Origin: a virus
Taxonomy: Duplodnaviria; Caudoviricetes
IMG/VR virus record: IMGVR_UViG_3300028767_000071
Span: 1 to 31,139 of that record
Reading direction: 5' to 3' (one strand)
DNA length: 31,139 nt
Shown: positions 1 to 31,139 of the stretch, piece by piece
Layout of the letters: each line of letters starts with the position of its first letter
Numbering within the stretch: position 1 is the first letter of the stretch
Translations under genes and position numbers: made by a program
Notes under the pieces: model-generated
Seen by the model: the letters and a program-made list of their open reading frames with translations, nothing else
Told to the model about the DNA's origin: nothing
Database searches by the model: none

Positions 1-1
1 C

Positions 2-265
2 CTCACTGAGCGTATTGAACACAAAAAACATCAAACATCAAAATCAAAAATACCTGATTCGGATTGGTGGACACCTGCAACCGACAAAACTATATATCCT
101 CAATTTGAAATAGGTAAAATCTACAAAAAAGGAATAAAAAAATCGTATGCAGATTATTTACTTTGTCTTATTGCGGATGATAGTATTGAGTATTTAGTAG
201 ACAAGCGTTTATTTATGCCAGCTAAAAAACACACGTTCAATCCAATTAAAGATTCTGAATTATGA
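2..265 (+). CDS. hypothetical protein, 5'-truncated by window edge
   Basis: Frame open from position 2 to TGA 263-265, which overlaps the next ATG (ATGA); read manually. Confidence 0.6.
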   Translation, partial: LTERIEHKKHQTSKSKIPDSDWWTPATDKTIYPQFEIGKIYKKGIKKSYADYLLCLIADDSIEYLVDKRLFMPAKKHTFNPIKDSEL

Positions 266-384
266 ACCCTAAAACCAAACTGTTCTTAAACTACGTAGGT
301 ATTATTCTCTGTGTAATTTTCATTCTGTTTTTCCTTATCACAGGAGAAAGCATTATTGGCAACATTTTAAAATCATTTAAATGA
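262..384 (+). CDS. small membrane peptide (40 aa)
   Basis: MNPKTKLFLNYVGIILCVIFILFFLITGESIIGNILKSFK; ATGA overlaps on both sides. Confidence 0.55.
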   Translation: MNPKTKLFLNYVGIILCVIFILFFLITGESIIGNILKSFK

Positions 385-596
385 TAGACTTAATCTTAAA
401 CATTATATTAACAATTGCCTATATAATTTTAGGAATTGTTTGGACTTTGGTTTTGATATTCATCGTCTTGATAACATTCATTCTATTGAATCCCCCGAAA
501 GAATATCACTTTTCAGAAGAAAGTAAAACTAACTCTGAAAATGAGGACTATTTACGTGCGATGAAATCGCTTAATGAAAACGAAGTAATATTTTAG
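381..596 (+). CDS. small membrane protein
   Basis: Long hydrophobic N-terminus, tightly packed in the operon. Confidence 0.65.
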   Translation: MIDLILNIILTIAYIILGIVWTLVLIFIVLITFILLNPPKEYHFSEESKTNSENEDYLRAMKSLNENEVIF

Positions 597-598
597 CT

Positions 599-1111
599 AT
601 GAAACTCGAATTAAAATATCTTAAAGGTTATCTAGGCACTGGGGTAAAAATGTTAACAATTTCAAAAGGTATTTTTTCATGTGATCCAAACACTGAATCA
701 TTGTATGAGGTTACAATAAACAACATAACTGATTTAATTCGTAAAAGATATCACATAATTTCATCAAAAATCCTTCTTCTTCCTATTTCAGCATTAATAC
801 AACCCCTTCCGGATGGCACGTTTCCAATTATCGAACTCTTGAAAATAGCCGACTGCTACTCATTTTATCAAAAAGACATTCAGCACTGTAAATTTTCAGA
901 AATGGGAGTTTACTCATACGATGAAGCTGGAAATGAAATATCATTCTTTGAGTATGTTCCAACTGAACACATGTTCTTGTTAAAGTATAAAAAAGAATAC
1001 AGGATTATTCACAATCAGCTTGGGTTATTTGAATACTTGTATTCTATTCATGCTGACCATTTAAACCTCATACCTGCCGGACTTGCAATTGATAAAAGAA
1101 CAGTAGTTTAA
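599..1111 (+). CDS. phage hypothetical protein
   Basis: 170 aa ORF in the operon; ends NLIPAGLAID, a C-terminus I associate with Bacteroidetes phage proteins. Confidence 0.75.
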   Translation: MKLELKYLKGYLGTGVKMLTISKGIFSCDPNTESLYEVTINNITDLIRKRYHIISSKILLLPISALIQPLPDGTFPIIELLKIADCYSFYQKDIQHCKFSEMGVYSYDEAGNEISFFEYVPTEHMFLLKYKKEYRIIHNQLGLFEYLYSIHADHLNLIPAGLAIDKRTVV

Positions 1112-1170
1112 TGTGTTTATAAACATGTTAACAACATTGTTTATATCAATCGTGTTTTGTACTTTTGAGA
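1112..1170 (+). promoter_or_regulatory. putative Bacteroidetes-type promoter with palindromic operator-like sites
   Basis: TACTTTTG (-7 consensus TAnnTTTG) at ~1160; palindromes TGTTTATAAACA and TGTTAACA upstream. Confidence 0.45.
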
Positions 1171-1190
1171 AACTTTAAACCTTAAATAAA

Positions 1191-1748
1191 ATGAACGAAT
1201 CAAAATTTTTTACCGTTAATGTTGGCACAAGAACTCGTGCCGGAAATCTAAACACAATTGTAACCTTTGTGGCTAAATCAGACAAAACCCAAAATCAGGT
1301 TTATTCTTATTATTCCAAAAAATACACTGGTCTATCTATTGAAGTTTCTGAAATTACTGAAATTGTTAATGATGAAATAACCATCAATGAAACAAACAAC
1401 ACAGCAATTTCATACCAAGAAAATAAAAAGATAAGAGAACTTGAAAGTAGGGTGAAGGAATTGTCTTCATCATTTAATCGTTTTTCTGGTAAAATTAGAT
1501 ACAATACAATGACTTCTGAAATCACTTTAGGGATCGAAGCACTTGAAAAAATCAATAATGATTATAGCAAAAATAAAGCCGAAATTAAAAAAGCTATTGA
1601 AAGTTATATTGTTAAAAAATATGGTAGTGTTATTACTTCTGATATTACTGTCGGTGAATGGAATCATAATACCGCAGACATACCTTTCACTGGTTTATTA
1701 AAGGGTTCAATAAAGGGTTCAATAAAGCCTTCTGATAACGAACTTTAA
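1191..1748 (+). CDS. hypothetical protein
   Basis: 185 aa ORF with AT-rich leader. Confidence 0.75.
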   Translation: MNESKFFTVNVGTRTRAGNLNTIVTFVAKSDKTQNQVYSYYSKKYTGLSIEVSEITEIVNDEITINETNNTAISYQENKKIRELESRVKELSSSFNRFSGKIRYNTMTSEITLGIEALEKINNDYSKNKAEIKKAIESYIVKKYGSVITSDITVGEWNHNTADIPFTGLLKGSIKGSIKPSDNEL

Positions 1749-1760
1749 ATCTTAATCACT

Positions 1761-2096
1761 ATGATTATCAAAGAAGTTAAACTATCCGATGAAGAAAAGA
1801 AATTCATCTATAACAGGTTAATAGAATTATTTTCTTTAGACCCTCAATACATTGCTGAATCCTTAAAGGGTGTTGAAATTAACTTTCCCCTGAACGAACT
1901 AATTGAAGTTTACGCAACTCTTGACCTGAATGTCGAATACGATGAATTTGACGGTAATCATCAATGTAACCCTATTTCGGTTTACGCAAATCTTAAAAAG
2001 ATCAATATGTACCACAAGGGAAATCCGGTTAAAGGATTAGAACAGTGGAATATTGAAGACTTGATCAAGGACTATGATTGGTTAAAATACTTTTAA
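1761..2096 (+). CDS. hypothetical protein
   Basis: 111 aa ORF in the operon. Confidence 0.75.
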   Translation: MIIKEVKLSDEEKKFIYNRLIELFSLDPQYIAESLKGVEINFPLNELIEVYATLDLNVEYDEFDGNHQCNPISVYANLKKINMYHKGNPVKGLEQWNIEDLIKDYDWLKYF

Positions 2097-2109
2097 AATC
2101 TAAAATATT

Positions 2110-3048
2110 ATGAATTACAAACAAGTATCAGAATCACTTTCAGAATATAATAAAGTAAATGTTGAAATATACATTAACTATCTAAAGTTTTTGGAGTCTG
2201 AAAAGAAAGATAATGCACCAAAAAACAAATGGTTTCCTTTCTTCAAAGAAGATGAGGCAATTGATATTTATAAAAAGGTTGCGAAGGATAATGTTTTTAT
2301 TGACGGTGAAACTATCACAATTTCAAACAGAGGTAAAATAATAGTAAGTTATAATTATCAGGCTTATAAAAACTTGCTTTTGAATGTATATCCTGAATCA
2401 ACATTTGATATTCAAGTTGTAAATGAAGGCGATGATTTTTCTTTCTTTAAAGACTCTGGAAGGGTTATTTATAGCCACCGGCTTAAAGATCCATTCGCAA
2501 ATCATAAAACAATTATTGGAACTTATTGCATTATCAAAAACAACAGAGGTGAATTTCTGGAAACTCTCAATATGGAGGATATTGCAAAAATGAAAGCCGT
2601 TGCAACCACAAAAAACATTTGGGATGCATGGGAATCTGAAATGGTTTTAAAATCAGTTATAAAAAGAGCCTGCAAGCGTCACTTTCGTGATATCGTTGTC
2701 AATGTTGAAAAGCTGGACAATGAAAACTATGATTTAAATCTGGCCAATGTTGATACTATTGTTCAGTCCGCAATTGAAAAAACTACAAAATTTGCCGAAC
2801 TTACAAAGATTTACAATGAAAATGTAAATTCTGTATCTGATAAAGTAAATTTCATTCGCTTGCTTGGTGAACGTAAAGAACAATTAATGAATTTATTGCC
2901 TAATTTCAAACCAGAAAATGAAGTGAAAGCATTGGAATTGCTGAAAAAATACGATGGTAAATTTGATTCACTTCTTTTAAACTGGAAATTTACCGATGAT
3001 CAAAAAGAATCATTGATTACCTTATTTTCAAAAACCTTAGTACAATGA
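2110..3048 (+). CDS. recT: RecT-family single-strand annealing protein
   Basis: VVNEGDDF and IWDAWESEMVLKSVIKRACK resemble RecT motifs; adjacent to a YqaJ exonuclease. Confidence 0.8.
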   Translation: MNYKQVSESLSEYNKVNVEIYINYLKFLESEKKDNAPKNKWFPFFKEDEAIDIYKKVAKDNVFIDGETITISNRGKIIVSYNYQAYKNLLLNVYPESTFDIQVVNEGDDFSFFKDSGRVIYSHRLKDPFANHKTIIGTYCIIKNNRGEFLETLNMEDIAKMKAVATTKNIWDAWESEMVLKSVIKRACKRHFRDIVVNVEKLDNENYDLNLANVDTIVQSAIEKTTKFAELTKIYNENVNSVSDKVNFIRLLGERKEQLMNLLPNFKPENEVKALELLKKYDGKFDSLLLNWKFTDDQKESLITLFSKTLVQ

Positions 3049-3650
3049 TAATTTACGAAAATATTATTCAGCAAACTCCCGAATGGTTCGAGTTAAAGAA
3101 AGGCAAAATGTCTGCTTCTCATGCTACGGCAATAGGGAATTGTGGCAAAGGACTTGAAACTTATTGTCGTCAGATTGTCCGTGAAATGATCGTAGAAAGA
3201 CAATCATACACCAACAAAGATATGGAAAGGGGTAATGAACTTGAGCCGATTGGAAGATTAACCTATGAATTTGAAACTGGAAATACGGTTAAGCAAGTTG
3301 GATTTATTCAACATTCTGATTTTGTTGGTTATTCACCTGATGGATTAGTTTCTAATGATGGACTTATTGAGTTGAAAGCAAGAAATGACGAAATTCATTT
3401 TGGGTTACTTTTGGGTGATTCTATTGACTCAGGAACAATATGGCAGATGAATATGGGCATGTTGGTTTCAGGGCGCAAATGGTGTGATTTTGGCTCATAT
3501 AACCCAAATTACAAACAAAGTCTATTCATTAAAAGATTTTATCCTGACTTATCAAAATTTGATGCACTTACAAAGGGGTTTTTAATTGGAGAATCAATGA
3601 TTAGAAACCTTCTGCAAAATGAAAATATTCAGAAAGAATTACAGGTTTAG
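3045..3650 (+). CDS. YqaJ-like (lambda exonuclease family) nuclease
   Basis: QQTPEWFELK, MERGNELEP, YSPDGLV, LIELK, WQM, WCDF motifs. Confidence 0.9.
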   Translation: MIIYENIIQQTPEWFELKKGKMSASHATAIGNCGKGLETYCRQIVREMIVERQSYTNKDMERGNELEPIGRLTYEFETGNTVKQVGFIQHSDFVGYSPDGLVSNDGLIELKARNDEIHFGLLLGDSIDSGTIWQMNMGMLVSGRKWCDFGSYNPNYKQSLFIKRFYPDLSKFDALTKGFLIGESMIRNLLQNENIQKELQV

Positions 3651-3755
3651 AAACCTCGAACTTATTTACTGTTTGATGTTTTACAGCATACACAAACACT
3701 TTATTAACACGTTTATAAACATTAAATTTACATACACTTAAAATCTTAAATCAAA

Positions 3756-5153
3756 ATGAACACCGAATTAGTAAAAGTTGATCCTAAAGAGTACGGACTC
3801 GAAGAAGTCCAAGTAGCAACAATTGAACAGGCTTTTTTGCCTAAAATTACCGAACGTGATGGATACGCTCAAATTTATGAGCAATTAATCACAAAAGAAC
3901 TGACGAAAGAACTTTGCAACGAAGCAAGAGAATTAAGGTTAAAGCTTGTTAAAACCCGAACCGGAATCGCCGATATTCATAAAACACAAAAGGCTTTCTT
4001 TTTGGCTGCTGGCAAGTTTGTCGATGCTTGGAAAAACAAAGAAACTGCACCAGTTGAACAGATGGAAGAAAAACTATCTGAAATTGAAAAGCATTTTGAA
4101 AATATCGAAAAGGAACGGATTGCAAAACTTGAAGCCGACCGCTTGACATTGACAAAACAATTCACTGAATATCCCGCTTCAAATTTGGGATTGATGGCTG
4201 ATATTGTTTTTGATTCTTATCTGTTGGGATTGAAGGTTGCTTATGAGGCTAAAATTAAGGCAGAACGGGAAGCCGAACAACTCAGGATTGATAATGAAAG
4301 GATTGATAAACTTGGAAGGGAAAGAATTTCTGAACTTTACAAATACGATCAATTTCAAAATGATTTGGTTTCTGTAATTTCAATGGGTTCAATGTCGGAT
4401 GAAAACTACAAAGCGTTGCTTGATTCACTCAAAGCAAAAAAAATAACTTATGAAGCCGAACAGGAAAGAATCAGACTTGAAAACGAAAGGTTAAAAGCCG
4501 AGGCAATTGAAAAAGAACGGTTGACTCAAGAAAGAATTGCACAGGAAGAAAAAGAACGCAAACAAAAACAAGCAGAGTTTGAACGCAAGCTAAAGGAAGA
4601 GTCTGATAAACTCGAAGCTGAACGCAAAAGACAGGCCGAACTAATTGCAAAACAAAAGGCTGACGCTGACGAAAAGGCACGTATTGAGAAAGAAAAACAT
4701 GATGCAGTTTTAGCAAAGGAACGCGCAGAAGCAAAAGTAAAACAGGACGCTATTGAATTGGCTGCAAAAATTGAACGTGAAAAGGCTGAAGCTGAACGTC
4801 AAAAGCAAAATGCTATTCTTGAAAAAGAAAGACAAGAGGCAATTACAAAGCAAAAAACCATTGAAGATGCAGCCAGAACAGAAAGATTAAAGGCTGAATC
4901 ACAAAGGCTACTTCTTGAAAAAGAAATTCAGGACAAAAAGGATGAAGAAACCCGGAAAGAATCTGAACGTATCGCAGCCGAAAAAGCAGCAGCAAAAGCA
5001 CCGGATAAAGAGAAGCTTGTCAAAATGGTTGAATCAATTTTATTAACCATACCTGAACTTAACGACGCTACTTCTATTGCCGTTGCAAATGTTATTAATG
5101 CAAAATTTGAAGCGTTTAAGGTTTGGGCTAATTCACAAATCAATTCATTGTAA
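3756..5153 (+). CDS. long coiled-coil phage protein
   Basis: 465 aa, E/K/R/A-rich heptads; typical neighbour of phage recombination genes. Confidence 0.85.
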   Translation: MNTELVKVDPKEYGLEEVQVATIEQAFLPKITERDGYAQIYEQLITKELTKELCNEARELRLKLVKTRTGIADIHKTQKAFFLAAGKFVDAWKNKETAPVEQMEEKLSEIEKHFENIEKERIAKLEADRLTLTKQFTEYPASNLGLMADIVFDSYLLGLKVAYEAKIKAEREAEQLRIDNERIDKLGRERISELYKYDQFQNDLVSVISMGSMSDENYKALLDSLKAKKITYEAEQERIRLENERLKAEAIEKERLTQERIAQEEKERKQKQAEFERKLKEESDKLEAERKRQAELIAKQKADADEKARIEKEKHDAVLAKERAEAKVKQDAIELAAKIEREKAEAERQKQNAILEKERQEAITKQKTIEDAARTERLKAESQRLLLEKEIQDKKDEETRKESERIAAEKAAAKAPDKEKLVKMVESILLTIPELNDATSIAVANVINAKFEAFKVWANSQINSL

Positions 5154-5155
5154 AA

Positions 5156-5662
5156 GTGAAAGACATTGAGACCTGGTTTGATAAGCAAGGCGATAAAATC
5201 ACCTATGAAAATATTAGTGAGTTTAAATTGCTTATCAAACTATTGCCCGACGGAAGGTATATTAATATCATTCGCAAAGTTGAAAATATCCGTTCTTTGG
5301 AGCAAAATAACGCAATGTGGGGAATACCCTATAAATACTTTGAGGCTGCACTTGTTGAAGGTGGAACATTCAAAGATCCATCAAAAAAGATGGTGCATGA
5401 ATGGTGTATGGTTCACTGTTTGCCACCAGATTATAAGCAAAGAATATTAGATGAATGGTTGAAAGTAGAGCCTATTATCAACTTTAAAACGAGCGAAACA
5501 TACAAAGAACCTTTCAGATTAACAACTACAAAAATGCATAAATCAGATGCAGTTCATTACTATGAAAATATGCAAATGTTATATGCAGAATCGTTCAGTA
5601 CGGGATTTGAAAATGATATGATCCCGGACCCGACAAAAGACTGGAAAAAACAAAAACAATAA
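5156..5662 (+). CDS. NinB/Orf-like protein (tentative)
   Basis: RSLEQNNAMWG and TTTKM motifs resemble the NinB family; GTG start. Confidence 0.55.
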   Translation: MKDIETWFDKQGDKITYENISEFKLLIKLLPDGRYINIIRKVENIRSLEQNNAMWGIPYKYFEAALVEGGTFKDPSKKMVHEWCMVHCLPPDYKQRILDEWLKVEPIINFKTSETYKEPFRLTTTKMHKSDAVHYYENMQMLYAESFSTGFENDMIPDPTKDWKKQKQ

Positions 5663-5675
5663 AAAATTATAAACT

Positions 5676-6185
5676 ATGGCATTTCTAGCAGTTGATCAAC
5701 TAGGGAATGAATACATCTTCAATAACCAACCCACTCGACTTAAAAACGGTTGGTGTTCGTTTGAACTTAATCCAATAAAGCTACCTTATGGTTCTATTTT
5801 AAGGCTTTCAGGGTTATATTTAACTTTTGAAGACGCACCCTTTGAAATGGTAACAAATAACTTTCGTCACGACGTATGTGTAGACTCTGGTTGCCGTACG
5901 TCAGAATTAAAACTAAAAACTAGAAAACGTGAAGTTGTTCAAGCAAGACAGTTTATTATGGCTTACAATAAAATTTATTTAGGGTTGTCGCTTGCTTCGG
6001 CTGCTGCTGAATTTGGAAAGGATCATGCAACTTGCTGCCACTCTATTAAAACAATCCAGAATCTTTATTCAACAAATCGTACTTATCGGGAACAGTTTAA
6101 GGATATTTTCACTAACTTTCCATTGTTGTTAAAATACAAAATCGGTGAGATGGAAAGCAATTTCAAAATTAACATCAAAGAATAA
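5676..6185 (+). CDS. protein with DnaA C-terminal-like HTH domain
   Basis: KTRKREVVQARQFIM...LSLASAAAEFGKDHATCCHS matches the DnaA domain IV pattern. Confidence 0.75.
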   Translation: MAFLAVDQLGNEYIFNNQPTRLKNGWCSFELNPIKLPYGSILRLSGLYLTFEDAPFEMVTNNFRHDVCVDSGCRTSELKLKTRKREVVQARQFIMAYNKIYLGLSLASAAAEFGKDHATCCHSIKTIQNLYSTNRTYREQFKDIFTNFPLLLKYKIGEMESNFKINIKE

Positions 6186-6212
6186 TTCACGAATATACCT
6201 TTTTGAACTAAC
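6186..6212 (+). repeat. array left-end sequence TTCACGAATATACCTTTTTGAACTAAC, copy 1
   Basis: Exact 27-bp match to 27334-27360. Confidence 0.95.
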
Positions 6213-6332
6213 ATTGTAGCATACACGCAGTAAGGGTTTAAATGGTACTTCCCTATCTGTCAGCGATAAATTTACAAGTACCTATAATGTTGGCAAACCA
6301 GTGCTACCCTTATTGCCGGGTATGCGAAGTTA
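6209..6332. repeat. attC-like hairpin H1
   Basis: TAAC..116 bp..GTTA; arms GCATACACGCAGTAAGGGT / ACCCTTATTGCCGGGTATGC. Confidence 0.85.
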
Positions 6333-6353
6333 TTGCCAGTTTACATTTCAGTC

Positions 6354-6935
6354 ATGTTTGAAGATTTAAAAGAAGATTTTATTGTCGAATTTGGAGAGGA
6401 AAACTTTAAAAAAATTGAGTCTATTTTAGACTTATTTGAAAGCGAACCTTTTTGCGATTTTGAAAAAGACGGAATTACTGTTTCGTGTAGCCGTGAAAAG
6501 ATAAATCAACTGCAAGAAAATGTATGTGTTTCTATTTCGTGCGATGATTTTGACATTGAATTACTTTATGAAAATGGGATCAACGCAGGAACCAGATTGA
6601 ATGAGTATAGAATAAATCCAGCATCTTCATTTGTTAATGATAAACGCGAATACGAAGTAATTACAGGTATTGAATTGGATATTGATGCTATAGATAGATG
6701 GAGTGCAATGACTGGTAAAGAATATTCACTCCAAAAAGCTGAATTTATGCTTATCAATAATCGTGATTCAATTTTGAAATTAATCAAAAATCAAAATTAC
6801 GATAATTATGTAACTGGTGGAGGCACGACAAAGACAGACCGCTACTATGATCAGAAAAAGTCTGAATTAAACGAACGTGGTCTTTTTTGGAAAGTCAAAA
6901 CGCGAACAGAAGTAACCACCGCGAACTTTTTTTAA
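6354..6935 (+). CDS. cassette 1 cargo: acidic hypothetical protein
   Basis: ATG 6354 preferred to TTG 6333; flanked by IR GTTATTGCCAGTTTA (6329) / TAAATTGGCAATAAC (6933-6947). Confidence 0.8.
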   Translation: MFEDLKEDFIVEFGEENFKKIESILDLFESEPFCDFEKDGITVSCSREKINQLQENVCVSISCDDFDIELLYENGINAGTRLNEYRINPASSFVNDKREYEVITGIELDIDAIDRWSAMTGKEYSLQKAEFMLINNRDSILKLIKNQNYDNYVTGGGTTKTDRYYDQKKSELNERGLFWKVKTRTEVTTANFF

Positions 6936-6943
6936 ATTGGCAA

Positions 6944-7067
6944 TAACGGTTCGTGTATGGGTAGTGTGGGAGTACGAAGCACTACCCTATCGAATTACAA
7001 ATAACTTAAATACGAGATACAATGATTGAACAACCACAAAAACCCACATTACCTATACACGGTGTTA
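6944..7067. repeat. attC-like hairpin H2
   Basis: TAAC..116 bp..GTTA; 19-bp stem CGTGTATGGGTAGTGTGGG / CCCACATTACCTATACACG with 2 G.T pairs. Confidence 0.9.
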
Positions 7068-8140
7068 TGCACAGGTTTTCTTATCGTTGGACTTTAAAAG
7101 ATGCCAACTTTACAAAGGATAAAGGTAAAGTGTTTAGTTGCTTTGCTTGTGGAGGTGGCTCAACTATGGGTTATAAATTGGCTGGTTTTGATGTGATAGG
7201 ATGCAATGAAATTGACCCTAAAATGATTGAAGCATACAAAGCAAACCACAACCCTAAATATGCTTTTTTAGAACCAATACAGACCTTTAAAATGCGTGAA
7301 GATTTGCCGCAGGAACTTTATGAACTGGATATATTGGACGGTTCACCACCTTGTAGTAGTTTTTCAATGGCTGGTAACCGCGAAAAAGACTGGGGCAAAG
7401 ATAAAGTTTTTAGAGAAGGTCAGGCGATGCAGGTTTTAGATACTTTGTTTTTTGATTTTATTGATTTGGCTAAGAAATTACAGCCAAAAGTTGTGGTTGC
7501 TGAAAATGTAAAAGGCTTGCTTTTAGGCGATGCAATACAGTATGTGAGACAAATATACCGTGAATTTGATTTGGCTGGTTATTATTGCCAACATTGGTTA
7601 TTAGATGCTTCAAAAATGGGTGTACCACAAAGGCGCGAAAGGGTATTTTTTATTGCATTGCGTAAAGATTTGGCAAAACCTTTTTTAAAGCAAATGAACT
7701 TGTTTGATATTTTGCCAGAAATAAAACTGGAATTTAATGAACCTGAAATATGTTTTAAAGAATTTGCAGATTACGAAGGCGAAAATATTACAGAATATGC
7801 AAAAAAAGCATGGGATAACCGAAAATATGGGGATAACAATATTGCAGAAAGTAAAGCAAGATGTGGAATGAAAGTAAGCGATATGAATACAGGCTATGTT
7901 TATGAAGATAAAGTATGCCAAACATTAACTGCAAAAGGTAGGCATGGAAGTTTATTATTTTCAAAACCTATTAGACTTTCAAAGGCTGAATTTTGCAATG
8001 TTGGAACATACCCACAAGATTATGATTTTGCAAAAACTGGATGGGGCTATTTAATTGGAATGAGTGTTCCACCAGTAATGACTGCAAACATAGCGACTGA
8101 AATTTATTTGCAATGGCTCTCAAAGTTGGCACTGTCTTAA
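7022..8140 (+). CDS. cassette 2 cargo: C5-cytosine DNA methyltransferase
   Basis: FACGGG (motif I), SPPC (IV), ENV (VI), QRRER (VIII); start 7022 or 7067; IR GTTATGCACAGGTTT (7064) / AAACTTGTGCATAAC (8139-8153). Confidence 0.95.
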   Translation: MIEQPQKPTLPIHGVMHRFSYRWTLKDANFTKDKGKVFSCFACGGGSTMGYKLAGFDVIGCNEIDPKMIEAYKANHNPKYAFLEPIQTFKMREDLPQELYELDILDGSPPCSSFSMAGNREKDWGKDKVFREGQAMQVLDTLFFDFIDLAKKLQPKVVVAENVKGLLLGDAIQYVRQIYREFDLAGYYCQHWLLDASKMGVPQRRERVFFIALRKDLAKPFLKQMNLFDILPEIKLEFNEPEICFKEFADYEGENITEYAKKAWDNRKYGDNNIAESKARCGMKVSDMNTGYVYEDKVCQTLTAKGRHGSLLFSKPIRLSKAEFCNVGTYPQDYDFAKTGWGYLIGMSVPPVMTANIATEIYLQWLSKLALS

Positions 8141-8187
8141 ACTTGTGCATAACTTGTTTATATCAACAGTTTAATAAATTAAACCAT

Positions 8188-8421
8188 ATGCAACTTACTG
8201 AGTACGAACAAAAAGCAATTCATAAACTCGGACAGGCTATACACGAAGGCCGGTGGAGTAATGCTGGGTTGGTTGAACTTATTAAACTGGAAGGAGATTA
8301 TCTAAATTTAAAGACGATACCCAGATATGCAAAATCTGTTGGAAAGACTTATCCGGGTGTTGTTAAAACGAGAGAAATAACAAATTTATTTGATGTTAAG
8401 TGGATAATTGACAACGATTAG
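8188..8421 (+). CDS. small putative HTH/excisionase-like protein at array right end
   Basis: 77 aa from ATG 8188; paralog of 28710-28943; LKTIPRYAKSVGKTYPGV looks like an HTH. Confidence 0.7.
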   Translation: MQLTEYEQKAIHKLGQAIHEGRWSNAGLVELIKLEGDYLNLKTIPRYAKSVGKTYPGVVKTREITNLFDVKWIIDND

Positions 8422-8464
8422 AAAGGTTCAACAATGGCCGTTTTCAACCTATTAAATTTTCAAC

Positions 8465-9121
8465 ATGAGCAATAAACCGAAACTTTGTAAGTGGACTCTT
8501 GAAAAATGCGATGAAGAAAGAGTAAACTATCCAGGCAAATCTATTCTTTCTCCTTATTGCCATAGTCACTTAATTTCAGCTACCTTGATTAAAGTTAGAT
8601 CCACAAAAGAGCTAAATAAAACTATTCGAGCTAAAAATAAGGAAAACAAAGAAAAAACGATTGAATTACTTACCACTGATAGATACCGGAAAAAATACGT
8701 TCAGCCTATTTTTAATGAAATTGCCAGATTGATAGATTATAATCAGCCATGTATTGCTACCGGAAACTATAAAGGCAAGATGGCCGGAGGACATTACCAT
8801 TCTGTTGGATCTAATCGTACAATTTGCCTAAACCTTCACAATATCCACATTCAGAGTTTTCAAAGTAACGGGCCAAAAGGAGGCGATAATATCAAATATA
8901 GAGAAGGTATCATCAAAACGTATGGATTACACTATTTGGAACAAATTGAGGCTCTATCGTTAATAAAACCGATTAAATTAGACAAATCAGACCTAATGGA
9001 TATTAAAATACATGCATCAGCTATCAAGAAACAGTTAAAAAAGGAATTAAGGGTGAGAACACCGGATGAACGAATTAATTTAAGGGAAGTAATAAACAAT
9101 CAAATTGGAATATATAAATGA
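8465..9121 (+). CDS. ninG: NinG/Rap-family recombination endonuclease
   Basis: IARLIDYNQPCIATG...GGHYHSVG...NIHIQ...N pattern. Confidence 0.8.
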   Translation: MSNKPKLCKWTLEKCDEERVNYPGKSILSPYCHSHLISATLIKVRSTKELNKTIRAKNKENKEKTIELLTTDRYRKKYVQPIFNEIARLIDYNQPCIATGNYKGKMAGGHYHSVGSNRTICLNLHNIHIQSFQSNGPKGGDNIKYREGIIKTYGLHYLEQIEALSLIKPIKLDKSDLMDIKIHASAIKKQLKKELRVRTPDERINLREVINNQIGIYK

Positions 9122-9285
9122 AAATCAAAACTGTCAAATCGTTAATTAAGATATTGGATGAAATCTCAAAAGTTGATAGGGATGAATTGAAAGGAATTAA
9201 GTCAGAAGAACAGTATGATTTAATTGGTGTTGTCCGTTCATCAATTCAAAACGAACTTTCAGAACTCAAAGAATTGTCAAAATGA
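9118..9285 (+). CDS. small hypothetical protein (55 aa)
   Basis: MKIKTVKSLIKILDEISK...; ATGA overlaps on both sides; not in the ORF track. Confidence 0.6.
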   Translation: MKIKTVKSLIKILDEISKVDRDELKGIKSEEQYDLIGVVRSSIQNELSELKELSK

Positions 9286-9479
9286 AAGTCTGGTACTGCA
9301 CCGAGAAGCGTTTCATCAACCGAATCATCAAGCGATGGAAACGGGAAGGATTCAACTACAATGCCGGACACGTTCAGATTTTAACTTTTGCCTTTCGTGC
9401 CGTTCTTTACTGGTCTTCAGTAGAACATCAAAAAGTTTCAGAAACAAACAGATTAAAAAATAACCTTAAACTATTCTAA
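9282..9479 (+). CDS. small hypothetical protein
   Basis: Coupled to both neighbours. Confidence 0.6.
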   Translation: MKVWYCTEKRFINRIIKRWKREGFNYNAGHVQILTFAFRAVLYWSSVEHQKVSETNRLKNNLKLF

Positions 9480-9480
9480 A

Positions 9481-9663
9481 ATGGCAAAGAAAACATTTGC
9501 AGTTCACTTTTGGACTGGATATACAACGAATTTGGGATGTGGAGATATGGTTGTAACACTTTGTGAGAGATATGTTGAAAAACAAAAAAGTCGATTCACT
9601 ATCGATAAAAGTAAAGTTACTTGTAAACTTTGTTTGTCACGACATAAATTTCAAAAGCTATGA
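9481..9663 (+). CDS. small protein, possibly Zn-binding
   Basis: H...C...VTCKLC pattern. Confidence 0.6.
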   Translation: MAKKTFAVHFWTGYTTNLGCGDMVVTLCERYVEKQKSRFTIDKSKVTCKLCLSRHKFQKL

Positions 9664-9878
9664 AGGGTTTAAAACTAATATTTATATCGCAAATTAACCG
9701 GGACGGAAGCGGAACAACTCCGGTTAATCCAGATTATATACGAACTTTAGAGAAAGATGATTTTAATTTAAATTGTCTTTCAATAACAGAAAATACTTAT
9801 ATCGCACACGGTTTTAATTCGTATGTGGTTAAACTAAAAAATGAAAAGCATTGGCCGTTTAAACTTTCAAATAAATGA
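9660..9878 (+). CDS. small hypothetical protein
   Basis: ATGA overlap with the previous ORF. Confidence 0.6.
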   Translation: MKGLKLIFISQINRDGSGTTPVNPDYIRTLEKDDFNLNCLSITENTYIAHGFNSYVVKLKNEKHWPFKLSNK

Positions 9879-9943
9879 AACTTTTTAAATTACCCTTTCG
9901 TATTAATGCCAAGTAAATGATTTTTTTCATACTTTTAGGTTTT

Positions 9944-9987
9944 ACTACCATGTTTTATTTGATTGATTGAGCGTGGTAGTTTTTTTT
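9944..9987 (+). terminator. possible intrinsic terminator
   Basis: ACTACCATG / CGTGGTAGT stem with a large loop, followed by a T run. Confidence 0.45.
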
Positions 9988-10062
9988 AAAAACTTAAGTT
10001 TGTTTTATTCAAAAAGTATTCTGATATTTGTCTTACAAATTAGAAGCACCCATCAGAGAAAG

Positions 10063-10192
10063 GGGAAACTGACTTTATAAAATGTGATTATTGGAGGCCA
10101 TATAAGCTACCGGAAACGCTGTTTGATCCGGGGTAAATAGCGAGGGACAGTCGATGTAATCAAGAATAAAAAAAGTTAGTAGAAGGTTTCCC
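10063..10192 (+). ncRNA. candidate structured RNA
   Basis: ORF-free, GC-richer region with nested complementary segments. Confidence 0.3.
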
Positions 10193-10207
10193 AAAGAATG
10201 TACAGAT

Positions 10208-10240
10208 AAAAGCCCCGGATAACGTGTCCGGGGCTAATTT
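10208..10240. terminator. GC hairpin, probable terminator (U tail on the - strand)
   Basis: AGCCCCGGA-7nt-TCCGGGGCT preceded by an A run. Confidence 0.6.
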
Positions 10241-10315
10241 AAAAGGGTTTAATTTGTGTTTGATCATTGCCGGTACTTCCGGCTAATTTTTACTGAATTT
10301 TTGTTAAATAGTAAC

Positions 10316-10477
10316 ATGAAGAAGATTAAGACAAAAGATATTGATTCAACCAAGCTGATTACAAAATCAGAATATGCAAAACAGATAAAGTCCAACCCTG
10401 TTCAAGTTCAGAGAATGATTGATCAAGGGAAATTGACTGTAGTTGTTGCAAAGGGTGCTGAATTAATACATCTTTAA
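10316..10477 (+). CDS. small HTH DNA-binding protein (excisionase-like)
   Basis: LITKSEYAKQIKSNPVQVQRMIDQGKL; ATG 10316. Confidence 0.65.
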   Translation: MKKIKTKDIDSTKLITKSEYAKQIKSNPVQVQRMIDQGKLTVVVAKGAELIHL

Positions 10478-10545
10478 TTTTTTTGACTTAAATCGTTAAT
10501 TATTAACATTGTAAATATAGTTTTTTAACCATTAAATTTTAACAC

Positions 10546-10971
10546 ATGGGTAAACCATTATTTCAAGACGTACCGGAAGATCGGAGAGTATTAATGTTGT
10601 CTGACAATGCTGAAAGTATCGAAGAAATTGGATACATGAAGCCATTTACCGAAGAAGAGATCCTTTTTATGAAAGATGATCTTGCTGAAGTTTCAATTGA
10701 TATCAATGAGATTGAAATTGAAAAGAAAGAAGTTGCTGCTGAGTTTAAACACAAACTCGAACCTCTCACATAACAGAAAAAATCTATTCTTTTAAAAATC
10801 AAAAACAAAGCTGAACATGTAAAAGAAGAATGCTTCAAGTTTATTGACTATGAAAACCAGATTGTTTCTTACTACAATTCAAAAGGTCTTGAAATCGAAA
10901 CAAGACGAATGAGGCCGGACGAAAAACAGTTGAAAATTTTCCCAATTGGTAAAACGGGAACAAATAATTAA
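10546..10971 (+). pseudogene. phage protein interrupted by in-frame TAA at 10771-10773
   Basis: Frame stays open for 65 more codons to TAA 10969-10971, 2 nt before the next ATG. Confidence 0.75.
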
Positions 10972-10973
10972 TC

Positions 10974-11717
10974 ATGAACACAGAAAAAATTCAGGTAAAT
11001 TTTGCCGAAGGTCAGACCAAAGGTGAAATAGTAATTTGTGAAGTAAAAGAAAGAAATGAACTTAAAGTTAAGGAACCTGTAAGAATCAAACTTTCTGGAA
11101 CCATTGGCGCGCCCGCAGAATTTTTACTAAAGAGAATGGATCAGTTTGACCAGATCAATCAAAAACGCTGTCATATTATCGTTGATCGTGAAGAAATAAG
11201 TATTAAGCTTGTTTTCAATGAAAACGATGAATACAATCGGGGTGAGGTTGTCGGAACACTGGAATCATATCCAAAATTCAAAGAATTTGGAATTAATACC
11301 GGAAAAGTTTGGACACCAACTGCACTTGGATTATTCTTTAAGATGAACAGGGCATTTTTCACTTCTCGAGATGATAACATGAAGCTTGTTTCTGATTTGA
11401 TGAATTTCACCGCTACAGTTAATAGCGGTATCACACGTTCCGTAAAGGAAACAGGTGATAAAACTGATAATTTTGAACAAACAGTCAATTCAAATCTTCC
11501 AAAATCATTCAATATTGTAATTCCAATTTTCAAAGGCGTACCTGCTGAAACAATAGAAGTTGAAACATTTGCACAGATAGATGGCCGTCAGGTTTCATTT
11601 ATACTACTTTCTCCGGGTGCTCAGGCTATTCTTGAAGAAATTCGAGATATAGCAGTTGATGAACAATTAAAGACTATCCGTGAGGCTTGTTCTGATATTG
11701 CAATCATTGAAATTTAA
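10974..11717 (+). CDS. phage hypothetical protein (YfdQ/DUF2303-like, tentative)
   Basis: 247 aa; LPKSFNIVIPIFKG motif. Confidence 0.7.
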   Translation: MNTEKIQVNFAEGQTKGEIVICEVKERNELKVKEPVRIKLSGTIGAPAEFLLKRMDQFDQINQKRCHIIVDREEISIKLVFNENDEYNRGEVVGTLESYPKFKEFGINTGKVWTPTALGLFFKMNRAFFTSRDDNMKLVSDLMNFTATVNSGITRSVKETGDKTDNFEQTVNSNLPKSFNIVIPIFKGVPAETIEVETFAQIDGRQVSFILLSPGAQAILEEIRDIAVDEQLKTIREACSDIAIIEI

Positions 11718-11769
11718 TCCGTTACCAGATATCGGTGGTATCCTTTCAGGTTCGATCCCTGAAACGGAA
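11718..11769 (+). ncRNA. tRNA-like mini-structure (acceptor-like stem plus T arm)
   Basis: TCCGTT/AACGGA stem; T arm TCAGG-TTCGATC-CCTGA. Confidence 0.45.
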
Positions 11770-11787
11770 CTAATAAAAATTAAACTA

Positions 11788-12945
11788 ATGAACTATACTT
11801 TAAGACCATATCAAAGCGAAGCATCCGACAAGGCAATTGAATTTTTTAAGTCAAAGAAGAAACGAAATGCAATAATGGTACTTCCAACGGGTTCGGGTAA
11901 ATCTTTGATAATTGCTGAAATTGCAAATAGACTGAATGATCATGTTTTGATTTTTCAACCTTCAAAGGAAATTTTAGAACAGAATTTTGCTAAACTTCAA
12001 AGTTATGGATTTTGGGATTGTTCGATTTATTCAGCATCCTTCAACTCGAAAGAAATATCAAAGGTAACTTTTGCAATGATTGGAAGCGTCCGAAACAAAC
12101 CTGAATTATTCGCACATTTTAAGTTTGTGATAATTGATGAATGTCATGGAGTTAACGCGAAAGGTGGAATGTATGATGATTTTATTTCAGAACTTGACTG
12201 TAAGGTATTAGGATTAACAGCTACACCTTACCGATTATCTTCAGATGGTTATGGCGGTTCAATCCTAAAATTCATAACCAGGACCCGTCCTCGGATATTT
12301 TCAGAAATGATTTACCACGTCCAGATCAAAGAATTGGCCGACGCTGGTTATTTGGCAAAAATGGAATATTACCAGATCAACATCGTTGATCCTACAAAAT
12401 TACAGGTAAATGCAACCGGTGCAGATTTTACAGACAAATCGGTTCAGAAACATTACAAGGATATTGAGTTTAATCGCAAACTTAAAGAAGTAATTGAAAG
12501 ACTGGTTAAGTCAGGACGGAAAAATATTTTAGTTTTCACTCGATTTGTAGCAGAAGCACAGGAATTATCAGACTATTTTAATGGACTAGCTGAAATGGTT
12601 TCCGGGGAAACACCTAAAAAGGAACGTGAAAGGATATTGAATGATTTCAAATCAGGTTATATTAGAATAGTTACCAATGTCGGGGTTCTTACTACGGGTT
12701 TTGACTTTCCTGAATTGGCCACAATTGTACTGGCGCGCCCTACAATGTCACTTGCTTTGTACTATCAAATGATTGGCCGGGCAATGAGACCGCACAAATC
12801 AAAATCAAGCGCGTGGATCGTTGATTTGTGTCAGACATATAAACGGTTCGGAAAAGTGGAGCAATTGGAACTGCGGGCAGAAAAATCGGGTATTTGGGCT
12901 ATTTTTAGCGGAAATAAACAACTAACGAATAAATACTATGAGTAA
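11788..12945 (+). CDS. SF2 DEAD/DEAH-box helicase (RadD/YejH-like)
   Basis: LRPYQ, PTGSGKS, DECH, TATP, TTGFD, QMIGRAMR. Confidence 0.95.
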   Translation: MNYTLRPYQSEASDKAIEFFKSKKKRNAIMVLPTGSGKSLIIAEIANRLNDHVLIFQPSKEILEQNFAKLQSYGFWDCSIYSASFNSKEISKVTFAMIGSVRNKPELFAHFKFVIIDECHGVNAKGGMYDDFISELDCKVLGLTATPYRLSSDGYGGSILKFITRTRPRIFSEMIYHVQIKELADAGYLAKMEYYQINIVDPTKLQVNATGADFTDKSVQKHYKDIEFNRKLKEVIERLVKSGRKNILVFTRFVAEAQELSDYFNGLAEMVSGETPKKERERILNDFKSGYIRIVTNVGVLTTGFDFPELATIVLARPTMSLALYYQMIGRAMRPHKSKSSAWIVDLCQTYKRFGKVEQLELRAEKSGIWAIFSGNKQLTNKYYE

Positions 12946-13720
12946 AGATCCAGCCTTTTTATTCTACGATGGCGATGCTGCCAGAGATGTTTCTCATATG
13001 AACAGACTTGAAAGAGGTGCATATTTTGATTTAATTCAAGCTCAACGGAAATTCGGTGGTTGTACCGTGGAACAAATTCGGAAGATATTTGGTAAAGACT
13101 TTGATGAAGTTTGGCCCGCAATTGAACTTATTCTTTATAAAACAGATTTAGGAATATATTTTATTGAATGGGTTCAAATATCAATTGAAAATCGCAAGGA
13201 TTATGCAGAAAAGCAAAGGAAAAGAATACAGGATTACTGGGATAAAAAAAAGAATGAAGAAGATAAAAAAGAAGAAATTATTATACCACGGAATAACCAC
13301 GGAATAACCACCGTTATTCCTTTAGTAAATGAAAATGCAATTGAAAATGAAAATGAAATTGTAGTTAAGAAAAAAGGGGGTACAGGGGGAAAAAGGAAAA
13401 CTATTTTTATTCCTCCTGAATTATTTGAAGTGGAAGATTACTTTTTTGAAAATGGTTATACTAAAGATTCAGCTAATAAATTTTTCAAATCATATTCAGT
13501 TGCAGATTGGTTTGACTCAAGAGGTAATCCGGTAAAAAACTGGAAACAAAAAGCGAATATGGTTTGGTTTAAGGATGATAATAAAATAAGATCAAATGGA
13601 ACAGGAACAAAACAACAGTTTGGCAATAATTCAAACTCAGGGGTTAGCGACGATTACAAAAGGTCAATTCTTGAAAGACTTGGCGTTACCGGAGGTTCAG
13701 AAAATATGCCGGGGAATTAA
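12938..13720 (+). CDS. putative phage replication initiator
   Basis: N-terminal KDPAFLFY (YdaU/DUF1376-like), low-complexity linker, C-terminal FIPPELFEV...W...PVKNWK. Confidence 0.7.
   Translation: MSKDPAFLFYDGDAARDVSHMNRLERGAYFDLIQAQRKFGGCTVEQIRKIFGKDFDEVWPAIELILYKTDLGIYFIEWVQISIENRKDYAEKQRKRIQDYWDKKKNEEDKKEEIIIPRNNHGITTVIPLVNENAIENENEIVVKKKGGTGGKRKTIFIPPELFEVEDYFFENGYTKDSANKFFKSYSVADWFDSRGNPVKNWKQKANMVWFKDDNKIRSNGTGTKQQFGNNSNSGVSDDYKRSILERLGVTGGSENMPGN
13285..13320. repeat. iteron-like repeats inside the initiator gene (possible origin)
   Basis: ACCACGGAATA x2 then ACCACCGTTATTCC; flanked by A-rich tracts. Confidence 0.5.
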
Positions 13721-14150
13721 CGATTACCCCGCTGTATTTGAATCAGGATTACCGACACTTGGATCAATTAACCGACAGTTTGGAATTGACTTTACTCAGG
13801 CATACATCGAAGGTTGGATAGTTAACATTCGGGAATTTATCAACGTAGGAAAAAGAATGAATGATGTTCAGACTCAAGAAACGGCAATGTTGATAATTGA
13901 AACTTACCCTTCATTGAATATTGCTGATATAAACCTGGTTTTTAAACGTGCTAAACTTGGCAAATTTGGCCAGTTTTATGACCGATTAGATGGGCAATTG
14001 CTTTTAGGGTGGTTTGATACCTATTTTGATGAAAGATGTCAGGCAGCCGCGAATATATCAATGAGGGAGGCTGATCAATATAAGGGTTCAGCTAACATTG
14101 AATCATTTGAACAAATTCATAAATTAGCAGATAAATTTAAGTTTCAATAA
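13596..14150 (+). CDS. hypothetical protein downstream of the initiator (loader-like position)
   Basis: 184 aa ORF overlapping the initiator 3' end. Confidence 0.7.
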   Translation: MEQEQNNSLAIIQTQGLATITKGQFLKDLALPEVQKICRGINDYPAVFESGLPTLGSINRQFGIDFTQAYIEGWIVNIREFINVGKRMNDVQTQETAMLIIETYPSLNIADINLVFKRAKLGKFGQFYDRLDGQLLLGWFDTYFDERCQAAANISMREADQYKGSANIESFEQIHKLADKFKFQ

Positions 14151-14180
14151 AAGAACCAGATATATTTTAAATTTGAACTT

Positions 14181-14188
14181 TATATTTG
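14181..14188 (+). promoter_or_regulatory. putative -7 promoter element directly upstream of array 2
   Basis: TATATTTG matches Bacteroidetes TAnnTTTG. Confidence 0.4.
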
Positions 14189-14191
14189 TCA

Positions 14192-14265
14192 TAACGGGCA
14201 AAGTTTATACGGGCTGCAAAGCTCGAAAACCACGGTTGCCTGACTTGCCGGGTTAGCCAAAGTTA
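14192..14265. repeat. truncated attC-like element H3
   Basis: TAAC..66 bp..GTTA; right half resembles H6, left arm missing. Confidence 0.6.
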
Positions 14266-14304
14266 TTTGCCGTATTTCATTACTAATCACTAAAATAAAT
14301 AAAG

Positions 14305-14652
14305 ATGTCAGTAAAAATTTATTCAAGTTTCAACATGGGTGGGATGCCAACCCTTGAATATTCGATTAACATTAATGGGATTTCAATTGGTATTAAAAAA
14401 GAAGATTTTGACTCTTTAGTTAAAGAACTAGGAACTTCAATATCTGAAGATTTGGAAAAAGCAAAGTCAGTGAAAGAAAGCTACTGGAAAAATGTAGAGA
14501 AGTTGCAAGAACTAAGGAAAGAAATAATATCTATTTTCTGGGATGGAGAGCCTGATGACGATTATCTATTTAAAAAAGAGTCAAAGGAAATTGATCAAGA
14601 AAAGCTTTTCGAGATTTTGGAAAAGCACAATCGCTTCTTAGGATTCGAATAA
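14305..14652 (+). CDS. cassette 3 cargo: hypothetical protein
   Basis: IR GTTATTTGCCGTATT (14262) / AATATGGCATATAAC (14651-14665). Confidence 0.8.
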   Translation: MSVKIYSSFNMGGMPTLEYSININGISIGIKKEDFDSLVKELGTSISEDLEKAKSVKESYWKNVEKLQELRKEIISIFWDGEPDDDYLFKKESKEIDQEKLFEILEKHNRFLGFE

Positions 14653-14661
14653 TATGGCATA

Positions 14662-14786
14662 TAACGTAGGAAGCTACACGCAGTTTGGGATTACGAGCGA
14701 AAGCCTGTCAAGCCCCGACAGCGTAAATACGAAAAGAAAGCCTTGAATAACTTTCATACGCCCAAATTGACGGGTAGCTGAAGTTA
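14662..14786. repeat. attC-like hairpin H4
   Basis: TAAC..117 bp..GTTA; arms GCTACACGCAGTTTGGG / CCCAAATTGACGGGTAGC. Confidence 0.85.
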
Positions 14787-14838
14787 GTGGTTAGTGCTTT
14801 CATAGTCAAATATTTAAAACTAATTAATAATCAATAAA

Positions 14839-15228
14839 ATGTCAACAGAAACACATCAAATTACAGTCGCAAAATGCGAAGAAGAAGAACTCGACAATGT
14901 AAGAACGTATCTACAAGAACTTGAACAAGTTGTCAACGAGAATGACGGTTACGATGAAGATGATTCTGAAGTGAATAAAGAAATTGCTGATGTAGCAAGA
15001 AAATATCCAAACAGAGCTTTCATCGTTCCATTGAATTTAGGAATCCTTCTCGACAACTACCAGGATAAAGACTCAGATATTTTGAAGCATCCAAAGTGGA
15101 TAATGAATCTTTTCAATGTCCTCGAAGAAATTGACGAATATCTGTCAAGTAACCCGAAAAACTATGTCGGTAGCGGGTCAATTCTGCACACTAAAATAAA
15201 GAACTGTCTGTCGAAAGATGCGAAATAG
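14839..15228 (+). CDS. cassette 4 cargo: acidic hypothetical protein
   Basis: IR GTTAGTGGTTAGTGCT (14783) / AGCATTACCACTAAC (15227-15241). Confidence 0.8.
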   Translation: MSTETHQITVAKCEEEELDNVRTYLQELEQVVNENDGYDEDDSEVNKEIADVARKYPNRAFIVPLNLGILLDNYQDKDSDILKHPKWIMNLFNVLEEIDEYLSSNPKNYVGSGSILHTKIKNCLSKDAK

Positions 15229-15237
15229 CATTACCAC

Positions 15238-15361
15238 TAACGTTTCCGCTATGCGTAGTGCGGGATTACGTGGTACGCACTATCAAACTACGCAAAGCCT
15301 ACGAGCGAGGCAGGACGCTCGATATTACGAATAACCCCGCATTACGTATGAGCGGGTGTTG
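15238..15361. repeat. attC-like hairpin H5
   Basis: TAAC..116 bp..GTTG; arms CGCTATGCGTAGTGCGGG / CCCGCATTACGTATGAGCG. Confidence 0.9.
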
Positions 15362-15385
15362 TACGCCGTTTTTATTCTTAAAACT

Positions 15386-17569
15386 ATGGATTATACTCAA
15401 TTTTTAAACACAAAACACAAAAGCATTATTCATTCAGGATTTGAAATAAATGAAACTAAATTAAATCCGATGCTTTTCGATTTTCAGAGGTTTACCGTAA
15501 AACGTGCTTTAAAGGCTGGTAAATATGCGATTTTTGCTGATACTGGACAAGGCAAAACTCCAATGCAGTTAGATATTGCGAACCAAGTTTTTAAATACAC
15601 AAATGAACCAGTTTTAATTTTAGCACCTTTGGCAGTAACAGGGCAAACAATTGAACAGGGATTGAAATTTGGAATAGAAGTAAAAAGGCTTTCGGGAAAT
15701 ATACAGATAGCCAATTATGAGCAAATTGATAACATAGATTGTAGTTTGTACGGTTGCATAATTTTAGATGAAAGTTCGATTTTAAAAAATGAAACAGGAA
15801 AATATAGAAATTTACTTATTGAAAAGTTCAAAAAAACACCTTACAAATACTGCTTTTCAGCTACACCAAGCCCAAACGACCCTATGGAATTAGGAAACCA
15901 TGCAGAATTTTTAGACGTTATGGGATTTTCAGAAATGCTTGCAATGTATTTTGTACATGATGCTGGAGAAACGCAAAAATGGAGACTTAAAGGGCATGCA
16001 GTTGAACGATTCTATGAGTTTGTTAGTTCATGGGCAATTATGTATTCGCACCCAAGGGATATAGGATTTGAAATGAATGGATTTGATTTGCCCGAACTTT
16101 CGATAATTGAAAAACAGGTTGCAACTACATTACCGGAAGGTATGCTATTTTCGGGATTGGCTGTAAATGCTACCGATTACAATTCAAGTTTACGAGAAAC
16201 AGAATTAGAACGCATTAACCAAACTTTAGAAATTGTTAAAAGTATTGGATTTAACGAACCGATAATTATTTGGACAAAGCAAAATGATGAAGCAAAAAAC
16301 ATATACAACCATTTAAAATTGCTTGGTTATGATTGCCGAAACGTGCAAGGTTCAGATTCAAATGAAAAGAAAGAAGCTGATTTATTAGGATTCGGGCATA
16401 ATGAATTTCAAATACTTATTACAAAACAATCAATTGCAAGTCAAGGATTGAATTACCAAAATTGCGCTTATCAGATATTTAATTCAGTTGATTTTAGCTT
16501 TGAACAAAGCTACCAAGCCATGAGGCGTTCATGGAGGTTTGGACAAAAAAGAAAAGTAACATGCTGGATGATAACAACCGACAGAATGATAAATGTTATT
16601 AAAATACAGCAAGATAAACACCTTTCATTTAAAACTATGCAAAGTGAAATGACGAAGGCAGTTAATAAAAATTTACTTAACCAAATAACAACTAAAAACA
16701 TGAATAGTGAAGATGTTAAAACAGAATTTTACCATTTAATGCGTGGGGATTGTGTTGAAAAATCAAAAGAAGTTGAAGAAAATAAATCGGATTTGATTAT
16801 ATTTTCGCCTCCATTTAGCGAACTTTACACATATTCGAGTCATGTTGAAGATATGGGCAATTCAGCAAACTATAACCAATTCGAGCAACATTTTAAATTC
16901 TTAATTCCTGAACTAAAAAGGATTTTAAAACCTGGGCGTATTTGTGCTATTCATTGCATGGATTTACCAATACAAAAAGGAAAAGAAGGATATATTGGTT
17001 TAAGGGACTTTTCGGGAATGTTGATTAAATGGTTTCAGGATTGCGGATTTATTTATCACAGTCGGGCAACAATATGGAAAGACCCTGTAATTGAAATGCA
17101 GCGAACTAAAGCACTTGGATTGCTGCATAAACAAGTAAAAAAAGATAGTGTAATGAGCCGTGTTGGAATACCTGACTATATTTTATTTTTTAGAAATGAA
17201 GGCGAAAATACAATACCAATTACAAATACAAATATACCAGTTGATTTGTGGCAAAAAATAGCTTCGCCAGTTTGGTATGATATTGATTATTCAAGAACTC
17301 TGAATTATAGAGAAGGTAGGGCGCAAGATGACGAGAAACATATTTGCCCGCTTCAACTTGATACGATTGAAAGAGTAATATTGCTTTATTCAAATGAAGG
17401 CGAAACGATTTTCAGCCCTTTCGGAGGAATTGGCAGCGAAGGTTATCAAGCGTTGAAAATGAACCGTAAAAGCATTTCAATTGAGCTTAAAGAAAGCTAT
17501 TTTGAATTGAATAAACGAAACCACAATGCAGCCAAAGAAGAAAAAGGACAATTAAAATTAGCATGGTAG
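15386..17569 (+). CDS. cassette 5 cargo: SNF2-like helicase fused to an N4/N6 (beta-class) DNA methyltransferase
   Basis: DTGQGKT, DESS, SATP, RRSWRFGQ; then FSPPF and SPFGGIGS; IR GTTGTACGCCGTTT (15358) / AAATGGCGTACAAC (17594-17607). Confidence 0.9.
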   Translation: MDYTQFLNTKHKSIIHSGFEINETKLNPMLFDFQRFTVKRALKAGKYAIFADTGQGKTPMQLDIANQVFKYTNEPVLILAPLAVTGQTIEQGLKFGIEVKRLSGNIQIANYEQIDNIDCSLYGCIILDESSILKNETGKYRNLLIEKFKKTPYKYCFSATPSPNDPMELGNHAEFLDVMGFSEMLAMYFVHDAGETQKWRLKGHAVERFYEFVSSWAIMYSHPRDIGFEMNGFDLPELSIIEKQVATTLPEGMLFSGLAVNATDYNSSLRETELERINQTLEIVKSIGFNEPIIIWTKQNDEAKNIYNHLKLLGYDCRNVQGSDSNEKKEADLLGFGHNEFQILITKQSIASQGLNYQNCAYQIFNSVDFSFEQSYQAMRRSWRFGQKRKVTCWMITTDRMINVIKIQQDKHLSFKTMQSEMTKAVNKNLLNQITTKNMNSEDVKTEFYHLMRGDCVEKSKEVEENKSDLIIFSPPFSELYTYSSHVEDMGNSANYNQFEQHFKFLIPELKRILKPGRICAIHCMDLPIQKGKEGYIGLRDFSGMLIKWFQDCGFIYHSRATIWKDPVIEMQRTKALGLLHKQVKKDSVMSRVGIPDYILFFRNEGENTIPITNTNIPVDLWQKIASPVWYDIDYSRTLNYREGRAQDDEKHICPLQLDTIERVILLYSNEGETIFSPFGGIGSEGYQALKMNRKSISIELKESYFELNKRNHNAAKEEKGQLKLAW

Positions 17570-17651
17570 AATGCTAAATCGAAGCACGTCTTTAAATGGC
17601 GTACAACTTGTAAATATCCGCAACTAAATAGTCAAAATACCAATAAATTTA

Positions 17652-17891
17652 ATGATTTTAGAAATAAAATATAGGTATAAGGGATTTGATTATTTAGTTG
17701 CCGATTCGGATGGTAACTTGTATTTAACACCTCATTTTCGTTACCGGCGCACAGTATATTTTAAGAAAATTGAGCCGTTTAAAAATGGCATTAATAAAAA
17801 GAAAACAATTAAATATCACGGTGCAAATGTTTCGTTTGCACAATTAAGAAAACGAAAAATTGAAGTTAATGAGGTAATTGAAGTTTACTAA
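17652..17891 (+). CDS. small basic protein at the right end of array 2
   Basis: 79 aa ORF, convergent with the endolysin. Confidence 0.65.
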   Translation: MILEIKYRYKGFDYLVADSDGNLYLTPHFRYRRTVYFKKIEPFKNGINKKKTIKYHGANVSFAQLRKRKIEVNEVIEVY

Positions 17892-17900
17892 AAACAAAAA

Positions 17901-18371
17901 TCAAATCGAAACATATACGGTGTTACCGTCTTTCTTTTCAGATTTTAAAATATTCATTCTGTTATTTCCGGTATTCCATGAAACGTGAACCCATGTAGGA
18001 TTTTCTTGTTCATCTGGAAATTCAGAAATTAACTGATCGAAAGCAAGATTGTTTTTGATGTAATTGAATATGTCTTTATTCGATCCTCCGAAAAGTAAAC
18101 AGATATCCATTGCGGCTCCATTTATTGCTGTGTGTTGGCTATTCTTAGCACCTCCAACTACTTTATTAAGTTCTTCACATCTAAAAAAAGAGTTGATGTG
18201 TATAGGTCTATTCCCTAGTCCGGCCCTTAATGGCTCAAATATGTTTTCAGCTAGTTCTATCATGTTTTTTAACTGCGAGGCATCTGGAATGTTACTTATT
18301 CCTAAACGCTCTGCTGTTGAGCTAGAAATAGCCTCCTGAAAGGTAATGTGATCTGAAATGTTGTAAATCAT
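17901..18371 (-). CDS. peptidase M15A-family endolysin
   Basis: SFFRC..LN..VGG...SQH....AAMD...WVHVS. Confidence 0.9.
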   Translation of the reverse strand: MIYNISDHITFQEAISSSTAERLGISNIPDASQLKNMIELAENIFEPLRAGLGNRPIHINSFFRCEELNKVVGGAKNSQHTAINGAAMDICLLFGGSNKDIFNYIKNNLAFDQLISEFPDEQENPTWVHVSWNTGNNRMNILKSEKKDGNTVYVSI

Positions 18372-18730
18372 TTACTGGTTCCTATTAGTTTATCATCTTT
18401 CATTTTTTCCCAGATAGCAGATAATTCATTATAGGCATATGCAAGCTGTTTCAATGCAGCCTTGCAATTTATAGCATTGTATTTGTCGCCCTTAACATCT
18501 AGGTCTCTACGTTGATATGCCTTAATTGCTTTTTCCAATTCTTTACGAGCTTTGAATAAGTTGTCAAAAGCCTTTCTCATGATCATTTCAGGAATCGAAT
18601 CATTTACCGTTTTCGGTTCTGCCTTCGAGTAAAATACAGAATCAGCTTCAGCAAACTCTTTTTCAAATCGGTTCTGCGACGTAGACTGAAGGCAAATAAG
18701 CAGAACCGAAATTAATAGGATTGGCTTCAT
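18368..18730 (-). CDS. secreted/envelope protein of the lysis region
   Basis: Signal-peptide-like N-terminus, helical body. Confidence 0.65.
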   Translation of the reverse strand: MKPILLISVLLICLQSTSQNRFEKEFAEADSVFYSKAEPKTVNDSIPEMIMRKAFDNLFKARKELEKAIKAYQRRDLDVKGDKYNAINCKAALKQLAYAYNELSAIWEKMKDDKLIGTSK

Positions 18731-18731
18731 T

Positions 18732-19196
18732 TTACGAAGGTGTTACAATAGGTTTTTTTGGTATAATCTGTACCCATGCTTCTTTGGCCTCAACCATAAC
18801 AGTCTTTCCGGCCGCTGCCGCCTCTTTTAATGAGTTCTGATCAACTGAACCGTCGTTTTTAATGGCATTATCTACAAGTCCGGCAAAGTTGGATACAGAC
18901 AAAGAAACGTCACTTAATTCCTTAGTCACAATTGTTGTTTTACCTGCAATAAGCTTAATAGTCTTTGTAACTCCATTTTTTGAAAGAATACCAGCCACAT
19001 ACATTACTAAAACCCAAATGCCACTATCTTTTGCGTTATTCCAAATCTTTTGAAAGAATCCCAGCTGTGGAGCATCCGGCGCGGGTTGTTGTGTTTGAAC
19101 CTGTTCCTGTTGTGGCACGTTCGATACTTGAGCTAACACGGGTTGATACATTGTCAACGTCAGGCTGAATAGTATCAAGAAAATTACCTTTTTCAT
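18732..19196 (-). CDS. membrane protein of the lysis region
   Basis: Signal peptide plus one further hydrophobic segment. Confidence 0.7.
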   Translation of the reverse strand: MKKVIFLILFSLTLTMYQPVLAQVSNVPQQEQVQTQQPAPDAPQLGFFQKIWNNAKDSGIWVLVMYVAGILSKNGVTKTIKLIAGKTTIVTKELSDVSLSVSNFAGLVDNAIKNDGSVDQNSLKEAAAAGKTVMVEAKEAWVQIIPKKPIVTPS

Positions 19197-19240
19197 GTTT
19201 GAATTTTTTAAATAAATTTATGATTCCTGTAATTGAAATT

Positions 19241-19627
19241 TCAAGCGGGCGTTTCATTGTATTTGGTTTCTGTTGCAATCATTGTTTGTGAATATGTCAC
19301 AGATTCTTTTGTTAGATTATTTATTAATCCTTGATTGATAGTAGAGGCAATTCCTAAAAGCACTTGATTTTTTGCAGCTTTTGGTAGGCTAATAATGGTC
19401 TGAACGTCACCAAAATCCTTTAAGATAACTGGAAGCCATTGACGAAGCCATATTTTTACTGCATCGTCCAACGTTCCAGGAATTAGTGCGGTAAGAAGAT
19501 CGGCACCCGGACTATCAATCCATTTTTTAAACCTATTTACTACATCAATACCAATTGGCAAAAAGGCTTCGGCAGATGCGAACAATTTAATAATTAAACT
19601 TTTGATTTTCAATAATAGTGCTTTCAT
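19241..19627 (-). CDS. hypothetical protein, lysis region
   Basis: 128 aa amphipathic ORF in the operon. Confidence 0.7.
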   Translation of the reverse strand: MKALLLKIKSLIIKLFASAEAFLPIGIDVVNRFKKWIDSPGADLLTALIPGTLDDAVKIWLRQWLPVILKDFGDVQTIISLPKAAKNQVLLGIASTINQGLINNLTKESVTYSQTMIATETKYNETPA

Positions 19628-19629
19628 AA

Positions 19630-19827
19630 TTAATTTTTAAGAAGTTTTTTTATATCTGTATGAATCTCATTCAATAATTTGTCTTTATGATTTAACATCC
19701 TTTCCTTTTCACTTTCCCTTATCCTTCGATAAAAAGATACCGCGACAAAAGACGATGAACTTGCAGCAACGGCCAAAATCATATTTATGACTAGCAGCGT
19801 ATTTTCGGATAAAAGAAAATGCCTCAT
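19630..19827 (-). CDS. small single-TM protein (holin-like, tentative)
   Basis: TM segment plus charged tail; ends 2 nt before the next start. Confidence 0.5.
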   Translation of the reverse strand: MRHFLLSENTLLVINMILAVAASSSSFVAVSFYRRIRESEKERMLNHKDKLLNEIHTDIKKLLKN

Positions 19828-20149
19828 ACACAGATGCTAAAATTATAGACAAATATATACATAATTTATAATTGAAATAACTTTTGTTTTCAATTATTCC
19901 AACATAAACGAAAAGTAAAATAGCCAAAAAGAAAAATATGGCTGTGTAAAGAGATAAAAATCTAACTATGTGATTATTTGATTCAATCAAAAGTATAAGT
20001 GCAACAACTATCCATGATACGTGACCAGTCAGGGCATACATTATATTTAGTTTTTCCCTTGTAATTTCAAAGTCAAAAGAGAAAACAATGTACGATAAAA
20101 TGATCATTACAAGATAAGCTATTGCACCTATATCTGATAACTTTTTCAC
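19709..20149 (-). CDS. multi-TM membrane protein (holin candidate)
   Basis: About four hydrophobic segments; GTG start overlapping an upstream TGA. Confidence 0.65.
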   Translation of the reverse strand: MKKLSDIGAIAYLVMIILSYIVFSFDFEITREKLNIMYALTGHVSWIVVALILLIESNNHIVRFLSLYTAIFFFLAILLFVYVGIIENKSYFNYKLCIYLSIILASVYEAFSFIRKYAASHKYDFGRCCKFIVFCRGIFLSKDKGK

Positions 20150-20235
20150 TTTTTTGATTTTGCTTTTTTAGGCTTCTTAGTAGATTGAGTTACCCCTTTT
20201 TTGATAGGTGGTAATTCCGGTTCTTCATTTGGCAT
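20146..20235 (-). CDS. 29-aa basic peptide
   Basis: MPNEEPELPPIKKGVTQSTKKPKKAKSKK; GTGA overlap with the next gene. Confidence 0.4.
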   Translation of the reverse strand: MPNEEPELPPIKKGVTQSTKKPKKAKSKK

Positions 20236-20259
20236 GATGTTAATTTTTAAATGTAAATA

Positions 20260-20805
20260 CTAAAACTGTTTATTCATTGGCATTAAAGAATCCTTCAGAG
20301 ATGTGCCCCGATGAATTTCTTCAAAGATAATATTCATGTGCCATTGATAGGTGTATTTGTCGATTGATTCACCAGGCTTTAAAACATATCTTTGATCGTA
20401 ATATTTATCACCCAGTGTCCGTAAAATATAAGCATCCTTGAGGCTTAAATAGTCCTTTTTATCGGCTTTATCCGTATTGTTTGCAAATGTTGAAGCGATA
20501 ACCCCTCCATAAATTGTAACTATAAATAAAACTATTCCAAGTGTCCATTTAACCATTCCTGTTAATTTACTTTCAAGCTTATCATACTTCTTTTCTTGCT
20601 TCTCATAAAATAAATCTGATTTTTCTTCACGGTCTGCAAAATAAGCGGCTGATTCTGCTTTCAAGTGAGTAAACATGTCGGACGTTTCACCAATAAAGTT
20701 TTTAATTGCATTTTCAGATTTAATTTCAAAATCTTTAAACACATCATTTGAGCGTTTTGTGATGTTGTTAAAACACTCTTCGCATTTTTGTTGTGTTTCG
20801 TCCAT
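20260..20805 (-). CDS. coiled-coil plus single-TM protein
   Basis: 181 aa, TM segment WTLGIVLFIVTIYGGVIA. Confidence 0.7.
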   Translation of the reverse strand: MDETQQKCEECFNNITKRSNDVFKDFEIKSENAIKNFIGETSDMFTHLKAESAAYFADREEKSDLFYEKQEKKYDKLESKLTGMVKWTLGIVLFIVTIYGGVIASTFANNTDKADKKDYLSLKDAYILRTLGDKYYDQRYVLKPGESIDKYTYQWHMNIIFEEIHRGTSLKDSLMPMNKQF

Positions 20806-20879
20806 TCTGTTATTTATAATTCTGGGGTCAACCGAAAGTTTTTATTATGAAATTTAGTTCAAAAAGTTCCCTATACGAA

Positions 20880-22583
20880 CTAAGGATAAATTACCGCATA
20901 TACAGCGTCTTTCAATTTTTTATGCCCTGCCGTGTGTGGGTGTACTGCATTTGCAAAATCATCAGGATAAGTAAGAATTGTTTTCCCTACGATATGAGTG
21001 CAATAAGTTGATCTTGCTGTACACAATGAAGCTATACGAGTGCGGTAATCATCAAGTGTTGCGTCTTCTTTTGCGTCACCTCTTATAAGTGGACTCAAAC
21101 AAAATACCTCAATAGTTGCATCAAGTGTGTGAATAGCATCCAATAAGGCCGCATAATAACCCTCAAAAGTTGCAGCTGCTGTATTTGCGACACCCCAATC
21201 GTTAGTAGCTGCCTCAATTAGTACAATTTTTCGAGTTGTTGTAAGGGCAAATAATGAAGTCAAATATCCTATTGTTCTGGTGACAAGTGGAGATGTGCCT
21301 GCAAAATGTTTTATTTGACCAAAACCAAATCCCAAAGAGGCAATATTTTTACTATTTTCAATTTCAAAAAGTCTTACAAATCCCTGCGTTTCAGGTATTG
21401 TTGCAGCATCACTCACAGAAATTGAATCGCCAATACATACCAGTTTTTCAGGATGTGACACCTCGTTTATTTTTGTGATATTCTTACACTTTACCGATGT
21501 CAAAAATGTTCCCACAACAGAATCAAATCCTGATACACCCGCCTGAGTACCCTCCATTAAGGTAACTTTTTTATTACCGACAGGAAGGAATATAATTTTT
21601 TCGGTGAAAGCATATAGATAATATTGTGCAAAATATACATTATCAATAAAGACGGTAAGCAAAGAACTCCCAGAACCACCTAGTTGCAACGTGGGGTTTG
21701 CTTTGATCAAAATATTAGTATCGGTCGTGTAAAACTCATATTTGGCAAATGCCATTTTTCTTTTATATGTAGTTTCATCCTTATAATCAACAGAATTAAG
21801 CATTATTCCATCATACTTTTCTTTGAGATTATAGGGTGAATCTTTCATTACTCCAAAATTGGTTGCATAACGTTCTTGCAAATAGTCCATTACTTGCATT
21901 TTTTCATATCCCGTATGCGCTCCTGAGTAAATTATTAATTCATAAAAATCGAAATTACAACAAGCTGTATCCAAGTTTGCATAACCACCTATTTCGATGC
22001 CTTTTGTAATATTGTTTGAGCCAACTGTTGTAGTAACCTTACTTGCGCCATTTCTAATAAATTCTGAAGTTGCAGCTCTAACCACCTGACAATAACAACT
22101 CAAATCGGTAGAATATGCTGTTTCGATCACCGCAGATGCACCAGCATTAATCCCAAATCTACCAACAGGGGTTCCACCCATAAGATAAATTAATGCAGTG
22201 TAAGGCGTAGCTGGTGTGCCACATTGCGCCCTGTCTGGTGTTGACGATAAAAACTTTGAAACCATGTAAATAGTATATGGTTGGGCGATTGTAAAAATGT
22301 CAGTTATCAACCTATTTTTCACCCCATTAAAAGTTATTTTATTATGCCCGTTTAAGGAATTTGCCGTAATAGTTGGATAATTATCAACTCCTGCACCAAC
22401 TGCATGATGATTGTTACCCTACAGGTCGGTCAACTGCGATGCCTTGCCCGATGAATCAACAACATCATCCGACCTTAACCACAATGCAAGGTTTGATAAG
22501 TCCGTTGGAACTATCGATGGATAGCTAATATTTGTCCCTAGTTTAACTACCCCCAAACCTATATGTGTGTTTATTCCTGGCAT
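20880..22583 (-). CDS. virion-associated SGNH/GDSL hydrolase with N-terminal beta-sandwich (LamG-like) domain; in-frame TAG at 22419-22421
   Basis: IGDSIS, TND, VHP..AGH; frame extends to ATG 22583 through LWLRSD...TDL*GNNHHA. Confidence 0.75.
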
Positions 22584-22584
22584 T

Positions 22585-22647
22585 TTACAGGGGTTTTAGC
22601 CAGTATTTAATAATGTCTGTCGCTGCTGTCTGAGTTATATTTTTCAT
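22585..22647 (-). other. 20-aa mini-ORF duplicating the C-terminus of the upstream gene
   Basis: MKNITQTAATDIIKYWLKPL versus ...VTQTAATDVICYYLKLL. Confidence 0.6.
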
Positions 22648-22648
22648 G

Positions 22649-23224
22649 TTATAATAGTTTTAAATAATAACAAATAACATCTGTAGCGGCTGTTTGAGTT
22701 ACTGAAGTAACTTTATTTACCAAAGGTCCACCCATTCCTAAAGGTATTCCAACGCCTACAATTCCCTCATCTACATCGGCCGAAACTGTTACACCTACTG
22801 TTTTTTCACATGATGCAATTTTAGAACCATCAAACCACGAGGTGCAATAATAAGCATAGTAGTTAGCTGGCATACTTGTTTTAGCCGTTCCCGTAACGAT
22901 TAGTACTTTTTTGCCAAGCGCATCATCTTGTTTTGATGCTGTTGAAACTCCGGTAGCAATTCCTAGTCCAAGTAACGTTAGTGACTCAGTTACTTGTAAG
23001 ACTGTTGTAAATCCAGTTACCCCGTTAATAGTCCAATCGGTAGGTAAGTGTCCGGTAACCATAATATCAACATCGCCAACCGGTGGAACTATTTTAATTA
23101 ACCCAGATATTGCTGCTACTGTAAAGTGTCCTGAAGTGAATGGTTTTTCATAACTAGGGACGCCAACTACTGAAATATAAAAATTTCCGTTTGGTGTTTT
23201 TGTTAAAGTTACTGATCCTGCCAT
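22649..23224 (-). CDS. putative structural protein
   Basis: 191 aa, G/T/V-rich, in the tail region. Confidence 0.7.
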   Translation of the reverse strand: MAGSVTLTKTPNGNFYISVVGVPSYEKPFTSGHFTVAAISGLIKIVPPVGDVDIMVTGHLPTDWTINGVTGFTTVLQVTESLTLLGLGIATGVSTASKQDDALGKKVLIVTGTAKTSMPANYYAYYCTSWFDGSKIASCEKTVGVTVSADVDEGIVGVGIPLGMGGPLVNKVTSVTQTAATDVICYYLKLL

Positions 23225-23298
23225 GATTGATGATTATTTAATGTTAAAAAAACACTATAAAAGTAAATATATTTTTTAAAGTATGTTATAAAGCACTA

Positions 23299-24042
23299 TT
23301 ATTTTTTTGCGTTGCTTTCATCATTATTATACACACATCTTGCTGATGAAGTTAAAGAACTCCAAGTAGTTGAATTTTGAACTTCTGTTATTGACGTACC
23401 ATCATTAAAATGAGTACATATAAAATTCTGAACAGTCCATACTTGAGAACCTATTTTTACTGTTGCATAAATATTACCGTCGTAATCTATTAATATACCA
23501 GGGTCTATTGAATCATCTTTTATTAATCTGATAGGACATCCCTGAACCTTAAATATTAATGCCTGCCATCCAAAATATGATGAATTATAAACAGCGGCCT
23601 GACAACAATATGCGTAAGTTGCATCGTAGCTATTTGAAGCCCATAAATAACAAACCTGATTTATTCCTGAAAACGAACCTGTTTCATTTCTTAATCCGGT
23701 ACCTCGAAGAACATAGTTATATCCATTCGTTGCGCCAGTATTTGGCGAATTCCAATAATCATATCCAGTTTCTTTAAGCTTACCTCCTGCGTAATTTGCA
23801 CCACCTAATGTCAAGCCAAGTGCATAAAATTCTAATCTAGTAGGAACATGCCATCCAACCGGAGCAATACTTGCTCCTCCAGTGCTGTAAGTTACTGCAT
23901 ACCAATTATAAAGATATCCATATTTTACTGGTGTAATTTGCTGTTCTTGTGGGTAACTCCAAAAAAAGTTAGAATATTGTTGACAGTTACATGATGAAAT
24001 AATCATCAAAAAAAATACAGTTAAAAAAAATATCTTTTTCAT
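23299..24042 (-). CDS. FISUMP (Fibrobacter succinogenes major paralogous) domain protein, circularly permuted
   Basis: YGYLYNWYAV, PVGWHVPT, AGGKLKETG, IRLIKD, DYDGNIYATVKIGSQVW; signal/lipoprotein-like N-terminus. Confidence 0.85.
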   Translation of the reverse strand: MKKIFFLTVFFLMIISSCNCQQYSNFFWSYPQEQQITPVKYGYLYNWYAVTYSTGGASIAPVGWHVPTRLEFYALGLTLGGANYAGGKLKETGYDYWNSPNTGATNGYNYVLRGTGLRNETGSFSGINQVCYLWASNSYDATYAYCCQAAVYNSSYFGWQALIFKVQGCPIRLIKDDSIDPGILIDYDGNIYATVKIGSQVWTVQNFICTHFNDGTSITEVQNSTTWSSLTSSARCVYNNDESNAKK

Positions 24043-24647
24043 TACCTTCCGTTTATGTAAATATTATTTCCTGATCTGTAATAGCTTGTAATATAAGTAC
24101 CTGAACTTTTTGATTTCAAAGTATTTGTGTGGGCATTAGTGATAGTTCCTAAAATGTTTGGTGAAACATTCAGCGTGTAACTCGACCCAACGATGAAAGT
24201 AACCACAGCGGCCCCGGTGTATGTTATTTCAATATTTCCAGTTTTTCCATTATTTAGATTTGAAAGCGTGATTGAAATATTTGTATTTGTTGAAATGTTC
24301 GCGTTTATGTGTGCTGAAACATTGTGAGTATAGTTAGTATTTGCCGTTGCAGAATATGGCGTTACATCTTGATCGGTTAATATTGTCAGTGTATCGCGAT
24401 TACTGTACCAAAGTGATGTATTTGTACAATAGATTGAATCGAGTTCGTTGGTATTGCTTAAGTCAAACTTATTCCATGCGTGTTGCCCCTTGAACATCCA
24501 AACAGCAGAATCAGCAGTATTGTAGTAAAAAATAGGATTGTTCGGAGCAATTAATTTTTTGATAGATGAATTTGGTAACGGACTTGCATTTTGCGAATGT
24601 GCAATGAATCCGACCAAAATAAATACAATTGTGAATAATTTTTTCAT
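24042..24647 (-). CDS. putative tail-fibre-related protein with signal-like N-terminus
   Basis: N/T/S-rich beta-type composition. Confidence 0.7.
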   Translation of the reverse strand: MKKLFTIVFILVGFIAHSQNASPLPNSSIKKLIAPNNPIFYYNTADSAVWMFKGQHAWNKFDLSNTNELDSIYCTNTSLWYSNRDTLTILTDQDVTPYSATANTNYTHNVSAHINANISTNTNISITLSNLNNGKTGNIEITYTGAAVVTFIVGSSYTLNVSPNILGTITNAHTNTLKSKSSGTYITSYYRSGNNIYINGR

Positions 24648-24648
24648 A

Positions 24649-25329
24649 TCAATTTTTTATTAAAATGTATCCTGAAATTAATTCGCCGGTTCCAGAAAAT
24701 AACACAGAATCTATTAATCCGTCAATTGAAGAAAGCGTTAACTGCGGATCAATAGGAAGTCTGGAATATTTACCTGCTTCAACAAATTGCCAGACTTCAA
24801 ACTGAGGATTTTGGCCGTAGTCCTGCATCGGGTTAAAAGAAACATTGTTTGAGTCTTCCAATGATTCTCTATAATTTGAAATTTCTGGGCTATAAACATC
24901 TGTAAATTCTATTCTCCGCCCGTTTGGATCATTGCCCCAAAGAACTGACATTGAAAATTTATTGTTATTGCTGACCGCAATTGGATGAAGTCTATAAAGT
25001 AGTTCGGTAGGAAGTAAAATAGAATATCCCTTATAAGCTGACTTGTGAACTATTCCCATTTTACCGGAAGTCGGGCAACCCTGTTTAAAAACGTCACTTA
25101 CTAATATCGTACCAACTCCGGTAGAAATAACTAAGTAAGGAACTCCGACAAAATCAGTGAAAGCGTAATCAGCATCTTTGAGATTAGCCCCAATATTATT
25201 GGTGTCAATTGCATTTACCTTTATTCCGTACGTTGCTGCGGTTAAAGGTGTTTCCCTGTCAATCTGATAAACTGATTGAGCAATTGTAAACCACGCCGAA
25301 GATGTATTATATTTCGATAAATCACTCAT
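24649..25329 (-). CDS. putative structural protein
   Basis: 226 aa, tightly packed in the operon. Confidence 0.75.
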   Translation of the reverse strand: MSDLSKYNTSSAWFTIAQSVYQIDRETPLTAATYGIKVNAIDTNNIGANLKDADYAFTDFVGVPYLVISTGVGTILVSDVFKQGCPTSGKMGIVHKSAYKGYSILLPTELLYRLHPIAVSNNNKFSMSVLWGNDPNGRRIEFTDVYSPEISNYRESLEDSNNVSFNPMQDYGQNPQFEVWQFVEAGKYSRLPIDPQLTLSSIDGLIDSVLFSGTGELISGYILIKN

Positions 25330-25331
25330 TT

Positions 25332-26009
25332 TTAGTTAAATATTAGTTCTACCCTCATAGGTAGCGGATTAGGTGCAAAACCTTCTATTAGCACTGTTAA
25401 ACCATTTCCTACAACTCCCGTATAAGCAGTTCCACGATCAAAGCTCAACATACGTTCAGCCGAACCGTTGATTTCAAATACTTTTATATCAACTATCTTT
25501 CTTCCGGTTAAATTATGAGTTACAAGTAAGTTGTAAGTATCATCAACCTCCAATGTCCATCCGGTAGGGTAGTCTGTTGTTTCAATTGCGGCGGATATTC
25601 TGGTTGCAACACTTCCAGAAGATGAAGTAAAGTTAATAGTATAAGGATTTTGTTTAAGTTTTAATAAGTCTTGAATAATTATATAGAGGGCGTTTGCAAA
25701 TCCCATAACTTCTGCGAGTGCATCCTCTACATTTTCAGCGTCAAAAATTCCGGCCAAATCAGCAAGCGTTACATCTTCTGCCTTGACGGTTGCAGGAAAT
25801 GTAACAGGTTCTAATGTTGTACAATCTGCTTTAAACCAATAAAGTTGATCAACAATAATTAAAGGCATAAATTTATGTCTTAATCCTATGTCAATTCCCG
25901 CCAACGCCTCAGCCTCCGAAGCCCACGGAACATTGTTATTTAGATATGCTTCCTGGATTGGTCTTCCGGTAGTTGATTTAAAACCTATGTCAATTGGTAT
26001 TCCTATCAT
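25332..26009 (-). CDS. putative tail/fibre protein
   Basis: AENVEDALAEV resembles phage fibre helical motifs. Confidence 0.75.
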   Translation of the reverse strand: MIGIPIDIGFKSTTGRPIQEAYLNNNVPWASEAEALAGIDIGLRHKFMPLIIVDQLYWFKADCTTLEPVTFPATVKAEDVTLADLAGIFDAENVEDALAEVMGFANALYIIIQDLLKLKQNPYTINFTSSSGSVATRISAAIETTDYPTGWTLEVDDTYNLLVTHNLTGRKIVDIKVFEINGSAERMLSFDRGTAYTGVVGNGLTVLIEGFAPNPLPMRVELIFN

Positions 26010-26026
26010 TGCTTAAAATTTATAGC

Positions 26027-27238
26027 TTAAAATTTATAGGTTAAAGTTAATAATGTTGCTGGTTCAGGTGCATAAGTTATAGGACAAACAAAAGTGTAAA
26101 TGTTCATTAATACACTGTTTGATCCAAAAGTAAAAGTCGCCTGTGTTTTTTCAAATGCACTCATAAGATCGTAAACGTTCCACATTAAAATACTTGATAG
26201 TTCCCCGAATGATGCAGGATAAGCAAAACAGTTTCGGGTTCCAAGTTCGTTATAATACTGGATTGTTGTATCTTCTTTAACGGCTAATAACTCAGTCATT
26301 GCCTTGACTTCTGATTCATAAGGCGGGTTATTTGTCACAGCACCGACATACATTTTAGTAGTGATATCCGGAATAATCGGATTTGATTCAATGATACCTA
26401 AATTATCAACATTAATACCGATAGCGTTCTTTTGTGATAGCTTCAGGGTTGCCTGAAAAGATGTTGAGTTTCCAAATAAAGTAGGGTCTATTTCACTTTT
26501 CTTAATATACTGAATACTATTAACTGTAAATAAATCCAAATTGCTTACCATCCCTATTTTAGCTATCATGTAATCCGGCACTGCTGCAATTTTCAATACT
26601 TTTCCTGTGTAGTATGATGCTGAAAGAATAGTATTGCTTTGTGAACCTTCGAGCACTTCTGATTTATCAATGTCGTTTACTTCTACATCCATCGCCTCGA
26701 TATAAAAATCAAGATAATTCCCGGTATTTGCCAATACAGACCAATCTATGAATCTATTATCTAAGTCTGATTCAATCCTATCAAGGTTTGAATATTTTAT
26801 GTATTTGATAGTTCCTTTGTTTATCTGTTCTGTCAAATCTGTGACTAAAACAGGTTCGCTGGTTAATACATCTGAACCCTGTATAGCGGTAAAATAGATA
26901 TGTTTGTCGAAGTAGTCAGAATCTAAAGTAACAACAAAATTAGTATAATACCTCATATTTGTTGATCCGTAATGCGAAGTATAACCAGCCGAAATACTTT
27001 CAATTTGTGTGATTATAGGAAGTTTATAAAATGATTTAAGTGTAATTGTCGCGTCTGTATCTGATTCAAATTGCAAGTAAAGTACATGGTTTTTATTAAA
27101 CTTTTGAAAATATGGAATTATCAAATTATTAGAGTGTTTTCGATCCGCATGTAGTGTATTCCACATATTTGGAAATTCAGTCGGATAGGTTGCCAACTTT
27201 TTAAATGTGACGCTATTTAATATTGAACTTGATATCAT
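26027..27238 (-). CDS. putative tail protein
   Basis: 403 aa in the late operon. Confidence 0.75.
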   Translation of the reverse strand: MISSSILNSVTFKKLATYPTEFPNMWNTLHADRKHSNNLIIPYFQKFNKNHVLYLQFESDTDATITLKSFYKLPIITQIESISAGYTSHYGSTNMRYYTNFVVTLDSDYFDKHIYFTAIQGSDVLTSEPVLVTDLTEQINKGTIKYIKYSNLDRIESDLDNRFIDWSVLANTGNYLDFYIEAMDVEVNDIDKSEVLEGSQSNTILSASYYTGKVLKIAAVPDYMIAKIGMVSNLDLFTVNSIQYIKKSEIDPTLFGNSTSFQATLKLSQKNAIGINVDNLGIIESNPIIPDITTKMYVGAVTNNPPYESEVKAMTELLAVKEDTTIQYYNELGTRNCFAYPASFGELSSILMWNVYDLMSAFEKTQATFTFGSNSVLMNIYTFVCPITYAPEPATLLTLTYKF

Positions 27239-27333
27239 TATCGAATGTTTTCACAAATTTATAAAATGTTTTCAAACATACGTTTATATTTGATAGTTAT
27301 TTTTATTGGTAGTAAATTGCAGACTTAAAATTC

Positions 27334-27360
27334 TTCACGAATATACCTTTTTGAACTAAC
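27334..27360 (+). repeat. array left-end sequence, copy 2
   Basis: Exact 27-bp match to 6186-6212. Confidence 0.95.
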
Positions 27361-27484
27361 GCTCGAGTGCTATGTGCAGGGCTGGATTTCGGGCGGTGTC
27401 CGTTATTTGTCAGCGATGCAGCCCGGGCGGAAAGGTAAGGCTCGAAAATCAGAACTGCCAGACTTGACACATAGCATCAAGTTA
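27357..27484. repeat. attC-like hairpin H6
   Basis: TAAC..120 bp..GTTA; arms TGCTATGTGCAGGGCTGG / CCAGACTTGACACATAGCA. Confidence 0.85.
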
Positions 27485-27512
27485 TTTGCCGTTTTTAATT
27501 AAATCCAATACG

Positions 27513-27887
27513 ATGAAACAAATACAATTCAAAGACATTTCAGTCAAAATTTATACAGATGCAGTCGAATATACTAACGACTGGTTTGGAATGCCTGAAG
27601 GCGCAATCTTAGACAAAAGTTCTGTTCCTGAAAGTGCGGGAATGGCAGATATTATAGGAAAAGAAATTGCAATTTTTACTACAAAACTTTGCTCTTTCGA
27701 CGACTTGTTATCTACCGTTGCTCACGAATTAGGACACTTGGTAGAAAATGGGTTTAAAAAGAATCCACCACAAAAACCACGATACGAAAAACGTCACGAA
27801 CTAAAAGCAGAACATTATGAGTCTTTCACAATTGATTCATATAGACTGTCACGCCAGATTTACGGACTCACGTTCAGCGAGCTTTAA
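27513..27887 (+). CDS. cassette 6 cargo: small HExxH zinc-metallopeptidase-like protein
   Basis: TVAHELGH plus a downstream E; IR GTTATTTGCCGTTTT (27481) / AAAATGGCAATATAAC (27886-27901). Confidence 0.75.
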   Translation: MKQIQFKDISVKIYTDAVEYTNDWFGMPEGAILDKSSVPESAGMADIIGKEIAIFTTKLCSFDDLLSTVAHELGHLVENGFKKNPPQKPRYEKRHELKAEHYESFTIDSYRLSRQIYGLTFSEL

Positions 27888-27897
27888 AATGGCAATA

Positions 27898-28021
27898 TAA
27901 CGGTGGTGGTATGAAATCGGTTGGGATTTCGAAGTACAACCATGTCAAGTTACAAAACACTTGCTACGGGCTACCAAGTTTGACAAACCACTAAAACCCA
28001 ACTGTTTTATACCACGTGTTA
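27898..28021. repeat. attC-like hairpin H7
   Basis: TAAC..116 bp..GTTA; arms GTGGTATGAAATCGGTTGGG / CCCAACTGTTTTATACCAC. Confidence 0.9.
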
Positions 28022-28058
28022 TACACAGGCATTTATTTAAAATTCAAATAATTACAAA

Positions 28059-28655
28059 ATGAAAACAATTAAAAACGACTATTGTATAAGACAATTTGTA
28101 AGCAGCGATACATTAAGACCTGCAATGACTAAAGTAAATTTACAGGATGGATATTTATATTCTACCGATGCCCATATAGTTGGGAAAATAAAAGCGGATT
28201 TGTGTGTTCAAAATTATACTGCTATTGAAAAATACCCAAATGCAGAAAAAGTAATTGAGGAACATGAATCGGTTGAAAAGAAAACAGTAAGCGTTGATAC
28301 TCTTTTTAACGACTTAATGAAAATTGAGTGCTGTTTTAAACCTAAAATGATTGATTGCGACAAATGCGATGGTGATGGCGTATATGTTTGCGACCATTGT
28401 AATTCTGAATGTGATTGCAAAGAATGTGGTGGAACTGGGCAAGTAGCAGGCAAAGAACTTGAATTAACAAGCGAACATGATTGCGTTTTATTTAATAAAA
28501 AATACAAACTGAATTATTTGGATTTAATTATTAAAACCGCAGTTTATACAGGCGTTAAAGAGATTGAAATTTCAAACGGTACTCACGAAACTTCGGTAAC
28601 TATTTTCACGGTTGGCGATTTCACTATTTTATTAATGCCGTGCTATCGTAGGTAG
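28059..28655 (+). CDS. cassette 7 cargo: beta-clamp-like protein with inserted CxxCxGxG zinc finger
   Basis: DTLRPAMTKV...STDAH, KYPN and C-terminal LLMP resemble DnaN; CDKCDGDG, CDHC, CKECGGTG; IR GTTATACACAGGCAT (28018) / ATGCTTGTGTATAAC (28663-28677). Confidence 0.7.
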   Translation: MKTIKNDYCIRQFVSSDTLRPAMTKVNLQDGYLYSTDAHIVGKIKADLCVQNYTAIEKYPNAEKVIEEHESVEKKTVSVDTLFNDLMKIECCFKPKMIDCDKCDGDGVYVCDHCNSECDCKECGGTGQVAGKELELTSEHDCVLFNKKYKLNYLDLIIKTAVYTGVKEIEISNGTHETSVTIFTVGDFTILLMPCYRR

Positions 28656-28709
28656 ACTCTTTATGCTTGTGTATAACTTATAAATATCAACAGTTTAAAA
28701 AATTAAACT

Positions 28710-28943
28710 ATGTGCCAATTATCATAATATGAAAAACTTGCTTTACACAAATTGGGTGAAAGTATTCATAAAGGTAAATGGAGCAACGAAGGTTTGGTTA
28801 AACTTATTGAACTGGGTTCAGACTATCTTAATCCACTTTCTATTCAGGAATATGCAGACAGTAGGAAAATAAGCTATCAGGCAGCAAGAAAGCATAAACA
28901 AACTATTTTATTAAGACAAAAATTTATTATTGACAATGATTAG
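28710..28943 (+). pseudogene. paralog of 8188-8421 with in-frame TAA at 28725-28727
   Basis: MCQLS*YEKLALHKLGESIHKGKWSNEGLV aligns with MQLTEYEQKAIHKLGQAIHEGRWSNAGLV; both end IIDND. Confidence 0.8.
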
Positions 28944-28970
28944 AAAGGTTCACATAGGGCCGTTGTTTAA

Positions 28971-31139
28971 CTACACTACAATAGGTTTGTATTTTTCAAC
29001 TATTGTTATTTCAGCTTCATCCTTACCGATTGACATATCAATATTATATAAATAACCTTGTACCGAATTACCGTCTATATCTATTCCGAAATCCATCCAA
29101 CCATACAAATTATCTTGAAGAACCTGTAAATCTGCATAAATAAACATGCAAGTAACTTTGTGCTTCATAGGTAAAATTATAGGATCGGATAATGTAGAAA
29201 CTGGTATATCCTGATTTTCAGTAATCGCATATTCATCAAAACCGGACTGAGGGGTTCCCAGTGTTCTTAAGTTTTGTTGCTTGTCTGATGTTTGAAACTT
29301 CAATGTAGTACCGGAAAAATACGGTTTTTCGAGTGCAGACTTTAAATTAGGTTGACGCTTCAACATTCGCGAAGGTGTAAAGTATCTATTTAATAAATCT
29401 TCACGAAAAACGCTTGATTCTTTCAGTATCGTAATATTTTCGTCTCGTTCTGGTTTCCATTCATATCCATCCGCCTGAGTCTTAGTAATGAAAATATCAG
29501 AATCTTGCTTAGTATCGGTTGTGTCAATCGGCGTTGCTAAACTTGAAAGTATTCCTTTTGTGTCACCTCTGTAAGATGCAATATTTTCTAATTTGGTAGC
29601 AGTATTCAGTATTGTAGTTCTTTCAATTGTCGTGTTTGGTTCTGCAAGTCCGTTAATTTCAAGATACTCATATTTATCAAAACCTGATTTAATGTTACTA
29701 GGTGCGTATTCAATCATAACCTGTGACTCAATATCATATTTATTGAATCTAGATTTAAGTGGCGGGTTAAATATTATTTCATCTTCATCAGCACTTTTAA
29801 AGAAGTCTGAATATTTTTCAATTCTTAATCTTAGTGTTCCTTCAATTATCTCAAATGAATAACCTAGACCCCATATAGCACTAGCAGTCTTAAACAGGTC
29901 TTTGAAATTGACAGCAAGCGGTAAATCAGCAAGTGTTAACCCCCGTAAGTTTAAACCATTTTGTATATGTGCAAAAGACAATTGATTTTCGGTCAAATAT
30001 TTTACACCATCTGCATAACTTAAATTCTGACGGCCAAAAAAATCAGAATAAAAAGGATATTGAGTGTCAAAAATGTGTTGTGATAATCTTTCAAAAGTCT
30101 CGTAAATTGGCCAACCTTCAACTTTTCGCGCTGGCGAAGTGATAATGTCCTGAGAAAATGAAATCATACTTTCGTCACTACTGTCGCTATAAAATCCGGC
30201 TTTTATTCCTGAAATATCACCAGTTTTTACAACTAATCGCAAACTTTGACCTTTTTTCAAGTCAATAGTTGTCGAATCGTCTATTAATAGGTCTTCGGTA
30301 TCATTGCCGAAAGTAGCTAGTTCGATTTCATCAAAAATAACCTCTGCAAGATCGGAAACGACAAACATCAACGTCCACGGTGCAGTAGGGTTATTATCGT
30401 TAGTAATCCAAAAATGGAAAGTATATTTTACCGTCAATGTCCTATCAAACTCTGAACTTTCAAGTATTTTTGGTACTGCGGAGATATTTATAATTCTGTT
30501 TGTAAACTTAACGGCTTGAACATCTCCGACAAAGTCGTTTTTCTGAACGTCAAAAGGAAGTGAGGCATAACAATTGAATCCTTTTACGCGGGGCAAATCG
30601 TAAAGTATTCCATTTTGAACGGGTGTTTTTAGTTCGGCATAAAATCGCTGGTTAGTTGCCTGGTAATTTATGAATTTTTTATCTCCAAGTGGTCTATCTA
30701 AAATATTATAATCGCCTATTGAAACAAGTTTATTCAAGTCAACGTTAGTATCCTGACGTTGATCCAGTTTAGTTTGCATCGAACTATTAACGGCTTTTAC
30801 CCTAATTCCAAAAGAGAACCCTCCAATTTTAACTTTCTGATAGAAATTAAAGTCAATGTTATAGGTAGATGGAAATTCAATGTATTTTCTGCCTTTTTCG
30901 GGGTCAACAAAATCAAACTCTTTCCACCAATACTGCACTAATGTACATTTTGCATTAAATCCAAAAGTCATATATAAATCCTTAAGCATTTTTGCAGCAT
31001 TTCCGACAAACGTCAATGTATCGGCGTTGGATGAAACGAATACACCTCCAGCTTCTAAGTCACGTTTGATATTGATCTTTCCAGATGCCCACTCACATGG
31101 TTCTGTGTCGCAAATTAATTCTTCAGTATTACTTATCAG
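28971..31139 (-). CDS. large putative tail protein, 5' end outside the window
   Basis: Frame remains open from 31016 to the window edge; late-operon context. Confidence 0.8.
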   Translation of the reverse strand: MISNTEELICDTEPCEWASGKINIKRDLEAGGVFVSSNADTLTFVGNAAKMLKDLYMTFGFNAKCTLVQYWWKEFDFVDPEKGRKYIEFPSTYNIDFNFYQKVKIGGFSFGIRVKAVNSSMQTKLDQRQDTNVDLNKLVSIGDYNILDRPLGDKKFINYQATNQRFYAELKTPVQNGILYDLPRVKGFNCYASLPFDVQKNDFVGDVQAVKFTNRIINISAVPKILESSEFDRTLTVKYTFHFWITNDNNPTAPWTLMFVVSDLAEVIFDEIELATFGNDTEDLLIDDSTTIDLKKGQSLRLVVKTGDISGIKAGFYSDSSDESMISFSQDIITSPARKVEGWPIYETFERLSQHIFDTQYPFYSDFFGRQNLSYADGVKYLTENQLSFAHIQNGLNLRGLTLADLPLAVNFKDLFKTASAIWGLGYSFEIIEGTLRLRIEKYSDFFKSADEDEIIFNPPLKSRFNKYDIESQVMIEYAPSNIKSGFDKYEYLEINGLAEPNTTIERTTILNTATKLENIASYRGDTKGILSSLATPIDTTDTKQDSDIFITKTQADGYEWKPERDENITILKESSVFREDLLNRYFTPSRMLKRQPNLKSALEKPYFSGTTLKFQTSDKQQNLRTLGTPQSGFDEYAITENQDIPVSTLSDPIILPMKHKVTCMFIYADLQVLQDNLYGWMDFGIDIDGNSVQGYLYNIDMSIGKDEAEITIVEKYKPIVV

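Follow-up and report, generated by a model that had tools for sequence, protein, structure and literature searches.

Hairpin-bounded gene cassettes in a Bacteroidota phage system that works like an integron, with a compact non-IntI tyrosine recombinase as the likely shuffling enzyme

The window analyzed here, 31,139 nt of the 48-kb phage record IMGVR_UViG_3300028767_000071, carries seven gene cassettes in three arrays: cassettes 1 and 2 in array 1, cassettes 3–5 in array 2, and cassettes 6 and 7 in array 3 (Table 1). Each unit consists of a hairpin, an arm beginning with GTT, a gene and an arm ending in AAC, and units with such ends recur in unrelated DNA, three of the seven having matching ends in unrelated phages. 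There is good reason for confidence that these are arrays of mobile cassettes bounded at AAC; the enzyme that shuffles them is likely a compact tyrosine recombinase other than IntI, which the phage would borrow from a Bacteroidota host or a co-infecting phage. In its workings the system resembles an integron without being one of the IntI type, and it extends beyond this phage to Bacteroidota phages and chromosomes. DNA methyltransferases are encoded by two of the seven window cassettes, and the first ATG of the methyltransferase ORF in cassette 2 falls within the loop of hairpin H2. The whole of array 3 runs antisense to the two genes that flank it, which belong to the structural region and are on the minus strand; a search of the phage collection for relatives of the adjoining 403-aa gene, which could have revealed an empty form of the structural operon, gave none.

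Table 1. Cassettes, docks and flanking features of the three arrays (positions in the window)
Feature	Position	Strand	Description
Left flank of array 1	6186..6212	+	AAC at end; identical over 27 bp to array 3 left flank
Cassette 1	6213..6947	+	hairpin H1 6213-6328; left arm begins at 6329; right arm ends AAC
Cassette 1 ORF	6333-6935	+	200 aa, without known family
Cassette 2	6948..8153	+	hairpin H2 6948-7063; C5 cytosine methyltransferase ORF 7022-8140
Dock 1 (attI-like)	8151..8187	+	AAC, 5 nt, TATA-like motif, then small-gene leader
Small gene	8188..8421	+	77 aa, without Pfam or PHROG family
Cassette 3	14196..14665	+	hairpin H3 truncated (66 nt, 5' stem missing); 115-aa ORF
Cassette 4	14666..15241	+	hairpin H4 14666-14782; 129-aa ORF without known family
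Cassette 5	15242..17607	+	hairpin H5 15242-15357
Cassette 5 ORF	15356-17569	+	fusion of helicase and N6/N4 DNA methyltransferase
Dock 2 (attI-like)	17605..17625	+	then unrelated 79-aa ORF 17652-17891
Left flank of array 3	27334..27360	+	identical to 6186-6212
Cassette 6	27361..27901	+	hairpin H6 27361-27480; 133-aa ORF
Cassette 7	27902..28677	+	hairpin H7 27902-28017; 198-aa cysteine-rich ORF (phrog_37414)
Dock 3 (attI-like)	28675..28709	+	3' end of array 3
Small gene, second copy	28710..28943	+	disrupted by early stop codon

The seven GTTR...YAAC pairs proposed in the initial annotation were found at 6329/6947, 7064/8153, 14262/14665, 14783/15241, 15358/17607, 27481/27901 and 28018/28677, exactly where it had placed them, and the spacers have the lengths that it gave (116, 116, 66, 117, 116, 120 and 116 nt). 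It had also placed the complementarity between the two ends of the same gene, and with one gap 13–14 of 16 nt match in all seven cassettes, compared to 6–9 of 16 in the four across-spacer comparisons possible in the window. Ungapped, the arms of cassettes 1–7 match at 14, 14, 13, 10, 13, 11 and 14 of 16 nt. Taken by themselves, the arms exceed chance only modestly: of the 6463 candidate pairs that the window offers, four reach 14/16, three of them claimed, and five reach 13/16, two of them claimed. The inverted repeats are present but pair imperfectly, and they have a G-T wobble fixed at position 11–12. The stop codon lies in or at the right arm in five of the seven units (ORF ends 6935, 8140, 14652, 15228 and 27887), in agreement with the earlier count. 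The spacers do fold into stems: six AAC-(108–125 nt)-GTT stems on the + strand reach a stem score of 39, a threshold chosen after the window's scores were seen, and 60 shuffles gave a mean of 0.03 such stems (maximum 1). By z-score the spacers fold weakly in linear form (-0.1 to -2.9, + strand), but the six full ones can be aligned and covary at 9 of 15 pairs.

Same-gene pairing is also seen in the wider set of sites, where the arms of one gene match at 8.2 of 11 positions versus 4.1 of 11 across spacers (n = 131 units, p = 8e-21). In 81 distinct sites, whose stem alignment had been fitted to the model, 95% of cells are paired and the inner G-T is present in 74; the outer T-G wobble is found in 80/106 units. 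The conserved irregularities of the hairpins are G-T pairs, single bulges in some spacers being left uncounted. A stability bias is seen in 242/291 sites, and is partly circular since the strand of the sites was assigned from the wobble letters. In integrons, the attC site (RYYYAAC...GTTRRRY) is fully paired only in the excised circle. This integron core, invoked by the initial annotation, does not occur in the window units (GTTRRRY 0/7, RYYYAAC 0/7); GTTRRRY is present in 27/291 sites of the wider set, and the conserved core is AAC/GTTR alone.

Individual mobility of the cassettes, with breakpoints at AAC, had been predicted and is borne out by cassettes 2 and 7, which recur in unrelated phages at 82–92% identity with similarity stopping at the AAC cores, and by a comparison of cultured phages. 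Cassette 2 together with H2 aligns at 90–92% identity from 6943, 6944, 6944 and 6935 in loci L191, L194, L195 and L244, respectively; similarity ends at 8153–8164 where the far end aligns, and the flanks are unrelated. Phage tooticki6-1 aligns with 7061–8154 of the window, and the relatives of cassette 2 have different hairpins, at 54–68% in most of them. Cassette 7 is found in four unrelated phage contexts, its similarity stopping at 28677 in L184 and L185 and beginning at 27897 in L186. A 91% relative of cassette 6 lies in another array (L269), in which the hairpin that follows resembles H7 yet precedes a different gene, while loci L098 and L101 have a common hairpin with different flanks. 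In most cases a hairpin moves together with the gene that follows it. Homologs of the window methyltransferases at four other loci (L041, L009, L064 and L065) have no cassette ends, which means that such cargo is found as ordinary phage genes too.

Eleven cultured Baltic Flavobacterium phages have one common dock and 9–14 detected units each, of 32 types, with units gained, lost and reordered at this dock and variation greatest near it. Their alignment ends fall at AAC in 172 of 283 cases, where about 3% would be expected, with 21 near GTT and 90 elsewhere; earlier breakpoint tests on distant loci had only 6 and 2 usable cases. Within the lineage of the window no variation was found, all other records of the phage being identical to it, and the exact left-flank sequence, searched for as an empty site, gave five loci, all from the same phage. 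No circle or empty-site joint was found in the assembled contigs of four runs, where cover is thin and one unrelated joint was seen; this result is neutral either way.

The 3' end of each array is an attI-like dock (AAC, 5 nt and a TATA-like motif), a feature overlooked by the initial annotation. Docks 1 and 3 are followed by the 77-aa gene, which marks such arrays elsewhere: in other phages its relatives immediately follow docks, and upstream hairpins are present at 12/14 small-gene loci. A possible helix-turn-helix in the 77-aa protein is a weak lead only. The dock motif also lies upstream of phage recombinase genes, and 5 of the 47 recombinase loci listed start at the dock's (C)TAAC, at the contig end.

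As had been noted, no intI lies beside the arrays; searches of the 48-kb phage record with PF00589 (tyrosine) and PF00239 (serine) gave no match. The completeness of the record is put at 93%, and the part that it lacks may hold a recombinase. A compact tyrosine recombinase without the IntI insertion adjoins the same dock in other Bacteroidota phages (267 aa) and in chromosomes (about 350–390 aa). Where recombinase loci have upstream room, same-strand upstream hairpins are present in 29/32 (102 sites, against 1 downstream and 0 on the opposite strand), and a dock-like motif near the stop is found in only 8/17 full-length chromosomal relatives. The putative link between enzyme and arrays is one of gene neighborhood. 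Simple Xer-type recombinases (XerA, XerC/D) are the best solved-structure and family matches of the linked enzyme, which is about 48 residues shorter than IntI4 at the site of the IntI4 insertion. Scores to TIGR02249 are 117–162 for four phage proteins and 188–216 for five host proteins (cut-off 265), and those to the XerC/XerD families are 148–196 bits (cut-offs 330–335). When 50,697 phage records were searched for the 267-aa recombinase, none matched at E 1e-50. Two candidate recombinases located next to hairpins on MAG contigs (L103 and L105) were dropped, as both start right after GTTGAAC; the next ORF in L105 was also read by eye as an IS91-type transposase.

The ORFs lie on the wobble strand in 119/124 phage units, window included, and on the strand opposite to it in 14/14 host units. 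In integrons, cassette ORFs lie opposite the folded strand with the site after the gene, an arrangement seen, relative to the putative recombining strand, in 14/14 host units but not in 119/124 phage units. We infer enzyme activity, circles and single-strand chemistry in a mechanism in which the gene-coding strand would fold once single-stranded. After excision as a circle, pairing between both arms of a single gene would close the hairpin. The resulting site would have two arms, each with a G-T wobble close to its outer end, and the recombinase would cut at AAC and insert the circle at the dock. Such insertion would leave the newest cassettes adjoining the dock and the old ones eroding at the far end; cassette 3 is the unit of array 2 most distant from dock 2. 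Relative to the folded strand, the layout would correspond to integron geometry. Placement of phage genes on the folded strand likely serves to have them read from the upstream phage operon, whereas hosts use the other strand. The likely benefit is rapid swapping of DNA methyltransferases against host restriction.

Likeness to integrons is seen in the arrays of single-gene units, the AAC/GTT core, the full pairing of the site that would occur only in the circle, the dock adjoining a tyrosine recombinase gene and the concentration of variation near the dock. In contrast to integrons, the enzyme has no IntI insertion and scores under the cut-off of TIGR02249, the core is GTTR rather than GTTRRRY, the G-T wobbles are fixed, and the phage genes are on the folded strand, pointing at the dock, with a hairpin loop that may contain the start codon. 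The initial interpretation needs changing in that the sites differ from canonical attC and the linked enzyme is a recombinase other than IntI. A very unlikely alternative is that a canonical IntI located elsewhere moves these units as ordinary integron cassettes (CALIN) whose attC sites have diverged. Integron-like features such as the cores, the same-gene complementarity and the array layout would suit that explanation, as would the TIGR02249 match of the linked enzyme, which is below the cut-off, and the phage CALINs already published (Qi et al. 2023, PMC9892861), which likewise are attC-like clusters without integrase and with methyltransferase cargo. The scarcity of GTTRRRY, the fixed wobbles and the residues missing from the dock-side enzyme where IntI4 has its insertion all argue against it, and the only hairpin of the shape found here to have been tested, the short P12002L_attC1, gave no recombination with IntI1 and attI1 (PMC9892861). 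The working site in that study, P12002L attC2, is on the other strand, just behind an array end. The available text of the study handles the sites as IntI substrates, and dock, polarity and a different enzyme are absent from that account.

It is also highly improbable that the hairpins and arms are conserved boundaries, such as RNA leaders or terminators, with the genes swapped by RecT/YqaJ homologous recombination. G-T pairs suit RNA too, the methyltransferase ORF starts in H2, and an ATG with a frame running past GTT is present in 97/216 full-length hairpins; however, complementary ends of one gene have no role in a linear RNA leader, and the wobble strand is conserved in hosts, where the cassette genes lie opposite to it. 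RecT, YqaJ and NinG genes are present in the window and could use the repeats for homologous exchange, and most array phages have no tyrosine recombinase match, but different hairpins are only 55% alike, breaks cluster at AAC or no more than a few bases from it, and the hairpins are tightly linked to the recombinase. A further explanation, that these are real cassettes acquired as blocks and now inert leftovers in this phage with disused docks, would account for the lack of variation among its records, the truncation of H3, the disruption of one small-gene copy and the common flanks of arrays 1 and 3, as from block duplication. This is unlikely given the relatives of cassette 2 at 90–92% with intact hairpin and ends, the different cassettes of arrays 1 and 3 at related docks, and the active-looking turnover in cultured phages without recombinase. 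It touches present activity only and is compatible with shuffling by the compact recombinase as the main mechanism.

Xer systems offer another comparison, as dif sites have two arms flanking a short spacer, like the two-armed site proposed here. Compared to XerA and XerC/D, the linked enzyme scores below the XerC/D cut-offs and is found next to variable arrays, with a hairpin as one of the partner sites. Flavo-1 (RF01705) is similarly a structured intergenic repeat of Bacteroidota, but its published alignment rows look unlike these sites, and neither the window nor array-rich loci matched a relevant Rfam family, Flavo-1 included, the searches giving just tRNAs and weak matches of no relevance. 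No description of such a system was found in the literature searched; the available text of a MITE survey (PMC11602168) is silent on the sites, and its supplements may list some as MITEs. The earlier impression that dispersed arrays of this kind had not been described holds in part: integrase-less phage attC clusters are published (PMC9892861), while the dock and the non-IntI system were not found described.

It appears moderately probable that a second cassette-capture system exists beside integrons, in which a small non-IntI recombinase reads the G-T wobbles of folded DNA, and recombinase-less phages with their own docks reshuffle anti-restriction genes, tuning host range via a borrowed enzyme. 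The cultured Baltic Flavobacterium phages carry such arrays and therefore allow direct testing; in these phages, lower plating efficiency is linked to a missing methyltransferase in the available text of PMC7077304. If the proposal is true, cassette shuffling on folded DNA would be possible without the IntI insertion, and part of phage mosaicism would have a site-specific cause. Bacteroidota would gain a cassette system that integron-specific searches may overlook, with host and phage sharing related cassette pools for defense and counter-defense.

The cassette arrays of the window are real, mobile and integron-like in their working, and by two tested features the system is not an IntI integron. 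The initial annotation placed seven GTTR...YAAC arm pairs around seven genes and gave the lengths of seven spacers; all of these positions and lengths were recovered. The outer arms by themselves show a modest excess over chance, and the hairpins stand clearly above it (6 in the window vs 0.03 in shuffles, with a threshold chosen afterwards). The six full spacers can be aligned, with covariation, and a model built from them, as the annotation had proposed, detects more sites in other phages and in all four MAGs tested. With a custom detector, 98 of 247 loci yielded sites, 291 in total; this is not a prevalence as the loci were retrieved via array-linked genes; window-phage loci and duplicates were left out of the count, and three window sites missed by the strict detector were added manually.

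Over 81 distinct sites, in an alignment biased towards the model, 95% of stem cells are paired, both-sided changes occur at 15 of 15 stem pairs, and a G-T pair is seen at one inner stem position in 74 sites; the loop, from ~40 to 125 nt, is unconstrained in sequence. Positions 1-9 of the outer arms are paired in 96-100% of 106 units, a T-G wobble is found at position 11 in 80 of them, and across 131 units the arms of the same gene match better than arms across a spacer. In circle form, the site would consist of two arms flanking a short spacer with a wobble near the outer end of each. The integron core GTTRRRY, part of the attC signature invoked in the initial annotation, is present in none of the seven window units. 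An ATG with its frame continuing past GTT is seen in 97 of 216 full-length hairpins. Among the variants collected in the table, the collapsed hairpin of L184 points to an inner-arm crossover, and the shared leader of L132 and L144 is a hint as to the origin of new cassettes.

Coordinates of individual features in the window and in loci fetched from other phages and MAGs (L numbers)
Sequence	Coordinates	Feature
Window	6186-6212 and 27334-27360	27-bp left flanks, identical between array 1 and array 3; right platforms just 71-82% alike
Window	7022-7070	Methyltransferase ORF of cassette 2 begins within hairpin loop; 3' stem is its N-terminal coding
Window	about 8448 and 28970	YAAC near which platform likeness of arrays 1 and 3 stops
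Window	15356-17569	Cassette 5, SNF2-type helicase and N6/N4 methyltransferase fusion
Window	27334-28973	Array 3, dock and small gene, antisense between two minus-strand structural-region genes; ends at stop codon of 681-aa virion gene
L183	~1830-3630	Genes seemingly within hairpin loops; cassette 7 right arm fused to next GTT arm
L184	~2950-2965	Hairpin ahead of cassette 7 collapsed, its AAC and GTT just 4 nt apart
L132, L144	1848-2018, 6617-6788	Hairpin, arm and leader alike (94%) to start codon; genes beyond differ
L100	7531-8334	Recombinase of prophage-like array, premature stop after residue 228
L103, L105	2698-2720, 511-530	Tyrosine-recombinase elements starting directly after GTTGAAC, hairpin 3' end; in L105 followed by IS91-like transposase (by eye)
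L178		Element starting as in L103 and L105

The claim that cassettes are individually mobile is borne out by cassettes 2 and 7 of the window, which recur elsewhere with likeness ending at or near AAC. Cassette 2, hairpin and gene, has 90-92% identity in L191, L194, L195 and L244, beginning at the pre-hairpin AAC; in L191, L192, L193, L195, L196 and L223 likeness stops at or just past AAC 8153, with different docks or hairpins beyond. The majority of 79 other relatives have no detected site, so cassettes carry only some members of this gene family. Cassette 7 was seen in four unrelated contexts (82-93% identity), with likeness ending at 28677 (two contexts), 28692 (a similar dock follows) and 28672 (a fused variant), and beginning at 27897 in L186; one phage bearing it has the dock-linked recombinase with an array of its own. 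Cassette 6 has a relative in another array (87.5% identity), and cassettes 1, 3 and 4 had no match among the matches listed. Exceptions exist in which a hairpin is relocated without its gene. Relatives of the cassette 5 fusion occur without cassette ends in L009, L064 and L065, and the fusion is matched in Flavobacterium columnare phages too.

The kind of phage comparison suggested by the annotation revealed units gained, lost and reordered in 11 cultured Baltic Flavobacterium phages (out of 46 Flavobacterium records), with ends mostly at AAC. All 11 have one dock in common and carry 9-14 detected units each, of 32 types, some being composites of missed sites; the phages agree in the units far from the dock and differ in those close to it, and several types occupy different positions. 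Within the arrays, 172 of 283 distinct alignment ends, which are not independent events, fall at AAC vs about 3% by chance, with 21 near GTT and 90 elsewhere. PMC7077304 describes 15 methyltransferase types in these phages and associates the absence of one with reduced plating; neither "cassette" nor "integron" occurs in its main text.

RecT, YqaJ, NinG, a helicase, an endolysin and a virion protein were recognized in the window, which is part of a Bacteroidota-type phage. A 47,965-bp record rated 93% complete (G001) is identical to it across the stretches compared and adds terminase, portal, capsid and tail ORFs (assigned by eye); no variation was seen within this phage's own records, and a cassette circle junction was not detected in the assembled contigs examined. 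The source runs are peat metagenomes. The sole named small-gene relative is from Prolixibacteraceae, as are three of the MAG contigs carrying the gene.

A feature absent from the initial annotation is the dock, a related attI-like motif (AAC, 5 nt, TATA-like) behind the final AAC of all three arrays. Arrays 1 and 3 run on into a 77-aa small gene, the array 3 copy being broken; all 15 further distinct loci with this gene have a dock-type motif shortly upstream of it (by eye), and 12 of 14 tested have upstream hairpins. In 54 loci of other phages, a 267-aa tyrosine recombinase replaces the small gene behind the dock; nearly all of the 47 loci listed have the motif upstream, and 29 of the 32 with enough upstream sequence also have hairpins there. 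Five contigs end exactly at the dock TAAC upstream of the recombinase, as would be expected at a place of variable upstream content. Relatives, mostly longer proteins, occur in 18 of 61 genomes of the family of MAG G026; in 8 of 17 full-length relatives there, a dock-like motif lies on the other strand, 32-122 nt from the stop. Judged from its neighborhood, the array-linked enzyme is probably this compact recombinase. The recombinase elements of L103, L105 and L178 may target hairpin sites.

All nine linked recombinases tested score below the IntI cut-off, and the IntI insertion is absent; PMC8138268 describes this insertion as essential to integron function, yet incompletely conserved in that subgroup. 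A description of the system was not found in the literature searched, subscription papers being mostly outside it. Among the sites of phage CALINs in PMC9892861, P12002L_attC1 is a short hairpin shaped like the window sites, and the sole site of six not recombined by IntI1. Flavo-1, as presented in PMC9723704 and PMC2864571, is a different motif.

The attC bottom-strand layout of integrons serves as the reference for gene direction. Of 124 phage units, 119 have their ORF on the strand with fixed G-T wobbles; in all 14 units on contigs labelled host, the ORF is on the opposite strand. If the wobble strand folds and is cut at the 5' AAC, the layout would be that of attC bottom strands; host genes would then run in the textbook direction, and the cargo would have been inverted in phages. 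No match to PF00589 (E 1) or PF00239 (E 0.1) was obtained in the G001 record, nor to PF00589 in the 6 Baltic genomes tested, and 1 of 22 other array-bearing records matched PF00589. As such matches are rare, most array phages would have to get their recombinase from an outside source.

Follow-up and report, generated by a model that had tools for sequence, protein, structure and literature searches.

A fixed T·G wobble in both halves of the sites flanking phage gene cassettes, a likely strand selector for an integron-like recombinase lacking I2

In the classical attC sites of integrons, conserved extrahelical bases direct the choice of strand (PMC2727003), and G:T pairs are more frequent on the folded strand, at 1.24 against 0.39 per site (PMC5027507; this and the other papers given by PMC number are cited from partial texts). 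Escudero et al. 2020 reported that I2 is necessary for cassette capture, and that I2 and single-strand recombination co-occur only in integron integrases, with intermediates lacking (PMC7790495). Here, we describe cassette arrays that adjoin IntI relatives without I2 and whose sites carry a likely alternative signal for strand choice at the level of single bases. The window, the whole 31,139-nucleotide stretch of IMGVR_UViG_3300028767_000071 (Duplodnaviria; Caudoviricetes; a bacterial virus), contains seven cassettes in three arrays (A, cassettes 1 and 2; B, cassettes 3 to 5; C, cassettes 6 and 7), with the following features.

6198–6212, +: target box upstream of array A, ending in TAAC, with T at position 11; not a cassette end
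6209–6332, +: hairpin site S1 with a 116-nt inner part; inner wobble G6230·T6313
6329–6947, +: cassette 1, boxes and cargo; 200-aa ORF (6333–6935) of no family; outer wobble G6339·T6937
6944–7067, +: hairpin site S2; inner wobble G6964·T7049
7064–8153, +: cassette 2; C5 DNA methyltransferase (7022–8140); outer wobble G7074·T8143
8143–8170, +: attI-like terminus of array A, made of the last right box, AAC, 7 nt and TA and not followed by a hairpin
14181–14265, +: upstream box of array B with the short (66-nt), degenerate site S3
14262–14665, +: cassette 3; 115-aa ORF (14305–14652); outer wobble G14272·T14655, with an additional T·T at position 6
14662–14786, +: hairpin site S4; inner wobble G14683·T14767
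14783–15241, +: cassette 4; 129-aa ORF (14839–15228); outer wobble G14794·T15231 past a bulge on the GTT strand
15238–15361, +: hairpin site S5; inner wobble G15258·T15342
15358–17607, +: cassette 5; SNF2-type helicase fused to an N6/N4 DNA methyltransferase (15356–17569); outer wobble G15368·T17597
17597–17624, +: attI-like end of array B (AAC, 7 nt, TA)
27346–27484, +: upstream box of array C with hairpin site S6, 120-nt inner part; inner wobble G27379·T27464
27481–27901, +: cassette 6; 133-aa ORF (27486–27887); outer wobble G27491·T27890 past a bulge on the AAC strand
27898–28021, +: hairpin site S7; inner wobble G27919·T28003
28018–28677, +: cassette 7; 198-aa ORF (28059–28655; phrog_37414); outer wobble G28028·T28667
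28667–28694, +: attI-like end of array C, sharing homology with that of array A

The upstream target box of array A is also present at the start of array C, and S3, the 66-nt site ahead of cassette 3, is without the inner stem of the family. The hairpin and cargo start of cassette 2 recur in two other loci (L073 and L084) with other neighbours in front; the start of its ORF (7022) falls within S2.

The original prediction placed a T·G pair at position 11 of the outer boxes, counted from the G of GTT, with cassette 4 as the only bulged case. The pair is present in all seven cassettes (ungapped in 1, 2, 3, 5 and 7), but cassette 4 is not alone, as cassette 6 too has a 1-nt bulge before the T·G; the extra base is on the GTT strand in cassette 4 and on the AAC strand in cassette 6. 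Among 104 distinct box pairs from 52 loci outside the window (one family, the counts not being independent events; three identical copies of the phage and locus L034 were excluded from all counts), outer position 11 is G·T in 96, T·T in 5, A-T in 2 and C·A in 1. The AAC strand thus carries T in 103 of the 104 pairs, and the swap to T·G never occurs. At the other box positions combined, five G·T stand against five A·C, and chance box pairs from 224 site-free loci gave G·T at position 11 in 4 of 73. Mutual information is 0.08 at position 11 and 1.3–1.9 at positions 5–9 and 12–14, bearing out the free covariation claimed for the neighbouring pairs, and a random mismatch position, which the original prediction had named as counting against it, is not what the larger set shows. 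Position 11 is not a covarying pair, and its T is more fixed than its G.

Pairing of the outer boxes extends over 14–15 bp with 74 distinct 6-nt cores among the 104 pairs, and does not follow the 7-bp GTTRRRY/RYYYAAC consensus (position 5: T 56, G 37, C 11; position 6: C 39, G 37, A 24). The box consensus may resemble the arms of dif. Bulged pairs carry the extra base on the G strand in 11 of 12, so that the distance from the T to the cut is kept. Of 161 native hybrid sites, 109 re-form the wobble irrespective of the neighbour. Upstream boxes that have no partner carry T11 in 34 of 41, many of them probably being missed cassette ends; several real array starts are without T11.

The inner hairpin holds a dyad-symmetric twin of this wobble, found in all six full-length hairpins of the window and as G·T in 84 of 91 sites of the family, with 56 of 58 for sites outside the seed pattern. 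A count of pairs gave G·U at the inner twin in 49 of 50, with 16 of 18 stem pairs covarying. In short hairpins detected independently of the profile, with only the outer box to orient them, the T is present in 34 of 39 and the pair is Watson–Crick in no more than 8 of 39; one scan pattern gave zero profile sites in its 37 loci. In both half-sites, the T at position 11 lies on the strand leading 5' to 3' into the spacer and is opposed by G (or T, C) and almost never by A. The spacer between outer box and inner stem is itself asymmetric: in 77 of 91 sites, 8–9 nt separate the core from the inner TA on one side and 6 nt on the other. Inner position 6 has a third G·T in 65 of 91, which lacks a counterpart in the outer box. 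We found no earlier account of the twin wobble in the literature covered.

A preference for G·T over A·C on the + strand had been claimed for the inner stems, which in the window alone is not significant (8 vs 2, p = 0.11) and in the family is clear (279 vs 55). However, 222 of the 279 lie at two fixed positions and the remaining 57 match the 55 A·C, so a diffuse bias is rejected in favour of an excess confined to fixed positions. The single bulges that had been noted do occur, in five of the six full-length window hairpins, but neither their position nor their arm is conserved: pairing is ungapped in 123 of the 162 hairpins of the family, and the bulged bases of these 162 sites are scattered (35 on the 3' arm, 20 on the 5' arm). 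Bulges were therefore rejected as equivalents of extrahelical bases.

When the junctions of the window were rebuilt, the + strand folded better in seven of seven, by −1.4 to −6.6 kcal/mol (DNA parameters). Random + windows lean likewise (−0.9 ± 1.6), so the folding energies of the window carry little weight alone and were rejected as proof of strand choice. Chromosomal junctions gave −3.6 kcal/mol against an opposite lean of +0.9 in cargo controls, and the AAC strand is favoured in 47 of 53 and 51 of 51 cases; the two strands do not fold equally well, the second outcome named beforehand as adverse. Phage genes lie on the folded strand in 32 of 33 and chromosomal genes on the opposite strand in 36 of 36, yet G·T is retained in 34 of 36 chromosomal cassettes despite the opposite transcript. 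The wobble tracks site polarity, not transcription. Relative to the classical attI-to-attC reading, genes are reversed in 7 of 7 window cassettes, whereas chromosomal arrays are classical (36 of 36). Since the wobbles follow site polarity while the gene strand varies, the + strand of the window is the equivalent of the attC bottom strand.

Together, the fixed mismatch position and the unequal folding support the central claim of the original prediction, that selection acts on a folded + strand as on attC bottom strands. Its mirror topology holds for the phage genes only, as the + strand, taken relative to the attI-like end and integrase, is the classical bottom strand. Of its "defined distortion", the fixed T·G stands; with T more fixed than G, distortion and base readout of the T are not told apart.

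The mobile unit is a hairpin, a gene and a right box, joined at (T)AAC. Its boundaries were read from identical cassettes with different neighbours (twice in L141, and in L037/L062), which switch neighbours at (T)AAC on both sides; the AAC/GTT core is built into the site definition, and the exact bond is not resolvable inside the shared TAAC. The hairpin-less attI-like ends have TA at +8 and +9, after AAC and 7 nt, in 19 of 24; only 15 of the 24 have A (T on the other strand) at the equivalent inner base, with p = 0.02 if 40% A is assumed, which counts against the selector model below. Several of these putative attI sites directly precede the enzyme gene, the chromosomal layout being classical.

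In chromosomal arrays, the attI-like end is followed on the same strand by an IntI relative of ~280 aa without the I2 insertion. Within 59 regions upstream of such short-integrase genes, 44 of 44 profile sites are on the integrase strand; 29 of 47 regions upstream of short integrases have no profile site, and recombinase and sites are linked by adjacency only. Candidate cognate enzymes are encoded, for example, at L141:7148–7984 and, in a phage, at L326:8053–8886. The catalytic R-K-H-R-H-Y is invariant in five of five recombinases. Around I2 the recombinase falls ~43 residues short of VchIntIA: residues 185–203 of the L141 enzyme align to VchIntIA 184–245. TIGR02249 matched four of four proteins in two stretches at 159–232 bits, below its cut-off of 265. 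The short recombinase type occurs in 92 of 301 genomes (~30%) sampled from the Bacteroidota group, the phylum of a Bacteroidales host. Neither the window record (61% complete) nor a 47,965-base copy of the phage that is 93% complete has a PF00589 match. The window arrays, being clustered sites with no integrase, are thus CALIN-like, of another system, and their sites are not classical attC.

A flanking gene retrieved only the three identical phage copies, hence no empty-site allele, and contigs of 4 of 24 sequencing runs, which can miss such forms, showed no cassette-skipping joint and no excised circle. Among the sequencing runs listed as containing the phage, none was of RNA. Site S5 had no blastn match among 50,697 GenBank phage records; the Polaribacter phage P12002L nonetheless has shorter members. 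An Rfam scan of the window had no match at the sites, with one chance-level snoRNA hit (E 0.89) elsewhere.

We judge it likely, with a probability of about 60% on the sequence evidence, that the fixed T·G in both site halves serves as a strand and fold selector for an I2-less, integron-like tyrosine recombinase. The + strand of the excised circle would fold, and the recombinase would cut the folded site at AA|C, the bond that IntI cleaves in attC bottom strands; the cassette would then be inserted at a double-stranded attI-like end (AAC, 7 nt, TA), with replication resolving the product. Each recombinase monomer would read a T ten bases from the scissile bond, and the non-A partner would keep the + fold paired as T·G, while neither the other strand nor unfolded DNA would then offer the T. 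With C·A at both positions of the folded − strand, and a C at the inner position plus too long a spacer in the unfolded duplex, only the folded + strand would be a good substrate. Such a T·G readout would replace the extrahelical-base mechanism of IntI with no need for I2, and the present phage, which encodes no such enzyme, would borrow that of its host or of another phage. In the duplex attI-like ends the outer T pairs with A, so that the geometry of a wobble would not be strictly required at those ends. Opposite the T, G greatly outnumbers T and C, which simple avoidance of A does not account for without a pairing or shape term.

This dominance of G among the non-A partners (96/104 outer, 84/91 inner) bears on the strongest competing explanation, which we think unlikely while giving it real weight: that the wobble is recognised by its shape, the recombinase docking a displaced or flipped-out T as a substitute for the extrahelical bases of IntI sites, with the second strand exchange possibly blocked as well. 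The surroundings are often loosened, position 10 being T·T in 31 of 104 pairs and the bulges clustering at G-strand positions 8–11, and the residue that contacts the extrahelical G (W157 in VchIntIA, R168 in IntI1; PMC2095811) aligns with an arginine in the L141 enzyme. However, in the attI-like ends the right box, which must still serve there, is fully base-paired with T-A, T·T and C·T substitutions exist, and the I2 helix that docks extrahelical bases is missing. Much less probable is a by-product of the making of cassette ends (for example one end copied from a template with a fixed primer or repair point) with no role in recombination. The gene-specific complementary ends, with 74 distinct cores, speak for it, but the symmetric wobble of the inner stem is inherited with the family rather than made anew for each gene, and mismatches are rare at other box positions. 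Selection on RNA structure or on a box-encoded protein, or strand-biased C-to-T mutation, is the most improbable, for although the folded strand is the sense strand in phages, some ORFs cross a box, RNA folding likewise favours that strand and the + strand of 1–18 kb is G-rich, the idea is already largely refuted by the orientation split (the chromosomal transcript is the other strand in 36/36, with G·T kept in 34/36), GTT is in the ORF frame in only 1/7 window cassettes, G·T equals A·C off the fixed positions (5:5 in boxes, 57:55 in stems), and Rfam gives no family match.

Beyond the selector role of the wobbles, we tentatively entertain, at odds somewhat short of even, a living I2-less integron that shuffles single-stranded cassettes and whose strand code is a symmetric pair of T·G wobbles rather than extrahelical bases; its enzyme would represent the link so far missing from Xer to IntI, with phages drawing on the system through a separate, reversed cassette pool. 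If true, it would be a counterexample to I2 enabling single-strand cassette recombination. The two DNA methyltransferases of the window and the presence of the enzyme in 92 of 301 genomes suggest that anti-restriction and other accessory genes may travel between phages and hosts by way of this system. With the wobble rule, arrays that classical attC models detect poorly can be found and oriented simply.

The literature covered, with subscription papers largely outside it, described neither the wobbles nor a cassette system without I2. The available text of Smyshlyaev et al. 2021 (PMC8138268) assigns no substrate or cassette array to the insertion-less members of its "integron-like" subgroup. 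CTXphi and other IMEXs, which use XerC/XerD, share an I2-less recombinase acting on a folded single strand with one strand exchange only (PMC7790495); CTXphi uses one phage site at dif and the host Xer, whereas the present system has a cassette array and its own enzyme. The array of P12002L, handled as an ordinary CALIN by Qi et al. 2023 (PMC9892861), is a member of the present family: its own-end boxes have G·T or T·T at position 11, P12002L_attC1 is a family hairpin, and the "bottom" primer for that site is the gene-sense strand. attC1 was the only one of six sites that IntI1, a non-cognate enzyme, failed to recombine, on a construct with only 7-nt outer boxes, and attC2, which IntI1 did recombine, is the reverse of the 3' end of the array (PMC9892861); wobble, long box, cognate enzyme and reversed polarity are not described in the available part of that paper.

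With integron attC sites (VCR, attCaadA7) the family shares the AAC/GTT core, the AAC junction, a hairpin with an unpaired central spacer, cassette ends that are complementary in the circle, and a putative double-stranded attI-like site adjoining the integrase gene. The surplus of G:T on the folded strand is likewise common to both (PMC5027507), though diffuse in classical attC and here fixed and symmetric. The 7-bp GTTRRRY box of classical attC is matched by 14–15 bp with free cores, and, unlike classical attC, the present family is without conserved extrahelical bases; its integrase, unlike IntI, is I2-less, and its phage cassettes carry their genes reversed.

The window is a phage fragment, 61% complete according to its IMG/VR record, with genes for RecT, YqaJ, NinG and a helicase on the + strand up to ~18 kb and genes for lysis and structure on the − strand beyond; from the hosts of related sites, its host is inferred to belong to the Bacteroidota. 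Its seven cassettes are spread over three short arrays:

6212-8153, + strand, array A
14195-17607, + strand, array B
27360-28677, + strand, array C

Each cassette is delimited by its own complementary boxes (end repeats, the left starting with GTT and the right ending with AAC) and has upstream a YAAC...GTTR hairpin with an inner length of 116-120 nt (66 nt for cassette 3); two carry DNA methyltransferases. The arrays share one polarity, though array C lies on the + strand within the − strand structural module. Array C (27329-27360 and 28661-28973) copies both flanks of array A (6181-6212 and 8137-8451), comprising the upstream target, the hairpin-less attI-like end (AAC, 7 nt, TA) and a small ORF after it; arrays A and C are a duplicated platform, later filled with different cassettes. 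Many phage cassette ORFs begin within the upstream hairpin and run in frame through the left box (cassette 2, 6944-7080; several at 9397-11557 of L326, a phage locus), so that both the start codon and a short N-terminal peptide come from the site itself. Elsewhere, a 480-aa GDSL-domain ORF (20880-22322, − strand) has its GTG start directly behind an in-frame TAA and is preceded by what resembles further coding sequence (22322-22586, − strand); it may be a split gene or a case of read-through.

All seven cassettes pair T with G at position 11 of the box, counted from the G of GTT, as the original prediction stated, but five rather than six do so without a gap, cassettes 4 and 6 reaching it after a 1-nt bulge. 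Loci were gathered by scanning viral and genome collections with sequence patterns, and 60 genomic regions were added, of which 59 lie upstream of a related recombinase gene. The site profile, which spans only YAAC to GTTR and is therefore blind to position 11, matched 175 sites in 319 sequences. For the 166 outside the window, the best complementary AAC box was sought downstream by scoring Watson-Crick pairs alone, which biases the result against a wobble. A score of at least 12 was reached by 115 sites (shuffled boxes, 23/519); the 51 below it, many at locus edges, were left out. With duplicates merged, the 115 leave 104 unique pairs; these come from 52 loci and have 74 different 6-nt cores. 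At position 11 these have G·T (G on the GTT side) in 96, T·T in five, A-T in two and C·A in one, compared with G·T in 4 of 73 chance pairs from 224 site-free loci. Of the 104, 98-103 have Watson-Crick pairs at each of positions 4-9 and 12-14, which covary; T·T takes up position 10 in 31, and G·T and A·C are balanced elsewhere in the box (5 vs 5). The mismatch position is thus fixed amid covarying neighbors, and the wobble is real and strongly conserved. Beyond the original prediction, the T is more primary than its partner: it occupies the AAC strand in 103/104 pairs, and its distance to the cut is kept in 11/12 bulged boxes. The main exception to the rule is an ORF-less 124-bp mini-cassette (five copies in L224 6362-18846; also L230 and L238), made up of a symmetric hairpin of 88 nt and a stem of 36 nt, with A-T at position 11 of its own box and with a symmetric spacer. 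Within one chromosomal array it recurs, identical or nearly so, at many of the AAC junctions, and it looks like a selfish element of the cassette system.

The inner stems were likewise first read as favoring G·T over A·C. In 162 unique hairpins, aligned with equal scores for both, the counts are 279 and 55, yet the excess is not diffuse: 222 of the G·T pairs lie 10 and 15-16 nt from GTT, and the remainder are 57 vs 55. The single bulges also proposed as a stem feature are not conserved in the family. When the inner stem is numbered like the outer box, starting at a conserved TA that mirrors the one in TAAC, position 11 falls on the wobble 15 nt from GTT. Excluding 39 gapped stems and 32 lacking the anchor, it is G·T in 84/91 stems, with T in 88/91. 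The seed pattern set the G of this wobble and left its partner free; outside that pattern G·T is found in 56/58 stems. Among 50 aligned reference sites picked for diversity, it is G·U in 49, and 16/18 stem pairs change on both sides. An independent check used 38-121-nt hairpins found without the profile and oriented from the outer box only. Its 69 rows lost 7 to other pair types or window origin and gave 46 unique hairpins, of which 7 were too weak; in the remaining 39, inner position 11 has T in 34, G·T in 22 and a Watson-Crick pair in 8, and in 30 the AAC arm is longer by 2-4 nt. The inner wobble is present in all six full-length window hairpins. The hairpin site before cassette 3 (S3, 14196-14261) is without the family inner stem, cassette 3 nonetheless keeping the outer wobble, and is possibly a decayed or deleted site fixing that cassette in place. 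In the outer box the T is on the 5′ arm, in the inner stem on the 3′ arm, which gives the halves dyad symmetry about the spacer, the view that two tyrosine recombinase monomers would have. This symmetric twin is a second addition to the first reading; G·T is also frequent at inner position 6 (65/91 stems), without an outer counterpart.

Gene orientation was counted in unique cassettes at least 60% of whose length is taken up by an ORF of 100 aa or more. The gene lies on the wobble strand (the folded AAC strand, + in the window) in 32/33 viral and 7/7 window cassettes, and opposite it in 36/36 chromosomal cassettes, 34 of which keep the G·T; one chromosomal cassette slightly below the score cut-off has a + ORF. 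Because the gene strand flips between phage and chromosome while the G·T stays, the wobble tracks the site and not the transcript or protein. In rebuilt circle junctions the two strands do not fold equally: the wobble strand is better in 47/53 chromosomal junctions (mean −3.55 kcal/mol; cargo controls +0.88, better in 14/53) and in 51/51 viral ones (mean −4.48 kcal/mol; controls −1.31, better in 29/40). The proposal of selection on a folded + strand therefore holds. For attC, folding is known to be modulated by orientation relative to replication (PMC5371416).

Identical or near-identical cassettes with changed neighbors (L141, twice at 100%; L037/L062 at 100%; window cassette 2 vs L073 and L084) lose identity at (T)AAC on either side, and the mobile unit is hairpin, gene and right box. 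One public-run contig parts from the window precisely at 17607, where it passes into another end of the AAC, 7 nt, TA type. Across 24 hairpin-less ends (28677 and 23 chosen by eye from 32 rows, the other nine resembling overlooked hairpins or a false pair), TA is at +8,+9 in 19, and the two positions corresponding to T10 and T11 have A in 19 and 15.

Downstream of attI-like ends, chromosomes and some phages encode a recombinase of ~280 aa on the wobble strand. Profile sites occur in 18/59 regions upstream of its homologues, in 18/47 with ORFs of up to 310 aa and 0/11 with longer ones (one region unassigned), and all 44 lie on the enzyme's strand. The mirror topology first proposed is accordingly limited to the reversed phage cassette genes; the layout is otherwise that of a classical integron, with the wobble strand as bottom strand. 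The enzyme retains R-K-H-R-H-Y, scores best with XerA/integron-integrase models, under the IntI cut-off, and is without ~43 residues at the place of the VchIntIA insertion; the lack of conserved bulges in the family sites matches an enzyme without I2, the insertion helix specific to IntI. PF00589 has no match in the window record or in a 93% complete copy of the phage. Phage locus L326 (8053-11582, G308) has five cassettes, whose genes lie on the folded strand, and immediately after the attI-like end a 277-aa recombinase of its own; it is a complete phage-borne system.

Anatomy, covariation, fixed Ts with non-A partners, unit boundaries and adjacency to the enzyme are established. By analogy with IntI (PMC5027507, PMC2727003), the folded AAC strand would be cleaved at AA|C and then linked to an attI-like site in duplex form, with the resulting junction resolved by replication; the inner half-site has variable bases in place of the outer AAC, so a second exchange would be disfavored. 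T11 would be a base contact for each monomer. Recognition of the wobble's shape is a less likely alternative, as the same right box, where it forms an attI-like end, is a T-A duplex, and the T-to-cut distance is constant in 11/12 bulged boxes, both of which favor readout. For base readout of T11, to which we assign a probability of about 0.6, the G partner would keep the + fold paired, leaving the − fold with C·A and the unfolded inner half with C, so that the code would select strand and fold alike.

No publication on this cassette system or its wobbles was found in a search that extended to sources other than subscription journals and bioRxiv supplements. The array of Polaribacter phage P12002L, taken as a CALIN by Qi et al. 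2023 (PMC9892861), reads here as a member of the family (genome matched by eye to the published primers), and its true hairpin as the sole tested site unused by IntI1. The array (L219 29100-32400) extends past the two published sites: it has four short-hairpin cassettes, methyltransferase genes being present in three, and the genome has more family-type sites near 14505 and 39125. Escudero et al. 2020 (PMC7790495) describe I2 and single-strand cassette recombination as inseparable, with intermediates lacking. Unlike integron attC sites, the family is without I2, conserved extrahelical bases and the R-box consensus; what it would share with them is the mode of working.

What the first reader, a model, noticed from the sequence alone, without database searches (positions are those of the whole stretch)
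27334..28971. The array platform itself looks mobile: same ends at two loci, one antisense in the tail operon
Seen: arrays 1 and 3 share an exact 27-bp left end. They also share a ~295 bp homologous right part made of the att-like site, a small gene and GATTAGAAAGGTTCA...GGCCGTT...AAC. Their cargo is entirely different. Array 1 starts immediately after a stop codon (6185). Array 3 ends on the stop codon of the convergent tail gene (28971) and splits a - strand operon without breaking a gene. Inference: a ~320 bp minimal platform that spreads between intergenic sites and then collects cassettes.
Basis: partly seen in the sequence, partly recalled or inferred. Interest (0 to 1): 0.8.

Follow-up and report, generated by a model that had tools for sequence, protein, structure and literature searches.

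The report
Integrase-less gene-capture dock in phages
This bacterial virus carries small docking sites, one wedged backwards between two tail genes, next to rows of hairpin-bounded genes that are likely swapped in by a borrowed recombinase; similar docks sit at dozens of unrelated spots in other phages, but the shared end sequences are found only in this virus, so they are likely not transposon ends.

Summary
It is a real insertion: the two tail genes are adjacent in 16 of 17 related loci, and other assemblies and runs carry it.

The right part (docking half-site, GTTYAA-N4-TTRAAC palindrome, 77-aa gene) is a family. It sits at about 40 other phage or prophage loci with mostly unrelated neighbours; 28 of 33 have attC-like hairpins upstream. 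In host genomes a ~270-aa Xer-like recombinase occupies the same slot behind a similar half-site. The small protein is a predicted homodimeric winged helix. This phage's 93%-complete record encodes no tyrosine recombinase.

So the dock does occur at different loci, but the 27-bp left end and the post-stop right end were found only in this phage. Relatives' arrays often start at a phage stop codon (TAAC). Best reading: an integrase-less, reversed-polarity integron-like capture dock, likely copied within this lineage by general recombination, not a transposon with defined ends. How it moves remains unproven.

The parts
27334..27360 (+). 27-bp left block shared exactly with array 1; ends in the TAAC where the first hairpin joins; private to this phage; possibly a decayed 3' half of a hairpin site
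   Evidence: post hoc: local score 15 to the att end of L091; 0 of 200 shuffles reached 15
27357..27483 (+). attC-like hairpin site 1 of array 3 (TAAC ... GTT)
27513..27887 (+). cassette gene, 124 aa, unknown function (HExxH motif seen in the sequence)
   Evidence: no family hit
27898..28020 (+). attC-like hairpin site 2 of array 3; 70% identical to the array-1 site at 6944-7066
28059..28655 (+). cassette gene, 198 aa (phrog_37414, unknown); cassette bounded by the 9/9 inverted pair GTTATACAC/GTGTATAAC
   Evidence: a 97%-identical piece is followed at 28677 by a different att-like sequence in run X24
28669..28690 (+). terminal docking (attI-like) half-site: ...TAAC | 5 nt | (A/T)ATAT
   Evidence: same motif upstream of Xer-like recombinases in L130-L135
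28693..28708 (+). 16-bp palindrome GTTTAA-N4-TTAAAC just before the start codon; likely operator
   Evidence: at least 4 of 6 arm pairs in 24 of 34 protein-found loci
28710..28943 (+). small gene, pseudogene copy (TAA at codon 6) of the 77-aa family
28938..28971 (+). post-stop right block shared with array 1 (8416-8448); private to this phage; resembles a cassette 5' leader (GTT...GCCGTT) by eye
27278..27308 (.). decayed direct repeat, left copy: duplicate of the tail gene's last ~11 codons
   Evidence: 22/31 identical; 0 of 400 mono- and 0 of 400 dinucleotide-block shuffles reached 22; 0 of 587 random windows
28981..29011 (.). decayed direct repeat, right copy (coding 3' end of the tail gene)
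27254..27261 (-). TAnnTTTG (-7) promoter-like motif pointing at the downstream tail gene; also present in the empty relatives L041, L042, L052
   Evidence: 3 of 17 loci; consensus from PMC7366714
27285..27292 (+). TAnnTTTG (-7) promoter-like motif pointing into array 3
   Evidence: motif match only
26027..27238 (-). downstream late/tail-module gene, 403 aa
28971..31139 (-). upstream virion structural gene (phrog_15220), 740 aa in G005, runs off the window
6186..8448 (+). array 1: 27-bp block, hairpins 6209-6331 and 6944-7066, 196-aa gene, C5 DNA methylase, half-site ending 8153, palindrome 8169-8184, intact 77-aa gene 8188-8421, right block; lies between a DnaA_C-domain gene and NinG
14192..17618 (+). 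array 2: three hairpin sites, three cassette genes, same terminal half-site (TACAAC|TTGTAAATATC) but no palindrome, no small gene, no shared ends

Best explanation
The insert in the tail operon is an integron-like cassette array whose hairpin-bounded genes end at a conserved docking half-site, a palindrome and a 77-codon gene predicted to encode a dimeric DNA-binding protein; it likely captures cassettes with a Xer-like recombinase borrowed from the host or another phage, and the end sequences shared with array 1 likely record a copy of the dock made within this phage lineage by general recombination rather than the termini of a transposon. Steps: (1) Shown: unit = hairpin + gene, bounded by inverted 9-mers, with the join at TAAC; arrays lie upstream of the half-site, so polarity is reversed relative to classical integrons. 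(2) Shown: the small gene occupies the slot that a ~270-aa tyrosine recombinase occupies in host arrays. (3) Inferred: new cassettes enter at the half-site, catalysed in trans. (4) Predicted: the small protein dimer binds the palindrome and represses itself or steers the recombinase; it is dispensable, being often broken. (5) Inferred: the dock reached the tail site through short-homology recombination (the phage encodes RecT and a YqaJ-type exonuclease), duplicating ~31 bp of the tail gene and carrying flanks from the array-1 locus, and interiors were later exchanged between phages. (6) Inferred: the antisense insertion is tolerated because a promoter-like motif between the tail genes lies downstream of it.
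For: Empty tail site in 16 of 17 loci. Hairpins within 3 kb upstream of the small gene in 28 of 33 loci with at least 1 kb of flank; by the HMM alone, 23 of 33 upstream versus 3 of 35 downstream. Cassette-bounding 9-mers are mostly 8-9/9 complementary across a gene but only 1-5/6 across a hairpin. A 97%-identical cassette piece runs into a different att-like sequence exactly after 28677 in run X24. Of the 7 closest recombinase loci, 5 have arrays upstream on the same strand (the other two have under 250 nt of flank); L132's half-site start equals that of small-gene locus L077. No tyrosine recombinase in G005, controls 14 of 14. AlphaFold pLDDT 97 with 119 sequences. Homodimer score 0.88 versus best control 0.00 (mark reached by 20 of 30 solved pairs and 1 of 23 single chains; runs agree in 98% of contacts, pLDDT 92), with the interface mostly in residues 1-46. 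Ends are private to this phage. Decayed 31-bp duplication. RecT and YqaJ in the window.
Against: Timing conflict: the exact 27-mer suggests a recent copy or a functional constraint, while the 58% small genes and the 71% flanking duplication suggest an old event; interior exchange is needed to reconcile them and was not shown directly. No empty site was found for array 1. No close (>70%) relative of the phage was available, so the junctions are placed from 62-68%-identical relatives. G005 is 93% complete, so a recombinase could lie in the missing part. The att HMM was trained partly on these upstream sites. The fold match to excisionases is weak (E 0.22). Recombinase-to-dock activity is untested. 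5 of 33 loci show no upstream hairpin.
Confidence: 0.55

Rival explanations
1. The dock moves as a super-cassette: the same Xer-like recombinase excises dock plus cassettes and inserts them at secondary TAAC sites, and the shared blocks are decayed recombination-site remnants.
For: In 6 of 16 relatives the leftmost TAAC is the stop codon of the adjacent gene; two of those genes are homologous to non-cassette phage genes elsewhere. This resembles integron secondary (GWT/attG) insertion (bioRxiv 2022.09.11.507474). The shared right block ends at YAAC in both copies. The 27-mer resembles an att 3' end plus GTTGAACTAA of L091. GTTCA sits 4 nt after the stop in both window copies and in L004 and L066.
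Against: No enrichment of TAAC at the small gene's stop: 5 of 26 versus 14% of 236 other stops, and AAC within 15 nt in 50% versus 48%. Site-specific insertion would not by itself make a 31-bp duplication or add ~25 + 9 bp of extra flank. The att resemblance was found post hoc.
Confidence: 0.22
2. One reading: a ~320-bp non-autonomous element with dedicated conserved ends, belonging to a sub-family not otherwise sampled, with the small protein acting as an excisionase-like directionality factor.
For: The ends are more conserved (100% over 27 bp; 15 bp exact) than the interior (58%), as expected for functional termini. An imperfect 9/12 inverted repeat between the two ends and TTCA at both are visible by eye. 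The C-terminal 42 residues superpose on viral excisionase-type folds (rmsd 1.8, prob 0.98, E 0.22).
Against: The ends were not found in viral contigs, genome contigs or 335 family genomes. About 40 other docks lack them. There is no short exact target duplication, and the real insert is wider than the shared block. No transposase family appeared among 40 window ORFs. The inverted repeat was not tested and is plausible by chance.
Confidence: 0.13
3. No platform moves as a whole: arrays nucleate independently at secondary sites, and the half-site with its small autoregulated repressor gene is only a frequent terminal passenger with no role in capture.
For: Array 2 has the half-site with no small gene. 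The gene is broken or lost at 8 of 40 other loci and in array 3. Integron cassettes are reported to insert outside att sites.
Against: It does not explain the exact 27-bp block and the right block shared by arrays 1 and 3, nor why the unit is almost always last in the array and sits in the recombinase's slot.
Confidence: 0.08
4. The duplication is an assembly chimera.
For: All support comes from assembled contigs of peat metagenomes, some possibly the source sample; no raw reads were seen.
Against: Both copies lie 21,148 bp apart in G005, exactly as in the window, and both small genes lie in a 51.6-kb metagenome contig. Runs not flagged as possible source bridge the left junction (X10, 25500-28014, no differences) and the right junction (X17, 28802-29237). 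The longest shared exact stretch is 27 bp, short for a misjoin.
Confidence: 0.02

Closest known systems
Integrons (IntI + attI + attC cassette array)
   Same: Single-gene cassettes bounded by complementary 9-mers with an AAC/GTT core; 80-120-nt hairpins that fold better on one strand; a non-hairpin docking half-site at one end; in host versions a tyrosine recombinase next to it.
   Different: Polarity is reversed: the hairpin travels with the downstream gene, the sense strand folds better, and genes read towards the dock. The neighbouring recombinase is ~270 aa, Xer-like and far below the IntI cut-off (75.5 versus 265 bits for L093). Here it is replaced by a 77-aa predicted winged-helix gene with a palindrome.
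Phage CALINs (Qi et al. 2023, PMC9892861), including Polaribacter phage P12002L
   Same: Clusters of attC-like sites without integrase in phage genomes, carrying DNA methyltransferase cassettes; one P12002L site recombined with attI1 via IntI1 (passages read).
   Different: In the passages read, no conserved docking half-site, palindrome or small regulator is described, nor a dock recurring at unrelated loci or inserted antisense in a tail operon.
Integron secondary-site (attG/GWT) insertion and SALINs (bioRxiv 10.1101/2022.09.11.507474)
   Same: Cassettes land at minimal genomic cores and may seed small arrays; relatives' arrays often start at a TAAC formed by a stop codon.
   Different: It describes cassettes, not a docking site plus regulator, moving; it gives no account of the shared ends or the 31-bp duplication.
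attC-like, homology-independent gene uptake in Riemerella anatipestifer (PMC13148043)
   Same: Bacteroidota genes integrating together with a ~140-bp stem-loop likened to attC, with no recombinase identified (passages).
   Different: Chromosomal resistance island; I did not compare its sequence with these sites.
Non-autonomous IS derivatives (MITEs) and excisionase/Cox-type directionality factors
   Same: Short unit at several intergenic sites; the small protein's C-terminal half has a predicted winged-helix layout with weak fold matches to an excisionase and P2 Cox.
   Different: No family-wide ends, no short exact target duplication, no cognate transposase found; the protein has an extra N-terminal predicted dimerisation hairpin and no Pfam family.

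Membership tests
Integron (classical) | IntI integron-integrase next to attI | tested here: not met
   No tyrosine recombinase in G005 (93% complete). The host recombinase in the same slot scores 75.5 bits against a 265 cut-off on TIGR02249.
Integron (classical) | attC-type hairpin with AAC...GTT core and cassette-bounding inverted boxes | tested here: met
   AAC and GTT invariant in 39 aligned sites; bounding 9-mers mostly 8-9/9 complementary.
Integron (classical) | Canonical polarity: attI upstream of cassette genes, bottom strand folds (feature recalled; bottom-strand use also) | tested here: not met
   The dock lies downstream of the genes. The sense strand folds better in 6 of 6 window sites scanned on both strands and in 38 of 41 sites picked on the sense strand, a biased set.
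Integron (classical) | attI simple site at the array end | tested here: inconclusive
   A conserved non-hairpin half-site is shared with recombinase-linked arrays; its activity is untested.
Integron (classical) | Extrahelical bases of attC and a Pc promoter | not tested
   Only -7 motif matches were noted.
CALIN | Two or more attC-like sites with no integrase nearby | tested here: met
   2 + 3 + 2 hairpins in the window; no recombinase. IntegronFinder's own attC model was not available.
IS / MITE-like element | Conserved termini across copies at different sites | tested here: not met
   Shared only by the two window copies; 6-15 of 27 in 16 relatives; pattern scans negative.
IS / MITE-like element | Short exact target-site duplication | tested here: not met
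   None at array 1 (best 17/31, reached by 152 of 200 shuffles); at array 3 a decayed 31-bp duplication instead.
IS / MITE-like element | Terminal inverted repeats | tested here: inconclusive
   A 9/12 match between 6196-6207 and 8416-8427 seen by eye; no statistical test; not among the longest inverted repeats listed.
IS / MITE-like element | Cognate transposase | tested here: inconclusive
   None among 40 window ORFs; the rest of the phage and the host were not scanned for transposases.
Excisionase / Cox / HTH_17 directionality factors | Winged-helix fold | tested here: inconclusive
   Beta-helix-helix-beta-beta C-terminal half; rmsd 1.8 over 42 columns to a viral 'Excisionase' (E 0.22) and 1.9 over 46 to P2 Cox (E 2.1); 1 of 119 members hits HTH_17/MerR weakly.
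Excisionase / Cox / HTH_17 directionality factors | Controls the direction of a partner integrase | not testable with these tools
   Needs a recombination assay.

The most novel reading that the evidence does not exclude
Bacteroidota phages carry a portable, integrase-free attI satellite: a ~270-bp dock with its own dimeric regulator that is itself mobilised to new intergenic sites, even antisense inside structural operons, founds a new cassette array wherever it lands, and uses the small protein to steer a host Xer-like recombinase. It would be a self-seeding gene-capture hotspot and a directionality factor for an integron-like system.
Probability: 0.3. Interest if true: 0.85.

Novelty: new variant of a known kind. 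Interest (0 to 1): 0.62.

Why it matters
Integron arrays are thought of as anchored to their integrase, and integrase-less arrays as remnants or products of off-target insertion. Here a conserved dock with its own predicted regulator, but no recombinase, recurs at dozens of unrelated phage loci, and the regulator family spans 274 clusters at 50% identity. That gives a concrete, testable route by which Bacteroidota phages create several hotspots for accessory genes such as DNA methylases. It also supplies defined parts for a bench test of a reversed-polarity cassette system: a half-site, hairpins, a candidate recombinase and a candidate operator-binding protein. I did not find this system described in five literature searches.

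Tried and rejected
Left-end searches: the exact 27-mer in viral contigs gave 5 loci, all 100% identical to this phage. A 21-mer in genome contigs gave 1 hit inside an unrelated chromosomal region, judged chance. A degenerate 19-mer gave 8 loci, 5 self and 3 with no hairpin or small gene. 0 of 335 family genomes matched with up to 3 mismatches. The right-end pattern gave 3 loci, all self. The metagenome collection was scanned only with the protein, not with the ends.

Empty site for array 1: not found. NinG hit 0 of 16 and the DnaA_C-like gene 3 of 16 tail-related records, distantly, and no locus held both flanks of any dock.

Annotated phages: no match to the small protein and one weak match to the tail protein. 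The small gene was found in 1 of 401 phylum genomes (the seed) and 6 of 335 family genomes.

My first hairpin scan was too permissive, and the chain walks stop early at degenerate sites, so left termini were re-picked with an HMM; some may still be internal. Runs holding ~0.6 of the words (X17, X23, X24) were laid as possible insert-free variants; they were patchy and showed no joint skipping the insert, which proves nothing about absence. Arrays 1 and 2 have no read-level check. Look-ups of earlier notes by place, by sequence and by one word set returned nothing.
Full report
Observation. The window is a phage fragment (RecT, YqaJ exonuclease, NinG, helicases, endolysin and a virion protein). 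Prophage relatives of its small gene lie in Prolixibacteraceae and other Bacteroidota genomes. Positions 6186-6212 and 27334-27360 are identical over 27 bp, against 14-18 bp for the longest repeat in 30 shuffles. The right parts align at 70.7% over 167 nt and 84.6% over 39 nt. The array-3 small gene has a stop at codon 6, also seen in record G005. The two small genes are 58% nt identical, no closer than random family members.

Not a chimera. G005 (47,965 bp, 93% complete) holds both left blocks with the window's spacing and is 100% identical where compared. A 51.6-kb metagenome contig holds both small genes; these two may come from the same sample. Of 24 runs listed, 8 were flagged as a possible source. 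I laid 4 unflagged ones. X10 spans 25500-28014 without differences and X17 spans 28802-29237, bridging both array-3 junctions. These are contigs, not reads, and arrays 1 and 2 have no such check.

A real insertion in the tail operon. An alignment of 32 of the 115 homologues of the 403-aa gene fetched 17 non-self viral loci (two are ends of one contig and two are near-identical). In 16 of 17 the 740-aa and 403-aa genes overlap or are separated by at most 47 nt; L050 has 3.1 kb of other same-strand genes and no hairpin. None of the 16 records carries the small gene (2 complete, the rest fragments; the same query hit 5 of 5 positives). Junction alignments show that 27278-27308 is a decayed copy of the tail gene's 3' end at 28981-29011 (22/31; 0 of 400 shuffles in each of two nulls; 0 of 587 random windows). 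The insert is therefore probably ~27309-28980, wider than the shared block. A TAnnTTTG motif, the Bacteroides -7 consensus (PMC7366714, passages), points at the downstream tail gene from 27261 and is present in 3 of the 17 empty loci, including the two closest. Another points into the array from 27285. That these are working divergent promoters which make the antisense insert tolerable is inference.

What is conserved. The small protein has 274 clusters at 50% identity, and its Atlas look-alikes are mostly viral. It was found in only 1 of 401 phylum genomes and 6 of 335 family genomes. Protein and DNA-pattern scans gave 40 non-self loci after dropping exact duplicates; a few pairs remain closely related. 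Upstream of the gene lie a TAAC, five bases, an (A/T)ATAT box and a GTTYAA-N4-TTRAAC palindrome. The palindrome scored at least 4 of 6 pairs in 24 of the 34 loci found by protein alone (L027's was missed by the script but is visible). Hairpin sites lie within 3 kb upstream in 28 of 33 loci with at least 1 kb of flank. By the HMM alone the counts are 23 of 33 upstream and 3 of 35 downstream (the HMM was trained partly on these sites). The DNA-only pattern found 7 new loci not found by protein; the 6 with upstream flank all have hairpins there. Downstream neighbours are mostly unrelated: 5 similar pairs among 64 proteins, including terminase, head protease, Erf, SbcC-like and NinG genes, with some docks convergent to their neighbour. 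Marker genes switch sides: one gene lies downstream of the dock in L013 and upstream of the array in L069, and the DnaA_C-like gene is directly upstream in the window and L011 but downstream in L003 and L068. The dock is therefore not tied to one locus, though NinG-like and DnaA_C-like neighbours recur.

What is not conserved. After the stop codon, relatives share nothing with the window except GTTCA four bases on in L004 and L066. Sixteen left termini match the 27-mer at 6-15 positions. In 6 of them the TAAC is the stop codon of the adjacent gene (no null computed, and some termini may be internal). Scans for either end found only this phage or chance hits. L003, 79% identical to the array-1 gene, has other ends. 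Array 2 of this phage ends in the same half-site at 17607 with no palindrome, gene or shared ends.

How the array works. The 9-mers flanking each cassette gene are mostly 8-9/9 complementary, while those flanking a hairpin are not. Arrays begin with a hairpin and end in the half-site, so the unit is hairpin plus downstream gene. The sense strand folds better in 6 of 6 window sites. In run X24 a 97%-identical piece of the 198-aa cassette runs into a different att-like sequence exactly after 28677 (one contig, depth 3.8). This is integron logic with reversed polarity. G005 has no tyrosine recombinase (controls 14 of 14). A search of 4 host genomes returned L093, where an array ends in a similar half-site followed by a Xer-like recombinase. 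Of its 30 best fetched relatives among 335 genomes, the top 7 form a closer group: 5 have same-strand arrays upstream and 2 lack flank; none of the other 23 has an upstream hairpin. L132's half-site begins like that of small-gene locus L077. So the small gene stands where the recombinase stands; catalysis in trans is inferred.

The small protein. With 119 sequences the model reaches pLDDT 97: two N-terminal helices, then strand-helix-helix-strand-strand. No solved or predicted structure matches at E <= 0.001; the C-terminal ~42 residues superpose weakly on a viral excisionase and on P2 Cox. A two-copy prediction scored 0.88 against a best control of 0.00, a mark reached by 20 of 30 solved pairs and 1 of 23 single chains; runs agreed in 98% of contacts at pLDDT 92, and the interface lies mostly in residues 1-46, leaving the helix-turn-helix free. 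A dimer suits a palindromic operator, but binding is untested. The gene is broken or lost at 8 of 40 loci (L030, L077, L078, L079, L102, L107, L114, L128) and in array 3, so it is dispensable for an existing array.

How it moved. I favour copying by short-homology recombination (0.55): the ends are private, the insert carries extra flank, the tail end is duplicated, and RecT/YqaJ are at hand. At array 1 the shared blocks are most of the intergenic DNA beside the DnaA_C-like and NinG genes, which suggests array 1 as the donor. P0011, whose first half resembles the array-1 protein and second half the array-3 protein, shows that interiors can be mosaic. Against this reading, an exact 27-mer and old-looking divergence elsewhere need an unobserved interior swap. 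Recombinase-driven movement as a super-cassette (0.22) is supported by stop-codon starts and by a post hoc likeness of the 27-mer to an att end (score 15; 0 of 200 shuffles), but not by the right junction test. A dedicated element with defined ends remains possible (0.13).

Literature. Five searches found no description of this dock or of a reversed-polarity Xer-linked system. The library lacks most subscription papers, and no supplements were read. Closest in print: phage CALINs including Polaribacter phage P12002L (PMC9892861; abstract, introduction, part of the methods and passages); off-target GWT insertion (bioRxiv 2022.09.11.507474; passages; found); attC-like uptake in Riemerella (PMC13148043; passages); and a review listing Bacteroidota among integron-bearing phyla (PMC8618304; passages). 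Other papers were seen as listings only. Earlier AI notes describe a Xer-linked Bacteroidota cassette system in other genomes (some partly fell on later checks). I used them as leads, not support, and checked the recombinase layout myself. The listed summaries do not mention the small-gene dock. Recalled and not from any call: canonical integron geometry beyond the passages read, and the IS91-like and beta-clamp-like labels in the side notes.

Verdict. Observation confirmed; interpretation partly supported. It works like an integron docking site but is not a classical integron or IS. It is a new variant: an integrase-less dock with a predicted regulator, found at many phage loci. Interest 0.62.

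Noticed in passing
window:14192-17618: Array 2 ends in the same terminal half-site as arrays 1 and 3 but lacks palindrome, small gene and shared ends; its last cassette is a 737-aa helicase-methylase fusion.
   Followed up: partly
window:7022-8140: The methylase reading frame can start at an ATG inside the upstream hairpin site, so the att sequence may be translated as an N-terminal extension; a 73%-identical methylase follows another hairpin in L021 (12200-13402).
   Followed up: partly
L087:388-1700; L091:1217-2019: A hairpin followed by GTTGAACTAAA precedes a tyrosine recombinase that in L087 is followed by a CxxC-rich ORF (IS91-like transposase by recall, untested); possibly a cassette carrying a recombinase-transposase pair. 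Its att end resembles the window's 27-mer.
   Followed up: partly
L138, L143, L145, L147, L148, L153, L156, L159: Longer (~320-540 aa) tyrosine recombinases in Prolixibacteraceae have att-like hairpins downstream on the opposite strand, a second layout.
   Followed up: no
window:28725-28727; L114 small gene codon 5: Two unrelated loci inactivate the small gene with a stop at the same conserved glutamate position; L107 has an internal deletion keeping only start and end.
   Followed up: partly
L019:724-3550: A dock with three cassettes sits between a 205-aa gene, starting at its stop codon, and the terminase large subunit, whose start overlaps the small gene's end.
   Followed up: partly
window:28059-28655: The cassette protein has CxxC-rich repeats and an N-terminus that by recall resembles a sliding-clamp domain; only phrog_37414 (unknown) matched.
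   Followed up: no
window:27245-27275: A 10-bp direct repeat (AATGTTTTCA twice, 21 bp apart) and two minus-strand TAnnTTTG motifs lie in the tail intergenic region.
   Followed up: partly
L062 / L073 (51,582-bp metagenome contig): Small-gene coordinates suggest a circular permutation of a ~51.3-kb genome relative to G005 (hand calculation).
   Followed up: no
L005:3938-9314: A distant family member without the palindrome sits among many hairpins, including one downstream and two near-identical short sites.
   Followed up: no
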